Shown here: one piece after another, positions 1-64,000 of the stretch
Layout of the letters: every line of letters starts with the position of its first letter
Position numbering within the stretch: the first letter of the stretch is position 1
From: Pseudomonas marincola
Lineage (GTDB): Bacteria; Pseudomonadota; Alphaproteobacteria; Sneathiellales; Sneathiellaceae
DNA: 64,000 bases
NCBI GenBank assembly: GCA_036960775.1
Contig: JBALWO010000001.1
Coordinates: forward strand, 162,334-226,333
Direction of reading: 5' to 3'
Position numbers and translations under genes: made by a program
Notes under the pieces: model-generated
Databases searched by the model: none
What the model saw: only the letters and a program-made list of their open reading frames with translations
What the model was told of the DNA's origin: nothing

Positions 1-131
1 TTCATCAAGATCCTGCGCGCACTGATTTACGGTGGCAAATGGGCGTTGATGATGATGTCCTAAATACGGACGTTAAGTGGCTGGAAGTGAGAAACTGGAT
101 CTCTGCTAAAATACTTCCGAACGCCAGCTGA
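1..131 (+). CDS. C-terminal fragment of a probable class-I glutamine amidotransferase (GMP-synthase-like); 5' end lies outside the window
   Basis: Frame starting at base 3 is open to TGA 129-131 and reads HQDPARTDLRWQMGVDDDVLNTDVKWLEVRNWISAKILPNAS, which resembles the C-termini of alphaproteobacterial type-1 GATases (from recall). Not in the ORF track. Confidence 0.45.
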   Translation, partial: HQDPARTDLRWQMGVDDDVLNTDVKWLEVRNWISAKILPNAS

Positions 132-158
132 TCATTAGAAGATGTTGCCCAAGCTATT

Positions 159-920
159 TTATAGGGCAACTTTGATTTTGCTGGCACCGATCTGGTCAAC
201 GATTTCATCAGGAGGCATTTGATCCGTAATCAACAGATCGATGTCCGCTAGAGCGCAGACATTGACCACGCCGGGTTTATTGAATTTGGTGTGGTCAACC
301 GCGACGATAAGCTGCTCAGTTTGAGGAATAACTGCCCGTTTAAATTCAGCCTCTGATAAATCAAAATCGAGACACCCTTGCGCCGCATGAAGGGATCCCA
401 TGGATATAATCGCTTTTTGCGTCATAAACTGTTTGGCAAAGGCGACTGTAGAGGCACCGTAAGCCGCACTGTCATCGGATCTGATTTCCCCACCAGCCAT
501 AAAGACGCGGTTATGGTTACGCGAACATAGTTCGCGGGCGACTTCCGTGGAATTGGTGACAATTCGGAGGTTCTTATAGGGAATGAGTTCCTTTGCGAAG
601 TAGCAAGACGTGCTGCCATTATCGATTAACAACGTCTCGCCGTCCTTTATGAGGCTCGCAATAAGTCTTGCGATTTTTTGTTTTTCGTCGCGCTGCTCTT
701 GCAGGCGGCTAAGGAAGGGAGGCTCTAGTGAATTATGAGGTAGCATGACACCACCGTGGATTTTTTCAGCGGCGCCAGTGGAGGCTAATTGCCGAATATC
801 TCGGCGAATAGTTTCGTCAGAAACATTCAGGTGTTCGGCTAATTCTATAACACTGCATGATTTTCTGACCTGCAGCACTTTCATAATTTCCAGCTGTCGT
901 TTTGATTGTTTAATCATCAA
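159..920 (-). CDS. DeoR/GlpR family transcriptional regulator
   Basis: N-terminal HTH 'ELAEHLNVSDETIRRDI'; DeoR sensor motifs 'LLIDNGSTS', 'IVTNS', 'AVDHTKF'. Confidence 0.93.
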   Translation of the reverse strand: MMIKQSKRQLEIMKVLQVRKSCSVIELAEHLNVSDETIRRDIRQLASTGAAEKIHGGVMLPHNSLEPPFLSRLQEQRDEKQKIARLIASLIKDGETLLIDNGSTSCYFAKELIPYKNLRIVTNSTEVARELCSRNHNRVFMAGGEIRSDDSAAYGASTVAFAKQFMTQKAIISMGSLHAAQGCLDFDLSEAEFKRAVIPQTEQLIVAVDHTKFNKPGVVNVCALADIDLLITDQMPPDEIVDQIGASKIKVAL

Positions 921-1175
921 AATTTAATCCACTTTAATTTCATCCATATTCGCGTGTAGCACGAAATGAGGAAATTCAAAATAAGAATGTGGAAGTCCAA
1001 CTAAAAATGAAAATAATGTTGAGTTTTTGATGATATGCCCGTGAAGCCTCCTATGCCGTAATGGAAAATGTGAAAAAGGGGTTGAGGTGTGGGTCCTAAA
1101 ATGAGTAAATAGCAACAAATTACGAGTTGAGCGATCAACCTTAATATGACCTTCCTGTTTAAGTGGATTTTATAA

Positions 1176-2567
1176 ATGTCTGATAGTTTAAAATGTTACA
1201 GCCCCGTTGATGGCAGCCTTTATCTTGAACGTCCCTATATGTCATCTAATGACATTCCAGCTTTGATTAAAAATGCAGAGAATGCGCAAGCTGAATGGAA
1301 GTTGAAATCTATTGCTGAGCGATCATTATTGCTTGAAAAATGTGTGGCTAATTTTGTATCTAAACAAGATGCAATTGCAGGTGAACTTGCGTGGCAAATG
1401 GGTCGCCCTGTCCGTTTTGGTGCCGGTGAAGTCGGCGGCTTTAATGAACGAGCAAGTCATATGATTGCGATTGCTGAAGAATCGCTTAAACCTGTTGCTG
1501 TTGAAGAAAAAGAAGGTTTCACGCGTTATATTAAGCGGGAGCCTGTTGGTGTTGTGTTTACAATCGCGCCATGGAACTTCCCATATATGACTGCGGTAAA
1601 CTCCATTGTACCGGCGTTGCTAGCCGGAAACGCGATTATTCTGAAACATGCCACGCAAACGCACCTCTGCGGAGAGACAATACAAAAAGCATTTGTCGAA
1701 GCTGGTTTGCCAGAAGGCCTGTTTCAGCTCGTGGTATCTACACATCAGTTGGCGGCTGAGATTATCCAATCTGGCGGCGTTAATTTCGTAGCCTTCACGG
1801 GATCTGTTCCAGGCGGTGCTGCTATTGAAGCGGCGGCTGCTGGAAAATTCATTGGTGTTGGTTTGGAGCTGGGCGGTAAAGATCCTGCGTATGTTCGCGG
1901 CGATGCAGATCCGGCTTACGCTGCCGAGAATCTTGTTGACGGCGCCATGTTTAATTCTGGCCAATCATGTTGCGGTATCGAACGTATTTATGTCCATGAG
2001 GATGTCTATGATGCGTTCGTTGAAAATGTTGTTCGGACAGTAAACGATTATAAATTGGGTTCTCCGCTCGATGCTGAAACGACATTGGGCCCTTGTGTGA
2101 ACGCAAAAGCAGCAGATTTTGTGCGTGGCCAGATCAAAGATGCTGTTGCCGCTGGCGGTAAAGCTCTAATTGATGCGAGTAGTTTCCCAGCCGATAAAGA
2201 AGGAACGCCTTATTTGGCACCGCAGGTTTTGGTTGATGTTGATCATACGATGCGTGTGATGACGGAAGAAAGCTTTGGTCCTGTTGTGGGCATTATGAAA
2301 GTCTCTTCCGATCAGGAAGCCATTACATTGATGAATGACAGTGAATTTGGATTGACGGCATCTGTCTGGACCAATGACGAGGCGGCGGCTATCGAAATTG
2401 GAGATCAGATTAATACCGGAACTTGGTTCATGAACAGATGTGACTATCTTGATCCCGCTCTTGCTTGGACTGGCGTTAAAAATTCAGGTCGGGGTTGCAC
2501 CCTTTCAAGTGTGGGCTTTGAAAGCCTTACACGTCCAAAATCCTACCACTTGCGCACAAAAATTTAA
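1176..2567 (+). CDS. NAD(P)-dependent aldehyde dehydrogenase
   Basis: 'APWNFP', 'FTGSVPGG', 'LELGGKDP', catalytic Cys in 'NSGQSCCG', 'EESFGPV'. Confidence 0.95.
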   Translation: MSDSLKCYSPVDGSLYLERPYMSSNDIPALIKNAENAQAEWKLKSIAERSLLLEKCVANFVSKQDAIAGELAWQMGRPVRFGAGEVGGFNERASHMIAIAEESLKPVAVEEKEGFTRYIKREPVGVVFTIAPWNFPYMTAVNSIVPALLAGNAIILKHATQTHLCGETIQKAFVEAGLPEGLFQLVVSTHQLAAEIIQSGGVNFVAFTGSVPGGAAIEAAAAGKFIGVGLELGGKDPAYVRGDADPAYAAENLVDGAMFNSGQSCCGIERIYVHEDVYDAFVENVVRTVNDYKLGSPLDAETTLGPCVNAKAADFVRGQIKDAVAAGGKALIDASSFPADKEGTPYLAPQVLVDVDHTMRVMTEESFGPVVGIMKVSSDQEAITLMNDSEFGLTASVWTNDEAAAIEIGDQINTGTWFMNRCDYLDPALAWTGVKNSGRGCTLSSVGFESLTRPKSYHLRTKI

Positions 2568-2577
2568 GGATTGTACT

Positions 2578-3756
2578 ATGTCTCTATCTATCGAACAGCT
2601 TTCTGGTAACTGGAATTATCCGACAGCTGTGCGCTTTGGCGTTGGCCGAGCGCGGGAAATTGGTGCCGCTTGTAAAGAGCTGGGAATGAAAAAACCTTTG
2701 TTGGTTACTGATCCCGGATTGGCAGGTTTGCCGATGATCAGTGATGCTGTTACCTCCTGCAAAGACGCCGGATTGGATTGTGGTGTTTTTAGCAATATTA
2801 AACCAAACCCCGTCGGCGAAAACGTTGGGGACGGCGTGGCTGTTTACCGGGCAAATGGTCATGACGGTGTTATTGCATTTGGCGGTGGTTCTGGTCTTGA
2901 TGCTGCCAAGGCGATTGCGCTTATGGCAGGTCAAACCGGTAATGTTTTTGATTATGAAGATGTTGGTGATAACTGGGCGCAGGTGAAGCCCGAGGGTGTT
3001 GCGCCAATTGTTGCTGTTCCAACAACGTCTGGGACTGGATCTGAGGTTGGCCGGGCATCGGTTATTACGGATGCTGCAAACCATGTCAAAAAAATCATCT
3101 TCCATCCAAAAATGATGCCTTCAATTGTTGTGGCTGATCCAGAATTAACGGTTGGTTTGCCGGCTCACATTACGGCAGCAACGGGCATGGATGCTCTCTC
3201 GCATAATCTGGAGGCTTACTGCTCTCCTTTCTATCATCCTATGGCAGAAGGTATTGCGGTTGAAGGTATTCGCCTTGTGAAGGAATATTTACCAACAGCG
3301 GTTAATGACGGAACAGATCTGATTGCCCGCAGCCAGATGATGATTGCATCAACCATGGGCGCAACGGCGTTTCAGCGCGGGCTCGGTGGAATGCATGCCT
3401 TAGCGCATCCGCTTGGTGCGCTTTACGATGCACATCATGGGTTGCTTAACGCTATTTTGATGCCTTATGTGTTGATCCGTAACCGCCCGGAAATTGAAAC
3501 CCGCATCGCTCGCTTGTCATCGTTCATTGGGTTGGAAGAGGCGAATTTTGACGGCTTCCTTAATTGGGTTTTAGATTTGCGTCAGCAACTCAATATCCCA
3601 AATGATTTGGGTGCCCTTAACATCGGCGACGAAAAAGCAGATCTAGTTGGCAAAATGGCTGTTAAGGACCCTACAGCTGGCGGCAACCCAATTGCTCTAA
3701 CGGCAGAAGAATATACAGAAGTCTTCTTGAAAGCGGTTAAGGGCGATCTAGACTAA
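2578..3756 (+). CDS. Iron-containing alcohol dehydrogenase
   Basis: 'GGGSGLD', 'PTTSGTGSE', 'DALSHNLE', 'HALAH', 'HHG'. Start set to ATG 2578 (AAGGA upstream, 10 bp after the ALDH stop) rather than 2440. Confidence 0.93.
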   Translation: MSLSIEQLSGNWNYPTAVRFGVGRAREIGAACKELGMKKPLLVTDPGLAGLPMISDAVTSCKDAGLDCGVFSNIKPNPVGENVGDGVAVYRANGHDGVIAFGGGSGLDAAKAIALMAGQTGNVFDYEDVGDNWAQVKPEGVAPIVAVPTTSGTGSEVGRASVITDAANHVKKIIFHPKMMPSIVVADPELTVGLPAHITAATGMDALSHNLEAYCSPFYHPMAEGIAVEGIRLVKEYLPTAVNDGTDLIARSQMMIASTMGATAFQRGLGGMHALAHPLGALYDAHHGLLNAILMPYVLIRNRPEIETRIARLSSFIGLEEANFDGFLNWVLDLRQQLNIPNDLGALNIGDEKADLVGKMAVKDPTAGGNPIALTAEEYTEVFLKAVKGDLD

Positions 3757-3777
3757 ATCGTTTTTCTGAGAAAATTT

Positions 3778-3811
3778 AAGCCGCGCATCATTTTTTTGCG
3801 CGGCTTTTTTT
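3778..3811. terminator. Intrinsic terminator between the convergent ADH and DMT genes
   Basis: AAGCCGCGCA-TCATTTTTT-TGCGCGGCTT followed by TTTTT. Confidence 0.85.
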
Positions 3812-4673
3812 ATGCGTTCATGACAACCGTGATGATGCCAAGTGACAAGATGGCGGAGGCTGCCAGTCGCCTGGCGATGGCCCCTTCGTTTAGGAAGTAA
3901 CCACCCAAAATAACGGATAGAGGGATGGAGGCCTGACGAACAGTTGTAACCGCGGCCACATCGCCGCCTTGAGAGTAGGCTAGAAGGATAAGAACGTATG
4001 AGCCATAAATACAGGCCACCAATTTAAGGTGAAGAACCGGAGATTTAACGATCCTCGCAAGTCCCATGGCCTTTGGAAGCCTATTTCCATTCAAAACATA
4101 GACCAGAGCCAACAGTGGCCAGCATATTAACTGCACCCAGAAAAATAGAACCGGTGGTTCAATCTGTTGCATCAACTGAGAATCAGACAGCGAATATATT
4201 CCGGTTCCGCAAAGAGCAAGTACTGCTAGTGACAAGGTCTTTGTATCATCAAATATGTTGACGCCACGCCGATATAACAGAAGAATCGCGCCAAAAATTA
4301 CTAGAAAAATACCGCCCAATACAGGCAAGTCATAGCTCACACCCAAAAACAAAAAACTGAATGTGACAATAAACACCGGGGAGGCGCGAATGATCGGATA
4401 ATACGCCGATAAGTCACCTCGTTTCAGCGTGGCGACCAGAGCGAGACTATACAGCATTTGCCCTAAAACAGAGACCAGGATTAGCATCCATTGATCGGGA
4501 CCTAGCCAAAAATCTGCACCGATGAGTAATCCATGGATAAGCCCGACAAAGCCAATCATGAAGGCCATTGAAATAAACGCGGCCTCTGGTTCCGGATCCT
4601 TTTTGACCATAACATTCCATAAGGGATGTAGGGCCGCAGACAATAATACTAATATAGTAACAGTGAGTGACAA
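3810..4673 (-). CDS. DMT/EamA family membrane protein, phosphonate-utilization-associated type
   Basis: About 10 hydrophobic segments, 'SAALHPLWN', 'GDLSAYYPIIR', 'VRQASI'; directly downstream of the AEP-type LysR. Confidence 0.85.
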   Translation of the reverse strand: MSLTVTILVLLSAALHPLWNVMVKKDPEPEAAFISMAFMIGFVGLIHGLLIGADFWLGPDQWMLILVSVLGQMLYSLALVATLKRGDLSAYYPIIRASPVFIVTFSFLFLGVSYDLPVLGGIFLVIFGAILLLYRRGVNIFDDTKTLSLAVLALCGTGIYSLSDSQLMQQIEPPVLFFWVQLICWPLLALVYVLNGNRLPKAMGLARIVKSPVLHLKLVACIYGSYVLILLAYSQGGDVAAVTTVRQASIPLSVILGGYFLNEGAIARRLAASAILSLGIITVVMNA

Positions 4674-4700
4674 GAGAAGATCCTTCGATCCGGCAGGTGC

Positions 4701-5567
4701 TTATACGGCCGGTGTGCTGTTGGTGTTGAAGAAGGCTTTGACGGTTTTCAAATGGCGCTTTTCCTTAAGGCACACAAGAGATTCAGTCATCGTCGCGTTG
4801 CAATCAATTAATGGGACCGCTGCAAGTCGGGTGTCGTGGCCAAATTCAGGTCTACTAACAATGCCCACACCAATGTTGGCAGCGACAGCTTCCCTGGCCG
4901 CTTCCCGACCTTGCACTTCCATGGCGACTTTGATGGACAAGCCTGCATTTTCAAATTCACGTTCCGTTTGATTGCGCGTTCTCGAACCGGGCTCTCGGAT
5001 GATTAAGGGGGCGTCAGATAATTCTTTCAAGGTAATCCCATCGCGAGCGGCGAGCGGATTTTGTTTCGAGACAAAAGCGACAAGTGGATCCTCGCACAAG
5101 ATCACGGAATGAAAGCGGTCGTCATCAGACATGTCAGCGACTATACCAATATCAAACGAGAAATCGAGAAGCCCTGATATGATTTCCTCTGCATTGCCGA
5201 TCCGCATGCTGACAGAAATGCCTTCATAGTCTTTTTTAAACTGCCCGATAAGGGGGATAACGTGAAGCGGGGTGTCTGCGGCAACGCTTAAGTTGCCCTT
5301 TTCCAATGACTGATGTGCTGATAGCAAATCAATCGCCTGTGCTTCCAATTGAAACTTCTTGCGCGTTATTTCCAGCAACTGATGCCCAAGAGGCGTAAGC
5401 TTTACGACCCGTTTATGTCGATGGAATAAAAGCACACTAAAGCGTTCTTCAAGCTTTTTAACCTGATCTGATAGTGCGGGTTGGGTCAGGCCCAGATGTA
5501 CAGCGGCTTTAGAGAAGCCGCCTTGCGTGGCAACGGCATGAAATGCGCGAAATTGAGAATAATACAT
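4701..5567 (-). CDS. LysR family regulator of aminoethylphosphonate catabolism
   Basis: 'QFRAFHAVATQGGFSKAAVHLGLTQPALSDQVKKLEE' HTH; 'IREPGSRTR'; divergent from the AEP ABC transporter. Start probably ATG 5567 (alternative 5576). Confidence 0.9.
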   Translation of the reverse strand: MYYSQFRAFHAVATQGGFSKAAVHLGLTQPALSDQVKKLEERFSVLLFHRHKRVVKLTPLGHQLLEITRKKFQLEAQAIDLLSAHQSLEKGNLSVAADTPLHVIPLIGQFKKDYEGISVSMRIGNAEEIISGLLDFSFDIGIVADMSDDDRFHSVILCEDPLVAFVSKQNPLAARDGITLKELSDAPLIIREPGSRTRNQTEREFENAGLSIKVAMEVQGREAAREAVAANIGVGIVSRPEFGHDTRLAAVPLIDCNATMTESLVCLKEKRHLKTVKAFFNTNSTPAV

Positions 5568-5574
5568 AAGTCCC

Positions 5575-5589
5575 ATTGATATAAATGAT
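5575..5589. promoter_or_regulatory. LysR-type box (T-N11-A), copy 1
   Basis: ATTGATATAAATGAT directly upstream of the LysR start; 12/15 identical to the copy upstream of phnW. Confidence 0.65.
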
Positions 5590-5921
5590 AAAATAAACAA
5601 CTTGGATTTATATTATTGAGTGAGTTATTATAACGTCAAGCATAATTGCGACTGTGTTATGAAATTTGCTGGATATTGTGGGAGTATGTCGGCATAATTT
5701 GGAAATACTGCGCAATTGTAGTGGTTTCGTTCATAATTCCAATGTTTACACAAATAATTGGGCAATGGACGGAAGATTGGGAGATCGTCACAAAACGATA
5801 ACAAACTGTATCTAGAAGGTTGCTCTGTAATAGGTCAAACAATTGTCGCCTATTCATAAGAAAAATGAGAGCCAACTTGATACTTGTACATTTTATATGT
5901 CTAACAGAAGGGGTTTTGAAC

Positions 5922-6959
5922 ATGAAATCACATATTATGAAAGCCGTGCTTGCGAGCGCAACAGGCGCATTTGTTGGCGCAACAGCGTTTGCAACAGTAG
6001 CGTCAGCGGCTGATACCTTGACAGTTTATACGGCTGTTGAAGCAGAAGATCTTAAGAAATACGCAAAAAATTTCAATAAAGATCATCCAAACATTAAAAT
6101 CAAATGGGTGCGGGATTCTACGGGTATTATTACGGCAAAACTTCTTGCTGAAAAGAATAACCCAAAAGCTGATATCGTTTGGGGCTTAGCTGCAACAAGC
6201 TTAATGCTTCTTAAAGAAGAAGGTATGCTTGAAGGTTATTCACCAAAGGGTGTTGAAAAGCTTGATCCTAAATTCCGCGATTCCGATAGCCCAACAAGCT
6301 GGACTGGTATGGATGCTTGGGTTGCATCAGTCTGCTTTAACACAGTTGAAGCTAAAAAAGCTGGTTTGCCAGCACCAACATCTTGGCAAGATCTGACTAA
6401 GCCCGTTTATAAAAACCAGATCATTATGCCTAACCCGAATTCATCAGGTACAGGCTTCCTTGACGTTTCTTCATGGTTGCAGATCTTCAAAGAAGATGGT
6501 GGCTGGAAGTTTATGGATGAACTGCATGTGAATATTGCACGTTACACTCATTCAGGATCGAAACCTTGTAAACTAGCAGCTGCTGGTGAAATCCCTATTG
6601 GTATTTCGTTCGCATTCCGCGGCGCGAAGTCCAAAGCTAAAGGTGCTCCTTTAGAAGTTATCGTACCATCAGAAGGTGTTGGTTGGGACATGGAAGCAAC
6701 GGCTATCCTAAAAGGTTCCAAAAACATGGCAGCAGCAAAAACTCTTGCTGATTGGACTGTTACGAAAAAAGCGAATGAAATGTACAACAAGGGTTACGCA
6801 GTTGTGGCGTATCCAGGCGTTGCTAAACCAGTTAAGCATTTCCCAGCTGAAATCGCGACAAGCATGATCGACAACGATTTTGCGTGGGCAGCATCTAACC
6901 GTAAACGCATCCTGTCTGAATGGCAGAAACGTTACGATTCAAAATCTGACCCAAAATAG
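5922..6959 (+). CDS. phnS: 2-aminoethylphosphonate ABC transporter substrate-binding protein (PhnS2/AepX type)
   Basis: Signal peptide; 'LTVYTAVE', 'WVRDSTGIITAKLLAEKNNPKAD', 'MPNPNSSGTGF', 'HSGSKPC'. Start set to ATG 5922 after GAAGGGG. Confidence 0.88.
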   Translation: MKSHIMKAVLASATGAFVGATAFATVASAADTLTVYTAVEAEDLKKYAKNFNKDHPNIKIKWVRDSTGIITAKLLAEKNNPKADIVWGLAATSLMLLKEEGMLEGYSPKGVEKLDPKFRDSDSPTSWTGMDAWVASVCFNTVEAKKAGLPAPTSWQDLTKPVYKNQIIMPNPNSSGTGFLDVSSWLQIFKEDGGWKFMDELHVNIARYTHSGSKPCKLAAAGEIPIGISFAFRGAKSKAKGAPLEVIVPSEGVGWDMEATAILKGSKNMAAAKTLADWTVTKKANEMYNKGYAVVAYPGVAKPVKHFPAEIATSMIDNDFAWAASNRKRILSEWQKRYDSKSDPK

Positions 6960-6977
6960 TCGGAAAAGATGTCTAAA

Positions 6978-7010
6978 GGAGGCCTTCGCTTGATTTGAGC
7001 GGAGGCCTTC
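6978..7010 (+). terminator. Intra-operon hairpin after the SBP gene (mRNA stabiliser or partial terminator)
   Basis: AGGCCTTCGCT-TGATTTG-AGCGGAGGCCT (one G-U pair) followed by TCATTTT. Confidence 0.65.
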
Positions 7011-7054
7011 ATTTTAATCGCGGTCGCCCCTGCCGGATAAGTGTGAGCTATAGT

Positions 7055-8155
7055 ATGAAAAATGATACCGACAACCAACAGGACGAAACTTACCTTCAAG
7101 TTCGTAACGTCACAAAAATGTTTGGAACTTTTGCAGCGCTCAAAGACATCTCACTTGATGTGAACGAGGGAGAGTTCGTTTGTTTCCTCGGACCATCCGG
7201 ATGCGGAAAAACAACTTTGTTACGCGCAATTGCGGGTCTCGATATTCAGACCCATGGTAAAGTCTTCCAAGGCGGACGTGAAATTTCTGATCTACCCGCC
7301 TCTGAACGCGATTTTGGGATTGTTTTTCAATCTTATGCGTTGTTCCCAAACCTCTCAGTCAATGACAACGTTGGCTATGGCTTGGTAAATGTCGGAACAA
7401 GTAAAGCCGATACCCATACAAGGGTAGTGGAGCTTCTCGCGCTGGTCGGTTTGGAAGATCAAGGCGATAAGTACCCCGCTCAATTATCAGGTGGTCAGCA
7501 ACAGCGTGTTGCATTAGCACGTGCGCTCGCCATGTCTCCAGGACTTCTTCTCCTTGACGAACCCCTTTCTGCGCTGGATGCTAAAGTTCGTGTGCATTTA
7601 CGCCATGAAATGAAAGAGCTCCAACAACGCTTAGGCGTTACAACCGTTATGGTGACACATGATCAGGAAGAAGCCCTGACGATGGCAGACCGAATTGTTG
7701 TGATGAATGATGGAAATATTGAGCAAGTCGGCTCACCAGAAGAAATTTACGGAAATCCAGCCAGTCCGTTTGTGGCAGAGTTCGTCGGAACGATGAATTT
7801 CCTTAAGGCGACTAAAGGCGAAAATAGTCAAATTATGTTGGGAACTCATATCCTGACACTTAATGACGCTGAAAAAGCAAAATTGAACGGACCGTCTGTT
7901 CTTGCCTGCGTGCGACCAGAAGATATTCTCGTGCGCGGAGTTGATGACAGCACGGCCAATTCATTCGACACAAAAGTCAAAAGCCTAGAGTTTTTGGGAT
8001 CATTCTGCCGGGCCACCTTGGTTTACGGTGCGGAAGATACGGAACTACTAGCAGATTTCTCGATTAACCTTGTTCGTGACAAGGGTGTGGAAGAGGGCGG
8101 CACTGTTCGCATAGCGCTTCCAGCAAATAGTATTCATATTTTTTCAGCCGGGTGA
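7055..8155 (+). CDS. phnT: 2-AEP ABC transporter ATP-binding subunit
   Basis: Walker A GPSGCGKT, signature LSGGQQQR, Walker B LLLLDE, C-terminal TOBE-like region. Start set to ATG 7055. Confidence 0.9.
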   Translation: MKNDTDNQQDETYLQVRNVTKMFGTFAALKDISLDVNEGEFVCFLGPSGCGKTTLLRAIAGLDIQTHGKVFQGGREISDLPASERDFGIVFQSYALFPNLSVNDNVGYGLVNVGTSKADTHTRVVELLALVGLEDQGDKYPAQLSGGQQQRVALARALAMSPGLLLLDEPLSALDAKVRVHLRHEMKELQQRLGVTTVMVTHDQEEALTMADRIVVMNDGNIEQVGSPEEIYGNPASPFVAEFVGTMNFLKATKGENSQIMLGTHILTLNDAEKAKLNGPSVLACVRPEDILVRGVDDSTANSFDTKVKSLEFLGSFCRATLVYGAEDTELLADFSINLVRDKGVEEGGTVRIALPANSIHIFSAG

Positions 8156-9867
8156 GTAATATGACAGATCAAACTTTGTCTTCTGCAAGCCCTGCCATTG
8201 TCAAACCGAAGCTAAGCCGTGACGATTATGTTATGCGGGCCTTTGTCTTGGTTATTGGCTTATGGCTGGTTGTGACCTTGCTAATGCCGCTTTATGCCAT
8301 GCTGTCAAAAAGCGTGCAGAATAAAGACGGCCTCTATATTGGCCTGACGAATTACATTGAGTATTTTTCGACGCCAGCCTTATTTTATTCCATTAATAAT
8401 AGTTTCTTTATTGCCTTTTTAACGACCGCAATAACCATCAGCTTAGCTTCTGTTTTTGCTTTTATCCTTTCCCGTTCAACAATTCCGGGTAAGGGTATTT
8501 TTAAAAGTATCGCATTGCTTCCTTTATTGGCGCCTTCGTTGCTTCCAGGTATCTCTTTCGTCTATCTATTTGGACGTCAGGGGATCTTGAAAGGTCTCAT
8601 GGGGGATTACAGTATCTATGGCCCCATTGGTATCGTAATGGGAGAGGTTTTCTATACTTTCCCTCATGCGTTGATGATTTTGGTGGCGGCCTTTTCAATT
8701 GCTGATGCGCGTCTCTATGAGGCCGCAGAAGTTCTTCGTTCAAGCCGCATCAGAACCTTTTTCACTGTCACTTTGCCCGGCATCAAATATGGACTAATCA
8801 GTGCAATTTTTGTTGTCTTCACATTGGTTATCACCGACTTTGGTATCCCAAAAGTGATCGGCGGCCAATATAATGTTTTGGCGACTGATATTTATAAACA
8901 AGTGATCGGACAACAGAACTTTCAAATGGGTGCTGTGGTCAGTGTTGTTTTGTTGTTTCCAGCTATTCTGGCCTTCGCGGTGGACCGTTTCGTTCAGCGG
9001 AAACAGGTTGCGATGCTGACGGCGCGTGCTGTGCCGTATGAGCCAAAACCTCACACTTTGCTTAACCGTATGTTCTTTTTATATTGCTGCATAATCGCCA
9101 TTATGATTGTGGGCACTATCGGTATGGCCGGATATGCGTCTTTCGTGACGTTTTGGCCCTATAACCTTGAGCTTTCACTTAACAACTATGACTTTGATGT
9201 TATGGATGGCGGCGGTTGGGGGTCTTTCTATAACTCTCTTGAATTGGCGGCTTATACTGCCGTGATAGGGACCTCGGTCATCTTTACCGGTGCCTATATG
9301 GTGGAGAAAGCCAAAGGGTTTGGTCTTATCCGGGGAATTATACAGTTCTTCTGTATGATCCCCATGGCCGTTCCTGGAATGGTTCTGGGCCTTGCCTATA
9401 TCTTCTTCTTCAACCATCCGGATAATCCGCTGGGCTTTATTTATGGCACAATGCCGATCTTGGTGATTGTTACCATTACCCATTTTTACACGGTTAGTCA
9501 TTTGACATCTATGACCGCGTTGAAGCAAATGGACCCAGAGTTTGAAACCGTATCTGCATCCCTTAAAGTGCCATTTTTCAAAACCTTTTTGAAGGTAACA
9601 GTGCCGGTTTGCCTGCCTGCAATTTTAGATATCTCTATCTATTTGTTCGTGAACGCAATGACAACGGTATCCGCGGTTATCTTCCTGTATTCATCTGATA
9701 CAGCACTGGCATCCATTGCCGCGCTGAACATGGATGACGCAGGCGATGTCGCACCGGCTGCGGCCATGTGTATGGTCATTGTTGCCACATCTGCAACAGT
9801 ACGTGTATTCCACGCTCTTCTTTCCAGAGGAATTGCAGCCAAAACACAAAAATGGCGGAAAAGATAA
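8152..9867 (+). CDS. phnU: 2-AEP ABC transporter permease (two fused permease domains)
   Basis: Two EAA-type loops ('LYEAAEVLRSS', 'FETVSASLKVP'), about 12 TM segments, 4-bp overlap with the ATPase gene. Confidence 0.88.
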   Translation: MSNMTDQTLSSASPAIVKPKLSRDDYVMRAFVLVIGLWLVVTLLMPLYAMLSKSVQNKDGLYIGLTNYIEYFSTPALFYSINNSFFIAFLTTAITISLASVFAFILSRSTIPGKGIFKSIALLPLLAPSLLPGISFVYLFGRQGILKGLMGDYSIYGPIGIVMGEVFYTFPHALMILVAAFSIADARLYEAAEVLRSSRIRTFFTVTLPGIKYGLISAIFVVFTLVITDFGIPKVIGGQYNVLATDIYKQVIGQQNFQMGAVVSVVLLFPAILAFAVDRFVQRKQVAMLTARAVPYEPKPHTLLNRMFFLYCCIIAIMIVGTIGMAGYASFVTFWPYNLELSLNNYDFDVMDGGGWGSFYNSLELAAYTAVIGTSVIFTGAYMVEKAKGFGLIRGIIQFFCMIPMAVPGMVLGLAYIFFFNHPDNPLGFIYGTMPILVIVTITHFYTVSHLTSMTALKQMDPEFETVSASLKVPFFKTFLKVTVPVCLPAILDISIYLFVNAMTTVSAVIFLYSSDTALASIAALNMDDAGDVAPAAAMCMVIVATSATVRVFHALLSRGIAAKTQKWRKR

Positions 9868-11270
9868 TGTCCACAGTTGCAGAAGTTACAGAAACACGTC
9901 CTCATCAATCAGAAGGGGACGTGAATTTCTCCGCACGGCGAAAAGAATGGGCTGCCCGCAATATTGACGCGGCAACAGCCACTCTTCTCAAGCGAGATTC
10001 AGATGCCTTTTTGCATCAATCGGTTTCCAGCCCGTGCCTTAACAGCATCAAATCCGCTGAAGGCGCCTATATTATCGATGGGCAGGGACGCCGTCTTTTG
10101 GATTTCCACGGTAACAATGTTCATCACATTGGATATGGTCATCCAAGACTAAAAGCAGCGATTACGAAACAAATGGACGATCTGTCTTTTGCTCCGCGCC
10201 GTTTCACCTGCGACCCTGCAGTTGAACTTGCTGAAAAGTTGGCAGAAATATCACCGGGGGATTTGTCAAAAGTCCTTTTTGCCACGGGTGGATCAGATGC
10301 CATTGAGATGGCATTGAAAGTAGCGCGCGCAAAAACAGGCCGGTTTAAAACGATCTCTTTCTGGGATGCGTTTCACGGAGCAGGATTTGGTGCCTCCAGT
10401 ATTGGAGGAGAACAATTATTCCGCGGCCAAGCAATTGGCCCGCTTCTTCCAGGAACAGAGCATGTGGCGCCTTATGCTTGCTACCGATGCCCCTACGGAT
10501 ATGAAGTCGATGCAAATGGACAGCCAAATCAGCAAATGTGTAAAACCACTTGCGCTAACATGATCCGTTATGTTCTTGAAAAAGAAGGTAACGTTGCCGC
10601 TGTGATTGCGGAACCTGCTCGCGCAGTTCCTTATACGCCGCCTCCTGGGTTTTGGAAGATGGTACGCGAAGCATGTAATGAGGCTGGGGCTTTGTTGATT
10701 TTTGACGAGATCCCAACGGGTCTTGGAAAAACAGGCCGCCTTTTTGCCTGTGATCATGATGATGTTGTTCCAGATATATTGGTAATGGGTAAGGCTCTTG
10801 GCGGCGGAATATTACCAATCGCTGCAACGCTTTGCCGTCCAGAACTTGATGTTCTGGGAGATTATGCAATTGGTCATTATACCCATGAGAAAAATCCGGT
10901 GACTACGCGGGCCGCTCTGACAACCATTGAAATCATCGAAGATGAAGGTCTTGTTGAGAATGCTGATAAAATCGGATCATATGCGCTAGAACGTATGCAT
11001 GACATGAAAGATAAGTATTCATTGATCGGTGATGTGCGTGGGCGCGGTTTCCTTCTTGGGCTGGAGCTCGTGACGGATCGTGAGACAAAAGAGCCTGCAA
11101 AAGATCAGGCTGAAGAAATTCTCTATAGGGCTTTTGATGCAGGTTTGAGCTTCAAAACAACCATGGGCAATGTTCTGACTTTGACCCCACCGCTGATCAC
11201 CACAAGAGAGCAGATGGACTTTGCTCTTGATATCCTTGATGACGCTATCGGTGATCTCTCCGCGCGTTAA
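9867..11270 (+). CDS. pbfA: Class-III PLP enzyme, probable (R)-1-hydroxy-2-aminoethylphosphonate ammonia-lyase
   Basis: 'SEGDVN', 'FLHQSVSSPCL', 'DFHGNNVHHIGYGHP', 'FDEIPTGLGKTG', PLP lysine in 'MGKALGGG'. TAATG overlap with the permease; upstream of phnW. Confidence 0.85.
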   Translation: MSTVAEVTETRPHQSEGDVNFSARRKEWAARNIDAATATLLKRDSDAFLHQSVSSPCLNSIKSAEGAYIIDGQGRRLLDFHGNNVHHIGYGHPRLKAAITKQMDDLSFAPRRFTCDPAVELAEKLAEISPGDLSKVLFATGGSDAIEMALKVARAKTGRFKTISFWDAFHGAGFGASSIGGEQLFRGQAIGPLLPGTEHVAPYACYRCPYGYEVDANGQPNQQMCKTTCANMIRYVLEKEGNVAAVIAEPARAVPYTPPPGFWKMVREACNEAGALLIFDEIPTGLGKTGRLFACDHDDVVPDILVMGKALGGGILPIAATLCRPELDVLGDYAIGHYTHEKNPVTTRAALTTIEIIEDEGLVENADKIGSYALERMHDMKDKYSLIGDVRGRGFLLGLELVTDRETKEPAKDQAEEILYRAFDAGLSFKTTMGNVLTLTPPLITTREQMDFALDILDDAIGDLSAR

Positions 11271-11287
11271 TTTTACATATAAGTTTA

Positions 11288-11302
11288 ATCGATATATTTG
11301 AT
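11288..11302. promoter_or_regulatory. LysR-type box ATC-N9-GAT, copy 2, upstream of phnW
   Basis: ATCGATATATTTGAT inside the inverted repeat TTTAATC-N9-GATTAAA (11284-11306). Confidence 0.7.
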
Positions 11303-11315
11303 TAAAAATAGCAAT

Positions 11316-11344
11316 TTGACTTATCCTTGGCGGAAGCGCCATAT
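11316..11344 (+). promoter_or_regulatory. Putative sigma70 promoter of phnW
   Basis: TTGACT-N17-CCATAT, 13 bp downstream of the LysR box. Confidence 0.5.
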
Positions 11345-11386
11345 GGGGCATCAAAGCCATTTGCCCTTTGAAAAAGGAGAGGGATA

Positions 11387-12571
11387 GTGACCAAGCATTC
11401 AGTTACAAATATGGAATATTCAACAAGTGAGGGAGTATTCCAAATCGGCTCAGAGCCATATCTTTTGACGCCAGGTCCATTGACAACGGCGCCGTCAACC
11501 AAGGCGGCCATGTTGAAGGATTGGGGCTCCTGGGATGATGAATTTAAGGCTGTGACAGCGGAAATTCGGAGCCGCCTTATTGCCATGTGTAACGGCGGTG
11601 ATGATTATGACTGTGTGCCCATGCAGGGCAGCGGTACATTCTCTGTTGAAGCTGCATTGGCATCCTTTATTCCAAAAGATGGGAAAGCGCTTATTTTGAT
11701 GAACGGTGCTTATGGCGCTCGTTCAGCAAAAACGCTTGATTATATTGGCCGGGACTATGTGACCTTGGACAAGGGCGATTATCTACCGCCTATGCCTGAA
11801 GAAGTTGATGCAATTCTGTCTGAAAACCCTGATGTGACCCATGTGGTTGTTGTGCATTGCGAGACAAGTTCAGGTATTTTGAACCCGCTTCAAGGCATTT
11901 CTGATGTCGTACATGGGCGGGGATTGAAACTAATCGTCGACAGCATGAGTGCTTTCGGTGCGGTTCCTGTTGATGTAAATGACATCCCTTTCGAAGCGCT
12001 CGTCTCATCTGCTAATAAATGTATCGAAGGTGTACCGGGATTCGGTTTCATTCTTGCAAAGAAAACAGCTCTTGAAGCCGCGAAAGGAAACAGTCATTCC
12101 TTAAGCCTAGATCTTCATGATCAGTGGGCAAATATGAATAAAACCGGTCAGTGGCGTTTTACGCCTCCAACTCATACGGTCGTTGCGTTCCTAGAAGCGT
12201 TGCGCTTGCATGAAGCTGAAGGCGGTGTTCAAGGCCGCCTTGGCCGATATACTGAAAATCGAGACATATTAGTTTCAGGAATGCGGGGTCTTGGGTTCGA
12301 AACCCTCTTGGAAGATGAGTGGTTATCCCCTATTATCACCACCTTCTTTAGTCCAAACGATCCCAAGTTTGATTTTACTCTATTCTATAATGAAATTAAA
12401 TCTCGCGGATTTATCATCTATCCCGGAAAACTGACAGTTGCAGATAGTTTCCGTGTTGGATGTATTGGCGCATTAGATGCGACTGTAATGCGCGGTGTTG
12501 TTAAAGCCGTCAAAGATAGTTGTGAACATATGGGGGTGGTTAATTTTGGACCACCTGACGGAGTGAAATAA
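11387..12571 (+). CDS. phnW: 2-aminoethylphosphonate:pyruvate transaminase
   Basis: 'LLTPGPLTT', '[11 protein letters not shown]', '[12 protein letters not shown]', 'DSMSAFG', '[12 protein letters not shown]', 'QWRFTPPTH', 'IYPGK'; GTG start after AGGAGAGG. Confidence 0.95.
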
Positions 12572-12578
12572 GAAAACA

Positions 12579-14273
12579 GTGGATGCGACATCAGTACTGA
12601 TCAGTTTGCTAGGAGGTGTTTCCCTTCTGCTTTGGGGCCTTAGAATGGTCAATACAGGCGTCACGCGCGCCTATGGCCGTGAACTTGGAAGGATCCTGAA
12701 TTTCAGTTTGAAAAACAGGGTAAATTCATTCTTCGGCGGTCTTGGTGTCACCATGTTGTTGCAAAGTAGTACCGCAACGGCGCTCCTAACAGCATCATTT
12801 GCAGGCAGAGGTCTTGTTACAGCCTCTGCCGGTATTGCCGTGATGCTGGGAGCCGATGTCGGCACTACACTGGTTGCGCAGGTCCTGAGTTTTGATTTAT
12901 CTTGGCTTGCGCCTGTAATGCTGTTCGTCGGCTTTGTTCGTCACTCCACCGCAAAATCCACACGCGCTAAAAACCTTGGAAGAATTTTCTTAGGTCTTGG
13001 CATGATGCTGACAGCGCTTAAGTTGCTGGTACTGGCATCGGGCCCTATTCGGGATTCTGAGGTCGCACAATTCGTGTTTAGCTCCCTGTCAGGAGAGCCA
13101 GTTCTCACCATTATTATTGGCGCCTTGATCACTTTCGTGGCCCATTCAAGTCTTGCAACAGTGCTTTTCATCCTGACTTTGGTTGCAACCGGCGGAGTGC
13201 CAATGGACGTAGCGTTGGCTATGATATTGGGCGCAAATTTGGGCGGATCAATACCACCAGTTCTTGCGACAATGAACGCAGACGCTCCCTCAAGGCGGCC
13301 ACCGCTCGGTAATTTTATATGTCGATTGATTGCTGTTTTTGCCGTCCTGCCGTTCCTTGATCTGCTGGAGCCTGAGCTGATGAAATTTGCAGCAGACCCC
13401 GCGCGCCAAGTTGTGAATTTCCACACAGCTTTTAATCTGGGTCTTGCAGCTATATTTATATTCTTCACGGGTCCTCTTGGGCGTTTAACGGAAAAACTAA
13501 TCCCTGAGAAAGTTGACAATGATAGCGCCGCGCCGCGCCCAATTCATCTGGACCGCGCAGCCCTTGAAAGCCCGCAGCTTGCCATGGCAAACGCCGTGCG
13601 TGATACATTACGCATGGGGGATGTTGCCGAAAAAATGTTCCGTGATTTTCAAGACGCGTTTGATAAGAACGATAGTAAACTTCTTCAAAAGGTGCGGGAT
13701 GCTGACGATGGCATTAAAGAGTTTAACGCAGGTGTTAAAAGCTATTTGACGGAACTAGGCCGTGAAATGCTGGAAGAGCAAGACGAAAAACGCTGCACCG
13801 AGATTATGACATTTACGACAAATATGGAAAATGTCGGAAATATTGTCGTTCTAAATATGGGCGAACTGCTGGAGCGGAGCACAAATCATCAAGTGGCTTT
13901 TTCCAAACAAGACACCGAAGATCACAGCAAACTGTTCGATATGGTTCTCGCCAATCTGAAGCTATCCTTTAGTGTTTTCCTTACCAGAGAAGCAGCTGCC
14001 GCGAGAAGCTTAATCGCTCAAAAGCAAATACTTCGGGATAAAGAGCAACTCGCCGTGAACTCTCATTTAGAGAGATTGCGCGCTGACGGGAATATGGATG
14101 AGGTTTCCAGCGCTATGCATCTGGGATTGTTGAGTGATCTACGCAGGATCAATTCGATGATTACTTCTGTTGCTTACCCAATTGTTGCTGAGCAAGAAAA
14201 CAAGGCAAAAAAATCAAAGAAAAATGAGAAAACCAAATCTGACGACGGCTTAGACCCCGCAGCTAATCTCTGA
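12579..14273 (+). CDS. Na+/Pi cotransporter family protein with PhoU-like C-terminal domains (YjbB/NptA type)
   Basis: Repeated 'LQSSTAT' and 'AHSSLAT' motifs, 'LGADVGTT', 'GANLGGS'; helical cytoplasmic C-terminus. Confidence 0.9.
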   Translation: MDATSVLISLLGGVSLLLWGLRMVNTGVTRAYGRELGRILNFSLKNRVNSFFGGLGVTMLLQSSTATALLTASFAGRGLVTASAGIAVMLGADVGTTLVAQVLSFDLSWLAPVMLFVGFVRHSTAKSTRAKNLGRIFLGLGMMLTALKLLVLASGPIRDSEVAQFVFSSLSGEPVLTIIIGALITFVAHSSLATVLFILTLVATGGVPMDVALAMILGANLGGSIPPVLATMNADAPSRRPPLGNFICRLIAVFAVLPFLDLLEPELMKFAADPARQVVNFHTAFNLGLAAIFIFFTGPLGRLTEKLIPEKVDNDSAAPRPIHLDRAALESPQLAMANAVRDTLRMGDVAEKMFRDFQDAFDKNDSKLLQKVRDADDGIKEFNAGVKSYLTELGREMLEEQDEKRCTEIMTFTTNMENVGNIVVLNMGELLERSTNHQVAFSKQDTEDHSKLFDMVLANLKLSFSVFLTREAAAARSLIAQKQILRDKEQLAVNSHLERLRADGNMDEVSSAMHLGLLSDLRRINSMITSVAYPIVAEQENKAKKSKKNEKTKSDDGLDPAANL

Positions 14274-14282
14274 GTTACTTCA

Positions 14283-15152
14283 ATGAACCTATTTGATTTT
14301 GAGTTTCGTCAACTGGACGCTGATGATGCCGATGCTTTCTTCGGTATTGTTAGTGATGCTGATTGGGATTTTACTAAGCAAACCTGCCACTGCCTTTTGG
14401 CTTCAGGGACAGTTTTTGCAGCTTTTGATAGCGACGGACGAATGGCAGCTACGGTTGCTATTAATACTTACGACAAGTCAATTGCCTTTATAGGTGCAGT
14501 CATTACTCGAAAATTATCTCGGGGACGCGGACTAGCAACTCGCCTATTAGACCTAGCAGAAAATCATGCTAATCAGGCCAATGTTCCTACGGCCCTAATC
14601 TCAACACCAATGGGATTGCCAGTGTATGAAGGTCGAGGGTACGAAACGCAATCGAGCTGCGTTAAATTTCTTCGAAAACATGACCCCGCAGTGACTTTAC
14701 CTGTGCCATCTTCAGGCTACCAGACGCAACCTCTGTCTACTGCGACCCTGCCTGAAATACTGCAATTGGATGAAGAACTGATAGGTGTTGATCGATCGCG
14801 GGTTTTAAACGCAATGATGAATGCGGGCTCCACAGGTGTTGTCTTATATGATGCTGAAATTCGAAAAGCAGTTGGCTATGCATGTGTGAGCGCTCGTGCA
14901 TCTATGAAAATTATCGGCCCTGTAATTGCTGAAAATGAACAAATAGCAACAGCTTTATGTGCGGATATATGTTCCAAAAACCAAGACGATATTCGGATCG
15001 ATTGCTTGTCGCATCAAACAGGTTTTATTGAACTCCTTGAAAATATAGGCTTCAAAAAAGAGGGTGAAGCGCCGCTAATGACCAAGGGTGGTCAGTCAGG
15101 TCTATTCGTAAACCCGAGCGCTTATGGGATCATCTCGCAAGCATTCGGATGA
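14283..15152 (+). CDS. Two-domain GNAT acetyltransferase
   Basis: Acetyl-CoA motif 'RGRGLATRLL', 'GLPVYEGRGY'; second domain 'IIGPVIAENEQIA'; ends 'SQAFG'. Confidence 0.8.
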   Translation: MNLFDFEFRQLDADDADAFFGIVSDADWDFTKQTCHCLLASGTVFAAFDSDGRMAATVAINTYDKSIAFIGAVITRKLSRGRGLATRLLDLAENHANQANVPTALISTPMGLPVYEGRGYETQSSCVKFLRKHDPAVTLPVPSSGYQTQPLSTATLPEILQLDEELIGVDRSRVLNAMMNAGSTGVVLYDAEIRKAVGYACVSARASMKIIGPVIAENEQIATALCADICSKNQDDIRIDCLSHQTGFIELLENIGFKKEGEAPLMTKGGQSGLFVNPSAYGIISQAFG

Positions 15153-15160
15153 GCTTCTAG

Positions 15161-15904
15161 TTAGAGAAGAGGGAGCATTCTATCAGGGTAATCGGTGATG
15201 ATGGCGTCAATGTTCCAATCAAGAAGTTGCTTGGCATGCGCGGGATCATTGACCGTGAAAGCAAGAAAGCGATAACCCGCGTCCTGAACAGCTTTAATCG
15301 CATCCTCAGTTACAAAATTTGCATCGCAATGCAAGCTATCCACCCGGGCTTCTGCAAGACGTCGCTCCCACTCGTAGGGAATTGCATCAGATAGATATCC
15401 ACGCGGAAGGTGGGGAACAATTTCGCCGGTAGTTACCAGTGCTTCTATGTTGAATGATGATAATAAAACAGGCAAGTCTGACGGTAAGTTTGCCTTCAAT
15501 TCTTGTCCTACAATTTTTGCGGTTGGAACCTCCCAGCCGTCAGTTGGTTTGATCTCCAAATTTAAGGACATATTCAATTTTGTCAGGAGATCAGTTGTTT
15601 CTTGCAACGTCGGTATTTGTTGGCCCTCAAACGCGCCCGAAAACCACTTCCCGGCATCGAGGAATTTAATTTCTTCCAGTGTTTTCAAGAGAACAGGGCC
15701 CGTGCCGTCGGTACACCGGTTAACATTCGTATCATGGCAAATGACGCACTGATCATCGGATGTAATCATTACGTCAATTTCGATAGATTGAGTGCCGACT
15801 TCTGCAGCCTTTTTGAAGGATGCAATTGTATTTTCGGGAGCAAGGCCAGAGGCACCGCGATGTCCGATGACCCGCGGCATGGTTTCGAAAAATGTGGCTC
15901 TCAT
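15161..15904 (-). CDS. ugpQ: Glycerophosphodiester phosphodiesterase
   Basis: 'IGHRGASGLAPENT', 'EIDV', 'CHD', 'NLEIK', 'ITDYP'. Confidence 0.92.
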   Translation of the reverse strand: MRATFFETMPRVIGHRGASGLAPENTIASFKKAAEVGTQSIEIDVMITSDDQCVICHDTNVNRCTDGTGPVLLKTLEEIKFLDAGKWFSGAFEGQQIPTLQETTDLLTKLNMSLNLEIKPTDGWEVPTAKIVGQELKANLPSDLPVLLSSFNIEALVTTGEIVPHLPRGYLSDAIPYEWERRLAEARVDSLHCDANFVTEDAIKAVQDAGYRFLAFTVNDPAHAKQLLDWNIDAIITDYPDRMLPLL

Positions 15905-15931
15905 CTTAACTCCTGGGTATTTTCTTTTTAT

Positions 15932-16630
15932 TTAGAAAAGTGAACCTTGATGATCTGGAATAACCCAATTTATGGGGGTTTGACCAGTGTTAATTAAGTA
16001 GTCGTTTGCTGCAGAGAAATGTCCATTTCCAATAAAGCCTCGATGGGCAGATAAGGGGGAGGGATGAACACTGCTAAGGACTAGGTTTTCTTCAGAGTTG
16101 AGACGATCAGTTTTTTTAATGGCATGGCTTCCCCACAATAAATAGACAATATTTTTCCGATGTTCACTAAGTGCGTTTATTGCCGCATCGGTGAAGTGTT
16201 CCCATCCCATTTTTTGATGAGACGCGGCCTTTCCATGTTCCACGGTAAGAACTGTGTTTAGCAGTAAAACACCTTGATTAGCCCAATGCTCTAAACAGCC
16301 ATGTGGGGGAGATGGAATCTCAAGGTCGCGTTGAATTTCCTTATAAATATTTCGAAGCGACGGGGGAATGCGAACATCGTTTTTCACGGAAAAACTCAAG
16401 CCATGGGCCTGGCCAGGGCCGTGATAAGGATCTTGGCCGAGGATGACTACTTTGACCTTATCAAAAGGCGTGTGATCAAAAGCCGCAAATATCTGGTTTT
16501 GTTCCGGGTAAATGATTTTACCTTGAGCAATCTCTGACGCCAAAAAATCAGTAAGGCTGTGCATATAATCTTGATCAAACTCGTCTTCTATTTGGGTGCG
16601 CCAGCTTGCTTCCAATTGTTGTTTATTCAT
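15932..16630 (-). CDS. ung: Uracil-DNA glycosylase, family 1
   Basis: 'GQDPYHG', 'PPSLRNI', 'LLLNTVLTV', 'HPSPLS'. Confidence 0.97.
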
Positions 16631-16752
16631 GGGGGTGCCTGCGATATTATAAAAGACCTTTGGTTGATTTTATTGAGTGTAACAGTAGATTTGAAGTATA
16701 AAATTACAATCGTTCAATAAAAGGTTGGTGACGATTTGGTATTGGGCTAGTG

Positions 16753-16768
16753 TTTGTATGCATACAAA
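16753..16768. promoter_or_regulatory. Perfect 16-bp palindrome, candidate operator of the Mo-hydroxylase operon
   Basis: TTTGTATGCATACAAA ending 15 bp before the ATG at 16784. Confidence 0.7.
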
Positions 16769-16783
16769 TGAAAGCGATGACAT

Positions 16784-17623
16784 ATGGGAGAATATGTTCG
16801 GCCGTCGGAACTGAATGAACTTTTTGCAGTCTTGCCGCAAAAAGACTGGAAGATTTTGGCCGGTGGCACAGATTTTTACCCTGCAAAAGTGGGGCAACCG
16901 CTTAATGATGATATTTTGGATATCACAAATATAAGTGTGCTCAACGAAATAACGGAAACTGAGCATTACTGGCATATAGGAGCAGTTGCGACTTGGAGTG
17001 ATATTGCCGCAGCGGAACTTCCCCCGTTGTTCGATGGATTAAAGTCTGCTGCCAAAGAAATCGGCGGTCGGCAAATTCAAAATGCGGGAACCCTTGGCGG
17101 TAATATCTGTAATGCTTCACCTGCCGCGGATGGTGTCCCGGTTTTATTAAGTCTCGATGCTGCTGTTGTTGTCTCGGACGGCCGTGAGGCTACTCAAGTC
17201 CCGCTGCAGGATTTTGTAACTGGGAACCGTGAAATCCAGCTGGAACGCGGTCAAATCATTACTGAAATTGTCATCCCTAAAGTCACAACTCCTCATTCTT
17301 CAGGTAAGTTCTTAAAACTTGGGTCGCGAGAATATCTTGTCATCTCCTTGGTTATGGCCGCAGCTGTGTTCGGGTGGAATTCGGCCGGTATTATAAGCCA
17401 TTGCCGGATATCAGTTGGTGCCTGCTCAAAAGTTGCTGCACGTCTGAAACGTTTAGAGGCTCTCATTATTGGCCGCGAGATTACGTCAGATTTTTCGGAT
17501 CTGTTGTCGGATGAACTTTTTTCAGAACTGACCCCCATTGATGATGTGCGAGCGAGCGGCGAATATCGCAAAGAAGCTGCAAAAGAAATTGTCTCTGATC
17601 TTTTGAAATGTTGGAGCCAATAG
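16784..17623 (+). CDS. Molybdenum hydroxylase FAD-binding subunit (NdhF/CoxM-like)
   Basis: 'LAGGTD', 'QIQNAGTLGGNICNASPAAD', 'DDVRASGEYR'. Confidence 0.92.
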   Translation: MGEYVRPSELNELFAVLPQKDWKILAGGTDFYPAKVGQPLNDDILDITNISVLNEITETEHYWHIGAVATWSDIAAAELPPLFDGLKSAAKEIGGRQIQNAGTLGGNICNASPAADGVPVLLSLDAAVVVSDGREATQVPLQDFVTGNREIQLERGQIITEIVIPKVTTPHSSGKFLKLGSREYLVISLVMAAAVFGWNSAGIISHCRISVGACSKVAARLKRLEALIIGREITSDFSDLLSDELFSELTPIDDVRASGEYRKEAAKEIVSDLLKCWSQ

Positions 17624-17624
17624 G

Positions 17625-20366
17625 ATGAGCGCAGCCATTAAATTCTTTGTAAATGGACAGCCGCGTTCCATAACAGCTGCGCCAGTTACACGCCTGTCTG
17701 ATGTTTTGAGGGACGACCTTGGATTAACGGGCACCAAAGTTGGATGTAATGCGGGGGACTGTGGTAGCTGCACAGTTCTATTGGACGGTGAACAGGTTTG
17801 CGCCTGCTTAACATCGGTTGCAAAAGTAGAAAACCGCGATGTCACAACCGTCGAAGGGCTGGCGGATAACGGGAAGTTATCGGCGCTGCAAAAATCATTT
17901 GAGCGTCACGGCGCCGTTCAATGCGGTATCTGTACACCCGGAATGTTGATCGCTGCGACCAGCTTGTTGGCGGCCGATCCAAACCCGTCAAAACGGCAAG
18001 TTGAAGATGCCCTTGGTGGCGTATTATGCCGGTGCACCGGATATCAGAAAATTGTAGATGCAGTTCTGGATGTAAATGCATCAGCTGTTGAAATTGCACC
18101 CGTCAGTGGGCAAGCGGTTGGAACGTCTATAGCCAAGTTAGACGCCAATGAAAAACTGACTGGGCTTGAAAAATACGGTGCAGACGACATACCCAAAAAC
18201 GCCCTTTGGGTACGGATATTACGCTCCCCCATTGCGTACGGTAGGATAACTCTTGGGGATGTAAAGTCTGCGGCAAAAACAATGACCGGTATTCTTGATG
18301 TGCTTAGCTGTGAAGATATTCCGTTTAACAGATTTGGCATATATCCCGTTGGCAAAGACCAACCCGTTCTCTCTGACGGTATCGTTCGCTACCGAGGGGA
18401 TGCGATTATTGCTGTTGTAGGGGACAAAACGGCTGTTCAAACGGCGAGATTAAGTGATTTCCCCGTTGAGATTGAAGCGTTAGCGCCAGTGATAGGGCTT
18501 GAGGCTGCAAGGGATCCAAACGCGGCTCAGCTTCATGCGGATAAACCTCAAAATATCTTGATCGATGGTCATGTAAAAAAGGGTGAGCTTAGCCGTGCTT
18601 TTGAGGGAGCTGCATCGGTTGCGAGCGGTGAGTTTGAGACCCGATTTGTCGAACATGCCTATATTGAACCTGAAGCGGGTTGGGCGCGCCGGGTTGACGA
18701 TCGCATTGAAGTTTATGTGACCACGCAGGCCGTTCATATGGACCGCGATGAAATTGCAAGTGTCCTCAAAATTCCAAAAGACCGCGTTCGGGTTGTACCA
18801 ACTGCTTGCGGTGGTGGTTTCGGTGGAAAATTAGATGTGTCTGTTCAGCCAATTTTAGCGGTTGCAGCTATGAAGTATGACCTGCCAGTTGCCTATGTTT
18901 ATGAGCGACCCGAAAGCATGGCCGCGAGTACAAAGCGTCATCCTTCTCAGATTTCAACTAAATTTGCAGCCGATAAAGAGGGGTTGCTAATGGCAACTGA
19001 AATGGCAGCAGATTTTGATACTGGCGCCTATGCATCGTGGGGGCCGACAGTCGCAGGCCGGGTTCCTGTCCACGGAAGTGGCCCCTATTTTGTCCCAAAC
19101 GTTCATGTAAGTGGGCGCGGATTGTTTACCAATGGGCCGCCTGCGGGTGCTTTTCGCGGGTTTGGTGTTCCGCAAGCCGCCATTGCCCACGAATGTATGA
19201 TGGATGATCTGGCGGAGGATCTTGGTATTGATCGCCTCGAAATTAGGCTGCGGAATGCAATCAGGCCGGGGCAGCAAACAGCGACGGGGCAAGTTCTAAA
19301 AGCGAGTGCGGGAATGGGGCCCTGTCTTGAAGCCCTGCAATCAAGTTGGAACACGCTGTTAAAGTCAGCAGATCAATTCAATAAAGCGCAAACTGGTGGA
19401 CTTCGGCGGGGTGTCGGCGTTGGCGCCATGTGGTATGGCATCGGAAATACGTCTTTGTCCAATCCCTCCACAATGGAAGTGGGCCTCAGCACAGATGGTA
19501 AATTGATATTGTTCAATGGGGCCGTTGATATTGGCCAAGGATCTAATACCATTATGCCGCAAATCTGCGCGGATGCACTTGGGCTGCCGGTGGCCGAGTT
19601 TACTTACATTATGGGTGATAGTGATTTAACGGAAGACGCCGGAAAAACATCTGCCTCTCGCCAGACATTTGTCTCCGGCAAGGCAGTTGAACTTGCAGGA
19701 CTTGATTTGCGGGCCAAAATTTTACGGCACGTAAATGCGGGTGACGATGCCGAGCTCAGCCTAAATGGGACAATCTTATCTGTCGAAGATGACGCAACCC
19801 GCCATGAAATTGACCTTTCCGCCCTTGAAGCTGGGCTTAAAGATATGGTGTTTATGGGCACGGGCAGGTTCGATCCACCAACAACGCCGCTTGATAAAAA
19901 TGGACAAGGAACCCCATACGCCACATACGGATTTGCCGCGCAAGTGGCACTGGTGGAAGTTAACGTAAAACTGGGAACAACCAAAGTATTGAAGATTGTT
20001 GCGGCCCACGATGTTGGGCGCGCCATTAATCCACAACAGGTGGAAGGGCAAATCCACGGCGGAATAGCGCAAGGACTAGGGCTTGCATTGATGGAAGAAT
20101 TTGTGCCGGGCGTTACTGAAAATCTGCATGATTATTTAATTCCGACCATCGGCGATATGCCTGAAATGGAAGTGATAATCGTTGAGGAAAGCGAACCACT
20201 GGGACCGTTCGGTGCAAAAGGCGTCGGAGAGCCCGGCTTGGTTCCAACACCGCCCGCCATTTTTGGCGCAGTTCGTCATGCGACAGGAGTTCGTGTTACC
20301 GAAGCGCCGTTGTTGCCGCACCGACTGAAGGCCGCTCTCAATAAGCTGGAGAAACGCAATGACTGA
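17625..20366 (+). CDS. Molybdenum hydroxylase, fused [2Fe-2S] and molybdopterin subunits; probable nicotinate (pyridine-carboxylate) dehydrogenase
   Basis: 'GCNAGDCGSC', 'QCGIC', 'CRC', 'CGGGFGGK', 'AFRGFG', 'SASRQT', 'KGVGE'. The family call is firm; the substrate is inferred from the adjacent hnr. Confidence 0.85.
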   Translation: MSAAIKFFVNGQPRSITAAPVTRLSDVLRDDLGLTGTKVGCNAGDCGSCTVLLDGEQVCACLTSVAKVENRDVTTVEGLADNGKLSALQKSFERHGAVQCGICTPGMLIAATSLLAADPNPSKRQVEDALGGVLCRCTGYQKIVDAVLDVNASAVEIAPVSGQAVGTSIAKLDANEKLTGLEKYGADDIPKNALWVRILRSPIAYGRITLGDVKSAAKTMTGILDVLSCEDIPFNRFGIYPVGKDQPVLSDGIVRYRGDAIIAVVGDKTAVQTARLSDFPVEIEALAPVIGLEAARDPNAAQLHADKPQNILIDGHVKKGELSRAFEGAASVASGEFETRFVEHAYIEPEAGWARRVDDRIEVYVTTQAVHMDRDEIASVLKIPKDRVRVVPTACGGGFGGKLDVSVQPILAVAAMKYDLPVAYVYERPESMAASTKRHPSQISTKFAADKEGLLMATEMAADFDTGAYASWGPTVAGRVPVHGSGPYFVPNVHVSGRGLFTNGPPAGAFRGFGVPQAAIAHECMMDDLAEDLGIDRLEIRLRNAIRPGQQTATGQVLKASAGMGPCLEALQSSWNTLLKSADQFNKAQTGGLRRGVGVGAMWYGIGNTSLSNPSTMEVGLSTDGKLILFNGAVDIGQGSNTIMPQICADALGLPVAEFTYIMGDSDLTEDAGKTSASRQTFVSGKAVELAGLDLRAKILRHVNAGDDAELSLNGTILSVEDDATRHEIDLSALEAGLKDMVFMGTGRFDPPTTPLDKNGQGTPYATYGFAAQVALVEVNVKLGTTKVLKIVAAHDVGRAINPQQVEGQIHGGIAQGLGLALMEEFVPGVTENLHDYLIPTIGDMPEMEVIIVEESEPLGPFGAKGVGEPGLVPTPPAIFGAVRHATGVRVTEAPLLPHRLKAALNKLEKRND

Positions 20367-21777
20367 TAAAAGTGATACTGCGTTAATTCGCTGTGATGCC
20401 TGTCCTGTTCTTTGCCGTATTCGAGATGGCCAGACCGGGGCTTGCGATCGATACGGAAATACCGATGGCAACTTGATCCGTGTAGATCCTTTGGTTGTTA
20501 TGCAAAAAACGGGAAAAAAAGTTGAGCTTGCAGACCAAGGGCAAGGGTGGGGCGGTAATGTGGTCACTGAGGAAAGCCATTTTGTAACAGGCGTCGGATC
20601 CGGCACAACTTATCCAGATTATAAACCAGCTCCTTTCATTATCGGTTCCAACGTGGCTGGCGTTGATACGGTGACAGTCGTATCCGAAGGTGTATTTAGC
20701 TATTGCGGTGTGAAAGTTAAGATCGATACAGATCGTTATATCGGGCCGGAAACTGCCCCCGTATTCGCAAACGGCGAACAAGTCGGACATGTCACGACAG
20801 CGGAATATGGCAGTCAGATGCTGTCACTCGGCGGTGTTCGGCATCTAACGGGTGGGTCAAAAAAAGAAGGCCGGATTACGTGCGATACATTGCTCAATCT
20901 ATGTAATAAAAATGCTGTTACGTTGGATGTGAAAGGGGGCGCGCAAGTCATTGTGCAAGCCGGGATGCCACCAATTATTGACGGCGATAAAGAAGAGCGT
21001 ATGCGCGTGGGCTGTGGGTCTGCAACTATTGGAATATTTGCACCGCAATGGCACGGAAAAGTAGACGAAGTTATTGTGGTCGATGATCATATAACGGGCG
21101 TTTTAACAGAACACCAAGCGGGTCAGTTCTTGGAGATGCCACATTCTGGCATTCGGGTACGGGGCCGCAAATCCACCCCGGGCCGATATTTTCAAGTGGC
21201 TGACCATGGTTCCGGCTGGGGCGGCACAGATATTATCGAACCATTGGATATTATTTCCAAAATTGATGCGAAAAAAGCCTATCCCGGTATGACATTGTTG
21301 ATGGTCTCCACAACGGGGCAAGATAGCGGCTGGTTTGTCTTAAACGAAAACCTAGTCCCAGAACCCTCACCAATGCCGGACAATATCCAAGAGATTGTCA
21401 ATCGCATCGCTGAAAACTGCGAGCCTGCATTGTGCACCGTTTTGTTTATGGCAGGGGCGGGTGGATCTTTGCGCGCTGGCGTTACGGAAAACCCCGTAAG
21501 ACTGACCCGCTCAGTAAAAGAAAAGCTGACAAAAGTGACATCGGGCGGCGCACCAACTTACATTTGGCCGGGCGGCGGGATCACAATGATCGTTGATGTT
21601 ATGGATATGCCTGAAAACTCATTTGGCTATGTTCCAACACCGGCACTGGTTGCCCCCATTGAGTTTGCTTTGACACTTGCCGACTTTGAAGCGTTAGGCG
21701 GACATATGAAAAGCATAATTCCGCTAGAGAGCGTGCTGGCAAACCGAGACGTCACGTGGCTTGAGGAAAAGGGCTAA
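20359..21777 (+). CDS. hnr: 6-hydroxynicotinate reductase family Fe-S flavoprotein
   Basis: N-terminal CDACPVLC-x9-C; 'VTGVGSGTTYPDYKPAPFI', 'RMRVGCGSATIG', 'WPGGGIT', 'GYVPTPALVAPIEF' (family recognised from recall). Confidence 0.8.
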   Translation: MTDKSDTALIRCDACPVLCRIRDGQTGACDRYGNTDGNLIRVDPLVVMQKTGKKVELADQGQGWGGNVVTEESHFVTGVGSGTTYPDYKPAPFIIGSNVAGVDTVTVVSEGVFSYCGVKVKIDTDRYIGPETAPVFANGEQVGHVTTAEYGSQMLSLGGVRHLTGGSKKEGRITCDTLLNLCNKNAVTLDVKGGAQVIVQAGMPPIIDGDKEERMRVGCGSATIGIFAPQWHGKVDEVIVVDDHITGVLTEHQAGQFLEMPHSGIRVRGRKSTPGRYFQVADHGSGWGGTDIIEPLDIISKIDAKKAYPGMTLLMVSTTGQDSGWFVLNENLVPEPSPMPDNIQEIVNRIAENCEPALCTVLFMAGAGGSLRAGVTENPVRLTRSVKEKLTKVTSGGAPTYIWPGGGITMIVDVMDMPENSFGYVPTPALVAPIEFALTLADFEALGGHMKSIIPLESVLANRDVTWLEEKG

Positions 21778-21780
21778 CGA

Positions 21781-22650
21781 ATGGTTGGAACGGCTTCAGC
21801 GAAAATAATGGAAGATGGGAAAAGGCTGCATTTACAGCACGGTCCCATTGATATTATTGCTGAGGCGTTTGGTACGGACGAGGAAGTTGAAAAAGCTTAC
21901 TTCCAAGGATCCGCTTTTTTTCAATCCATATTACAAGACCTTGTGATGGATTTAGATGTTCTGCGAGCGCCCGTTACAAGAAGACCTCCAAGGCGATTGG
22001 GTGCGATCGCCGCTGACATGTATGATGCAGCCTCGCGGTTTTCTGAAAATCGGTATGTGACGCCCATGGCAGCTGTTGCGGGCTCAGTCGCGGATGCGGT
22101 TCTGCAAGCCATGAGTGCTGGGCGACAACTCCATAAACTATATGTAAATAATGGCGGCGATATAGCTCTTCATCTAGAGGGGAATGCGCTGTTCAAGGGC
22201 GGAATAGTGAACAACCAAGATTTACCGTCAGTAAACGCAAATTTCGAACTGACTGTGAATAATAAAGTTGGCGGGATTGCTACATCTGGCTGGCGGGGGC
22301 GTTCCCTGTCTCCTGGCATTGCCGATGCTGTAACGGTCCTAGCATCAACCGCAGCCCTTGCCGATGTGGCAGCGACGATTATTGCAGGTGATGTGATAGC
22401 ATCTGATCTCTCGATCATTCAACGACCCGCCATAACTGTCCGCGATGACACTGATCTTGGTGACATGTTGGTGACGACACAGGTCGGAAAATTAAAGAAA
22501 GAAACCTGTATTTCAGCCCTTGAGAGGGGCCTAAATACAGCAGAAAAATTAAAACAGGCTGGACTGATACACGGGGCTTATCTTGCGCTGCAAAATGATG
22601 TCGTCAGTTCGACCGGAATGAACAAACTTTTACAAAAGGAAGTGGCATGA
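21781..22650 (+). CDS. UPF0280 family protein (ApbE-like superfamily)
   Basis: 'LHLQHGPIDI', 'TPMAAVAGSVAD', 'VNNGGDIA', 'GIATSGWRGRSLSPGIADAVTV'. Confidence 0.85.
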   Translation: MVGTASAKIMEDGKRLHLQHGPIDIIAEAFGTDEEVEKAYFQGSAFFQSILQDLVMDLDVLRAPVTRRPPRRLGAIAADMYDAASRFSENRYVTPMAAVAGSVADAVLQAMSAGRQLHKLYVNNGGDIALHLEGNALFKGGIVNNQDLPSVNANFELTVNNKVGGIATSGWRGRSLSPGIADAVTVLASTAALADVAATIIAGDVIASDLSIIQRPAITVRDDTDLGDMLVTTQVGKLKKETCISALERGLNTAEKLKQAGLIHGAYLALQNDVVSSTGMNKLLQKEVA

Positions 22651-23234
22651 GCGAACTTGTCAAAGTACGAAAAATCTCAACACAAGTTGAAGAGATTTAT
22701 CATGAAGGCGGACCTGTAAGAACAGATCCTATTTTGCGCGGCTCTATCGTTGCTGTGATCGATAACCCCTATGCGGGCGCTTACGTGGAAGACATCACTC
22801 CACTGATGGAGGGATTAAAACCGTTGGGTTTGAAGCTTGCAAACCAGCTGATTAAAGCTCTTGGCGGCGATGCCTCGAAAATTACCAGCTACGGCAAAGG
22901 CGCTATCGTTGGCGAAGATGGAGAGTTGGAGCATGGTGCAACTTGGCATGTGGCCGGAGGCTACGCCATGCGGGAAGCCTTAGGGGAAGCATTTGCCATT
23001 GTGCCCTCTAGTAAAAAAGTAGGCGGCCTTGGGGCTACGTTGGAAATTCCAATTTCTCATAAGGATGCGTCCTATGTTCGCAGTCATTTTGACGCCATGC
23101 AGATCGGTGTTCCCGATGGTCCACGTCGCAGCGAAATCGTGTTCGCTTTGGTGATGACAACAGGTGGGCGCGTGCATGCGCGGCTAGGCGGTCTTGCTGC
23201 TGATGAAATTTCAAAATTTGACGGACTTCGTTGA
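22647..23234 (+). CDS. DUF1185 / AA_synth family protein
   Basis: 'NPYAGAYVED', 'YGKGAIVGEDGELEHGA', 'IPISHKDASYVRSHFD', 'DGPRRSEIV', 'GRVHAR'. Confidence 0.85.
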   Translation: MSELVKVRKISTQVEEIYHEGGPVRTDPILRGSIVAVIDNPYAGAYVEDITPLMEGLKPLGLKLANQLIKALGGDASKITSYGKGAIVGEDGELEHGATWHVAGGYAMREALGEAFAIVPSSKKVGGLGATLEIPISHKDASYVRSHFDAMQIGVPDGPRRSEIVFALVMTTGGRVHARLGGLAADEISKFDGLR

Positions 23235-23254
23235 TTTAAAAGTTTGGGTGGATC

Positions 23255-25288
23255 ATGAACGGAAGAGTAATTGGCGTAGATGTTGGCGGAACTTTCACTG
23301 ATTTGATTTCGGTTGATCCGAATACAGGATCGATAGAAGTTACCAAAGTGCCGACCACTCTGGACAACCAAGCCTTTGGCGTAATCGCGGCCATCAAAAA
23401 CGTGGGAACTGATCTTACGAAAGTCGATGCCATTAGTCATGGAACCACGACAACGACAAACGCACTGCTTGAGCGGAAAATCGCTAAAACGGGACTGATC
23501 ACCACCAAGGGTTTCCGTGACGTGTTGGAGCTTGGTCGGCGAACGCGACCTTCGCCCTACGGATTGAAGGGCCAGTTCAAGCCGCTTATCTCTCGTGATG
23601 TCCGTATGGAAGTCTCCGAACGGATTGATGCAGACGGCGGGATTGTGATCCCGTTGGACGAGATAGAGCTCAGATCAAAAATTGAAGACCTGTTGGCTGC
23701 TGGCGTTGAGAGTTTGGTCATCCATTTTCTGCATTCCTATAAAAACTCAGATCATGAAAAACGCGCAGCCACAATTGCAAAAGAAATGTGGCCCAATGCG
23801 TTTGTCACCGCTGGGCACGAAATTCTATCTGAATACCGCGAATATGAGCGGGGAACCACGGCTGCCATTAATGGCGCGATCCGCCCCGTTCTCGATAAAT
23901 ACATCAACCGTTTGCAGGGCGAGCTCGCCGCTGAAGGGTTCGCGCATGATCTGCTGGTGATGCAAGGTAACGGCGGAAGTGTGTCGGCGCGTGCCGTCGC
24001 CCACAGCGCTGTTAGTACGGTGATGTCAGGCCCTGCCTCTGGTGTAATGGCCGCGGCGGCCACCTGCCGTGCAGTAGGTATTGATAAAGTTATAACCTAC
24101 GACATGGGCGGAACCAGCTCAGATGTTGGCTTGGTTGAAGGCGGCGTCCCTCAAGTTACCTCAGAGTTAGATCTTGAATACGGAATGCCCATTCATGTTC
24201 CCATGGTGGATGTTCATACGATTGGCGCTGGCGGGGGATCAATTGCTTTCGTGAATGATGCCGGAATGTTGCAAGTTGGCCCAGAAAGCGCCGGTGCACT
24301 TCCAGGTCCCATATGTTATGGACGGGATGGGAAGAGGCCAACCATTACAGACGCAAATCTGATATTGGGTCGGCTCGATCCAGAAGCTCTCTTCTCGGTT
24401 GATAATCCGGTATCGTTGGATCAAATTCGCAGTATTTTTGAGACTGACATTGGCGCGCATTTTGGAATGAATGCGGAACAGGCCGCTTCTGCGGTTTTGC
24501 AAGTGGCTAACAACAAAATGGCTGGCGCGATCCGAATGGTCAGCCTGTCACGGGGCCACGATCCTAGGGATTTCTCGCTCTTTGCATTTGGCGGAGCAGG
24601 TCCGCTGCACGGAACGTCGCTTGCCAGTGAGCTGTCGATCCCGAATGTTGTGTTTCCGGCAAAACCCGGCATTACCAACGCGCTTGGGTGTGTCGTCTCT
24701 GATTTGCGGCACGACTTTGTGAATACTGTAAACACACCGCTTGCATCCCTAGATATTACAGCTGTTCACGAGATTATTAATCGCCAAATATCCGACGGCA
24801 AACAGATGATTGAAAATGACAATGTCCCCATCGAGGAGATGGAATTTTTATATTCTGCAGATATGCAATTTCAAGGTCAAAGCCATATGTTGGGTGTTGA
24901 AATTAGTGGGCCAAACGTCACGGTGGATGAGCTGCAAATGCGCTTCGATGAAGTTTATTGGGCTAGATTTGCGGTGGAGCTTCCTGAGATCAAAGCTGTT
25001 CTTGTGAACCTTCATACAGCAGTCATTGGACGCCGTAAAAGCTTCCCACTTTCTGTTTTAGCAGGATCTGATCAGGCTGAGAATTTGGAAGATGCCCTGC
25101 GTTGCATGCGGCCAGTTATGTTCGATGGCGAGTGGATAGATACGCCGGTTTATACGCGCGGCAAGTTGCCACTAGATTTGAATATAATCGGACCGGCAAT
25201 CATTGAGCAGCCGGATACAACTATTGTGGTGGAGCCGGGTAATACGGTGACGCTTGATGAAATTGGCAACTTGATTGTGGAGGTGTGA
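23255..25288 (+). CDS. ATP-dependent hydantoinase/oxoprolinase, A (ATPase) subunit
   Basis: 'DVGGTFTD', 'HGTTTTTNALLERK', 'SGPASG', 'DMGGTSSD', 'TIGAGGGS', 'GPESAGALPGP'. Confidence 0.93.
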   Translation: MNGRVIGVDVGGTFTDLISVDPNTGSIEVTKVPTTLDNQAFGVIAAIKNVGTDLTKVDAISHGTTTTTNALLERKIAKTGLITTKGFRDVLELGRRTRPSPYGLKGQFKPLISRDVRMEVSERIDADGGIVIPLDEIELRSKIEDLLAAGVESLVIHFLHSYKNSDHEKRAATIAKEMWPNAFVTAGHEILSEYREYERGTTAAINGAIRPVLDKYINRLQGELAAEGFAHDLLVMQGNGGSVSARAVAHSAVSTVMSGPASGVMAAAATCRAVGIDKVITYDMGGTSSDVGLVEGGVPQVTSELDLEYGMPIHVPMVDVHTIGAGGGSIAFVNDAGMLQVGPESAGALPGPICYGRDGKRPTITDANLILGRLDPEALFSVDNPVSLDQIRSIFETDIGAHFGMNAEQAASAVLQVANNKMAGAIRMVSLSRGHDPRDFSLFAFGGAGPLHGTSLASELSIPNVVFPAKPGITNALGCVVSDLRHDFVNTVNTPLASLDITAVHEIINRQISDGKQMIENDNVPIEEMEFLYSADMQFQGQSHMLGVEISGPNVTVDELQMRFDEVYWARFAVELPEIKAVLVNLHTAVIGRRKSFPLSVLAGSDQAENLEDALRCMRPVMFDGEWIDTPVYTRGKLPLDLNIIGPAIIEQPDTTIVVEPGNTVTLDEIGNLIVEV

Positions 25289-25289
25289 C

Positions 25290-27023
25290 ATGAGTTCACT
25301 TGATCCTATTACTCTTGCCGTTATTCAAAACGGTCTCATCCAAGTTTGCAACGAAATGGATTTGGCTTTCGTGCGAGCGGCATTCAGTCCGGTAATTTCA
25401 GAAGCGCTAGATCGCTCAGATGGAATTTATGCCGCTGATACTGGTGAGCTGATTGCCCAAGGTGAACTTGGGCTTCCGGTCTTCGTTGGCACAATGCAAT
25501 TTTCCACTCAAGCGGTGATCGAGCGGTCAAAAAATGTCAAACCCGGCGACATCTACATAGTAAACGATCCCTACCTTGGGGGAACGCATTTGATGGATGT
25601 TAAGTTCGTGCGGCCTTTTTTCTACAAAGGAAAACTCTGGTCGTGGCTTGCAAATACGGGGCATTGGCCTGATCTGGGCGGTGCTGTACCAGGCGGATTT
25701 TCCGCTAACGCCACAGAGGTTGAGCAAGAAGGACTGCGTCTGCCGCCGGTTAAGCTGTTTAAAGAGGGGGTTTTGGATGAAGAAATACTATCCATAATCT
25801 TGTCCAACATTCGAATTGCGGATCAACGTATTGGCGATATTAAGGCGCAAGCTGCAGCGCTTGCCGTGGGCGAGCAACGTCTGACAGATTTACTGGATAA
25901 ATACGGCGAGACCGTCGTTACTGACGCCATTTCTGAACTTAAAATCAGGGCATCAGAGCAAATGAGATCCAAAATATCGGCAATCCCTGATGGTGACTAC
26001 CAAGGCATCGCTTATGTGGATTCAGATGGCGTTGTGAACGAACCTCTTAAAATTGATATGAAAATCACCTCAAAAGGGGATGAGCTATTTTTCGATATGT
26101 CCGGATCTAGCGCACCTTGTATGGGACCCATGAATTCGGTGATTGCCACAACAAAATCATCGGTTTATTTGGCTATTAAACATATTTTCCCTGAAATTCC
26201 CATAAACGCGGGAACGTTTGAGCCTTTAAATATCAAAGATCCAGTAGATACGTTCCTTTATGCAAAATATCCGCGGCCAGTTTCTGGATGCGCTGCTGAA
26301 GTTAGCCAACGCATCGCCGAAGCGGTGTTTAACGCGCTGGTAGATGTTATTCCAGAGTTGCTGTTTGCAGCACCAGCGGGGACCTCTGGCAATCTAGCTA
26401 TTGGCGGGTATGATCCTAAAAAAGACAAAGCCTATGTCATGTATGTTATTTCCGGTGGTGGCTATGGTGGCTACTTGGAAGCAGATGGCTTATCCAACGG
26501 CTGTTCTACGATCGGGATTTCAAAAACGACCCCCATTGAGGTGATGGAGCAATATTATCCCATAATTTTTGAAGAGTATTCTCTTCATGAAGGCTCTGGC
26601 GGGGCCGGGGAAATGCGCGGCGGTTTCGGTGTGAATTACAAAATTAAACTGCGGCGTGGATCAGCTCGGGCCTCAATGGTAATGGATCACGGCCGGTATG
26701 GGCCGCTTGGCGCGCTCGGCGGGGAGAACGGAGGGCTTAACACGGTTAAAGTAACGACCAACGGCGAAGATTATATTCCGCCCCATCTGTCCAAGGATCA
26801 GGATATCCAAATTAATGTGGGGGACAGTGTATCTGTTTCAACTCCGGGCGGCGGCGGCTACGGCAACCCGCTGCTGCGTGATCCTGAAAAAGTCGCAAGC
26901 GATGTGCAGTTAGGATATTATACGCTAGAACAGGTGTCAGCCCGCTTTGGTGTTGTCTTAGATCCTGCGGATTTATCCGTTAAACGGGCGGAAACTAAGC
27001 AATTGAGAGCTAGTCGATCTTAA
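25290..27023 (+). CDS. ATP-dependent hydantoinase/oxoprolinase, B (hydrolase) subunit
   Basis: 'FSPVISE', 'NDPYLGGTHLMD', 'HWPDLGG', 'SGGAGEMRGG', 'TPGGGGYG'. Start set to ATG 25290. Confidence 0.93.
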   Translation: MSSLDPITLAVIQNGLIQVCNEMDLAFVRAAFSPVISEALDRSDGIYAADTGELIAQGELGLPVFVGTMQFSTQAVIERSKNVKPGDIYIVNDPYLGGTHLMDVKFVRPFFYKGKLWSWLANTGHWPDLGGAVPGGFSANATEVEQEGLRLPPVKLFKEGVLDEEILSIILSNIRIADQRIGDIKAQAAALAVGEQRLTDLLDKYGETVVTDAISELKIRASEQMRSKISAIPDGDYQGIAYVDSDGVVNEPLKIDMKITSKGDELFFDMSGSSAPCMGPMNSVIATTKSSVYLAIKHIFPEIPINAGTFEPLNIKDPVDTFLYAKYPRPVSGCAAEVSQRIAEAVFNALVDVIPELLFAAPAGTSGNLAIGGYDPKKDKAYVMYVISGGGYGGYLEADGLSNGCSTIGISKTTPIEVMEQYYPIIFEEYSLHEGSGGAGEMRGGFGVNYKIKLRRGSARASMVMDHGRYGPLGALGGENGGLNTVKVTTNGEDYIPPHLSKDQDIQINVGDSVSVSTPGGGGYGNPLLRDPEKVASDVQLGYYTLEQVSARFGVVLDPADLSVKRAETKQLRASRS

Positions 27024-27984
27024 GCCCTAGTTTTTTGCTGAGATTTGTTAGCGGCGTTGCGATCAGCCCTTTTGGAAGTAAAACCACACTGGCCATAAAC
27101 GTAATACCGAGGATGAGGATCCAGTAGTCACCAAATATTTCGGAAAGCCAGCTTTCTGCAATGCGAGTGGCGATTGCACCAAGGAAAGCGGCGAGCAAGA
27201 TTTCTTTGCCGCCAATGGCAACCCAAATCAGAACTTCTGTGGATAATGTAAATCCAATCAGTGTTGGTGATGCGAAACCATCAATGGTCACAAACAAGGC
27301 GCCTGCGAGACCTGCGATTGCAGCGCTGAGGCAGAAGACACTGAGTTTCAGTTTTAAAATACTGAAACCGAAATAGGCTAATCTGTCAGGATTTGTTTTA
27401 ATAGCCGTTAGTAAAATACCATAATCAGACCGCACCAGATATGAGAGACCAAGGGCCACCGAAAAAACAATAGTCCACAGGGCGTAAAAGGCGGGAAGAC
27501 TATCCCACAGCTCAAACGAATAGCCGAACGCACCGAGATTGAGAGGCGGAATATCGAGTAACCCATTGTATCCGCCAAGCGCATACCAATTACTCATCAA
27601 CCGTTCGAGAACAATGGCGATGGCGAGCGTGACAATGGCAAGATATGCGCCGTTGATCCCTTTACCCGCAAATAAAAATGATCCCAGTAGGGCCGCAAAT
27701 GCAGCGGCAATGATCACGGCGGATAGCAGGCCAATATAGCTGTTCATTAACAAGGGAGATATCATCCCCTTCGTTGTGACGGCCATGACGTATGCGCCGA
27801 TACCAAAGAAGATGGCTTGTCCCAAGCACAGAATGCCGCCGTACCCCCAAACAAGGGAGAGAGACAAGGCAAACAAGCCATAAACTAAATAGTAATTAAA
27901 TTGGCTAACCCAGTAATCGCCAACCATAAGGGGCAGCACGGCCAAAATTGCAAATGTGAGAATTAGGGGAAGTTTATTTTTCAT
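27010..27984 (-). CDS. Amide/urea/branched-chain-type ABC permease (UrtC/LivM-like)
   Basis: 'WGYGGILCLGQAIFFGIGAY', 'GAYLAIVTLA', 'VLIWVAIGG'. Start set to ATG 27984. Confidence 0.88.
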   Translation of the reverse strand: MKNKLPLILTFAILAVLPLMVGDYWVSQFNYYLVYGLFALSLSLVWGYGGILCLGQAIFFGIGAYVMAVTTKGMISPLLMNSYIGLLSAVIIAAAFAALLGSFLFAGKGINGAYLAIVTLAIAIVLERLMSNWYALGGYNGLLDIPPLNLGAFGYSFELWDSLPAFYALWTIVFSVALGLSYLVRSDYGILLTAIKTNPDRLAYFGFSILKLKLSVFCLSAAIAGLAGALFVTIDGFASPTLIGFTLSTEVLIWVAIGGKEILLAAFLGAIATRIAESWLSEIFGDYWILILGITFMASVVLLPKGLIATPLTNLSKKLGLKID

Positions 27985-28831
27985 TCTTTCCTCCCAATAT
28001 GCCGTTGGGGCGCAGACGAATAACCAAGATGGCAAGAATAAAGACGGCAATTTGTGCAGCAACCGGTGAGATCCAAACCGTTAGTAAACTGTTGGTTCCG
28101 CCAACGGCACCGCCGCCAACAAGCACGCCTGCAAGTGGGCCTGCACCGCCCACAAGAATTGATAAAAATCCAGGGATCAAATAACCCAATCCCATTTGAG
28201 GATCAACACTGATGGTTGGTGCAATTAGGGCGCCCGCAAGTCCTGCAAGGGCAGTCCCCACCACAAAACTCCATCGATATAGTTTGCGAGTATTTATGCC
28301 AAGACCGGCGGAGGTGTCGGGCCTCGCGATGACAGCACGTGCCATTAAGCCAAAATCGGTTTTAAGAAATAGCCAGAAAGTGCCCGCGATCAACGCAATG
28401 GATATTCCCATGACAATCAAGCGGTACATTGGATATGAAAAATCGCCGAGAACTAGCGTTGTATCAAGGGGGCTTGTAACACTTTGTGCCTCTGGACCGA
28501 AAACGAGGACAATACCCTGTTTCAAGGCAATAGAGAGACCCCAAGTTGCCAATATTGTATCGAGCGGGCGCAAATAAATGTGGCGGATTAATAAGGCTTC
28601 AATTATGAAACCTAGAAAACCCACGACCATAGGAGCAAGAACTAAGCCTGCAACAAAGGGCAGCCCCGCCGATTGTGTCAGAACCATCACATAGGCCCCG
28701 ATCATAAACAACTCACCATGGGCCATATTGATGACGCCCATCATGCCAAAGACAATCATCAAGCCCAATGCAATTAACACAAGGATTAAGACATAGGACA
28801 TGGCGTCGAATAGAGGGATTATTATATCCAT
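27974..28831 (-). CDS. Amide/urea-type ABC permease (UrtB/LivH-like)
   Basis: 'GMMGVINMAHGELFMIGAY', 'LDTILATWG', 'ILVGG'. Confidence 0.9.
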   Translation of the reverse strand: MDIIIPLFDAMSYVLILVLIALGLMIVFGMMGVINMAHGELFMIGAYVMVLTQSAGLPFVAGLVLAPMVVGFLGFIIEALLIRHIYLRPLDTILATWGLSIALKQGIVLVFGPEAQSVTSPLDTTLVLGDFSYPMYRLIVMGISIALIAGTFWLFLKTDFGLMARAVIARPDTSAGLGINTRKLYRWSFVVGTALAGLAGALIAPTISVDPQMGLGYLIPGFLSILVGGAGPLAGVLVGGGAVGGTNSLLTVWISPVAAQIAVFILAILVIRLRPNGILGGKNEK

Positions 28832-28842
28832 AATTGCCGCCC

Positions 28843-29544
28843 CTAAATTGTCAAATAACGATGCAGCAGGGCATCGTCTTGGTTTAATTCAGCCATACTA
28901 CAACTTGCCATTAGCCGGCCGTTTTCCATAAATAAGATGTCTTCAGCCATTGTTTTTACCATATGGACATTCTGTTCGACGAGCAGGATCGTAAGTCCGG
29001 TTTCAGTCGCGATTTGAGACAGTTTCAATCCAATTTCATGGACAATGCTGGGCTGAATACCTTCTGTGGGCTCGTCCAGAAGCAGAACCTCCGGGCGGGT
29101 CATTAACGCCCGTGCCATAGCCAGTATTTGTTGCTGACCGCCTGAAAATGTTCCGGCTTTTTGATCGCGTCGTTCGTGTAAAATTGGGAACCAGTCATAT
29201 ATTTGTGGCAGCAGTGATAAGTTTTTGATTGAGGAGCCTAGCGCCGCTAAGCGTAGGTTTTCATATACTGAAAAATCTTCAAACACTTCCCGGCCTTGGG
29301 GGACATAGCCAATTCCGGATTTAGATATCAAATAAGTAGGCAAGTTTTCAAGCGGGCTGCCTTTAAGCAGAATTTGCCCTGATTTTATAGGTATCAAGCC
29401 CATAATAGCTTTAAGGAGGGTTGTTTTTCCCATTCCATTTCGACCCATGAGTGCCGTGATTTGGCCTTTCGGCAGTGTGAATGTGAAATCATTGAGGACC
29501 ATTGCTTCGCCGTAACCGGCTTTCAATTGTTTTATTTCAAGCAT
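28843..29544 (-). CDS. ABC ATPase (UrtE/LivF-like)
   Basis: GRNGMGKT, 'YVPQGREVF', 'SGGQQQ', 'LLLDEPTEGIQPSIV'. Start set to ATG 29544 (8-bp overlap with the upstream gene). Confidence 0.9.
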   Translation of the reverse strand: MLEIKQLKAGYGEAMVLNDFTFTLPKGQITALMGRNGMGKTTLLKAIMGLIPIKSGQILLKGSPLENLPTYLISKSGIGYVPQGREVFEDFSVYENLRLAALGSSIKNLSLLPQIYDWFPILHERRDQKAGTFSGGQQQILAMARALMTRPEVLLLDEPTEGIQPSIVHEIGLKLSQIATETGLTILLVEQNVHMVKTMAEDILFMENGRLMASCSMAELNQDDALLHRYLTI

Positions 29545-30274
29545 GGTTTGAGCCTGCATTTCCAAAATACAATTCTTGAACATCTTTATCATTGCGGATC
29601 GTTTGAAAATCGCCGGATTTAAGGATGCTACCTCGTGCCATAACGGCAAGTGGGCATTGAAGTTGTTCTATAAAGCCAATGTCATGCTCAATCACCAACA
29701 CTGTAACGTCACCTTCCTTATTTATGCTTTTGATGAGCTCCGCAGTGGCAGCCGTTTCTATGGTAGTCATGCCGGCTGTGGGCTCGTCCAATAAAACCAG
29801 TTTGGGCGACTGGGCTAAAATCATTCCGATTTCTAACCATTGTTTTTCACCATGAGATAATTGATCGGCGATTAAGTCGGATTTTTCAGTCAAATTGATC
29901 AAGGACAATATTTCAATCAGTGACTGCTTGACCTGTTTTCGTGACTGAGAAGAACTTGACTGGAGAGTAGGAACCTTCAGATTTTGAAAAACGGTGAGTT
30001 CTGAAAAAATGGCAGGAACTTGAAATTTACGGCCCATGCCCATGCGGGCAATTTCCTGAGCCGGCAGGGGCGTGATGTCCACGCCTTCAAACAAGATAGT
30101 CCCCATAGTGGGTGCGAATGTTCCGCTGATGAGGTTAAAAATCGTTGATTTACCACAGCCATTGGGTCCTATAAGGGCGGTTAAGCTGCCTTTTTCAAGA
30201 CTTAGCGAAAAGTCGTCTACTGCTTTTAGGCCACCGAATCTCTTGGTAAGGGAATGAAGCTCAAGAAATGACAT
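29537..30274 (-). CDS. ABC ATPase (UrtD/LivG-like)
   Basis: GPNGCGKS, 'GRKFQ', 'LSHGEKQWLEIG', 'LLDEPTAG'. Start set to ATG 30274. Confidence 0.9.
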   Translation of the reverse strand: MSFLELHSLTKRFGGLKAVDDFSLSLEKGSLTALIGPNGCGKSTIFNLISGTFAPTMGTILFEGVDITPLPAQEIARMGMGRKFQVPAIFSELTVFQNLKVPTLQSSSSQSRKQVKQSLIEILSLINLTEKSDLIADQLSHGEKQWLEIGMILAQSPKLVLLDEPTAGMTTIETAATAELIKSINKEGDVTVLVIEHDIGFIEQLQCPLAVMARGSILKSGDFQTIRNDKDVQELYFGNAGSNHA

Positions 30275-30286
30275 GTTAGTTACTCT

Positions 30287-30445
30287 TAGACATAAGTAGA
30301 CATACGAAACTGAGCGTCGAAACATCAGTAAACAAACGAAATTTTTATAGGCGTACAAAAGGTAATGCCCATTTTTAGCTCATAATCCCAAATAAAACTT
30401 ATTTTTTTAGTCGCAGCACTTGAAGTAGATCCGAAATTAGACATA
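30287..30445. repeat. Three copies of TAGACATA in the divergent promoter region
   Basis: Exact copies at 30287-30294, 30297-30304 and 30438-30445. Confidence 0.6.
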
Positions 30446-30531
30446 AAGATCGCATCTGAGGTCTAGATGTAAATCATTTTTTATGATTTATTATTGTTTG
30501 TAAACGAATAAAATATAAATGGGGGTCGTCG

Positions 30532-31701
30532 ATGTTAAAACTTACACGTAGAAAACTTCTCGTATCAGCAAGTGCCGCAGCCGCGGTAAGTAGTATCGGT
30601 ATGCCAGCGATAGCAGCAGGCAAAACAATTAAAATTGGTGCAGTGCAGCCTTTCTCTGGCGGGTTGGAGCTTTTTGGCAAACAAGCCCAAATGGGTCTTG
30701 ATCTAGCGACTGCAGAAATTAATGCGGCTGGCGGTATCATGGGCCATAAGGTCGAAATGCTATATGAAGATAACAAAACGGACCCAAAAACATCAGTTGA
30801 GCGTGCCCGCAAAGTTATTCAGCGCGACGATGTGATGGCTGTGTCAGGCCCGATTACGTCTGCTGCGCGTGATGCAATGGCAGGAACCATGAAGCGTTTG
30901 AAGACGCCCCTTCTATACGCAACGAATTATGAGGGCGGCATCTGCGATCGTTATTTATTCTCGTTTAATACCGTGCCTAATCAAGATACAGCGCCGCTTA
31001 TTCCTTATCTAAAGGATCAAGGTATTGGAAACAGCTATTACATGTTTGGTGCCGATTATGTTTGGCCGCGCAATATGTTTAAGGCTGCGGGCGAGATGAT
31101 CAAGCAGGTGGGCGGACAAGCTCTCGGCGAAGAATACACACCGTTTGGGGTAAAAGATTTCTCGTCTGTTATTCGGAAAATTGCAGATTCTGGCGCGAAA
31201 ATCCTATTGTTCGCGCTTCCAGGCGCAGATGGTATTACTTTCATTAAACAAGCTGAAGAATTTGGTTTGATGAAAAAGGTCACCATCGCATTTTTGGGGT
31301 TTGCTGAAACTTATCTCGGTGCGTTTGGCGCAGGGAAGGGTGAGGGCATGTATGCAGGCCTTCCGATGGTTGCCAATTCTAAAGAAGCTGGTGTGCAGGA
31401 GTTTGTATCGAAAATCCGCAAACGCGAAGGTGATGATGCCATCGTCTCATTCTACGTTATGACCCATTACAATTCCCTAATGGCTGTAAAGGCTGGAATG
31501 GAAAGAGCTGGCAAAGTGGACAAAGAAAGCCTAATCGACGGTATGGCGGGACTTTCGTTCGACATTCCCACAGGTAAAGCAAGCATTACAGCAGAAGATC
31601 ACCATGTGGCCATGAATATGTATATTGGCAAAACAGGCGGCGGTACGCTGAATGTCGAGAAATCACTGGGACTGATTACGCCTTCTCCTCAGTGCAGCTG
31701 A
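30532..31701 (+). CDS. Periplasmic binding protein, AmiC/UrtA family, Tat-exported
   Basis: Twin-arginine signal 'TRRKLL'; 'PFSGGLELFG', 'YATNYEGG', 'GADYVWPR'. Confidence 0.88.
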   Translation: MLKLTRRKLLVSASAAAAVSSIGMPAIAAGKTIKIGAVQPFSGGLELFGKQAQMGLDLATAEINAAGGIMGHKVEMLYEDNKTDPKTSVERARKVIQRDDVMAVSGPITSAARDAMAGTMKRLKTPLLYATNYEGGICDRYLFSFNTVPNQDTAPLIPYLKDQGIGNSYYMFGADYVWPRNMFKAAGEMIKQVGGQALGEEYTPFGVKDFSSVIRKIADSGAKILLFALPGADGITFIKQAEEFGLMKKVTIAFLGFAETYLGAFGAGKGEGMYAGLPMVANSKEAGVQEFVSKIRKREGDDAIVSFYVMTHYNSLMAVKAGMERAGKVDKESLIDGMAGLSFDIPTGKASITAEDHHVAMNMYIGKTGGGTLNVEKSLGLITPSPQCS

Positions 31702-31725
31702 ACCTAGAAAATATGTGAGGATAAA

Positions 31726-32454
31726 ATGCAAACTCAAAAAATAACAAAAGACCTCAGCGATGTTATGCCTTTGGCATTCTGCGCTTTAGATCTAAAGGCT
31801 GATTGTAAGCGGGTTGGGCTGGTTATTGTTGACGAAATCAATGGGTTTGCAACGGTGGGGGCGGGAAATCTCGCCCCGCCAACTCCCAATGAACAAGTGT
31901 CAACCATGGTTTCAGAAACTGATCAGTTGGCGCGTGATTTTACAGGGGAAAATTGGCCAATACTTGCGTTTTTGGACACTCATGTTCCCGGCAAGGAAGA
32001 GCCGCCCTATCCGCCGCACTGCGAAAGCGGGACCGGTGAAGAAGAGCTGGTGCCTGAGCTGAAATGGCTAGAAGATGATGCGAACACGACATTGGTGCGC
32101 AAGGATTGCATCAATGGTTTCATCGGTGCGTTTGCTGATGACGGAACAAATGCAGTTGTTGAATGGGTAAAGGCCAATGGTATAACGGATTTGTTGGTGG
32201 TGGGTATCTGCACTGATATTTGCGTGATGGATTTCGTGCTTACCAGTTTAAGCGCCCGTAATCACGAAATGATGCCGGGACTTACCAATATTCATGTTTA
32301 CGACAAAGGGTGTTCCACATACGATTTACCCAAAGAAGTCGCGCTGGAAGCTGGCTTGCCAGCAGTTGCCGCCCATCCTCAAAATATTACACATTATATG
32401 GGGCTTTATTTTATGGCTTCGCGCGGTGCAAATCTGGTGAATAATATTATCTAA
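31726..32454 (+). CDS. Cysteine hydrolase (isochorismatase fold), probable nicotinamidase of the plant NIC1 type
   Basis: Catalytic D ('IVDEING'), K ('RKDCING') and C ('GICTDICV'); metal ligands 'FLDTH' and 'YPPHC'; strong recalled resemblance to Arabidopsis NIC1. Confidence 0.8.
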   Translation: MQTQKITKDLSDVMPLAFCALDLKADCKRVGLVIVDEINGFATVGAGNLAPPTPNEQVSTMVSETDQLARDFTGENWPILAFLDTHVPGKEEPPYPPHCESGTGEEELVPELKWLEDDANTTLVRKDCINGFIGAFADDGTNAVVEWVKANGITDLLVVGICTDICVMDFVLTSLSARNHEMMPGLTNIHVYDKGCSTYDLPKEVALEAGLPAVAAHPQNITHYMGLYFMASRGANLVNNII

Positions 32455-32552
32455 GAACACATAGATCCATTTGAGTTAGTCTTTAGTTCAATTTGCTTAG
32501 TGGAAACAGTCTGACGAAAAACGTTTCGTTGGCAAATTAGTCTGGGTATCAA

Positions 32553-32933
32553 ATGCGTTTCGAAAAATTGAGAACTTGGGCAAGGGCAGTTAAGCGAGAT
32601 GTTATCGCTTTGTGGATTGCGGCAAGAGACGCTCGAACTCCTTGGCATGCTAAAGCTGTTGCCATTATTGTCGCGGCTTACGCCTTGTCTCCTATTGATT
32701 TGATCCCGGACTTCATTCCAATTATCGGTTATTTGGATGACATTCTTCTCGTTCCGCTTGGCATTCTTCTCGCGATATGGCTGATCCCGGCTTCGTTGAT
32801 GGCGGAATTTCGGAAGAAGGCCGATGAACTTGAAAAGCGACCCGTTAGTCGTATTGCAGCAGTGCTAGTCGTTCTAGCTTGGGTAATCTGCGGGTTATGG
32901 TTGATGCACTGGTATCTGAATTTTAATGCATAA
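32553..32933 (+). CDS. YkvA / DUF1232 membrane protein
   Basis: 'AYALSPIDLIPDFIPIIGYLDD'. Confidence 0.9.
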   Translation: MRFEKLRTWARAVKRDVIALWIAARDARTPWHAKAVAIIVAAYALSPIDLIPDFIPIIGYLDDILLVPLGILLAIWLIPASLMAEFRKKADELEKRPVSRIAAVLVVLAWVICGLWLMHWYLNFNA

Positions 32934-32960
32934 ATTAAACTTATAAAAATGATTATTAAT

Positions 32961-32975
32961 ATCGATTTTACTTAT
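32961..32975. promoter_or_regulatory. LysR-type box (T-N11-A), copy 3, upstream of phnA
   Basis: ATCGATTTTACTTAT, 10/15 identical to copy 2. Confidence 0.55.
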
Positions 32976-33005
32976 TCATAATCTGTTTCTATACTCTTCA
33001 TAATC

Positions 33006-33056
33006 CTGTAACAGTGCTGTAGCATCGTTGCAGATTGCGTTGTAAAATAATATAAC
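33006..33056 (+). promoter_or_regulatory. Pho-box-like direct repeats and sigma70 promoter of phnAY
   Basis: CTGTAAC-agtg-CTGTAGC-atcg-TTGCAGA at an 11-bp period; TTGCAG-N17-TATAAC. Confidence 0.55.
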
Positions 33057-33090
33057 CGCAAAGAATTTTTGATGAGTAAAGGACAGATGA

Positions 33091-34329
33091 ATGTCGAAAG
33101 ATAATGTGACGGTAAATGGCCGTGAATATGCATGGCCCAAACAACCAGTCGTCGTCGTATGTATTGACGGCAGCGAGCCTGCATATATCGAGCAAGCCAT
33201 CAGAGATGGTGTGATGCCGTATATGGAGAAAGCATTGGCCTCTGGCGCTGATTTGCGCGCTGAATGTGTTGTGCCAAGCTTTACGAACCCGAACAATCTT
33301 TCAATTGTCACCGGACAACCACCGAAAGTACACGGGATTTGCGGCAACTATTTTTATGACGTTGAAGCCGACGCAGAGGTCATGATGAATGACCCGAAAT
33401 TCTTGCGTGTACCGACAATCTTTAAAGCCTTTTTTGATCAAGGCGCGAAAATTGCCGTTGTCACTGCGAAAGATAAACTTCGCACATTGCTCGGTAATGG
33501 TCTTGATGTGACAAGTGGCCGTGCTATCTGTTTTTCATCTGAAAAATCTGCAGAAGCCACACTCGCGGAAAATGGTATTGATGACGCTGCAAGCTGGCTC
33601 GGACGCGAAGTCCCATCTGTTTATTCCGCTGAATTGAGCGAATTTATTTTTGCCAGTGGCGTCAAATTGATGGATGAGTACAAACCAGATTTGATGTATC
33701 TCTCAACAACCGATTATATCCAGCATAAGCATGCGCCGGGAACTCCGGTTGCTAACGAATTCTATGCAATGCTTGATAAATATATGGCAGAGCTTGATGC
33801 GCGCGGCGCGGTTATCGCGCTCACGGCTGATCATGGTATGAAACCAAAATTTGGATCAGACGGACAGCCTGACGTTATCTACCTACAAGATGTTCTTGAT
33901 GAATGGTTGGGTGAGGGCGAAGCTCGTGTGATCCTTCCAATTACAGATCCATATGTTGTCCATCACGGTGCTCTAGGATCGTTCGCCACAGCCTACATTC
34001 CAGCAGATAAGCGCGCTGAAGTCATTGAACGCTTTAAATCTTTGGACGGGATTATGGAGAGCCTTTCTCGTGAAGATGGCTGTGCCAAATTCGAGTTACC
34101 TGAAGACCGTACTGGCGATATCATTTTGGTATCAACAGTGAATAAGGTGCTTGGTACAAGTGCAAGTCGGCATGATCTGTCTGCTCTAAAAGAGCCTCTT
34201 CGCTCTCACGGTGGTATTTCAGAACAAATTGTTCCGCTACTTTGTAACCGTCCTGCAGGTGCCATCGATGATGGTCGTCGTCTGCGGAATTTCGATATTT
34301 TCGATATGGCATTGAATTTCGCGCAATAG
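33091..34329 (+). CDS. phnA: Phosphonoacetate hydrolase
   Basis: 'VVVVCIDG', '[14 protein letters not shown]', '[15 protein letters not shown]', 'TADHGM', 'RSHGG'. Confidence 0.96.
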
Positions 34330-34337
34330 GAGACATC

Positions 34338-35774
34338 ATGGCTCAGGGAAGAAACGTTCGCAACGAGGCGATGAGAATTGCCGGTGAACATGTTACGACA
34401 GAAAATAGCATCGATGTCATCAACCCGTTCACCAAGGACGTGGTTGGAACTGTCCCTATGGGGCAGGTGGAACATGTTCGCAAAGCCTTTAAAGTGGCTG
34501 CTGAGTATCAGCCAACATTGTCGCGCCATCAACGATATGAAATTTTGCAAAAGGCCGCTGATATACTAGTTGCCAGAAAAGATGAAATTTCAGACGTTAT
34601 TACTTCTGAAGCCGGTCTTTGTAAGAAAGATAGCTTGTATGAAGTCGGACGGGCCTATGATGTGTTTAGTCTTTCTGCACGTCTTTGTATCATAGATGAT
34701 GGCGAGATTTATTCTTGCGACATCACGCCTCACGGTAAAGAACGTAAGATTTTCACTTTGCGGGAACCTCTTACTGCGATCAGTGCAATTACGCCCTTTA
34801 ACCATCCGTTAAATCAGGTGGCACATAAGATAGCTCCGTCAATTGCGACAAATAACTGCATGGTTCTAAAACCTACGGAAAAAACACCACTGACAGCACT
34901 CTTGCTGGCTGACGTGCTGTATGATGCTGGATTGCCGCCTGAAATGTTCCAGGTGGTAACGGGGCTTCCGGGTGACATTGCGGATGAAATGTTGACCAAT
35001 GAAAATGCAGAACTTGTAACCTTTACCGGCGGTGTTCCCATTGGGAAATACATCGCAGGAAAAGCGGGCTACAAGCGGAAAGTGTTGGAACTTGGTGGCA
35101 ATGATCCGCTGATTGTTATGAAAGATGCGGATCTTGAAAAAGCATCAGATCTAGCCGTTGCCGGTTCTTTCAAAAATTCGGGCCAGCGCTGCACTGCCGT
35201 TAAACGTATTTTGGTGGATGACAGTATTGCCGACGACTTCGTGGCACTTTTGACTGAAAAAGCGTCAAAAATGAAATATGGCAATCCCTACGATCCAGAA
35301 ATGGATATGGGTACTGTCATTAATGAAGCGTCTGCAATTCAGTTTGAAACCCGCGTAAATGATGCGATTTCCAACGGTGCTAAACTGACGTACGGCAATA
35401 TTCGTGACGGGGCTCTTTACTCGCCAACAGTTGTTGATCACGTTCCGTTTGATTGCGAATTGGTCCGCGAAGAAACTTTTGGACCCGTTGCGCCTGTTAT
35501 TCGCTTTAAAGATATTGATGATGCTATTCGCATTTCAAACTCCACTGCATTTGGTTTGTCATCCGGTGTTTGTACGGATAACTGGAAAAGCATTCAGCGT
35601 TTCATCAAAGAATTGAAAGTGGGCACGGTTAATGTCTGGGAGGTTCCGGGCTACCGTATCGAGATGTCCCCATTTGGCGGCATTAAAGATTCGGGTCTTG
35701 GTTACAAAGAAGGCGTGTTGGAAGCTATGAAAAGCTTTACCAATTTGAAGACTTATTCCCTACCTTGGGACTAA
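34338..35774 (+). CDS. phnY: Phosphonoacetaldehyde dehydrogenase
   Basis: ALDH motifs plus the PhnY-type '[14 protein letters not shown]', '[11 protein letters not shown]', '[17 protein letters not shown]'; 8 bp after phnA. Confidence 0.93.
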
Positions 35775-35790
35775 TCGTTCTTACTAATTA

Positions 35791-35823
35791 AAAAGGCCAC
35801 GTTTAACGACGCGGCCTTTTTTT
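35791..35823 (+). terminator. Intrinsic terminator of phnAY
   Basis: AAAAGGCCaCGT-TTAACG-ACGcGGCCTTTT (one mismatch) with a T run to 35823. Confidence 0.85.
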
Positions 35824-35900
35824 ATGGATTTTTTTCAGTTTTCTTGATCAACTTGCGAGCATTAAGGCAACCTAAGTCAGTCCTGCTGGGAAGAAGTTTC

Positions 35901-36785
35901 ATGATAATCGTGTTTGGCTCCATAAATATTGACCAAGTGTATCAGGTGGGCAAATTACCTGCGCCAGGAGAGACTGTGCTGGGATCTGGATACACGCAGG
36001 TGCCAGGTGGTAAAGGGGCTAATCAAGCCCTTGCTGCGCGGCGGTCTGGGGCAGAGGTTGCGATGGTCGGTTGTGTTGGTGGTGATGCTAACGGAGATCT
36101 GGCTCTGGCGCTCATGAAAAATGATGGCGTCAGTCTGGATCATATCTCAAAATGTTCTCTTCCGACAGGGTGTGCTTCAATCTGGGTTGATGGTCAGGGC
36201 GAAAATAGTATCGTGGTTTATTCAGGTGCAAATGAACAAGCAAGGGCAGAGCAAGTTTCTTTGGATCAACTCGCATCTTGCGGCCTTTTGCTTCTTCAGA
36301 TGGAAGTTAATGCCGCTGAAAATTGGAAACTTTTAGAAATTGCTAAACGCCAGAATGTACCAACATTGTTAAACGTAGCGCCTGTTGGATCTGTTCCAAC
36401 GAGCGCCTTACATAATCTAGATTATCTCGTCGTCAATGAAATTGAAGCGGCTGAACTGGCACGGCAACATCACCTCGACCCTAAAGATGAAGAGGCGCTA
36501 GCCCTTATGTTTGCGGAGAAGTTTGATCTTTGTTGTCTCTTAACATTAGGTGCCCGTGGTGTATTTGCCGCAAACGGCGGTCAGATTACCAGGGTCGCAG
36601 CAATGGATATAACACCTGTGGATACCACTGCGGCTGGGGACAGTTTTATCGGTGGATTTGCTGCAGCTATCTCTAAAGGGAATTCGCTCGAAAATGCGTT
36701 AGAGTATGCGACAAAAGTAGCAGCTCTAACTTGCACTAGATTGGGCGCGCAATCGAGCATACCTTTCATTTCGGAAGTTACCTAA
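35901..36785 (+). CDS. rbsK: Ribokinase (PfkB family)
   Basis: 'GSINID', 'PGGKGANQA', 'VVNEIEA', 'DTTAAGDSF'. Start set to ATG 35901. Confidence 0.85.
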   Translation: MIIVFGSINIDQVYQVGKLPAPGETVLGSGYTQVPGGKGANQALAARRSGAEVAMVGCVGGDANGDLALALMKNDGVSLDHISKCSLPTGCASIWVDGQGENSIVVYSGANEQARAEQVSLDQLASCGLLLLQMEVNAAENWKLLEIAKRQNVPTLLNVAPVGSVPTSALHNLDYLVVNEIEAAELARQHHLDPKDEEALALMFAEKFDLCCLLTLGARGVFAANGGQITRVAAMDITPVDTTAAGDSFIGGFAAAISKGNSLENALEYATKVAALTCTRLGAQSSIPFISEVT

Positions 36786-36911
36786 ATACCAATGGAGTAA
36801 TCAGGGAAATGATAAAGTTGCGACTAAAGGACTAAAAAAATGTAATCGTAATTATAATATTGATTTGTGCATCAAGAAAATATTATAAAAAGGAGTGTGT
36901 AGAACTTAGTC

Positions 36912-37688
36912 GTGGTTAAGGGGGGTGAGTTTGTGTTGAATTTAGTTGAACGAGGATATTCACGAGCGGGCATTAGTGGCCGCATTGTCCATGAATTAGG
37001 ACGAGACATTGTCCGCGGTGTGTATAAGCCTGGTGAACGATTGCCTAATGAGATGGCGTTCATTAACCGGTTTAGTGGTAGCCGTACGGTAATCCGGGAA
37101 GCCTTCCGTGTGTTATCAGCTAAGGGTCTACTAGAAGCACGGCAGCGTGCAGGAACCAGTGTGCGTTCCAGATCTTATTGGAATCTATGGGATCCTGATG
37201 TTTTGTCTTGGCATTCTGCTCAGGATTTAGATGAAGATACAATTCGCCAATTGTTTGAACTTAGAATGATCGTGGAGCCCGAGGCAGCACGTATGCTCAC
37301 CCAGAAAAGGCAGATTGTCAGCGCAGTGGCTGTGCTTGAAAAAAATTACTTTCTGATGGAGCAGGCGTGGGATGAAAAAGATTTTGAGAAAGTTAAAAGT
37401 CTCGAGATCGCTTTCCATCTGACGCTCATTGATTATTGCGGTAATGAATTCCTTGTGCGCTCCCGATATGCAGTTCAATTAATTTTGCAGCATTGCCAAC
37501 ATGTCTTATCTGGTAATGGAGATAAGGCTCTTGGCGCAGCCCGTTGGTATAGCTTGATTTTAGACAAAATTAGGCATGGGGATGCTGATGCAGTAGCAAG
37601 TACCGTCAAATCTTTGGTCGTGAGAGACCGTGAATTGATAGATCAAGCGACTAGTCACGGGACCCAAAGCGCCAGCGAGGTTGCCTAA
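36912..37688 (+). CDS. GntR/FadR family regulator
   Basis: 'YKPGERLPNE', 'SRTVIREA', 'WNLWDPDVLSW', 'LFELRMIVEPEAA'; start may be GTG 36933. Confidence 0.9.
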   Translation: MVKGGEFVLNLVERGYSRAGISGRIVHELGRDIVRGVYKPGERLPNEMAFINRFSGSRTVIREAFRVLSAKGLLEARQRAGTSVRSRSYWNLWDPDVLSWHSAQDLDEDTIRQLFELRMIVEPEAARMLTQKRQIVSAVAVLEKNYFLMEQAWDEKDFEKVKSLEIAFHLTLIDYCGNEFLVRSRYAVQLILQHCQHVLSGNGDKALGAARWYSLILDKIRHGDADAVASTVKSLVVRDRELIDQATSHGTQSASEVA

Positions 37689-37702
37689 AAAGTCGGCTGA
37701 CG

Positions 37703-38347
37703 TCATTCGGAACTACTGTTGATCCTGTAGGCTTCGTGAATTTGATCGGCGTTGTCTATATCGACGTTCAAATCACGAAGCAAGCCGTCCTGCAAGCCGT
37801 AAACCCAGCCGTGGACAGTAAGTTCTTTTCCATTCCGCCATGCCTTTTGGGCGATAGTCGTTCTGGCAACATTGCGGACTTGTTCTTCAACGTTCAGCTC
37901 ACACAGCCGATCAATTTGTTCTTGTTGCGTTGGCAGTCCTGTTATTTCTGAGTAATGTTGCCTGAGGACATCTTTGATATTGGCAAGCCAGTTGTCGATT
38001 TGCCCATGGTCGGTATCTTCTAATGCAGCCCGTATACCGCCGCAGTTGTAATGACCTGTAACAATAATATGTTCAACTTCAAGAACTTCTACTGCGTATT
38101 GAATGACAGCAAGGCAATTTGCGTCACTATGGGGGACAACATTTGCCACATTGCGGTGAACAAAAAGTTCGCCCGGGTCCATGCCGACAATTTCATTTGC
38201 AGGGACACGACTGTCAGAGCACCCAATCCACAAATAATTTGGCGTTTGAATGTCGTTTAGTTTGCTAAAAAATTGATCATCCATAGCGAGTTTGCTACGG
38301 GCCCACTCAACGTTCCGTTTGAAAAGATCTTTTGGAGTTGGTTTCAT
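37703..38347 (-). CDS. can: Beta-class carbonic anhydrase
   Basis: 'WIGCSDSRVP', 'FVHRNVANVV', 'GHYNCGG'. Start set to ATG 38347. Confidence 0.95.
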   Translation of the reverse strand: MKPTPKDLFKRNVEWARSKLAMDDQFFSKLNDIQTPNYLWIGCSDSRVPANEIVGMDPGELFVHRNVANVVPHSDANCLAVIQYAVEVLEVEHIIVTGHYNCGGIRAALEDTDHGQIDNWLANIKDVLRQHYSEITGLPTQQEQIDRLCELNVEEQVRNVARTTIAQKAWRNGKELTVHGWVYGLQDGLLRDLNVDIDNADQIHEAYRINSSSE

Positions 38348-38467
38348 TTGGCGCCTCTTAAAGTCGGAACATGAATACAGGTGTCTTTTGCATCGCATAC
38401 ATACTGTGACTATAAAAAAAATCAAGGCAATCGCATATCAAAAAATGAATTGAAGAGAAAAAGTTTC

Positions 38468-38512
38468 ATATGATACAAAAATTATTGATTTATTTTTAAA
38501 ACTGTATCATAT
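38468..38512. promoter_or_regulatory. PaaX-type operator upstream of paaA
   Basis: ATATGATACA-N25-TGTATCATAT, i.e. TGATAC-N27-GTATCA; same geometry as the E. coli PaaX site TGATTC-N27-GAATCA. Confidence 0.7.
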
Positions 38513-38532
38513 TAACTAAAGCAATACAGGAA

Positions 38533-39501
38533 GTGGATGTGATGGCGATGGAAAAAGTCGATATGGAGCTTGAAAAAGCTTTTCAAAGCAAAATTGATGC
38601 TGAGCTTAAAATTGAACCAAAAGACTGGATGCCGGATGCTTACCGGAAAACTTTGGTGCGTCAAATGTCGCAACACGCCCATTCAGAAGTCGTTGGTATG
38701 TTGCCCGAAGGTAATTGGCTGACACGCGCCCCGTCCTTGAAAAGGAAAGCCATTTTGATGGCCAAAATTCAAGATGAAGGTGGGCACGGGCTTTATTTAT
38801 ATAGCGCCGCTGAAACACTGGGTGTCTCTCGTGATGAAATGTATGAGCAACTTCACAGTGGTAAAGCGAAGTATTCTTCTATTTTCAACTACCCAACTCT
38901 AAACTGGGCCGATATCGGCGCTATTGGATGGCTCGTTGATGGGGCGGCTATTACCAACCAAATCGCCTTGTGTCGGTGTTCTTACGGTCCTTACGCTCGG
39001 GCCATGGTTAAGGTGTGTAAGGAAGAAAGTTTCCATCAACGCCAAGGCTACGAGATCATGATGAATATGTCGAACGGCACGAAGGAACAAAAAGAAATGG
39101 CGCAGGACGCCATTAATCGGTGGTGGTGGCCTGCCTTGATGATGTTTGGGCCTCATGACAAAAATAGTGATCACACCAGTCAATCCATGACATGGAAAAT
39201 CAAACGGACATCTAATGATGAGCTGCGCCAACGTTTTGTTGACGCGACCGTTCCGCAGGCAAAATATCTGGGTCTTACAGTTCCAGATGACAAACTGGCG
39301 TGGAATGAAGAGACGCAAAGTTATGATTGGGGCGAAATCGATTGGGACGAGTTCCGAAATGTTGTTGCAGGGAACGGGCTTTGCAATCGCGAAAGATTGC
39401 AAACGCGCCGCGATGCTCATGACGGTGGTAAATGGGTCCGCGATGCAGCGCTAGCATACGCTGAGAAACAAAAGAAACGTATGGCTGATAAAGCCGCTTG
39501 A
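38533..39501 (+). CDS. paaA: Phenylacetyl-CoA epoxidase subunit A
   Basis: '[16 protein letters not shown]', 'QHAHSE', 'QDEGGHG', 'EESFHQRQG'. Confidence 0.97.
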
Positions 39502-39517
39502 AGTGAGGAATTAAAAG

Positions 39518-39817
39518 ATGTCTGAGAGTAATACTACAAGTGAGCTTCCTCTATATGAAGTGTTCATCCGAAGTAAAAATGGATTGCATCACAAACACGC
39601 GGGCAGCCTGCACGCACCGGACGCCGAAATGGCCCTGACGAATGCCAGAGATGTGTATACGCGCCGAAGTGAAGGGGTGAGTATTTGGGTTGTTAAAGCA
39701 ACGGATGTTGTGGCTTCTAGCCCTGAAGATAAAGGGAACTTCTACGAGCCAAATGACGACAAATTGTATCGCCATCCAACATTTTACAACATCCCTGACG
39801 AAGTCGGACATATGTAA
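39518..39817 (+). CDS. paaB: Phenylacetyl-CoA epoxidase subunit B
   Basis: 'LYEVFIRS', 'HAGSLHAPD', 'ARDVYTRR', 'YRHP'. Confidence 0.96.
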   Translation: MSESNTTSELPLYEVFIRSKNGLHHKHAGSLHAPDAEMALTNARDVYTRRSEGVSIWVVKATDVVASSPEDKGNFYEPNDDKLYRHPTFYNIPDEVGHM

Positions 39818-39841
39818 GCTGAAAGAGCAGGAATAGAAGTT

Positions 39842-40600
39842 ATGAATGACAATGAAATACTCTTTGAGTATCTGCTACGGCTTGGTGATAACTGCGCAAT
39901 TTTAGGTCAACGTTTGGCCGAATGGTGCGGTAAAGCCCCTGTTCTTGAAGAAGAATTAGCCCTAATGAATGTTGGTCTCGATCTTGTTGGACAAGCAAGG
40001 CTGTTACTCGATTATGCCGGTAAAGTTGAAGGTGCTGGACGGGATGAAGATCAATTGGCCTTTTTCCGGGACACGCAAGAATGGCGTAATTTTCTATTGA
40101 TCGAGCAACCAAATGGAGATTTTGCCAAAACAATGGCGCGCCAAATGATCTTCGATTGCTTCCAGTATCTCCAATTTGAAGCCCTAACAGCTTCAAAAGA
40201 TAAAACACTTTCTGAGATCGCAGCTAAATCCTTGAAGGAAATTACCTATCATCGCCGCCACAGTAGTAACTGGGTGATCAGGCTTGGTGATGGTACCGAA
40301 GAAAGCCATGCAAAAATGCAGGCTGCTATCGATGAACTTTGGGGATTCATTCCTGAGATGTTTGACATGGATGCAGTGGAAGAAGCCATGGTCGCCGCAG
40401 GTATTGGCACTGACGTCAGCGCTTTGCGCATCCGTTGGGATGAAATGATTAATTCCATTCTGAGCGAAGCGACTTTGCAGCGACCTGAAGATACTTGGTC
40501 TGTTCGGGGAAGCCGCGAGGGTAAGCACTCAGAGCATCTAGGGTTTTTGCTTGCTGAAATGCAGTTTCTGCCACGTGCATATCCAGACGCAAAATGGTAG
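39842..40600 (+). CDS. paaC: Phenylacetyl-CoA epoxidase subunit C
   Basis: 'LRLGDN', 'EWCGKAPVLEEELA', 'KEITYH', 'EMQFLPRAYP'. Confidence 0.96.
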   Translation: MNDNEILFEYLLRLGDNCAILGQRLAEWCGKAPVLEEELALMNVGLDLVGQARLLLDYAGKVEGAGRDEDQLAFFRDTQEWRNFLLIEQPNGDFAKTMARQMIFDCFQYLQFEALTASKDKTLSEIAAKSLKEITYHRRHSSNWVIRLGDGTEESHAKMQAAIDELWGFIPEMFDMDAVEEAMVAAGIGTDVSALRIRWDEMINSILSEATLQRPEDTWSVRGSREGKHSEHLGFLLAEMQFLPRAYPDAKW

Positions 40601-41106
40601 AGACCGCCACATTTCCGGCAGCCCCGGTATATGACGATCAAAGCATCCGAAAAGTGCTGGAAATGGTTAAAGATCCAGAGATACCGGTGCTGACAATTGA
40701 AGACATGGGAATTGTTCGGCAAATTGAATTTGGACAAGAAAGCATCCAAATTTCAATTATGCCGACATATTCGGGATGTCCCGCGATGGATGTCATCGCG
40801 GAGGATGTAAAGTCTATGCTTGTTCTTCACGGATATAAAAATATCGAAGTGAAAACTGTATTATCTCCCGCGTGGTCTAGCGATTTCATTTCAGAAAATG
40901 GCAGAAAATGTTTGGAAGAGTACGGCATTGCGCCTCCGGCGTCTGCTGGAAGTAAGGCGGCCATGATCGGCATAGACGCGGTCGCTTGCCCGCAATGTAA
41001 ATCAATAAAAACCAAAGTCGTGAGTGAGTTCGGCTCAACTGCTTGTAAGGCGTTATACAAGTGTGAAGATTGCTTGGAACCGTTCGACTATTTCAAATGT
41101 GTTTAG
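40594..41106 (+). CDS. paaD: Phenylacetyl-CoA epoxidase subunit D
   Basis: 'DPEIPVL', 'PTYSGCPA', 'CPQC', 'FGSTACKALYKCEDCLEPFDYFK'. Confidence 0.96.
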   Translation: MVETATFPAAPVYDDQSIRKVLEMVKDPEIPVLTIEDMGIVRQIEFGQESIQISIMPTYSGCPAMDVIAEDVKSMLVLHGYKNIEVKTVLSPAWSSDFISENGRKCLEEYGIAPPASAGSKAAMIGIDAVACPQCKSIKTKVVSEFGSTACKALYKCEDCLEPFDYFKCV

Positions 41107-41116
41107 GATACCTTAG

Positions 41117-42196
41117 ATGACTATTTTCCATTCCTTGAAGATTGCAGAAGTAATACGTGAAACTGACGATGCTATTTCCGTTGAGTTCGAAATTCCTGCG
41201 AACCTAAAAAGTGACTACTTGTTTATCCAAGGGCAGCATTTGACTCTTAAGACAGATGTGGCAGGCGAAGAATTGCGCAGATCCTATTCGATTTGTAGCG
41301 CTGTCGGAGACGACACTCTTCGTGTCGCGATCAAACAAATAGATGGTGGTAAATTTTCGACCTTTGCCAACGAAAATCTGAAAGCTGGTATATCTGTTGA
41401 CGTAATGATCCCGCAGGGAAGGTTTTTTACACCGTTATCTGCAAGCAATCAAAAAAATTATCTTGCTGTTGCCGCAGGAAGCGGGATAACGCCAATATAT
41501 TCAATTATCAAAACAATTCTGCAATCAGAACCAAACAGTAAAGTTGCACTTATTTATGGCAATCGTAGAACCTCCAGCGTGTTGTTTTTAGAACAATTGG
41601 AAGATCTGAAGAATACTTATGGAGAGCGACTAAATTTACTCCATATTTTAAGTCGCGAGTCTCAAGATAGTGAGATTTTCAATGGACGTATAGATAAGCA
41701 AAAATGTTTAGACCTTTTTGAAGGTCCTTTGGCCAATTCCCAATTTGACGATGCGTTTCTATGCGGTCCTGAGCAAATGATTACGGATGTGACAGAGGTT
41801 CTGCAACTGAATGGGCTTTCCAAAGATAATATTCATTTTGAACTGTTCATTACTGACGCCTCTATCGCCGCGTCGAAAGCAGCAGAAAACTCATCTACTT
41901 CTGTTTTCTCTGGTCCTAAACACACAGTAAAGGTCGTCATTGATGGACGGACAAGCGAAGTGATTATTCCTGAAGAAGGGGTTTCAATCCTTGATGCAGC
42001 ACTTGAAACAGATATTGATCTCCCCTTTGCCTGTAAAGGCGGTGTGTGTAGCACTTGCCGTGCAAAAGTTGTTCAAGGAAAAGTCCGTATGGATTTAAAC
42101 TATGCCTTGGAAGATGACGAAGTGGCAGAAGGATTTATTCTGACTTGCCAATCTCACCCCTTGACAGATGATGTGATCGTTGACTTTGACGCTTAA
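41117..42196 (+). CDS. paaE: Phenylacetyl-CoA epoxidase reductase subunit
   Basis: 'RRSYSICS', 'AGSGITP', 'CGP', C-terminal ferredoxin 'PFACKGGVCSTC'. Confidence 0.96.
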   Translation: MTIFHSLKIAEVIRETDDAISVEFEIPANLKSDYLFIQGQHLTLKTDVAGEELRRSYSICSAVGDDTLRVAIKQIDGGKFSTFANENLKAGISVDVMIPQGRFFTPLSASNQKNYLAVAAGSGITPIYSIIKTILQSEPNSKVALIYGNRRTSSVLFLEQLEDLKNTYGERLNLLHILSRESQDSEIFNGRIDKQKCLDLFEGPLANSQFDDAFLCGPEQMITDVTEVLQLNGLSKDNIHFELFITDASIAASKAAENSSTSVFSGPKHTVKVVIDGRTSEVIIPEEGVSILDAALETDIDLPFACKGGVCSTCRAKVVQGKVRMDLNYALEDDEVAEGFILTCQSHPLTDDVIVDFDA

Positions 42197-42251
42197 ATTA
42201 AAAATTTAGGATATATTCATTTTCATCAGGCAAAAAGACAATATGATGGCC

Positions 42252-42275
42252 CTACCCGGCGATAACGCTGGGTAG
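42252..42275 (+). terminator. Hairpin downstream of paaE, possible weak terminator
   Basis: CTACCCGGCG-ATAA-CGCTGGGTAG; poor U tail. Confidence 0.4.
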
Positions 42276-42293
42276 ATATTGGGGGGACCAAAA

Positions 42294-43964
42294 TTGTCTG
42301 GTAAAAATAGAAATACAGCCGTTTACTACGAGCTTGACGGATATACAACAACACAGAAAAGACTACTTGGACGTCAAGTTGCAGGGGAGAGTTTTCTCCG
42401 TGGTTTTGTGAAATCCGCAGACGTGGATGACTTCTATTGCTTCACAGATTATCCCGACAAATTTGAAGCCTTCACCAATCAAGTCACTGATTATAGAGAA
42501 AAGCCCCTAAAGACTTCATGGGTTAGCCCGCTTACATTGAATAAAATGGATGATGTCGGATGTCTCTTCTATTCCGGCCCTGGACTTGAGTCTCTTGGAT
42601 GGCAGCGCAGGCACGTGGGGCAGGCAGCCTACAGTCTTTGCGGAATGACACATACAACCTGTTCCAAAGAAGCCATGCAGGCCTTTGGCGGACTTATTAC
42701 CGGACCAATTGAAGAGTGGGATGCGGTTATTTGCACATCCAACTCTGTTAAGAAAACCATGGAATACGCGCTGGATAACTGGGCGGAGTATTTAGGATCC
42801 AGAACTGGATCGAAACCAAAGATACGCGTGCAATTACCGCTGCTTCCCCTTGGTATCAATTGCGACGAGTTTGATAGGCCCGATAGCGCTGATGCTTATG
42901 TGAAGTCTTTTAAAGAAGAACATAAAATTGGCAAAGATGATGTTGTTGTTTTATACGTGGGCCGATTGGCATCTCATGCAAAAGCTCATCCGCTTCCCAT
43001 GTACCAGGCTTTAGAGAAAGCGGCGCAGAAAACGAGCCGGAAAATACATTTGGTGCAATCGGGTTGGTTCGCAGCCGATGCGATTGAATCCCAATTTAAA
43101 GATGGTGCACGGAAATACTGCCCGTCAGTGAACGCCATCTTCATTGATGGACGAGTGCCAGACACCCGAAAACATATATGGCACGTGGGCGACATTTTTA
43201 CGACGCTTGCCGATAACATCCAAGAAACTTTTGGGATTACCCCGTTGGAGGCAATGGCGGCCGGTATGCCGGTTGTCGCGACAGATTGGGATGGGTACCG
43301 TGAAACCATTCGGGATGGTGTGGATGGTTTCCTTGTCCGAACCACTATGCCAGAACCCGGCACAGGACGCCCTTTGGCATATCGCTACCAAGTGGGTTAT
43401 GACAGTTATGACCGTTATATCGGTCAGGTTAGTTTATTTACAAATGTAGACACGGACCATTGCGCAGATGCATATTTGAAATTAATCGACAATCCAGATC
43501 TTCGCCGAAAAATGGGCGCCGCTGGTAAAAAGTTGGTAATGGAAAAATATGACTGGGGAGTGTTAATTCCGCAATATCAAGATCTTTGGGCTGGTCTCGC
43601 TGATCGCCGCGGAGCTGCTAAGTCAGAAAAAATTACAATTCCTGTGCCGCTAGTCGATGATCCTTTTGCATCATTTGGCCATTATCCAACGCAACTTATG
43701 CAGCCTTCGACCCGTTTAAGCCCTGCGGAGGGTGAGCGTAAGAGCATTAACTTCTATCTTAAAGATCCCTTAGGCGGTGGTGCTGCGCATTTAATGCCAA
43801 CCGAAGAAGTTCTGGAAAAAATACTCAGTACTATTGAGGCTGAAGGTGAGTGTAGTATTCTCGAGATTGCTCAAAAGTTCCAGTTAAGGCCGGATAGAAT
43901 GATCCTGTTTGCAGGATGGCTCGCCAAAATGGATTTGGTGAAAGTGCTCGCCGAAGAAAAATAA
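42294..43964 (+). CDS. Glycosyltransferase family 4 with a C-terminal extension
   Basis: GT-B motifs 'LYVGRL', 'DNIQETFGITPLEAMAAGMPVVATDWDGY'. TTG start at 42294 (after GGGGGA) or 42279. Confidence 0.88.
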   Translation: MSGKNRNTAVYYELDGYTTTQKRLLGRQVAGESFLRGFVKSADVDDFYCFTDYPDKFEAFTNQVTDYREKPLKTSWVSPLTLNKMDDVGCLFYSGPGLESLGWQRRHVGQAAYSLCGMTHTTCSKEAMQAFGGLITGPIEEWDAVICTSNSVKKTMEYALDNWAEYLGSRTGSKPKIRVQLPLLPLGINCDEFDRPDSADAYVKSFKEEHKIGKDDVVVLYVGRLASHAKAHPLPMYQALEKAAQKTSRKIHLVQSGWFAADAIESQFKDGARKYCPSVNAIFIDGRVPDTRKHIWHVGDIFTTLADNIQETFGITPLEAMAAGMPVVATDWDGYRETIRDGVDGFLVRTTMPEPGTGRPLAYRYQVGYDSYDRYIGQVSLFTNVDTDHCADAYLKLIDNPDLRRKMGAAGKKLVMEKYDWGVLIPQYQDLWAGLADRRGAAKSEKITIPVPLVDDPFASFGHYPTQLMQPSTRLSPAEGERKSINFYLKDPLGGGAAHLMPTEEVLEKILSTIEAEGECSILEIAQKFQLRPDRMILFAGWLAKMDLVKVLAEEK

Positions 43965-43969
43965 CAATA

Positions 43970-44001
43970 TCGGTGTGAGCCTGATAAAAGGCTCACACCG
44001 A
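43970..44001. terminator. Perfect 13-bp hairpin between the convergent glycosyltransferase genes
   Basis: TCGGTGTGAGCCT-GATAAA-AGGCTCACACCGA. Confidence 0.75.
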
Positions 44002-44005
44002 CTAG

Positions 44006-45235
44006 TTAGGTATTCTTTGCGGCAGATTGACGGCGCTCGGCTAAGGAAATATCCCGATCCTTAAAGCGAAGCTGGGCAAGTCGGTTTACGTTCGTTAAGC
44101 CATCCAGAAGACCTGGTATAACGACGTCTGAGGGTTTGCTTTGCTGGCAAAGCTGTTTTAGCGCTGTCCCCATGGTCGCAGGCGCACGGACGTCATCATC
44201 AATTAGCACACTTATCAAGCCCAGTTCAGCGGCTCTAGTTGCCCGAATATATTGTTCCAAACGGGGGACCGTTCGCGGTATAATCAATGTCCGCTTATTC
44301 ATGGACAGAATTTCACAGAAAGTGTTGTAGCCGCCCATGGCAACAACTGCAGATGCTTGATCCATTAAGCTTTCAAGATTATTGTTAAAGGTAACAGATT
44401 TTACTTGAGGGAGTTTACTAATCCGCTCTCTAAAGCTGGCCTGTAAATCCGGTGGCATAAAAGGGCCAAGCACTAATAAGGCATTTAAGGGGAGATCAGT
44501 CTCTGTCTCGTAGGCACTCAGCACCCAATCAATCAAAACATCGCCGTCACCGCCACCGCCAACTGTCACGAGCACATAGGGCTCATCAATTTCTTCTAGT
44601 ATGGCAGGGTCTGTTGACGGCTGGACTTTCCGCGGAAGGTAGCCTGTATAAGAAACTTTACGTTTTACATCAGCCGGTAAATCAACACCTTTTAAAGGGT
44701 CGTAAAGTTGCTCGACACCGAAAATCCAAATGTCATCGTAGTAATTTTTCAGTGCCGTAAGAACATTTTTACGCTTCCATTCGGGTACAAGAAGGGAAGG
44801 GTCATCGAGGACATCACGAAGGCCAAGCACAAGTTGCGTGCCATTGGCTTTGAGAACTTCAAGAGTTTCAGCAACTTCACCTTTGAGGCCAAAGGGTTCT
44901 TTATCGACGATGAAGATATCCGGATCGAAAGTCTCTGCGGTGTGACGAATGATTGAGGCTCTCATAGCCAGTGTTTGTTCTGTATCGATGTGCAGGCTGA
45001 GTGACGTATACTCGCCGTTTCGCAGTTTGATGATGCCCGGGATACGAACGAAATCAACTCGAGCTTTGAAATCAAAACTGCCAATGATCGGGGAGCCTGA
45101 GAGAATAAGAACGGACAAATTTTGATTTTGTTCAACAAGCGCGTGAGCAAGGGTCCGACACCGTCTTAAATGGCCAAGGCCAAAAGAGTCATGACTATAA
45201 ATTAAAATACGTCTTGCGCTGCCGTCTAAGGACAT
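44006..45235 (-). CDS. Predicted glycosyltransferase (GT28 C-terminal-like, COG4671 type)
   Basis: 'YSHDSFGLGHLRR', 'VTVGGGGDG', 'MGGYNTFCE', 'EQYIRA'. Confidence 0.85.
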   Translation of the reverse strand: MSLDGSARRILIYSHDSFGLGHLRRCRTLAHALVEQNQNLSVLILSGSPIIGSFDFKARVDFVRIPGIIKLRNGEYTSLSLHIDTEQTLAMRASIIRHTAETFDPDIFIVDKEPFGLKGEVAETLEVLKANGTQLVLGLRDVLDDPSLLVPEWKRKNVLTALKNYYDDIWIFGVEQLYDPLKGVDLPADVKRKVSYTGYLPRKVQPSTDPAILEEIDEPYVLVTVGGGGDGDVLIDWVLSAYETETDLPLNALLVLGPFMPPDLQASFRERISKLPQVKSVTFNNNLESLMDQASAVVAMGGYNTFCEILSMNKRTLIIPRTVPRLEQYIRATRAAELGLISVLIDDDVRAPATMGTALKQLCQQSKPSDVVIPGLLDGLTNVNRLAQLRFKDRDISLAERRQSAAKNT

Positions 45236-45784
45236 TTAGCCACCCCTGAAAACCAATTTAGTCCACGTTTATATTTTGCTCACTTCGGTATACCGTCCTG
45301 TGCACAAGAATGCACTTACAAAAACAGATTTATCGAAATCTGATTGATAGAGATTCTTTCGCGAACATCTGAATTTCGAAAATAAACTCAAATAAAGTAC
45401 TATAATATGCTTTTTATTAGAAATTATTTAAATTAGTAATTAGTTGTATCTATTTTTTGTATATCGCCGGCTCACAAATTCAAATTATATATTAAAACAA
45501 CTTCTTAATAGGTAAATCAGCATTAACTAAAAAAGAAAAAACAAAATAAGTAAATTTTTCATTAAGAAAATGTAATGACATAAAACATAAAATATTATTA
45601 TGGTTTTATGGCTTTCCACATTCAAATTTATAGCAGCGAAGCAATTAGAAATCAGGTTTCCTTAAAGATAATTTGAACAGGTATTATGGTTATAATTTTA
45701 GTTTTTTGGGTTAATCAGCCTCATTGTTATTAGAATGAAAGAAGGCAAAAATTTGAAAGTAATTAACACTTATGGGAGTGATAT
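45236..45784. promoter_or_regulatory. AT-rich divergent control region between the glycosyltransferase and the Flp pilin, with near-consensus CtrA boxes
   Basis: About 550 bp without an ORF; GTAA-N7-TTAAC at 45512-45527 and TTAA-N7-TTGAA at 45662-45677. Confidence 0.45.
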
Positions 45785-45976
45785 ATGATTCATTTTATTG
45801 ATAAATTTTCTGCGGATGAAAGTGGTGTGACTTCGGTGGAGTATGCCCTTCTTGCTGCAGCAGCTTCAGCTACGGTCTTAATCGCAGGGGGAGCCTTCTA
45901 CGATAAAGTTAGTGCTGCATTGCAAGCAATAGCATTAGAGCCAGTCGCAGATACGGGCAGTGGAAGCGGATTTTAA
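45785..45976 (+). CDS. flp: Flp family type IVc pilin
   Basis: Leader 'DESG|VTSVEYALL' with G(-1), E(+5), Y(+6) and a hydrophobic helix; RBS GGGAG. Confidence 0.92.
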   Translation: MIHFIDKFSADESGVTSVEYALLAAAASATVLIAGGAFYDKVSAALQAIALEPVADTGSGSGF

Positions 45977-46007
45977 GAATTTAGTTTTTTAACGGAGGGA
46001 GAGTGAA

Positions 46008-46526
46008 ATGTTGGTTGAAATTGGCTTGAAGAGTATCACTCTCTTTCTCCCGCTGCTGGCGATCTTTGTGATGTTGTACGCGGCTTTCACTGATTGGACG
46101 ACACGGCGAATTCCAAACAAATTGTCGTTGTGTTTAGTGGTTCTATTTGGGACTTTTACCCTAATGCCGGGGTGCGTCGAGGATGTTATGCCGCACATGT
46201 TGGTATCATTGGGGATGCTACTGATATTATTGCCGGTTTATGCCATGGGAAAAATGGGTGGCGGAGATGTAAAACTTTTGGTCGCCTCTGGACTTTGGAT
46301 GGGAAATGATCAAATCACTGAATTTATCTTATACGTGAGTTTCGCAGGTGCCGTTTTAACGTTAATTTTGATCTCAGAAAACTTGCGAAATATATGGGAA
46401 TGGGGCGCGGCACAAGTGGGGCTTCAGTCCACGGGTGGGGCCGCATCCAAAGCCACTGGAATTCCCTACGGTGTCGCAATTTCATTCGGTGGAATAGTTC
46501 TCATTTACAAATCCTATGTGCTTTGA
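46008..46526 (+). CDS. cpaA: Prepilin peptidase (CpaA/TadV, A24 family)
   Basis: 'TDWTTRRIPN', 'MGGGDVKL', 'IPYGVAI'. Confidence 0.92.
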   Translation: MLVEIGLKSITLFLPLLAIFVMLYAAFTDWTTRRIPNKLSLCLVVLFGTFTLMPGCVEDVMPHMLVSLGMLLILLPVYAMGKMGGGDVKLLVASGLWMGNDQITEFILYVSFAGAVLTLILISENLRNIWEWGAAQVGLQSTGGAASKATGIPYGVAISFGGIVLIYKSYVL

Positions 46527-46535
46527 GGTAGATAA

Positions 46536-47378
46536 ATGCGCTCCTTTATTATGTTTTTTTGTTGCCTCTGTTTTTTTGGAATGGCCGTCTATCTGGCAGT
46601 ACAGGTTTTCGAAAAAACTGACGTTATTTCGGCTAACGCACATGCCGAACCAGCTCTTAGTGTCCATCTTCCCAGCCTTAAAAAAGCGACTTCAAAAGGC
46701 GAGATTGTGCCTATGACCGATGTCGTTTGGATCCCTTATTCAGGAAACGATGATTTGGCGGGATTGATAAATCAATCCAATATTTTGAAGACAAAAGCGG
46801 ATTACTTCTCCGTAAACCGCTCTGTTGAGGCGGGTGAAATTCTCAAGCGAGACGATTTTCTTTGGCCCACAGATAAACGGTTTTTAGAAAATATACTAAA
46901 GCCGGATTTTCGAGCAGTTGAGGTTAGCTTTATAGAGGGTTTACTTGAAAAGAAGACCCTTACAAGTGGCAATTTTGTCGATTTATTATGGTCTAATAAA
47001 AAAGCGAATGACTCCTTTATTGTCGCCCAAAACATTCGGGTGTTGGCAGTCCATCCGGACGGAGATGGAAATTGTATAGTGCTGCTGGAAGTCAGTACCG
47101 CCCAATCAGAGATCATATCGGTTTCCCGCTCACTTGGGTCTGTATCCCTTCTACTTCGTTCAAAAAACCGGAATGAAAAAGATAAAAATCTGAAGAATGT
47201 GCTCCAAAGACTTCGTCTTATGGGCGCCGAAACCGGGGCATTGCCTCTTCAAAGTGAAGCCAAAATTTTGATTATCCAACGGGGCGAAAAAATCACAGTA
47301 ATGAATAGGACGAGTGGTCATTTACCAAAGACCAAAACATCTCTGTTTGCCGGCGTTACTGAAAGAGGGCTGAATTAA
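46536..47378 (+). CDS. cpaB: Flp pilus assembly protein CpaB/RcpC
   Basis: N-terminal TM segment; 'FRAVEV', 'GNFVDLL', 'NIRVLAV', 'LLEVS', 'SLLLRS'; position in the locus. Confidence 0.8.
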   Translation: MRSFIMFFCCLCFFGMAVYLAVQVFEKTDVISANAHAEPALSVHLPSLKKATSKGEIVPMTDVVWIPYSGNDDLAGLINQSNILKTKADYFSVNRSVEAGEILKRDDFLWPTDKRFLENILKPDFRAVEVSFIEGLLEKKTLTSGNFVDLLWSNKKANDSFIVAQNIRVLAVHPDGDGNCIVLLEVSTAQSEIISVSRSLGSVSLLLRSKNRNEKDKNLKNVLQRLRLMGAETGALPLQSEAKILIIQRGEKITVMNRTSGHLPKTKTSLFAGVTERGLN

Positions 47379-48742
47379 TGTACAGGGTTTTTTTACTGAG
47401 CTTTTTCACATTTCTCTTCGGGTTTTCGTTGGCCACGGCAGATGAGTTGTATCTCAAGCTCAATGAAGGGAAATTATATCGCCTCGGGGCCGTTGTTCGG
47501 GATGTTCTGATTACAAACCCTGACATTGCTGATGTGCAGATGACGCAAAGCAATGGTTTGTTTGTTTATGGAAAGCAATCTGGACGGACTCACATCATTG
47601 CCTTAGCTGATAACGATGTTGTGGTGTTCGAGCGATTTGTAACGGTAAATCGAGATCTCAAAAAATTGAAAACATTGTTCAAAGCTGAATTTCCAGAGTC
47701 AAATGTAAGCGTCCAACTCTCCCCCGGCCGGTTGATGTTAAGTGGAGACGTAGACAGCGCGTTGACCGCTAAAAGTATCTTAAGCCTCGCCAGTGGGTAT
47801 TTGGCCGGCGACGAGAAACTGGTAGATACCCTTAAAATTGCATCTCCGGTGCAGGTCAATCTCCGTGTGCGGGTTATGGAGATGAATAGAGTAGCGACTA
47901 AGAATATTGGCATTAACTGGAACTTGCTCCTCAACCCTGGATCTATGGCCATTAATTTGATCTCTGGCCGGAGCCCCTTAACATTGGCTGGAAGCGCAGT
48001 TCCCGGATCAACGGTTGCAGCAGGCGGTAGCAGTACACAATTTGGCAGCACTGGAACTGACGCTTCATTTTCGGCCATAGTTGACGCTTTGGTCGAAGAC
48101 AAATTGATAACAGTGCTCGCAGAGCCAAATCTGACATCACGGTCCGGGGAGACAGCCAATTTTTTTGCGGGAGGAGAGTTTCCCATTCCCATCGCCTCTG
48201 ATGACAATGGGGTTACAATTGAGTTCAAAAAATATGGTGTTTTGCTCGACATGACACCAACGGTTATTTCTCCAAATAGAATACGGCTCCATATTCGGCC
48301 TGAAGTCAGCGAGCTATCCTCTGCTGGAGCCGTGGTTTTGAACGGTATTACAATTCCTGGTATTGCCATTCGCCGCACAGAAGCGACGATTGAACTCGCA
48401 AGCGGGCAAAGTTTTTCTGTGGCGGGCCTTCTTCAAAACCAGAAACGAGATTTGGTGAGAGAAGTGCCTTGGCTCGGGCAATTGGAAGTGTTGGGTCCAC
48501 TTTTTCGCTCGAAAGAATATCAAAGCTCTGAAACAGAATTGGTGATTATTGCGACTGTAAATATCGTGAAACCTCTCTCTCATGCCGACTACGTATCTCC
48601 ATTGGTTGTTGATTACCGCAATGAACAAAACATGCGAGGTCCAGAAGCGCTTCCCCAAAATCGAAATACCGCACCTGAAACCCAGGAAATTCGGACCAAA
48701 GATGGCATCAAACTGTATGGCCCGAGGGGGTATATCTATTGA
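47378..48742 (+). CDS. cpaC: Tad secretin CpaC/RcpA
   Basis: 'NPDIADV', 'QVNLRVRVMEMNR', 'LAEPNLT', 'FFAGGEFPIP', 'LASGQSFSVAGL', 'ETELVI'. Confidence 0.94.
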   Translation: MYRVFLLSFFTFLFGFSLATADELYLKLNEGKLYRLGAVVRDVLITNPDIADVQMTQSNGLFVYGKQSGRTHIIALADNDVVVFERFVTVNRDLKKLKTLFKAEFPESNVSVQLSPGRLMLSGDVDSALTAKSILSLASGYLAGDEKLVDTLKIASPVQVNLRVRVMEMNRVATKNIGINWNLLLNPGSMAINLISGRSPLTLAGSAVPGSTVAAGGSSTQFGSTGTDASFSAIVDALVEDKLITVLAEPNLTSRSGETANFFAGGEFPIPIASDDNGVTIEFKKYGVLLDMTPTVISPNRIRLHIRPEVSELSSAGAVVLNGITIPGIAIRRTEATIELASGQSFSVAGLLQNQKRDLVREVPWLGQLEVLGPLFRSKEYQSSETELVIIATVNIVKPLSHADYVSPLVVDYRNEQNMRGPEALPQNRNTAPETQEIRTKDGIKLYGPRGYIY

Positions 48743-49362
48743 TTATCTTTATGAAAGTGATCACGGAGAAAATTCCAAATAGAAAAATGGGTCTCGTTTT
48801 TCTGTTGTTGTTTAGTGGATGCCTTGCAGATGACCGTAGTTTTCGAAATCTAGCGCCTGCAAGTGAATCTGTTCAGGTCCAGTTTTCTCACTCGGATTTT
48901 GTGTTTTATCAAGGCGTGCCGGGCGCAATGTTTATGGATAAAAACGGTGTAGAAATCTCAAGAGCAGTGGCCGCACAGAATACGGAACGAGTAGACGAAC
49001 TCCAATTGACCGTTTCATCAAGAAAATTGCTCAAGGTCGCTCAAAAACTGAAAGAGAGTTGGCTTGCGCGGGGCGGCAAAAAAATATCAGTTCAGGTGGC
49101 AACGAATACGGGCCATTTGTCTATCCAGTACGTTGAAATGAAAACGGTCGAGATTGGTCTGAAATTGCCGCGTTGTCATGATGCTAGGGGAAAATACAAA
49201 CTGGGATGTGCCGTGAATTCAAATCGGGCATTGAGTTTGGTGACCTATAACGAGTTACAAAAGGGATCTGAGCTCGGCCGTGGACGATCAGCGCTGGAAA
49301 GCAGGAGTATCAATGCGCTGACGCAGAGTAAATCCGTTAAGTTTCAGGGGGCCGTGAAATGA
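48739..49362 (+). CDS. cpaD: CpaD-like pilus lipoprotein
   Basis: Lipobox 'LFSGC'; C-terminal 'LGCAVNSN'; lies between the secretin and CpaE. The real start may be a downstream ATG. Confidence 0.65.
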   Translation: MIIFMKVITEKIPNRKMGLVFLLLFSGCLADDRSFRNLAPASESVQVQFSHSDFVFYQGVPGAMFMDKNGVEISRAVAAQNTERVDELQLTVSSRKLLKVAQKLKESWLARGGKKISVQVATNTGHLSIQYVEMKTVEIGLKLPRCHDARGKYKLGCAVNSNRALSLVTYNELQKGSELGRGRSALESRSINALTQSKSVKFQGAVK

Positions 49363-50606
49363 CTGTTGATCAGTCACTGCAGATATCAGTTCCCGTAGAT
49401 AATGGTGTTTCTATGAGAACGGCTGCTGCTTTTGTACTGGATGCGCAAAGCCTCCAACTGATGCGTCATTGTTTGCCGCGGTTGGGTTTTGAGGCGGAAG
49501 ACATCAAACGAGGTGACGTTCGAGATGCAATTCGGACTTATTCAAAGGCGCAATCTCCAGAACTTCTAATTGTTGATATATCTCACTTCGATATGCCGCT
49601 CTCTGAGCTTGAAACACTGGCAAACGTCTGCGCCCCCGATGTGAAAGTTGTTGTGGTTGGAGATCAAGATAACGTCGGCCTATACCGAAACTTAATGCGT
49701 TATGGCGTGTCAGAATATCTGGTGAAACCGCTTCCCTCCGATGTTCTATTTCAATCCCTCCGGCAAGTATGCGGAGGAGAAAATATCAATTTCAAAGCTA
49801 ATAAAACAGGAAAAACAATTGGCGTTATGGGGGCCAAAGGCGGTGTTGGAGGCAGCACAATACTTGCCGGGCTATCTGACGTCCTGTCGAGGCAATATCA
49901 TCGCCGGGTAATGATGCTTGATATGAATTTTCATGATGGGGATTTGGCCTTATTTTTTGGCAAGAGAAGTCAGCAGGGTTTGCTGGAATTGCTGAAGTCA
50001 TCTCATCGAATTGACGACTTGTTTATTGAACGTGTCGCCGTATCTCTGGGTCCAAGGTTTGATCTGTTGTTTGGGGATCAAGCGATCGAGCAGAGTGTTG
50101 AGATATCTAGTGAAGCGTTGGAAAAATTATTTGAAAGACTTCGGAAAAATTATCACTTCATTATCTCAGATATAATGAAGATGCCAATTCCGTCAGCTCT
50201 GCGTTTGTTAGAAGACTCAGATGTTAGAGTGGTGGTCATGGATAGAGGGCTTGGATCCATTCGAACAGCTGCGAAAATGCTGAAAAGACTTCAGGTTGAG
50301 CAAGGGCAAAAACAAAATATTGTTATTCTGAATAACCCAAGGCCCAGTTTGAAACGAGATATCTCTCCCCAGGATATAGAGGATGTTATTCAATATCCCA
50401 TTGATTTCGAAATATCATATGACGGGCGGAGCTGCGCTGACGCAGCACTCGCAGCAAAACCAGTAAGCCAAGTTAAAGGCAAAATCGGCTCTCAAATCAC
50501 AGAAATTGCAAACTCATTGGTGGGCCCCGTTTTAGCTGAGTCACAGCAGAATTTTATAAAAAAAATAGTTTGGGAGGGGCAAAATGTTTGGAAGAAAATC
50601 AGATGA
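49359..50606 (+). CDS. cpaE: CpaE/TadZ (receiver-like domain plus ParA/MinD-like ATPase)
   Basis: 'GVSEYLVKPL', deviant Walker A 'GAKGGVGGST'. Confidence 0.9.
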   Translation: MTVDQSLQISVPVDNGVSMRTAAAFVLDAQSLQLMRHCLPRLGFEAEDIKRGDVRDAIRTYSKAQSPELLIVDISHFDMPLSELETLANVCAPDVKVVVVGDQDNVGLYRNLMRYGVSEYLVKPLPSDVLFQSLRQVCGGENINFKANKTGKTIGVMGAKGGVGGSTILAGLSDVLSRQYHRRVMMLDMNFHDGDLALFFGKRSQQGLLELLKSSHRIDDLFIERVAVSLGPRFDLLFGDQAIEQSVEISSEALEKLFERLRKNYHFIISDIMKMPIPSALRLLEDSDVRVVVMDRGLGSIRTAAKMLKRLQVEQGQKQNIVILNNPRPSLKRDISPQDIEDVIQYPIDFEISYDGRSCADAALAAKPVSQVKGKIGSQITEIANSLVGPVLAESQQNFIKKIVWEGQNVWKKIR

Positions 50607-51954
50607 TACACCAACAATGGTGTCTGAAGAGGGAGAGGAATGGAAGGGGCAAGAGCCACAACAATCTTCAAACCAAACTGGCTCAAAGAATGCTGCTGTA
50701 TCTGAGGAATTGGTCGAGCGGATCAGGCATCATTTTTTCGATCTCGTAAATCCTTCAATTGCAGCAAGCCTATCTAAGGACGATCTTATTGGCAAAATTA
50801 ATAAGGCTGTAATGGAGATTGTCGATCGAGAAAAAATTCCTCTGAATTGGCGGGAACAAAGCCAAATTTCTTTGGATATTCTCAATGACATGACGGGCGT
50901 TGGCCCCATTGAAATTTTACTAAAAGACGACAGCATTACTGATATTTTGGTGAACGGTCCCGACAGTATTTTCGTGGAAAGGTCGGGTCAGCTGGAGCTA
51001 ACTAATTTAAAGTTTAGAGACGATCAGCATCTATTGGGAGTTGCCCGTAGAATTGCTGTCTCAGTTGGTCGCCGTATCGATGAAAGCAGCCCCATGGTTG
51101 ATGCGAGGTTGCCTGACGGGAGCCGGGTCAACATTATTATTCCACCGCTTTCGGTGAACGGAACAATAATTTCAGTCCGAAAATTTCCTCTCAATTCAAC
51201 TTCCTTAGATGATCTTGTCGAAAAAGAAGCCTTTACCCAGCAAATGGCTGATTTTTTGAAAATTGTGGCTGCCTCCCGATTAAATCTACTTATTTCTGGA
51301 GGGACAGGATCTGGAAAAACCACGCTGTTGAATGCGCTATCTGCGCATATTGGAGAAAAGGAACGTGTCGTAACAATAGAAGATGCTGCGGAGATTAACC
51401 TGCAACAGCAGCACGTGATTAGCCTTGAAACGCGCCAAAAAAGCGTTGAGGGAAGCGGAGAGGTTTCCCAGCGTGATTTACTTCGAAACGCCTTAAGAAT
51501 GCGTCCCGACAGAATTATTATTGGTGAAGTGCGGGGGCCAGAGGCGCATGAAATGTTGCAAGCAATGAATACGGGACATGATGGTTCCATGTCTACCATT
51601 CATGCGAATTCCGCTCGGGATGCCTTGAGCAGACTGGAGGATTTGATGTTGTCTAATCAGCTAAATTCCAATCCTGTAATTATTCGCAAACAGATATCGT
51701 CTGCAATAGACTTGGTTGTACATGTTGTTCGTGATTTTAGAGGGCACCGTTATGTGAGGTCCATTTCTGAAGTTATGGGAATAGAGGGAGAGGTCATTGT
51801 TAGTCAGGATATTTTCAAATTTGTTGACGAAAACAGGAGTGATCCCACGGTTTTTTCTGGCAACTTCATACAAAATTCAGTGCGTTTGAAATGTATGGAT
51901 AAAGTCAGGCGGTATGGACGTGAGGTCGATCTGAAACGAGTGATGAAATGGTGA
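50584..51954 (+). CDS. tadA: Tad secretion ATPase CpaF/TadA
   Basis: 'GGTGSGKTT', 'IEDAAE', 'LRMRPDRIIIGEVRG', 'MNTGHDGSMSTIHAN'. Confidence 0.96.
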   Translation: MFGRKSDDTPTMVSEEGEEWKGQEPQQSSNQTGSKNAAVSEELVERIRHHFFDLVNPSIAASLSKDDLIGKINKAVMEIVDREKIPLNWREQSQISLDILNDMTGVGPIEILLKDDSITDILVNGPDSIFVERSGQLELTNLKFRDDQHLLGVARRIAVSVGRRIDESSPMVDARLPDGSRVNIIIPPLSVNGTIISVRKFPLNSTSLDDLVEKEAFTQQMADFLKIVAASRLNLLISGGTGSGKTTLLNALSAHIGEKERVVTIEDAAEINLQQQHVISLETRQKSVEGSGEVSQRDLLRNALRMRPDRIIIGEVRGPEAHEMLQAMNTGHDGSMSTIHANSARDALSRLEDLMLSNQLNSNPVIIRKQISSAIDLVVHVVRDFRGHRYVRSISEVMGIEGEVIVSQDIFKFVDENRSDPTVFSGNFIQNSVRLKCMDKVRRYGREVDLKRVMKW

Positions 51955-52880
51955 CTATTTCTGGCGTATCTCATGTGGCTTTGTTGCAGATGTTGTTTGG
52001 GATTACAGCATTTCTTGGTGGCGGCTGCATTTTGAGTATCAACCTATGGAGAGGGTATCAATTCCGCACAAAAATAACCTTACGATTACGTGAATTAACT
52101 CCTGCAAATTCACTTATGGAAAAACGGGAACGCGACCTAATTGATGCACCGGTAAAAGCCATATCGATTTTGAAACAGCCTATGACTTATGAAATTCTAG
52201 GCGGTGTAATTGGTGTTTTGAGCATCATATGGATCGTTGCGTCGAAGGGATCTCTGCTATCGCTAACCGTCTTCGGGGGCGAGGTCAGTGTTATCGCTTT
52301 CGTTTATTTCGCACGTCAGTATCTACGTTCACTAAAGCTGGAAAAATTGTCTACCCAATTTCCCGAAACCCTTGACATGATAGCGAGAAATGCGCGGGTC
52401 GGAGTTACTTTGGAAGAAAGCTTTCAGCATATTCAAAGTGAATTACCAAAGCCCATATCCTCACTGTTTGGTGAAATATCAAGCAATTTAAGCATAGGTA
52501 TTCCGCTTGTAGAAAGCCTTGAAAAAATTGCGGTGAAATTGGATTTAAGAGAAATCCGGTATCTTTCGGCGATTTTGTCAGTGCAGCGGAAAAGCGGCGG
52601 GAAATACGCAGAAATTATCGGAAAACTTAGTCAAAATATTAGAGATCAACATGAACAAAAGAAACGAATAAATGCGGTTACTGCGGAAGCCAGAACAGCT
52701 GCAAAGGTTGTGACGATCATTGCGGGCGTTGCGGCTCTTTCAATGGTTTTCATCAACCCCGGTCAGTTTGAATTTTTGTTGACCGATCAAAGTGGGCAAA
52801 TGCTGCTGATGTATTGTACCGGAAGCATTCTGGTCGGGTTTTTAATAATATTCCGCATGTTGAGTTCGTTAAATGATTAA
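51948..52880 (+). CDS. tadB: Tad inner-membrane platform protein TadB
   Basis: 'QFPETLDMIAR', 'QRKSGG', 'TAEAR'. Confidence 0.9.
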   Translation: MVTISGVSHVALLQMLFGITAFLGGGCILSINLWRGYQFRTKITLRLRELTPANSLMEKRERDLIDAPVKAISILKQPMTYEILGGVIGVLSIIWIVASKGSLLSLTVFGGEVSVIAFVYFARQYLRSLKLEKLSTQFPETLDMIARNARVGVTLEESFQHIQSELPKPISSLFGEISSNLSIGIPLVESLEKIAVKLDLREIRYLSAILSVQRKSGGKYAEIIGKLSQNIRDQHEQKKRINAVTAEARTAAKVVTIIAGVAALSMVFINPGQFEFLLTDQSGQMLLMYCTGSILVGFLIIFRMLSSLND

Positions 52881-53793
52881 TTTTCTTATTCTGATGGGCA
52901 GCGGAACCCTATTTGTGGTTTCAGTTTTATTGTTTTTTGGCGCAATTCAGCGACGGCGACGGGAGCAATGGGGGGATAGATTAATCACAGTTCTTGAGTA
53001 CAGACCTGTACCAAATCGGCTGTTTCTACCGACAGCCAAAAATGCAGATCTTCTCAATAGCTTACCGGAGAATGAAAGCAAACATGATGCTTTACAGCGG
53101 CGGGATAAGGATATCATTTTTTCTCATTTTGGAATGAATTCTGGGAAAACATCGATCTATTTTATAGGGGCGAGGGTAGTCATTGCAGTCATTTTTTGTT
53201 TCTCCTACAAGATTAGCAATGGATTGGGTTTTGCTCCGGTGGCTAACGATTTTTCTTGGTATGGATATCTAATTTTGGTGGGTGTAGTTGGGTTTATGGT
53301 GCCGGAATATATTGTGTCAAAACTGTCAAAACGTCGGAAGGAAAAAATCGAGAAATTGGCGCCTGATGCCATAGATCTTTTAACGCTAACTGTTGAATCT
53401 GGAATTTCGTTCGATGAGGCATTACAGGTCGTCTCGCAAAGTATGCAGGGATACGCTTCGGTGCTGGTTGACGAATTGGAAATTTTGGCGGCTGAACTTG
53501 TTGTGTTGCCGCACCGTGAGGCGGCGTTTGCCAATTTGGTAGATAGGACGGGATCAGCGACATTTGGATATTTGAAGTTGGCTATATTGCAGGGTGAAAA
53601 ATTTGGCGCCCCTGTCGCCGGATCACTTCGTATTGTAGCTGAGGAAAGTCGCCAACAAAATTTTCTGGATAAAGAAGAAAAAGGAGCCAAATTACCCGTT
53701 TATTTGAGCATTCCGTTGATGTTGTTCATATTGCCGCCTGTTGTCGTGGTGTCAGTTGGGCCAGGCTTTATTCAGGTAATGAGATCGTTTTGA
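52873..53793 (+). CDS. tadC: Tad inner-membrane platform protein TadC
   Basis: 'PDAIDLL', 'VESG', 'QGEKFG', 'EEKGAKLPVYLSIPL'. Confidence 0.92.
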   Translation: MINFLILMGSGTLFVVSVLLFFGAIQRRRREQWGDRLITVLEYRPVPNRLFLPTAKNADLLNSLPENESKHDALQRRDKDIIFSHFGMNSGKTSIYFIGARVVIAVIFCFSYKISNGLGFAPVANDFSWYGYLILVGVVGFMVPEYIVSKLSKRRKEKIEKLAPDAIDLLTLTVESGISFDEALQVVSQSMQGYASVLVDELEILAAELVVLPHREAAFANLVDRTGSATFGYLKLAILQGEKFGAPVAGSLRIVAEESRQQNFLDKEEKGAKLPVYLSIPLMLFILPPVVVVSVGPGFIQVMRSF

Positions 53794-54602
53794 AAGGCGC
53801 TGCAATGATTAAAAAAATTATCTTATCCTTAGCCACGGCATTAAGCCTTTCAGGGTGTATTTCTTTAAATGATCTCTCATCAAATATTGAAACCGGACTA
53901 ATTGACCCCAAAGGAATGAAGGTTGCAGCCGCGCTTTTAAAAAATGGTGACGCGGGAACAGCCGCCGGAATTTATGAGAAACTGCTCAATGATCAGCCCA
54001 CGAATGTGGATCTGTTATATGGCCATGCAACAGCGATTTATGAAGAGGGCAAATATAGGGATGCACTGATCGCGTATGAGAAATTAAATGCTGAAACAGG
54101 CGGTAACTGCGATGCGTTTGTTGGGATGGGAAATAGTCATCTAAAACTTGGAAGACCAACGGTTGCAGGCAGTTTTTTTGCACAGTGTTTATTGGGTGAT
54201 AATGATCATGAGGCCGCATTGTTAGGTAGGGCAATCTCTTTTGATGCGATTGGTCAATCTAGTCAAGCCCTTGCTTTCTACCAAAAAGCAATTTCACAAA
54301 ATCCTCAGGATCTAGGTCTCCGAAATAATTATGGATTATCGCTATTGATGGCTGGGCGCTCACAGGCTGCAATAAATGAATTTGGGAAAATTGCTTTTTC
54401 CGAATTTTCAACAGTCCAAATGCGTCAAAATCTGGCGTTGGCTTATGCCATGGCGGGAGATACGGGGGCCGCTGAGAAAGTTGCCGGGTTGGATCTCTCT
54501 ACTCAAAGGGTGGCGAATAATATGAAAATTTATGAGTATGTGCGAAATTTACCGGGAAATGAGGCTTTGAAATCGCTCATATTCCACGGAATAGTCCAAT
54601 GA
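53790..54602 (+). CDS. tadD: TPR lipoprotein TadD
   Basis: Lipobox 'LSGC', TPR-like helices, 'RNNYGLS', 'RQNLALAYAMAGD'. Confidence 0.85.
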   Translation: MKGAAMIKKIILSLATALSLSGCISLNDLSSNIETGLIDPKGMKVAAALLKNGDAGTAAGIYEKLLNDQPTNVDLLYGHATAIYEEGKYRDALIAYEKLNAETGGNCDAFVGMGNSHLKLGRPTVAGSFFAQCLLGDNDHEAALLGRAISFDAIGQSSQALAFYQKAISQNPQDLGLRNNYGLSLLMAGRSQAAINEFGKIAFSEFSTVQMRQNLALAYAMAGDTGAAEKVAGLDLSTQRVANNMKIYEYVRNLPGNEALKSLIFHGIVQ

Positions 54603-55087
54603 AATTGTGCCGTTTCATCCCATTCATATTCCTTTTGTTGCGACGGGACCGGGGGAGTGTCGCCGTGGAATTTGGACTGATATTTCCAGTCATTTTGGCG
54701 CTCGCTTTCACGGGTGTAGAGGCTGGGAAAATGCGGGTAGTCGATAACATAATGCAATCAGCGGCAAACGCTCTTGTAATACAGCTTCGTCATAAAAGCG
54801 CAGAAGAGCGCACTGAGATCTCAGCCGACACGGTTGCAATCCTTTTAACGGAAATTCTCTCATCCAGAGGCAACGGATGGGTGGGTACTGAAAATGTTAC
54901 CGTTCAGCTTTTAAATTTGGGTCAAACTCATGCAGACGCGCCCAGTGGTGGGGGCGGGGATCAAATGAGATATCTTTTCTCGTATGAATTTCAACCAACT
55001 ACACCAATATCAATTTTGTTTTTAAACGCATCCTTTCTCTCTCGTTCAATTGAAATAACGTCCCGAAATGGGGCAGAAGAGATTTGA
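54599..55087 (+). CDS. tadE: TadE-like pseudopilin
   Basis: 'RG|SVAVEFGLIFP' processing motif. Confidence 0.85.
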   Translation: MKLCRFIPFIFLLLRRDRGSVAVEFGLIFPVILALAFTGVEAGKMRVVDNIMQSAANALVIQLRHKSAEERTEISADTVAILLTEILSSRGNGWVGTENVTVQLLNLGQTHADAPSGGGGDQMRYLFSYEFQPTTPISILFLNASFLSRSIEITSRNGAEEI

Positions 55088-55647
55088 TGATCCTAAAACC
55101 ATCCTCGCCTTTTTATGTGTGCGCGCAGGGTAGCTTAATGATTGAAGTTGCGGTTGCTCTTCCAGTACTTGTTCTGCTGTTGTTTGGAAGTTTTGATCTT
55201 GTCCGTTATGTACAGGCAGTTGGTAAGGTTGATATGGCTGTCAGTTCCATCGCGGCTGAATTACGAGACACAGATGAAATTGCCGATACAAATATCCCCG
55301 AAATTATCGCAGCGGCTGAGAGTACTTTATCATTTGGTGGGCTTGCGCCAACCGTTTCGATCGTGATTGAGGAGATAACTCTTGGGTCTGACGGTAACAG
55401 CATTACGTCTACGCTGATTAGTGATCCATCCTCTCCGGACGCCTGTACCCACCCGTCAGGTTTGGCGGCCTTGCCAGCGGCAACGGAGCAAGAGTTTGCA
55501 CCTAATCAGCATTTAATTGCTGTCAAATTGTGTGCTGAATACGGGACGAATTTCTTTCTCTCATCTCTGATACCAACATCCGCACGGCAGATGTCCGCGT
55601 CCGCTATTGGCCACGCCAACTCTATTTTTCAAGGCATGACAGAATGA
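55084..55647 (+). CDS. TadE/TadF-like pseudopilin
   Basis: 'QG|SLMIEVAVALP' processing motif. Confidence 0.82.
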   Translation: MMILKPSSPFYVCAQGSLMIEVAVALPVLVLLLFGSFDLVRYVQAVGKVDMAVSSIAAELRDTDEIADTNIPEIIAAAESTLSFGGLAPTVSIVIEEITLGSDGNSITSTLISDPSSPDACTHPSGLAALPAATEQEFAPNQHLIAVKLCAEYGTNFFLSSLIPTSARQMSASAIGHANSIFQGMTE

Positions 55648-56978
55648 AAGCTGTGGATTCAAATTTGATTTCAAGGCTATCACAGGACGAGCGTGGTTCA
55701 GTTTTAGTTTGGCTGGCTTTTACTTTTTTACTTCTGTTTGGATCTTTAGCTTTGGCCGTTGATTTGGCACGGGTTTTTGTCTTTCAAACTCGACTGGATC
55801 TGGCAGCTGAGGCATCTTCATTGATAGCAGCCCAAAATTTATACCTGTTATCCGAAGACAATCTATTTGCATTGGCCTACGAAGTTGCTCGGAATAAAGT
55901 GGAAGATAATCCTTTTCCGTCTTTTACGACAGCGGGAGTGTTATTAGATGATTTTTCAATTTCGAAAACTGACGATGATGTAGGTGTAGAAGTTTCTCTT
56001 AAAGGGAAATTGCCGACAACGTTGCTGCGGTCTCTAAATTTTTTTGAGGACATTGAGGTCCAGGCAACCGCGATTGCAGAAATGACCTTCTCCAAAACAG
56101 AACTGGTTATGGTTATGGATAGTTCGTTAGCGGTAGAGGCAAGCGGAAAACTGAGTGAAATCAAGGCCGCAGCGACTTATGTCGTTGGGCAATTTGACCG
56201 GCTGGTTAGTGCTGGGAAAAAGATAAAACTCGCAATTGTTCCCAACGCAAACGTATTTATGAATGTTGCTCCCAATAAGGGATGGGTTCAATCTTCAGAT
56301 TGGCCAGATGAGATAATTCCGCCGACCGTTCCCGGTATCACCATGTGGAGCGGTCCTCTTGAAAATCAACGGTGGTGTGTTGGTAGACGGCTAGGAACTG
56401 CGGCCATGTTACCGGTCACGCCAATTATAGAGCCATTCCCGTTGATACTGGCAATTGATAAAGAAATGGGAGCGGACGGGGTCAATGTTTTTTCAGTTAC
56501 GACAGATGCCAATTGTGGAAATTCAACCATAAAATCTTTGTCAGCAAGCTTGCCTGGATTTAGCGGGTATATGGCAGATATCGACGCAGCGGGCGTTTTT
56601 GCAAGGGGGCGTAGTTTCGTCTGGGCCGAGCGATTACTGTCACCTGATTGGCAGGGAATTTGGAATGCGGATGTTGATACCCCGGTAGACTATGGAACAG
56701 ACCTGAGAAAAGTAGTTTTACTTTTAACGGGAAGCGGCAACACAGGGAATTCACAAGATGAGTTGGATTTTTCTGAAAGTTGCGAAAGACTGAAACAATT
56801 AGGTGTTAACGTGGCCATTCTAAATTATGGAAGCGGCGTCTCGACCAATGCTAGATATGAGAGTTGTATTAGCGTGGGAGGTTTTTATGGAACGTTTGAT
56901 GACAGTGCTTCGTTTAAAAGTTCTGTGGCTGATTTTGTGAAATCACTGACGTCCTCGCGGCTAACAGTTTTAAACTGA
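55644..56978 (+). CDS. tadG: TadG-like pilus tip protein with a degenerate vWA domain
   Basis: 'DERG|SV', 'AVDLAR', 'LDLAAEAS', then vWA-like 'ELVMVMDSS'. Confidence 0.82.
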   Translation: MKAVDSNLISRLSQDERGSVLVWLAFTFLLLFGSLALAVDLARVFVFQTRLDLAAEASSLIAAQNLYLLSEDNLFALAYEVARNKVEDNPFPSFTTAGVLLDDFSISKTDDDVGVEVSLKGKLPTTLLRSLNFFEDIEVQATAIAEMTFSKTELVMVMDSSLAVEASGKLSEIKAAATYVVGQFDRLVSAGKKIKLAIVPNANVFMNVAPNKGWVQSSDWPDEIIPPTVPGITMWSGPLENQRWCVGRRLGTAAMLPVTPIIEPFPLILAIDKEMGADGVNVFSVTTDANCGNSTIKSLSASLPGFSGYMADIDAAGVFARGRSFVWAERLLSPDWQGIWNADVDTPVDYGTDLRKVVLLLTGSGNTGNSQDELDFSESCERLKQLGVNVAILNYGSGVSTNARYESCISVGGFYGTFDDSASFKSSVADFVKSLTSSRLTVLN

Positions 56979-56981
56979 GCC

Positions 56982-57887
56982 CTACAGCGTTGGCAGGCTT
57001 TCCCAGTCTTCAGACATAACGAAAATGCGGCGCTGTTCAATCACGCGATCTCCACCAGATTTTCCAAAAGCGATATATTGGGGTCTATTTGTTTTGATGA
57101 GTATTTCTGTTAGTGCTTGATGGGTGTTCCTACCGTCCCAAATACGCCAATCTGTATCTAGTAGCCTGCTCATCCATCGCATCTTCGGTAAAATGCAATA
57201 TCGGTCAATATCATCTGCTAAATTTGCTTGCAAATCACTGATTGTACACCAAAATTGTATTTCACAATCTTCGGCAACGCGGCCGGGAAGTGTTGTCTTC
57301 GCCTCTGTTGTCTTTGCTTTTTCAAAGAGAACACCCTTTACAAATGGGGATGATTTGATAGGTCCGGATTTAATCTCAGAAAGATCTAAAGTTTTTTTAG
57401 CAACTTCAGTCGTGCATAGGGGAAGTTGATGGTCAAATAGGCGATCCAATTTTCGCTTAAGATTATCTTTTTTGAGAGGCCCCACCCAGTTTTCTTCTAA
57501 TTCTGAGGTTGCCGTGCTTGCATAGAATTTGATGGCAAGTTCCCAATGATTGACTTCTCCAGCATAAGAAAATAACAGATCTAACTCGCCATGAGTTTTG
57601 GTTTCATCCCGGATTTGCAAATTTGTTGCAAGTACGGTGACAGGTGCAATGTTTGAGAGCCAATAAAACACAAGATGCTCAAAATAAGTACCAAGGTTAT
57701 ATCGCTTCATTCCTGTGAGGAACTCTATAAGTGGATCTGGGTTGTCTTTAACGGACACCAAAAGCGCCGCTGTCTCAGGAAGAGACGCGAGATCAAACTC
57801 AGGGCGTGCTTTCGTGAGAAGAGGGGAGCTAATGACCCATTCGAGATCACTGGCCACATAGGGGCGAGTGTCACTTGTGTCGATCAT
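56982..57887 (-). CDS. DUF1853 family protein
   Basis: 'LGTYFEHL', 'NLQI', 'GELDLL', 'HWELAIKFY', 'WVGP'. Start set to ATG 57887 after GGAGGGGGAG. Confidence 0.82.
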   Translation of the reverse strand: MIDTSDTRPYVASDLEWVISSPLLTKARPEFDLASLPETAALLVSVKDNPDPLIEFLTGMKRYNLGTYFEHLVFYWLSNIAPVTVLATNLQIRDETKTHGELDLLFSYAGEVNHWELAIKFYASTATSELEENWVGPLKKDNLKRKLDRLFDHQLPLCTTEVAKKTLDLSEIKSGPIKSSPFVKGVLFEKAKTTEAKTTLPGRVAEDCEIQFWCTISDLQANLADDIDRYCILPKMRWMSRLLDTDWRIWDGRNTHQALTEILIKTNRPQYIAFGKSGGDRVIEQRRIFVMSEDWESLPTL

Positions 57888-57931
57888 CCCACACTCCCCC
57901 TCCAATGGTCCGTCATAGAAACCAGAGACGG

Positions 57932-59398
57932 CTAGCTGGTTTTTAATAGGTCCCGAATAACCAGCTCTAATTTGCTAAGTGAATTACACACTTCTGCAAC
58001 AGTGCAGTTGGGTGCAATCTTTGGCATTTCTGAATCGCCCGTGCCCCAAACAGATTTGCGTTCCGGGTTTAGCCAAATAACACGTTTTGCTCGCTTCTTA
58101 ATATCCCGCAAAATATCTGCCCGTGGATCGGCCCCATTAGATCGGCCATCGCCCAAGAAAATAACGGTCGTCCGGCTATCAATTTCATCGAAAACAAGGT
58201 CTTTGAAATCTTCCATAGCGCGGCCATAATTTGTCGACCGACCACCAAACATTTCAATGGCTTCTGGGATCGCCTCCTCCGGGCCATTATTTTCAAACAG
58301 ATCTGTAATTTCTCCAAGCGTCCCTGAAAAAGCAAAAGACCTAACGTTGGGCAGAACTTCGTTCATGCTGTAGAGAAATAGTAATAAAAAACGGGCAACA
58401 GATGCCACGGACCCACTAACATCGCAAACGGCTAGGACTTTCGGGCGATCTTTTTCTTTTTGTTTCCAATGAGTTTCAAAAAGTAGGCCGTCGTAGGCGA
58501 CGTTACGGCGCATGGTTTTTCGAATATCCAGGTGGCCGCGATTTTTGACCTTTCTAACCCTGGAATTCATATCCGTTAGGCGCCGCGCCATTTTTCGGAC
58601 CATGTCTCGCATAATTCGAAAATCACGGTTTTCGATATTAGAGAGGCGAATTTTTTTCAAAACTTCTTGGCGGAACTGATTGCTTTTCCCGGCGCTGGTG
58701 AGCGCAAGTTGACGCTCCACCATATCGCGGGTGGCTTCAAATAAGACTGTTAAGCGCCGTGACAATTCTTCGGCGCCTTCTTCGTTTTCTGCACGCCGTC
58801 TATCGCTAATTTCTTGATTAACTTCAGCAAGTCCCATCTCATCGAGAACTCGCCGGGTAAACAGGCCTCGCTGAGTGCTCAAAACAATGTTCGATAAACC
58901 AATGGCCTCTGCCGCAGTATTCATAGACATGGTCAGGCCAGTTCGGTCAGCCTGCTCTAACATCTCGAGTAAGGTGCTGGGCTGCATGCCGCTTCCCTCA
59001 CTTGGGGAAGATGCACTTCCTTCGCCACCACCACCGCCACCATCACCACTGGCGGACGGGGCGTTTTCAAGGTTGTCTAACGCTGCAAGTTGGGCATCTT
59101 CGCCGCCATCTGTGCTGTCGCTGTTTTCACTCTCATCAATATCACTGGCCTGTTCCAAAAGGTTTTCACCAAGATTGAGATCAGTGTCAATTGTGAAGAA
59201 ATCGTCAAAACATTGATCGAAACTAACCATTTCATCTGTGGTCTTTGCCATAACTTGAGACAAAGCAGATTTCAGTAAATTTCGATCGGAGTAGCCAAGC
59301 AGATCGATAGTTCGCGCAGCATCTAACACTTCGCCGATTGAGACAGGGACATCTGCATAGCGCAGCATGTCCACAAACTCGGCAAGAGGCCGGTTCAT
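57932..59398 (-). CDS. VWA-domain protein, CoxE-like
   Basis: 'LDIRKTMRR', MIDAS 'CDVSGSV', 'GRSTNYG', 'LGDGRSN', 'WLNPE'. Confidence 0.9.
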   Translation of the reverse strand: MNRPLAEFVDMLRYADVPVSIGEVLDAARTIDLLGYSDRNLLKSALSQVMAKTTDEMVSFDQCFDDFFTIDTDLNLGENLLEQASDIDESENSDSTDGGEDAQLAALDNLENAPSASGDGGGGGGEGSASSPSEGSGMQPSTLLEMLEQADRTGLTMSMNTAAEAIGLSNIVLSTQRGLFTRRVLDEMGLAEVNQEISDRRRAENEEGAEELSRRLTVLFEATRDMVERQLALTSAGKSNQFRQEVLKKIRLSNIENRDFRIMRDMVRKMARRLTDMNSRVRKVKNRGHLDIRKTMRRNVAYDGLLFETHWKQKEKDRPKVLAVCDVSGSVASVARFLLLFLYSMNEVLPNVRSFAFSGTLGEITDLFENNGPEEAIPEAIEMFGGRSTNYGRAMEDFKDLVFDEIDSRTTVIFLGDGRSNGADPRADILRDIKKRAKRVIWLNPERKSVWGTGDSEMPKIAPNCTVAEVCNSLSKLELVIRDLLKTS

Positions 59399-60345
59399 TA
59401 GCGCGTTACCTTTTTAGCTTCCGCAACCATCTTCGGAATTTCTATGTGCATGTTGTCAATGTCATCTTCAAATTTGAGAAGCATGTTCAAAGTATTACGA
59501 ACGATTTCAGTATCAAGGCTATCTGCATGCAAGAGAAGTAAGGTCCGTGCCCAGTCAATTGTCTCACTGACGGCGGGGAGTTTTTTCAAATCTTGGGTCC
59601 GCAGTTGTTGCACAAACGCCACCAGCTGGTTTCTGAGGTTTTCACTAACTTCAGGAACTCGGGTTTCAATGATTTGACGTTCACGGTCGCTGTCAGGGAA
59701 GGGAATGTATAAATGCAGGCAACGGCGTTTAAGCGCATCGCCCATTTCCCGGCTGTTGTTACTTGTGAGGAAAACGATCGGTTTTGTTTTCGCTTTGATG
59801 GTTCCAATTTCAGGAACAGTAATTTGATAATCTGAAAGAATTTCCAGCAAGTACGCTTCAAACTCATGGTCAGATTTGTCAATTTCATCGATCAATAAAA
59901 CCGTCTGCTTTTCCGATTTTATGGCTTGTAATAGCGGACGGGCTTCTAGGAACTGCTCAGAGAAAAAGTGATCACCAAATTGGTGCAATTTATCCATTGA
60001 GGCGTCAAGCCCTTGCGCATCCTCCAGCAGATCACCGAGTTTTTCTTTTAGGATTTGTGTATAGAGAAGCTGCTTGCCATATTTCCATTCATAAAGCGCT
60101 TTGCTTTCATCAAGACCTTCATAGCATTGCAATCGGATCAGATCTGCGCCCATAAGCTCGGCAGTTGCTTTGGCAAGCTCAGTTTTACCGACACCCGGAG
60201 GGCCTTCTACCAAAATAGGCTTGTCCAGTTTTTGAGACAGGTAAATGCACGTCGCAATGTGCATATCACATATATATCCGGCGCCTTCAAAACGTTTCTG
60301 AATGTCTTCGATGGCCGCGGTGGGCTCTTTATCTACAAGTGTCAC
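59398..60345 (-). CDS. MoxR family AAA+ ATPase, CoxD-like
   Basis: 'EGPPGVGKT', 'RLQCYEGLD', 'LLIDEIDK', 'DALKRRCL'; 1-bp overlap with the VWA gene. Confidence 0.93.
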   Translation of the reverse strand: MTLVDKEPTAAIEDIQKRFEGAGYICDMHIATCIYLSQKLDKPILVEGPPGVGKTELAKATAELMGADLIRLQCYEGLDESKALYEWKYGKQLLYTQILKEKLGDLLEDAQGLDASMDKLHQFGDHFFSEQFLEARPLLQAIKSEKQTVLLIDEIDKSDHEFEAYLLEILSDYQITVPEIGTIKAKTKPIVFLTSNNSREMGDALKRRCLHLYIPFPDSDRERQIIETRVPEVSENLRNQLVAFVQQLRTQDLKKLPAVSETIDWARTLLLLHADSLDTEIVRNTLNMLLKFEDDIDNMHIEIPKMVAEAKKVTR

Positions 60346-60591
60346 GTAAAAGTTCCATATCTGGTGCAGCGAACTGTGCTTGCGGTGTATTATTTTTTAT
60401 TGTTTTCTTCAAACCGTTCACTTCATTAGCAGGAAAAGTATCATAATTCCAGCTTTTGAAACTGCATCCAATTGCATCTCACTGGACAGAGAGTTCTGGG
60501 CGCGGTAAAAGGCGAGGCTAGGCAACAGCTTATTCGTGTAATTGAAATTGTATCCATATTGTCTGCCGCCACGGCGACGGAGTTTGAAAAA

Positions 60592-63243
60592 ATGACAACA
60601 GCAAAAGAAATTCGGTCCGGATTTTTGAACTATTTCGAAAAGAATGACCATCAGATCGTTGAGAGTTCACCGTTGGTTCCGCGGAATGATCCTACGTTGT
60701 TGTTTACAAACGCGGGCATGGTTCAGTTTAAAAACGTTTTTACTGGTCAGGAAAAAAGACCTTACGACCGTGCTGTGACAACGCAGAAATGCGTGCGCGC
60801 TGGTGGTAAGCATAATGATCTTGAAAACGTTGGCTATACAGCACGTCATCATACCTTTTTTGAAATGCTCGGAAACTTCTCGTTTGGGGATTATTTCAAA
60901 GATAACGCCATTGAACTTGCATGGAATTTACTGACAAAAGAGTTTGGAATTCCTCAGGAAAAATTGCTGGTCACTGTCTACCATGACGATGAAGAGGCCG
61001 TAGCCCTTTGGAAAAAAATTGCAGGCCTGAAAGACGATCGGATCATTCGGATTGCCACGTCTGATAATTTTTGGTCAATGGGTGACACGGGACCGTGCGG
61101 GCCTTGCTCCGAGATCTTTTATGATCACGGCGAGAATATTCCTGGTGGCCCTCCGGGCTCTCCCACTGAAGACGGGGACCGGTTTATTGAAATTTGGAAC
61201 CTTGTGTTCATGCAGTTTGAGCAACAAGGCGATGGATCACGCCTGAACCTTCCAAGCCCATCCATTGATACGGGTATGGGGCTGGAGCGGGTTACGGCCA
61301 TTCTGCAAGGCAAGCATAACAATTACGATATCGACATGATGCGGAAACTTATTGAGGCATCTGCGGAAGCCTCTAACGTTTCGGCTGATGGCGAGTTTGT
61401 CGCTTCTCACCGTGTGATAGCAGACCATCTTCGGTCATCTTCATTCTTGATGGCAGATGGTGTCTTGCCATCTAACGAGGGCCGAGGATATGTTCTGCGC
61501 CGGATTATGCGCCGCGCTATGCGCCACGCCCATATCTTAGGTGCTAAAGATCCAATGATTTGGAAGTTGGTGCCGGCACTTGTTGAAGAGATGGGCGCCG
61601 CATTCCCTGAATTGGAGCGCGCACAATCTTTGATCACTGAGACTTTGAGGTTGGAGGAAACTCGCTTTAAGGAAACACTGGGCCGCGGCCTCAAATTATT
61701 GTCTGATGCCACAGAAACTCTGGAAGACGATGAGGCTTTGTCAGGAAGCGTTGCGTTTAAATTATATGATACCTATGGCTTCCCGCTTGATTTGACCAAA
61801 GACATTTTACGCGGCCAAGACAGGGCGTTGGATGAAGCTGGGTTCGATACTGCAATGGATGCGCAGAAAGCTGCCGCTCGTGCTGCATGGTCAGGATCAG
61901 GGGAGGCCGTAACGGATCGCCTGTGGTTTGACTTATATGACAAACATGGCGCTACAGAATTCCACGGATATCAAACCGAGGTTACCGAAGGTCAAGTTCA
62001 AGCCATTATCATCAACGGCGAAGAAGCTGAAACAGCTGAAACTGGCGCTGATGTCATGGTTGTCTTGAACCAGACGTCTTTCTATGGCGAGTCCGGTGGC
62101 CAGGAAGGGGATATGGGGTCCCTGAAATCTGAAAACGGGCTTGAAATTGAGATTACAAACACACTCAAAAAAGAAAACTTATTTATCCATGTCGGTAAAA
62201 TATTAAGTGGATCGGTTAGTACTGGTGATGCCGTTGCGACCCATGTGGCAAGTGGCCGCCGGGCGCGATTACAGGCTCATCATTCAGCCACGCATTTGCT
62301 CCATGAAGCCCTGCGTCAGTTGCTAGGTGATCATGTTATGCAAAAAGGATCATTGGTTGCAGAAGATCGCTTGCGCTTTGACATCGCTCATCAAAAACCA
62401 GTGACACCAGAAGAATTGGCACAGGTCGAAAAAGATGTGAACGACCACATTCGGGTAAATGCTGAAGTGGATATACACATAACAACACCTGCCGAGGCTA
62501 TCAAATCTGGAGCCATGGCGCTGTTTGGTGAAAAATACGGTGATGAAGTCCGCGTTGTTTCCATGGGCGGACCAGATGCTGGTAAAGGCTCAGGTAAATC
62601 ATATTCTACGGAACTCTGCGGTGGCACTCATGTGAGGCGAACTGGCGATATCGGTTTTGTTAAAATCGTTAGCGAAAGTGGTTTGGCAGCGGGTGTTCGC
62701 AGGATCGAAGCCGTTGCAGGTGCAGCCGCCCTTGATTATGTAAATCAGCGAGAGAAAATCATCACTGATACTGCCGCAGCCTTGAAATCGGCCCCTGCTG
62801 AACTTGTTAGCCGGGTAACCGGTCTGCTAGATGAGCGGAAGCGCCTTGAAAAAGAGCTGAAGGACACACGGAAGAAGCTTGCAACTGGCGGTGCCAGTGC
62901 TGATCAAGCTGTAGAAGACGTGGCGGGTGTTTCTTTTGTCGCGCGCTTGCTTGAAGATGTACCACCGCGTGATCTGAAGCCAATGGCTGATGAAATCAAA
63001 GCGCAGATTAAAAGCGGTGTCGTTGTTCTGATTGCGGCTAACGATGGCAAAGCGTCAATTGTGATCGGCGTAACCGATGATCTAACAGGTAAAATCAGTG
63101 CGGTGGATTTGGTTCGCGCAGGATCTGAGGCGCTTGGCGGTAAAGGTGGCGGCGGACGTCCTGATATGGCGCAAGCCGGCGGACCAGATGCCAGCAAAGG
63201 ATCAGATGCTGTAAACGCGATTAAACTTGCGATATCCCAGTAA
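60592..63243 (+). CDS. alaS: Alanine--tRNA ligase
   Basis: '[12 protein letters not shown]', '[19 protein letters not shown]', editing motifs 'HHSATHLLH' and 'ELCGGTH', C-terminal '[13 protein letters not shown]'. Start set to ATG 60592. Confidence 0.98.
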
Positions 63244-63261
63244 TTAATTTTTAACCAGTTA

Positions 63262-63360
63262 AATAAAATAAGAACGGCAGGATCCCATCCTGCCGTTCCT
63301 TCTGTGCAATGCGGAAGCACAGAACGCCTCCGAGTGACTCCTCGGATTCCCCTCTGCACA
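63262..63360 (-). ncRNA. Candidate three-hairpin small RNA; strand inferred from the terminator U-tail
   Basis: Consecutive hairpins at 63329-63346, 63300-63324 and 63272-63298 (perfect 12-bp stem), followed on the minus strand by UUAUUUUAUUU; no plausible ORF. Confidence 0.45.
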
Positions 63361-63515
63361 TATATTTTTATGTCTTGTAAAGGGAAGCCAATTATTGAAT
63401 TTAATTGATGGCGATGATGTGGCAGCTTCATGATGAAAGTGTGATATATCGCGCACGCTCCACAACTTGCCGAGAAAAGTAGTGGCAGCGTTTCACATTC
63501 CGAAGAGGCGACAGA

Positions 63516-63538
63516 AAGGCCTTATAATAAAGGACCTT
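63516..63538 (-). terminator. Probable terminator of the TetR gene
   Basis: Minus strand AAGGTCCTT-TATTAT-AAGGCCTT then TCT, starting 10 bp after the stop. Confidence 0.4.
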
Positions 63539-63548
63539 GAGACAGCAG

Positions 63549-64000
63549 CTAAGCTGATTTCGGATTTTTAACCATTGCCCTCGTCAGGAATTTTGCGAGC
63601 AAACTGACAAACTCTTCACGGCTTTTCCCCATGCGGTAAGCTTGCGGTGCGGACGACTGAATTATCCCCATCATCGCATGTCCCATTAGCTCAGGGTCAA
63701 CATCATCGTAGAGCTCGTCTTTACTTTTGCATTCGGTCAAAATTTTGATAAAGCCCGCTGCAAATTTACTCCGCACAACTTTTGCCGTCGAATCTGTTGG
63801 GTCGAAAACTTTCGTATCGACAAGCGCAGAACGGAGCAACCCAGGGTTTTGTTCTGCAAACTCCTGAATAGCTGTTAGGGCGTAGTTGATATATTCTTCG
63901 AAGCTTTCGACGTTCGGAATTCGAGATTGTACGAAATCATGTAGGTCTTCTTGAGCTTCACTAGCAAAGGCCATGAATATTTCGCGTTTGTCATGGAAGT
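63549..64000 (-). CDS. TetR/AcrR family regulator, N-terminus beyond the window
   Basis: The frame stays open past 63974 to the window edge, adding 'FHDKREIF', which fits the end of a TetR HTH; all-helical C-terminal domain. Confidence 0.75.
   Translation of the reverse strand, partial: FHDKREIFMAFASEAQEDLHDFVQSRIPNVESFEEYINYALTAIQEFAEQNPGLLRSALVDTKVFDPTDSTAKVVRSKFAAGFIKILTECKSKDELYDDVDPELMGHAMMGIIQSSAPQAYRMGKSREEFVSLLAKFLTRAMVKNPKSA

Follow-up and report, generated by a model that had tools for sequence, protein, structure and literature searches.

A 46-bp Composite Element at Three Promoters of a Split 2-Aminoethylphosphonate Gene Set in Sneathiella Points to Control by One AepR-type LysR Regulator

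RESULTS

Genes for 2-AEP Breakdown Are Found at Two Loci

The host is a marine Sneathiella bacterium in which the genes for the breakdown of 2-aminoethylphosphonate (2-AEP) are found at two loci. Both lie within the 64,000-nucleotide stretch of DNA analyzed here, which we term the window. Genes relevant to this study are as follows.

4701..5567, minus strand: aepR-like LysR-family regulator gene (best NCBIfam match TIGR03339, phn_lysR)
5922-6959, plus strand: phnS2 (TIGR03261, 523 bits, above the curated cut-off)
7055-8155, plus strand: phnT2 (TIGR03265, 519 bits, above the curated cut-off)
8152-9867, plus strand: phnU2 (TIGR03262, 824 bits, above the curated cut-off)
9867-11270, plus strand: pbfA, (R)-1-hydroxy-2-AEP ammonia-lyase (NF049939, 670 bits, above the curated cut-off)
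11387-12571, plus strand: phnW (NF010006, 557 bits, above the curated cut-off)
12579-14273, plus strand: Na/Pi-cotransporter-family protein with a PhoU-like part (TIGR00704)
14283-15152, plus strand: two-domain GNAT protein (GNAT domain matches)
33091-34329, plus strand: phnA, phosphonoacetate hydrolase (TIGR02335, 528 bits, above the curated cut-off)
34338-35774, plus strand: phnY, phosphonoacetaldehyde dehydrogenase (TIGR03250, 826 bits, above the curated cut-off)

The family-model scores bear out the gene calls of an initial annotation of this DNA, namely an AepR-like LysR, PhnS2T2U2, PbfA and PhnW, followed at a distance by PhnA and PhnY. The phnS2T2U2 genes encode a 2-AEP ABC transporter. 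All three enzymes of the PhnW-PhnY-PhnA pathway score above their curated cut-offs, and no PhnX was detected above cut-off in the genome (best match to the PhnX model 46 bits against a cut-off of 220), so that phosphonoacetaldehyde arising from PhnW and PbfA needs PhnY and PhnA. The phnW, Na/Pi-family, and GNAT genes (11387..15152) are separated by spacers of 7-9 bp and probably form one transcription unit; the Na/Pi-family gene starts 9-14 bp past phnW in 8 of 8 other group A genomes checked. An Rfam scan of the ∼285-nucleotide phnS2 leader detected no riboswitch or known RNA.

The LysR protein scored 335.7 bits against TIGR03339 (E 1.9e-100), 5 bits under the cut-off of 341.1, with the next-best family at E 5.8e-45. 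It is the single AepR-like match genome-wide at E ≤ 1e-40 and is 44-58% identical to the products of phn-adjacent lysR genes of other alphaproteobacterial genera. The gene is divergent from phnS2T2U2-pbfA-phnW, as it is in relatives. Translation most likely begins at the ATG at 5567, because the orthologues start M-x-Y-S-Q.

The end of phnW (12571) and the start of phnA (33091) are 20.5 kb apart. At least nine Sneathiella species have the two parts separated in this way, mostly by ∼20 kb, and the intervening block, which runs from a Na/Pi symporter gene to an isochorismatase gene, is also present in Sneathiella genomes whose contiguous lysR-phnW-phnA cluster sits elsewhere. Judged from this synteny, the split is old and the block is native to the genus. 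The earlier suggestion of a cluster that was interrupted yet stayed co-regulated is thus not well supported, at least as a recent event.

Three Control Points Share a 46-bp Composite Element

The initial annotation drew attention to three 15-mers, ATTGATATAAATGAT (5575-5589), ATCGATATATTTGAT (11288-11302), and ATCGATTTTACTTAT (32961-32975), which it read as related T-N11-A boxes through which one LysR controls three transcription units. The 15-mers are located where it placed them, at control points that share a longer composite element of 46 bp in one ungapped register and one orientation.

5566-5611, plus strand: S1, lysR/phnS2 divergent region, ATAAGTCCCATTGATATAAATGATAAAATAAACAACTTGGATTTAT; includes the first 15-mer (5575-5589)
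11279-11324, plus strand: S2, upstream of phnW, ATAAGTTTAATCGATATATTTGATTAAAAATAGCAATTTGACTTAT; includes the second 15-mer (11288-11302)
32930-32975, plus strand: S3, upstream of phnA, ATAAATTAAACTTATAAAAATGATTATTAATATCGATTTTACTTAT; includes the third 15-mer (32961-32975)
5566-5580, 11279-11293, and 32930-32944, plus strand: T-N11-A dyad ATAA-N7-TkAT; AT...AT positions invariant in 11-14 orthologous genomes

The ungapped identity is 33/46 between S2 and S3, 32/46 between S1 and S2, and 27/46 between S1 and S3, and the best two matches to S2 on the plus strand of the genome are S3 and S1. Three parts make up the element: the dyad ATAA-N7-TkAT, ∼65 bp upstream of the predicted transcription start; AT-N7-AT, which corresponds to the first two 15-mers; and ATAnCrATTTkAyTTAT, which lies across the -35 region. 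The left dyad of S1 overlaps the lysR start codon, and S1 also covers the lysR leader. The locus thus has an interrupted T-N11-A dyad and a divergent regulator gene overlapped by the site, as LysR-type operators do.

Relative to this element, the 15-mers mix two different sub-elements and miss the real T-N11-A dyad, which is found 9 bp upstream of them at the first two sites and 31 bp upstream at the third. The third 15-mer is not a relative of the others but the -35-proximal sub-element of the phnA site, non-homologous and out of register; the true phnA counterpart of the first two is ACTTATAAAAATGAT at 32939-32953. Within the 15-mer register AT-N7-AT alone is invariant across orthologues, which conserve neither the T at position 2 nor the letters ATYGAT. 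The first 15-mer had been placed at the LysR start. It lies upstream, 8-22 bp from the ATG at 5567, if that is the start codon, as is most likely. Across the 3.79-Mb genome the degenerate 15-mer pattern ATYGATNTNNNTKAT is matched 37 times, and one of these matches, at 53151, is a fourth for the window, so that the 15-mer alone is unspecific; with its register unconserved in orthologues, it was ruled out as the operator. Repeats of TTCATAAT near phnA and in the lysR spacer were rejected as an alternative box, as they are unconserved and their count in the window (8 against 4.3 expected) is not significant.

The Element Is Conserved at Each Site among Sneathiella Genomes

Orthologous promoters from 11-14 Sneathiella genomes retain the 46-bp element at each site as a phylogenetic footprint, with the shared skeleton AT-N11-AT-N7-AT invariant. 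Conservation is 0.78 in the element against 0.60 in the remaining intergenic DNA for S1 (14 genomes), 0.86 against 0.62 outside for S2 (13 genomes), and 0.85 against 0.65 outside for S3 (11 genomes). S2 is therefore the best conserved of the three, and S1 is conserved yet more degenerate than S2 and S3. The element is also present in the lysR-phnW spacer of the Sneathiella genomes with a contiguous lysR-phnW-phnA cluster (LysR 45% identical), and in genome G024 and many other genera it directly heads phnW-type genes.

In 14 genomes the 17-mer ATANCRATTTKNYTTAT is found 28 times, with 25 of the matches at a phnW or phnA promoter; the reversed-control 17-mer has 1 match. Matches elsewhere were unconvincing as regulon members. 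The one at G030:C7 is intragenic; that at G018:C16 is ∼490 bp from the next gene and has no upstream dyad; and that at G025:C61 lies between an apparent LysR gene, so called from its N terminus, and a membrane-protein gene, which we take to encode a LysE/RhtB-type exporter.

Matrix Scans Recover the Distal Sites Genome-wide

Matrices were built without this genome from the phnW-site orthologues, the phnA-site orthologues, and 41 non-Sneathiella aepR sites. Locally shuffled genomes, in which local AT content was kept, served as the control. With the phnW-site matrix the phnA site scored second genome-wide at 31.3 bits (maxima of 20 shuffled genomes 6.4-16.9 bits), and with the phnA-site matrix the phnW site scored second genome-wide at 25.7 bits (shuffle maxima 11.4-21.8 bits). 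With the other-genera matrix the top two sites were that of phnA (31.4 bits) and then that of phnW (19.6 bits; shuffle maxima 9.7-17.3 bits). The matrix scan of the genome thus supports a common element at S2 and S3, both of which outscore the shuffled-genome maxima. S1 is the weakest match of the three sites, ranking 5-6 genome-wide with the phnW-site matrix (15.8 and 11.9 bits) and scoring 14.8 bits with the other-genera matrix, values that fall inside the range of the shuffled maxima. The assignment of S1 is based on its position, its footprint, and the ungapped 32/46 match.

Extra matches at C27:4028, C85:8131, C82:13484, C99:79474, C9:129168, and C3:6590 fall in AT-rich spacers or within genes that have no link to phosphonates and were treated as chance. 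The match at C27:4028 adjoins an Fe-alcohol dehydrogenase gene and is less clearly a chance match.

These data bear on whether the likeness of the sites reflects shared ancestry or chance in AT-rich promoters, with phnA-phnY expressed independently, for example under phosphonoacetate induction via a different factor in the manner of PhnR from Pseudomonas fluorescens 23F. The intergenic DNA is indeed AT-rich, the 15-mer has its 37 genome matches, and the PhnA of P. fluorescens is, according to work cited in PMC9311074, phosphonoacetate-inducible via its own adjacent LysR. However, the locally shuffled genomes never attain the cross-site scores, in 14 genomes the 17-mer core is almost exclusive to these promoters, the element shows purifying selection amid diverging flanks, and the genome has no second phosphonate-type LysR. 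We regard coincidental or merely inherited likeness as very unlikely.

The Element Tracks aepR Genes in Other Genera

Of 79 alphaproteobacterial aepR homologues, 57 have the core CGATTT[GT] in the target orientation within the 300 bp upstream, against a control rate of 0.036 per 300 nucleotides in the remainder of those aepR loci. In nearly all of the loci that carry it, the divergent neighbor is phnW, phnS2, pbfA, or a Na/Pi-family gene. The proposal that the locus defines an operator for this regulator family holds up on account of this distribution. On balance, the 46-bp element may be a general AepR-family operator across Alphaproteobacteria, with the core ATAAG-N6-YKAT ... A-A/T-CGATTT-G/T-AC, a generalization to which we give a slight preference.

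The same distribution argues against a shared element bound by some other regulator (PhoB-type, GntR-type, or global), with AepR acting only at its own divergent promoter. S1 is indeed the weakest site, a GntR gene with weak phnR_burk similarity is present 1.1 kb downstream of phnY, and PhoBR, NtrBC, and CbrAB also control the 2-AEP genes of Pseudomonas putida (PMC9311074). Nevertheless, the element tracks aepR rather than GntR or Pho genes in the 57/79 loci, in many genera, and in both Sneathiella cluster types; the geometry and positions of the T-N11-A dyad are typical of LysR-type regulators; and the element is unlike the CTGTCAT direct repeat of the Pho box. Furthermore, pfkB, which lies between phnY and the GntR gene, is not consistently beside phnA-phnY in relatives, so conservation of the unit does not extend to the neighborhood downstream of phnY. 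Binding by another regulator is consequently judged very unlikely.

Predicted Promoter Elements at the Three Sites

Promoter elements around the sites were read as follows.

5610..5639, minus strand: predicted lysR promoter (-35 TTGACG 5639-5634, -10 TAATAT 5615-5610; promoter scan)
5602-5607 and 5626-5631, plus strand: predicted phnS2 promoter (-35-like TTGGAT and -10-like TATTAT; read by eye, with no promoter-scan call)
11316-11321 and 11339-11344, plus strand: phnW promoter elements in the S2 region (-35 TTGACT and conserved -10-like CCATAT)
32967..32995, plus strand: predicted phnA promoter TTTACT-N17-TATACT (promoter scan)

The predicted lysR and phnS2 promoters face each other, and the former also faces S1. 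Sneathiella group A shows no variation in the GGTCAAG of this region, a sequence that some aepR loci outside the genus also carry. At phnA the -10 sequence (C/T)ATACT is invariant in 11 genomes, and transcription is predicted to start near 33002, which would put the left dyad center near -65. The predicted dyad-to-start spacing at phnW is the same as at phnA, although a promoter scan under E. coli rules called no σ70-type promoter in the 116-bp pbfA-phnW spacer, which leaves the phnW -10 uncertain. No terminator was found in this spacer, and phnW could therefore be read through from pbfA.

AepR might instead act at S1 and S3 only, with S2 a conserved element, such as a roadblock, an attenuation site, or a relic operator, within a single phnS2-to-GNAT transcript. 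The shortness of the spacer and the lack of a called promoter or terminator would fit such an arrangement. Against it, S2 is the best conserved site (0.86), its -35 TTGACT is near-consensus and positioned as at the other two sites, and phnW-type genes are directly headed by the element in G024 and many other genera. We consider a non-promoter role for S2 unlikely.

DISCUSSION

From the sequence elements that were observed, together with how well they are conserved, how specific they are genome-wide, and how they associate with aepR genes, we infer that a single AepR-type LysR binds a ∼46-bp composite operator at three promoters and drives three units, a reading to which we assign a probability of roughly 80%. 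Control of three units by one LysR through a common operator, as first proposed, is strongly backed by comparative and statistical evidence; the operator itself had been mis-defined. At S1 AepR would drive the divergent phnS2T2U2-pbfA genes and repress its own gene, autorepression being implied by the coverage of the lysR start and leader. At S2 it would drive an internal promoter serving phnW together with the Na/Pi-family transporter gene and the GNAT gene, and at S3 the distant phnA-phnY operon. The dyad ATAA-N7-TkAT, centered ∼65 bp upstream of the predicted start, would be the recognition site, followed by AT-N7-AT and then by the activation-site-like ATAnCrATTTkAyTTAT overlapping a weak -35. 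An inducer, presumably 2-AEP or a pathway intermediate, would shift the AepR tetramer on the proximal element, allowing RNA polymerase to use the weak -35.

Classical LysR-type operators, such as those of CbbR, BenM/CatM, OccR, and AtzR, have a T-N11-A recognition site near -65 and an activation site at -35. The Sneathiella element resembles them in its interrupted T-N11-A dyad, in the ∼50 bp of conserved DNA ending over a weak -35, and in covering the start and leader of the divergent regulator gene. It differs in that the box sequence is family-specific (ATAAG-N6-YKAT ... AACGATTTkAC) and its distances from the transcription start are predictions. As far as sequence can tell, this is a real and ordinary LysR-type regulon with textbook regulatory logic and an operator previously undefined in the searched literature, in which we found no paper defining the box or any AepR DNA site.

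No biogenic phosphonate in the sea is more abundant than 2-AEP, whose phosphate-insensitive, substrate-induced mineralization is ascribed to AepR-type regulators. The LysR-type AepR has been studied in Pseudomonas putida BIRD-1 (AepR-WX) and in marine Alphaproteobacteria, and substrate induction of phnWX is lost in a BIRD-1 aepR mutant (Murphy et al. 2021, PMC8316502; Murphy et al. 2022, PMC9311074). These reports define no AepR operator, and the term "binding site" is absent from PMC9311074. In the systems they describe, as in Sneathiella, the lysR gene is divergent beside 2-AEP transport or catabolic genes, and in most Alphaproteobacteria aepXVW-phnWAY is preceded by a single aepR (PMC8316502, PMC9311074). 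The fragmented operons of BIRD-1 each have their own AepR, for which the authors speculate action on the adjacent operon only (PMC8316502, PMC9311074). By contrast, the Sneathiella AepR seems to act at three promoters, of which two lie 6 and 27 kb from its gene. PhnR of P. fluorescens 23F, which controls a phosphonoacetate-inducible phnA, and PalR of Variovorax are likewise LysR-type regulators giving substrate-inducible, phosphate-independent control of C-P hydrolases. They are phylogenetically distinct from AepR (PMC8316502), and their genes adjoin the hydrolase gene, whereas the Sneathiella phnA has no adjacent lysR.

An operator described at the sequence level makes the single-regulator model testable and permits prediction of regulon membership where phn genes are scattered. 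It also flags recurrent accessory genes (Na/Pi-family transporter and GNAT) as candidates for co-regulation. If the operator is general, 2-AEP regulons, even scattered ones, could be recognized directly in genomes and metagenomes of marine origin. Of the three boxes in the split Sneathiella type, those at the distal promoters, of phnW and of phnA, are the best and the one next to lysR has decayed, which, if the three-site model is correct, would mean graded control by one regulator, tight for catabolism and looser for the transporter and autoregulation. Further conserved blocks lie downstream of S1 and S3 and suggest additional regulators.

Genes of the 2-AEP Pathway

Family profile scores bore out the gene identities proposed in the initial annotation. 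PhnS2, PhnT2, PhnU2, PbfA, PhnW, PhnA and PhnY all scored above curated cut-offs. By far the best family for the LysR protein was TIGR03339 (aminoethylphosphonate catabolism associated LysR) at 335.7 bits, 5 bits below the curated cut-off. This lysR is the sole AepR-like LysR gene in the genome. The phnA and phnY genes lie 20.5 kb beyond phnW, and no LysR gene is found near phnA. Because the genome has no PhnX, the only exit for phosphonoacetaldehyde produced by PhnW and PbfA is via PhnY and PhnA, and co-induction of the separated genes therefore makes sense.

A Composite Element at Three Control Regions

The control regions were aligned with orthologues from Sneathiella genomes of the same split arrangement (lysR-phnS2, n = 14; pbfA-phnW, n = 13; phnA upstream, n = 11). 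All three alignments contained a strongly conserved block with a common skeleton, an invariant AT-N11-AT-N7-AT followed by ATAnCrATTTkAyTTAT. Cross-species conservation was 0.78-0.86 within the element versus 0.60-0.65 in the remaining intergenic DNA. The three copies in the window align without gaps in one orientation, with pairwise identities of 32/46 (S1/S2), 33/46 (S2/S3) and 27/46 (S1/S3). On the plus strand of the genome, no sequence matches S2 better than S3 and S1 do. We predict that the element is a LysR-type operator of standard design, newly described for the AepR family, through which one regulator would act at three promoters of a split gene set.

Copies of the 46-bp element and nearby promoter elements (window coordinates)
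S1, 5566-5611, lysR-phnS2 control region: ATAAGTCCCATTGATATAAATGATAAAATAAACAACTTGGATTTAT
S2, 11279-11324, phnW control region: ATAAGTTTAATCGATATATTTGATTAAAAATAGCAATTTGACTTAT
S3, 32930-32975, phnA control region: ATAAATTAAACTTATAAAAATGATTATTAATATCGATTTTACTTAT
Predicted lysR promoter, minus strand, TTGACG 5639-5634 and TAATAT 5615-5610: promoter scan call
phnW promoter elements (uncertain), TTGACT 11316-11321 and conserved CCATAT 17 nt on: same spacing as phnA
Predicted phnA promoter, 32967-32995, TTTACT-N17-TATACT: promoter scan call

The initial annotation had described three related 15-mers with T-N11-A geometry, and these were found exactly at 5575, 11288 and 32961. The first two are indeed the same sub-element, which follows the dyad in the composite element; the third is a different sub-element, the last in order, overlapping the -35 hexamer, and the phnA-site counterpart of the first two is 32939-32953. 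A true T-N11-A dyad is present, at the left end of the element (ATAA-N7-TkAT, with TTAT in most orthologues) and outside the register of the 15-mers. The 15-mer alone is weak: a degenerate pattern covering all three matches the 3.79-Mb genome at 37 places, and its ATC-N9-GAT-like letters vary in orthologous promoters, where only AT-N7-AT is invariant. A fourth match in the window (53151-53165, ATCGATCTATTTTAT) has none of the flanking sub-elements.

Specificity across the Genome

Matrices for the phnW and phnA sites were built from orthologues, excluding the window's genome, and a third from 41 non-redundant sites upstream of aepR in other genera. Locally shuffled genomes retaining local AT content served as the null (n = 20 for the phnW-site matrix). 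With every matrix the phnW and phnA sites ranked highest genome-wide, above the shuffle maxima.

Genome-wide ranking of the element
phnW-site matrix: best, phnW site itself; second, phnA site, 31.3 bits; shuffle maxima 6.4-16.9 bits
phnA-site matrix: best, phnA site itself; second, phnW site, 25.7 bits; shuffle maxima 11.4-21.8 bits
Other-genera matrix: best, phnA site, 31.4 bits; second, phnW site, 19.6 bits; shuffle maxima 9.7-17.3 bits

With the phnW-site matrix S1 took fifth and sixth place (15.8 and 11.9 bits), which is borderline on score alone. A top-six match within one pre-specified 350-bp spacer is nevertheless unlikely by chance, and S1 is best described as a degenerate copy. The 17-mer ATANCRATTTKNYTTAT had 28 matches in 14 Sneathiella genomes, 25 of them at phnW or phnA promoters; its reversed control had one match. 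The three remaining matches are unlike regulon members.

Outside the window, at C27:4028 on the minus strand, lies the site that, phn promoters aside, scored highest with both Sneathiella site matrices (20.8 and 18.2 bits), in a very AT-rich spacer. From reading by eye, it faces a gene whose N-terminal part resembles a PAS-type sensor, and on the other side lies what we take to be an iron-type alcohol dehydrogenase-like gene. This match is probably due to chance.

Promoter Geometry

At phnA, if transcription starts ~7 nt downstream of the -10 hexamer, the dyad would be centred near -65, with the last sub-element over the -35. This would be the textbook LysR-type arrangement. The scan called no promoter at phnW, where the CCATAT -10 fails the E. 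coli-type rule. The predicted lysR -35 (GGTCAAG on the plus strand) does not vary within Sneathiella, and some aepR loci of other genera have it as well. The most likely lysR start is the ATG at 5567. The first 15-mer, previously placed at the LysR start, therefore lies in the lysR leader, 8-22 bp upstream of that codon. S1 covers leader and start codon, as would be expected for autorepression.

The ~285 nt between S1 and the phnS2 start hold two further conserved blocks, GTCAtAAAAc.ATAAC (5782-5800) and GTCTAACAGAAGGG (5899-5913), the latter including the ribosome-binding site. Neither has an Rfam match; they may represent a second promoter or a nutrient-stress regulator site. At phnA, conservation extends beyond the -10 (32996-33015; CAtAATTCTGnAAyA in 11 genomes). 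The window's genome has a Pho-box-like CTGTAAC-AGTG-CTGTAGC there, of which relatives keep only the first repeat.

Association with aepR in Other Genomes

In Sneathiella genomes with contiguous lysR-phnW-phnA clusters, where the LysR is only 45% identical, the lysR-phnW spacer has the same layout (...TTATATgTCAATTTTAAATAACGATTTTACAAAT). Of 79 alphaproteobacterial loci retrieved with the LysR alignment, 57 have CGATTT[GT], in the target orientation, no more than 300 bp upstream of the LysR gene, against a control rate of 0.036 per 300 nt in the remainder of these loci. The 57 include Mesorhizobium, Stappia, Hoeflea, Albidovulum, Pseudooceanicola, Terasakiella and Rhodospirillales MAGs, and nearly all of their LysR genes face phnW, phnS2 or pbfA, or else a Na/Pi-family gene with phnW behind it. 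On this comparative evidence the element travels with aepR.

One Sneathiella genome (G024:C2:709900-713593; loci L015 and L087) lacks transporter genes in the lysR-pbfA interval; the two genes are directly divergent and S1 is kept ~200 bp away; the essential cis elements are therefore within the first ~130 bp. In Sneathiella glossodoripedis JCM 23214 (G016:C10:380489-381722; loci L072 and L073), phnA is fragmented by stop codons and frame changes, and its predicted upstream operator ATATCGATTTTGTTTAT and the remaining arrangement are kept.

The name AepR is that of Murphy et al. (PMC8316502, PMC9311074), who showed that substrate induction acts via AepR-WX in Pseudomonas putida. There each 2-AEP gene fragment has its own AepR, whereas the Sneathiella genome has one AepR and three predicted operators. 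In Alphaproteobacteria, the same authors noted, a single aepR usually precedes a contiguous operon; here there is one aepR and the genes are split. We found no operator for AepR in the searched papers that name this regulator, and so present this case as a new example of a well-known kind.

History of the Split

Between phnW and phnA lie genes for a Na/Pi-family transporter, GNAT, GDPD, molybdenum hydroxylase, hydantoinase A and B, a Liv-type ABC transporter, an isochorismatase-family protein and a DUF1232 protein. The initial annotation suggested that the cluster had been interrupted. However, lysR and phnA are 16-37 kb apart on the same contig in nine genomes of the split type. In the eight genomes other than the window's, the phnW-phnA gap is ~20 kb (five) or 13-30 kb (the rest), with a hydantoinase gene inside it in 7/8 and the Na/Pi gene starting 9-14 bp 3' of phnW in 8/8. 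The intervening block also occurs in genomes whose contiguous phn cluster is located elsewhere; the Na/Pi and isochorismatase genes are at 492 and 511 kb in G006 and just 1.8 kb apart in G035. It follows that the split is old and that the gap interior is a variable native region; insertion into a phnWAY operon in recent times is not supported.

The gap interior (16784-32454) has the look of a single catabolic island. Its genes encode a molybdenum hydroxylase, hydantoinase A and B, a Liv-type ABC transporter, an isochorismatase-family amidase and a DUF1185/AA_synth protein. Some relatives (G024, G035) lack it or have a shortened version.

The Na/Pi-family Gene

The gene at 12579-14273 encodes a Na/Pi-cotransporter-family protein whose C-terminal part is PhoU-like, and the gene's position relative to phnW in the window's genome is that of the eight other split-type genomes. 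Thirteen of the 79 aepR loci (L104, L107, L129, L130, L134, L139, L142, L145, L149, L151, L160, L165 and L168) have a relative with 31-40% identity in their 3-kb flanks. In 10 of the 13 this is the gene immediately divergent from aepR, and in most of the 10 phnW comes next. The protein is distinct from the three 2-AEP transporters described so far (AepXVW, AepP, AepSTU) and could export released phosphate or import substrate.

Follow-up and report, generated by a model that had tools for sequence, protein, structure and literature searches.

A candidate ATP-dependent lactamase pair in place of enamidase in a probable reductive nicotinate catabolic locus of a marine Sneathiella

A marine Sneathiella encodes, within the 64 000-nucleotide stretch of DNA analysed here (the window), a gene set for vitamin B3 breakdown of the ring-reduction-first type, in which a pair of hydantoinase/oxoprolinase-family proteins, HydA and HydB, probably takes the place of enamidase. 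Judged from sequence, the probability that this locus, probably fed with nicotinamide, breaks down nicotinate by the reductive 'THON' route with HydA/HydB opening the ring is roughly 0.7. The replacement of enamidase by the A/B pair in opening the product of 6-hydroxynicotinate reductase (Hnr) is strongly supported by the distribution of the two systems across genomes.

Seven tightly coupled genes on the + strand (16784–27023; Table 1) encode an FAD-binding subunit, a fused molybdenum hydroxylase subunit, Hnr, a UPF0280 protein, a DUF1185 protein, HydA and HydB, with successive spacings in the ORF listing of +1, −8, +3, −4, +20 and +1 nucleotides, the last of these being counted with the HydB start at 25290. 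A preliminary description of this DNA had reported the same seven genes and spacings, which agree with the open reading frames; the family identities that it gave were recovered with Pfam for the FAD-binding, fused, DUF1185, HydA and HydB proteins and with NCBIfam for UPF0280, and the amide-type ABC transporter and amidase that it placed after the operon are borne out by Pfam and PDB matches at 27010–32454. The complete layout is kept in two further Sneathiella species.

Table 1. Genes of the putative nicotinate catabolic locus (positions within the window)
Feature	Coordinates	Strand	Length	Basis
NdhF-like FAD-binding subunit, xanthine-dehydrogenase-family Mo-hydroxylase	16784..17623	+	279 aa	Pfam FAD_binding_5 133 bits, CO_deh_flav_C 51 bits
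Fused 2Fe-2S and molybdopterin subunit, NdhS-L-M-like	17625..20366	+	913 aa	Pfam Fer2, Fer2_2, Ald_Xan_dh_C (hammerhead), MoCoBD_1, MoCoBD_2
Hnr, 6-hydroxynicotinate reductase homologue, Cys-rich motif N-terminal	20359..21777	+	472 aa	Homology
UPF0280 protein	21781..22650	+	289 aa	NCBIfam NF003322, 318.8 bits (cut-off 290)
DUF1185/AA_synth protein, 'type 1' clade, accessory	22647..23234	+	195 aa	Pfam PF06684 232 bits
HydA, ATP-binding α-subunit, hydantoinase/oxoprolinase/caprolactamase-family lactamase	23255..25288	+	677 aa	Pfam Hydant_A_N, Hydantoinase_A, Hydant_A_C
HydB, metal-site β-subunit of the HydA/HydB lactamase	25290..27023	+	577 aa	Pfam Hydantoinase_B 526 bits
ABC permease, Liv/Urt type	27010..28062	-		Pfam BPD_transp_2 97 bits
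ABC permease, Liv/Urt type	27974..28831	-		Pfam BPD_transp_2 111 bits
ABC transporter ATPase	28843..29649	-		Pfam ABC_tran 117 bits
ABC transporter ATPase	29537..30358	-		Pfam ABC_tran 108 bits
Periplasmic binding protein, urea/short-amide branch	30532..31701	+		Pfam Peripla_BP_6 282 bits
Isochorismatase-fold amidase	31726..32454	+	242 aa	Pfam Isochorismatase 67 bits

The fused hydroxylase subunit aligns end to end with NdhS, NdhL and NdhM of Eubacterium barkeri, and the chains of PDB entry 3HRD, the nicotinate dehydrogenase of this organism, tile it colinearly (NdhS, 3HRD_D, residues 5–147; NdhL, 3HRD_A, residues 163–570; NdhM, 3HRD_B, residues 594–909), in accordance with the S-L-M fusion proposed earlier. 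Orthologues of the FAD-binding subunit, with 41–52% identity, lie upstream of hnr in most of the related loci, and the FAD-binding and fused subunits together presumably form a nicotinate 6-hydroxylase. The Hnr protein itself matched neither a Pfam family nor a PDB entry; it has thousands of homologues at 65–80% identity that are named 6-hydroxynicotinate reductase by their sources, and it is 67% identical to the homologues in Bradyrhizobium clusters. For a member of the Bradyrhizobiaceae with a cluster of the Bradyrhizobium type, Hnr has been reported to be 42% identical to that of E. barkeri (PMC3511419). The UPF0280 gene is a constant companion of hnr, being located directly 3' of it in nearly all of 80 loci.

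The closest known systems are the THON clusters, of which those of E. barkeri, Azorhizobium caulinodans (AZC_2804–2790) and Bradyrhizobium japonicum (blr3818–3830) are given, after Alhapel et al. (2006), in PMC3511419. Common to these clusters and to the window are a molybdenum nicotinate hydroxylase, Hnr, an ABC transporter, UPF0280 and DUF1185 within one cluster. The window differs in that the S, L and M parts of the hydroxylase are fused, in that it has a urea/amide-branch binding protein and an adjoining isochorismatase-fold amidase and, above all, in that enamidase, the third defining enzyme, is missing from both the locus and the genome, with a HyuA/HyuB pair present instead. In the genome, which is 98% complete, an authentic enamidase (385 bits against PDB entry 2VUN) used as a tblastn query gave no match at E<=1e-3, and a profile of 26 enamidase orthologues scored at most 34 bits against the six-frame ORFs. 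The preliminary description had noted that no amidohydrolase-superfamily gene occurs in the window and had called for such a genome-wide search; none of the Amidohydro_1 matches of the genome lies on the whole contig that carries the window.

HydA, encoded in a single copy in the genome, is most similar among PDB entries to N-methylhydantoinase (7HK5; 469 bits), with caprolactamase α (6YRA_A) at 380 bits, and it keeps the ATP-binding motifs DVGGTFTD, DMGGT and GALPGP, as defined in PMC8453981. HydB matches the caprolactamase β-subunit (6YRA_B; 273 bits), with 7HK5 second best (255 bits); its start is placed at the ATG at 25290, which follows the ribosome-binding site GGAGGTG and corresponds to CapB residue 1 in the alignment, whereas the ORF listing gives a longer form from a TTG at 25275. 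In the alignment, HydB has the same residues as CapB at Asp41, at His99 and the Asp close to it, and at His124 (CapB numbering), the essential residues of the CapB metal site having been defined in PMC8453981. In contrast to HydA/HydB, 7HK5 is a fused A–B protein of 1288 residues, and, unlike N-methylhydantoinase and the HyuAB 5-substituted hydantoinases, the window pair has no creatinine- or hydantoin-pathway genes nearby. CapAB from Pseudomonas jessenii (PDB entry 6YRA) and OplAB from P. putida hydrolyse the unstrained six- and seven-membered lactams δ-valerolactam and ε-caprolactam with ATP (PMC8453981, PMC11033972); unassisted hydrolysis of caprolactam is endergonic (PMC8453981), and ATP-dependent hydrolysis of six-membered lactams by the hydantoinase/oxoprolinase family has been observed in vitro (PMC11033972). 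HydA/HydB shares with these enzymes the two-subunit A/B form, the ATP-binding motifs and the metal-site residues, but the similarity amounts to only 273–380 bits, the gene order is A–B rather than B–A, the pair lies inside an N-heterocycle catabolic operon, and its presumed substrate is a carboxylate-bearing enamide lactam. The scores against the NCBIfam caprolactamase models (507 bits for HydA and 341 bits for HydB) fall too far below the cut-offs of 1000 bits for homology to indicate the substrate. By description, the pair also resembles IaaCE of anaerobic indoleacetate degradation in Aromatoleum/Azoarcus, a hydantoinase-like hydrolase that PMC8453981 mentions as a proposal for 2-oxoindoleacetate: in both cases a HyuAB-type enzyme within a catabolic cluster is proposed to open the lactam of a partly oxidized N-heterocycle, although pathway and substrate differ.

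The distribution of HydB and enamidase is complementary. Among 401 evenly drawn genomes of the same class, 63 encode Hnr, 39 of which have only a HydB orthologue (identity of 65% or more) and 24 only enamidase, with none having both or neither (Fisher p = 6e-18, uncorrected for phylogeny). The mutual exclusion of enamidase and hyuAB, a survey of which had been suggested beforehand, is thus complete in the class sample and nearly complete in an independent set of 80 Hnr genomes (37 with HydB only, 36 with enamidase only, two with both and five with neither); one of the two genomes with both (G040) has them fully, and in the other (G068) the HydB, at 60%, bears an in-frame stop. The Hnr tree shows at least 10 changes between the two types, compared with about 25 with shuffled labels, and both types are present within three families. 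The earlier proposal that the A/B pair opens the reduced pyridone lactam is supported by the absence of enamidase, by this complementary distribution and by the repeated switches.

In the route that we infer, including the substrates, ATP use and products of its enzymes, the amide-type ABC transporter would import nicotinamide for deamidation by the isochorismatase-fold amidase. The molybdenum hydroxylase, by homology to E. barkeri Ndh, would yield 6-hydroxynicotinate, which Hnr, on the basis of homology and the conserved cluster, would reduce to 1,4,5,6-tetrahydro-6-oxonicotinate, a six-membered enamide lactam. At this point HydA/HydB would open the lactam, a step otherwise catalysed by enamidase, a metal amidohydrolase; by analogy to caprolactamase, OplAB and 5-oxoprolinase, HydA would spend ATP on activating the lactam carbonyl and the metal site of HydB, the proposed ring opener, would carry out the hydrolysis. 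The resulting enamine, 2-(aminomethylene)glutarate, would lose ammonia to form 2-formylglutarate, perhaps spontaneously or aided by an accessory protein.

The binding protein encoded downstream, proposed to bind nicotinamide (or nicotinate), is best matched in the PDB by urea-binding proteins (136–150 bits), with AmiC at 69 bits, and scores 205 bits with NCBIfam UrtA, well below the cut-off of 493. The permease next to the operon has 70–71% identity in two congeneric species, and the TTG start listed for the ATPase at 28843..29649 overlaps the upstream gene by 113 nucleotides, so that the real start is probably farther downstream. The isochorismatase-fold protein is probably a nicotinamidase supplying nicotinate to the pathway: its PDB matches are weak (PncA, 3PL1, 28.7 bits; nicotinamidase, 2WT9, 22 bits), some sources name its homologues 'nicotinamidase-related amidase', and its gene stays beside the cluster in two congeners. 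Most related clusters have a Liv-type rather than an amide/urea-type binder, which, together with the mere 35–40% similarity of HydA/HydB to characterized lactamases, below the NCBIfam cut-offs, would fit the degradation of another pyridine or N-heterocyclic acid, N-substituted or differently carboxylated, with a lactam other than tetrahydro-6-oxonicotinate. In two genomes of one family (G222 and G372), moreover, HydAB orthologues adjoin a different molybdenum hydroxylase and a BKACE gene without Hnr, so the HydAB clade is not strictly Hnr-bound. A different substrate nevertheless appears unlikely, and the modified pyridine that the preliminary description offered as its alternative is not favoured: the Hnr and hydroxylase proteins of HyuAB-type clusters intermingle on the tree with those of enamidase-type clusters, and both sets resemble the window's proteins equally closely; enamidase-type clusters include organisms shown to degrade nicotinate via THON (PMC3511419), and enamidase-type loci also contain a 66% identical binding protein with its transporter (L046) or a 67% identical isochorismatase (L050).

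Less probable still is that HydA/HydB catalyses another ATP-dependent step, a carboxylation or phosphorylation as in acetone and acetophenone carboxylases, which belong to the same family (PMC8453981), while an unrecognized hydrolase, for instance DUF1185 or another amidohydrolase of the genome, opens the ring. Sixteen Amidohydro_1 proteins are encoded elsewhere in the genome, and DUF1185 (197 bits to PDB entry 3BYQ, 'uncharacterized protein DUF1185') is without known function; however, the window protein groups with a clade common to both cluster types, and the replacement cannot be DUF1185, since it also accompanies enamidase and many HyuAB-type genomes lack it. There is no γ or extra carboxylase subunit, the best matches of HydA/HydB are lactamases or hydantoinases and not carboxylases, and the exact either/or pattern with enamidase would be left unexplained.

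The assignment of HydA/HydB to ring opening is further consistent with its linkage to Hnr: hydA and hydB share an operon with hnr in about 20 loci, several directly after UPF0280, and 39 of the 42 class-sample genomes with a HydB orthologue are Hnr-positive, a contig end falling inside UPF0280 in one of the other three. A housekeeping 5-oxoprolinase or hydantoinase adjacent by chance, as the generic family annotation and the separation of hydB from hydA or the cluster in some genomes might suggest, is very improbable given orthologues in 39 of 63 Hnr-positive but 3 of 338 Hnr-negative genomes, the translational coupling inside the operon and a congener lacking both Hnr and HydB (G426).

In conclusion, this study describes a probable variant of nicotinate catabolism for which no paper was found in the literature. 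The use of HydA/HydB for enamidase would represent a non-orthologous replacement inside a known pathway, and the HydAB variant would be the majority form in Alphaproteobacteria.

Since the work on E. barkeri, the reductive nicotinate pathway has belonged to textbook knowledge, and enamidase is regarded as its ring opener, acting on 1,4,5,6-tetrahydro-6-oxonicotinate (THON), the six-membered enamide lactam produced by 6-hydroxynicotinate reductase (Hnr). According to PMC3511419 and PMC9304392, the THON-type cluster (Ndh-Hnr-Ena) is conserved in Bradyrhizobiaceae and in Azorhizobium caulinodans, whose THON route has been demonstrated by biochemical means; its two proteins of unknown function correspond to the UPF0280 and DUF1185 proteins of the window. 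The window shares the Mo-hydroxylase and Hnr with this cluster but lacks the enamidase (an Fe/Zn amidohydrolase, PDB entry 2VUN), and it carries the HyuA/HyuB-type pair HydA and HydB (HydAB). The seven plus-strand genes and their spacings, as listed in the preliminary description, agree with the ORF map, and their families were confirmed by Pfam and NCBIfam. The spacing of hydB rests on the ATG at 25290, which has a GGAGGTG motif 8 nt before it and lines up with the first residue of CapB. Since the NdhS (residues 5-147), NdhL (163-570) and NdhM (594-909) chains of E. barkeri nicotinate dehydrogenase (PDB entry 3HRD) tile the whole 913-aa protein from end to end, its original label of 'fused S-L-M' was accurate, and this tiling over residues 5-909, together with Pfam domains of the xanthine dehydrogenase family, identifies it as a putative Mo-dependent nicotinate hydroxylase. 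The 472-aa Hnr-like protein gave no useful Pfam or PDB match, lax thresholds included; its homologues at 65-80% identity carry the name 6-hydroxynicotinate reductase in their sources, and it is 67% identical to members of the Bradyrhizobium cluster, for a relative of which the pertinent part of PMC3511419 reports 42% identity to E. barkeri Hnr. The family is very large and highly conserved, and its best named relatives are from Sneathiella species. Promoter and terminator scans gave the same counts as in shuffles, and the genes on either side, UDG and GDPD before the locus and DUF1232 and phosphonate genes after it, are unrelated.

Features of the window (plain positions) and of compared loci (L) and genome contigs (G:C)
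Feature	Position	Strand	Length	Remark
FAD subunit	16784-17623	+	279 aa	first of seven genes
Fused Fe-S/Mo subunit	17625-20366	+	913 aa	spacing +1
Hnr-like	20359-21777	+	472 aa	spacing -8
UPF0280	21781-22650	+	289 aa	spacing +3
DUF1185 (type 1)	22647-23234	+	195 aa	spacing -4
HydA	23255-25288	+	677 aa	spacing +20
HydB	25290-27023	+	577 aa	spacing +1
Four ABC transporter genes	27010-30358	-		convergent with hydB
ABC ATPase ORF	28843-29649	-		as called
ABC ATPase ORF	29537-30358	-		as called
Urea/amide-branch binding protein	30532-31701			divergent from ABC genes
Isochorismatase-fold amidase	31726-32454			follows binding protein
Enamidase query	L015:16051-17250	-	399 aa
DUF1185 example	L015:12346-13499			among others
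DUF1185 example	L042:12391-13547
DUF1185 example	L050:12317-13470
Enamidase paralogue beside DUF1185 paralogue	G045:C5:142368-145238
Enamidase paralogue beside DUF1185 paralogue	G046:C173:10170-11969
Enamidase paralogue beside DUF1185 paralogue	G447:C7:28191-29932
Enamidase paralogue beside DUF1185 paralogue	G130:C14:2828-4840
Enamidase paralogue beside DUF1185 paralogue	G303:C63:7268-9125
hnr, possible pseudogene	G119:C1:2969814-2971204			in two frames
hydB, possible pseudogene	G128:C1:2796767-2798446			in-frame TGA
Enamidase, possible pseudogene	G435:C15:25526-26686			in-frame TAA
hydB (60%), possible pseudogene	G068:C41:52634-54277			TAA
MarR / Mo-hydroxylase large subunit / HydA / HydB / BKACE	L113 (G222:C26) 9076-15793			HydA 61%, HydB 68%
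MoCoBD + cytochrome c protein	L053:3517-7086		1189 aa

That the window itself encodes no enamidase-type amidohydrolase was borne out, all 16 matches to Amidohydro_1 in the genome lying outside the contig of the window (0 on it), and the search of the whole genome that had been proposed at the outset was carried out with an amidohydrolase from locus L015 that matches E. barkeri enamidase (2VUN) over its full length with 385 bits. In the genome of the window (3.79 Mb, 113 contigs, 98% complete), tblastn with this query returned 0 matches at E<=1e-3, a separate search with the setup used for the class sample described below likewise found no enamidase, and an HMM profile of 26 enamidase orthologues reached at most 34 bits over all six-frame ORFs, on a scale on which orthologues score >600 bits and the paralogue class of other genomes about 280-320 bits. 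HydA and HydB are each encoded in single copy in this genome.

HydA and HydB belong by Pfam to the A and B subunits of the hydantoinase/oxoprolinase family (Hydantoinase_A, of the ASKHA ATP-binding type, 287 bits; Hydantoinase_B, 526 bits), and the three ATP-binding motifs as defined for this family (PMC8453981), phosphate-1 (DVGGTFTD), phosphate-2 (DMGGT) and adenosine (GALPGP), are all present in the HydA alignment. HydB has residues identical to Asp41, His99 and His124 of 6YRA_B and also conserves the Asp of the H-x-x-D motif (D101 in the numbering of the paper, 102 counted along the PDB chain); mutation of the Asp/His metal-site residues of CapB inactivates caprolactamase (PMC8453981). Among solved structures, caprolactamase (6YRA) and N-methylhydantoinase (7HK5) come closest, the scores of carboxylases are much lower and an extra carboxylase subunit is not present. 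With 507 bits for HydA and 341 bits for HydB against the caprolactamase equivalogs NF050156 and NF050157, far below their cut-offs of 1000, HydAB is placed by sequence in a separate subfamily and not among the caprolactamases, so that its specificity is not readable from homology. The ATP-dependent opening of THON by HydAB would be chemically plausible: THON has a six-membered lactam ring; delta-valerolactam, one of a notably inert kind of lactam, is hydrolysed in vitro at the cost of ATP by OplAB, which shares 80-86% identity with CapAB (PMC11033972); and a HyuAB-type enzyme has been proposed elsewhere for the ring opening of 2-oxoindoleacetate (PMC8453981). The hydrolysis of caprolactam is endergonic by 23 kJ/mol (PMC8453981).

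The distribution of the two ring-opening systems was followed in two sets of genomes, the first of which comprised 80 Hnr-encoding loci with 10-kb flanks. A core of FAD subunit, S-L-M protein, Hnr and UPF0280 is nearly universal among these loci, HydA and/or HydB orthologues (56-63% and 63-78% identity, respectively) lie in the flanks of 20 of them and enamidase in the flanks of 27, and no flank (0/80) contains both, which is the mutual exclusion around hnr that the preliminary description had suggested surveying. A rough grouping of ORFs from the 80 loci, which includes spurious antisense ORFs in GC-rich genomes, served only to locate enamidase and NicB-like genes; searches of whole genomes settled the cases left over and provided a check on the first two groups, HydB orthologues (>=60% identity) being separated by a clear gap from paralogues (<=42%), and enamidase orthologues showing >=53% against 39-44% for the paralogue class. 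By these searches, HydB alone is found in 37 of the 80 Hnr genomes, enamidase alone in 36, both in two and neither in five, all of which are MAGs. One of the two genomes with both (G040) has both systems in full, whereas in the other (G068) HydB, at 60% identity, has an in-frame stop. The second set, 401 genomes drawn evenly from the same class, was searched with Hnr, HydB and enamidase in the same genomes throughout. Hnr was present in 63 of these genomes, 39 of which have a HydB orthologue (>=65% identity) without enamidase and 24 an enamidase (>=72% identity) without a HydB orthologue, with 0/63 having both and 0/63 neither (Fisher's exact p = 6e-18, a value that ignores shared ancestry). 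Among the 338 Hnr-negative genomes, a HydB orthologue occurs in three and enamidase in two; in G327, one of these three HydB cases, the contig ends inside UPF0280, and hnr therefore probably lies beyond the contig end. With HydB in 39/63 Hnr-positive genomes versus 3/338 Hnr-negative ones, the reading of HydAB as a housekeeping oxoprolinase is rejected. The proposal that a HyuAB pair stands in place of enamidase is thus supported by comparison in both sets.

Three families hold both types, in different genera, and on a tree of 81 Hnr proteins those of enamidase-type and HydAB-type genomes are interleaved, the label changing at least 10 times compared with about 25 times when labels are shuffled; the swap has therefore happened many times. 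One congener (G426) lacks Hnr, HydB, enamidase and DUF1185, so that, within the genus, the locus as a whole is an accessory trait. Possible pseudogenes were seen in otherwise complete systems, namely an hnr in two frames (G119), a hydB with an in-frame TGA (G128) and an enamidase with an in-frame TAA (G435), as well as in the enamidase-type genome G068, where the 60% hydB is interrupted.

The two smaller genes of the operon show different distributions. Two well-supported clades can be told apart among the DUF1185 proteins of these loci: type 1, to which that of the window belongs, follows UPF0280 in both cluster types, and type 2 occurs in 27/27 loci whose flank contains enamidase, often as its immediate neighbour, and in only three HyuAB-type loci. 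In the class sample, DUF1185 is found in 24/24 enamidase-type versus 22/39 HyuAB-type genomes, and five HyuAB-type genomes have no DUF1185 whatever. Because it accompanies enamidase throughout and is absent in 17/39 HyuAB-type genomes, the ideas that DUF1185 substitutes for enamidase or is a HydAB-specific helper or deaminase are rejected; a role as partner of enamidase-type enzymes seems more likely, and the enamidase and DUF1185 pair may have been displaced by HydAB. Elsewhere, in five further places, enamidase paralogues (39-44%) adjoin DUF1185 paralogues, which suggests a general partnership between enamidase-like proteins and DUF1185. UPF0280, for which no Pfam match was found even at E=5 and which reaches PDB entry 2O34 with only 21.6 bits, lies directly 3' of hnr in nearly all 80 loci, whichever the ring-opening enzyme, and behaves as an obligate companion of Hnr.

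HydAB orthologues also occur in other arrangements. In one HyuAB-type group (loci L001, L009, L025, L027, L043 and L047), hydA ends the operon after the ABC transporter genes (near 17.5-20.3 kb), and the hydB orthologue (74-76% identity) is unlinked (G034:C92, G040:C2, G043:C1, G045:C12, G047:C44 and G048:C10); at L107 (G017:C25), the unlinked hydB adjoins another Mo-hydroxylase-like gene. In a genome without Hnr (G222), HydA and HydB are encoded with MarR, a Mo-hydroxylase large subunit and BKACE, and G372, from the same family, has the same HydB orthologue and likewise no Hnr. At least one other context, perhaps another N-heterocycle route, can therefore be served by this clade. A sister group with 57-59% identity to HydB (G089, G405, G091 and G380) is confined to Hnr-negative genomes; its members are presumably related lactamases that act on a different substrate. 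At the entry to the pathway, the FAD and S-L-M hydroxylase genes are missing from the enamidase-type locus L053 and from the Bradyrhizobium loci L052, L055, L063-L066, L072, L074 and L076; the MoCoBD and cytochrome c protein of L053 groups with comparable ORFs of 10 loci, which resembles a second non-orthologous replacement, this time at the first step.

The two ABC ATPase ORFs, as called, share 113 nt, and the true start of the first of them in the table is probably later than the TTG at 29649. The binding protein scores 205 bits against NCBIfam UrtA (cut-off 493) and is by sequence akin to urea/amide binders, yet not UrtA. The amidase has the isochorismatase fold according to Pfam, with weak PDB matches (28.7 and 22 bits) and generic source names among its homologues; by eye, its sequence contains VIVDE, DTH...PPHC, RKDCINGF and GICTDICV, which fit what we take to be the Asp-Lys-Cys triad and Asp/His metal site of PncA. 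All 13 genes, those of the amide-type transporter and the isochorismatase among them, keep the same layout in two complete genomes of the same genus. Roles in nicotinamide hydrolysis and nicotinamide transport are putative, being suggested by the fold, the motifs and this conserved neighbourhood.

In conclusion, the comparative evidence supports the reading of this locus as a known pathway in which enamidase would have been non-orthologously replaced by an ATP-dependent lactamase. We estimate at about 70% the probability that HydAB performs the ring-opening step, its substrate, use of ATP and product being those predicted here. Assuming that the enamidase reaction is reversible, the coupling to ATP by HydAB would make irreversible a ring opening that is otherwise easily reversed. 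A wider picture is drawn more tentatively, and we consider it somewhat improbable as a whole: HydAB might be the majority alphaproteobacterial THON opener, having repeatedly displaced enamidase and type 2 DUF1185, with ATP making the opening irreversible, and Sneathiella-like marine oligotrophs might scavenge trace nicotinamide as a nitrogen source via the amide-type transporter and an NIC1-like nicotinamidase. The HyuAB variant is widespread and apparently undescribed, full-text literature searches having found no description of a HyuAB-type enzyme in the reductive nicotinate pathway, and it is the majority form in the class, about 60% of the Hnr-positive Alphaproteobacteria in the class sample having this specific HyuAB clade without enamidase. 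If the assignment is true, 'hydantoinase/oxoprolinase family' proteins of a large group with a wide distribution would receive their first physiological role, and pathway predictions would be corrected, because HyuAB-type genomes would be taken by metabolic reconstructions to have an incomplete pathway. HydAB would then be a natural ATP-dependent delta-lactamase that works on a functionalised ring, and as such of interest to the biocatalysis of lactams and nylon monomers. It would also be a clear example of non-orthologous displacement, with a hydrolase that needs no energy input alternating with an enzyme that consumes ATP, and would prompt one to ask why the expense of ATP is selected for.
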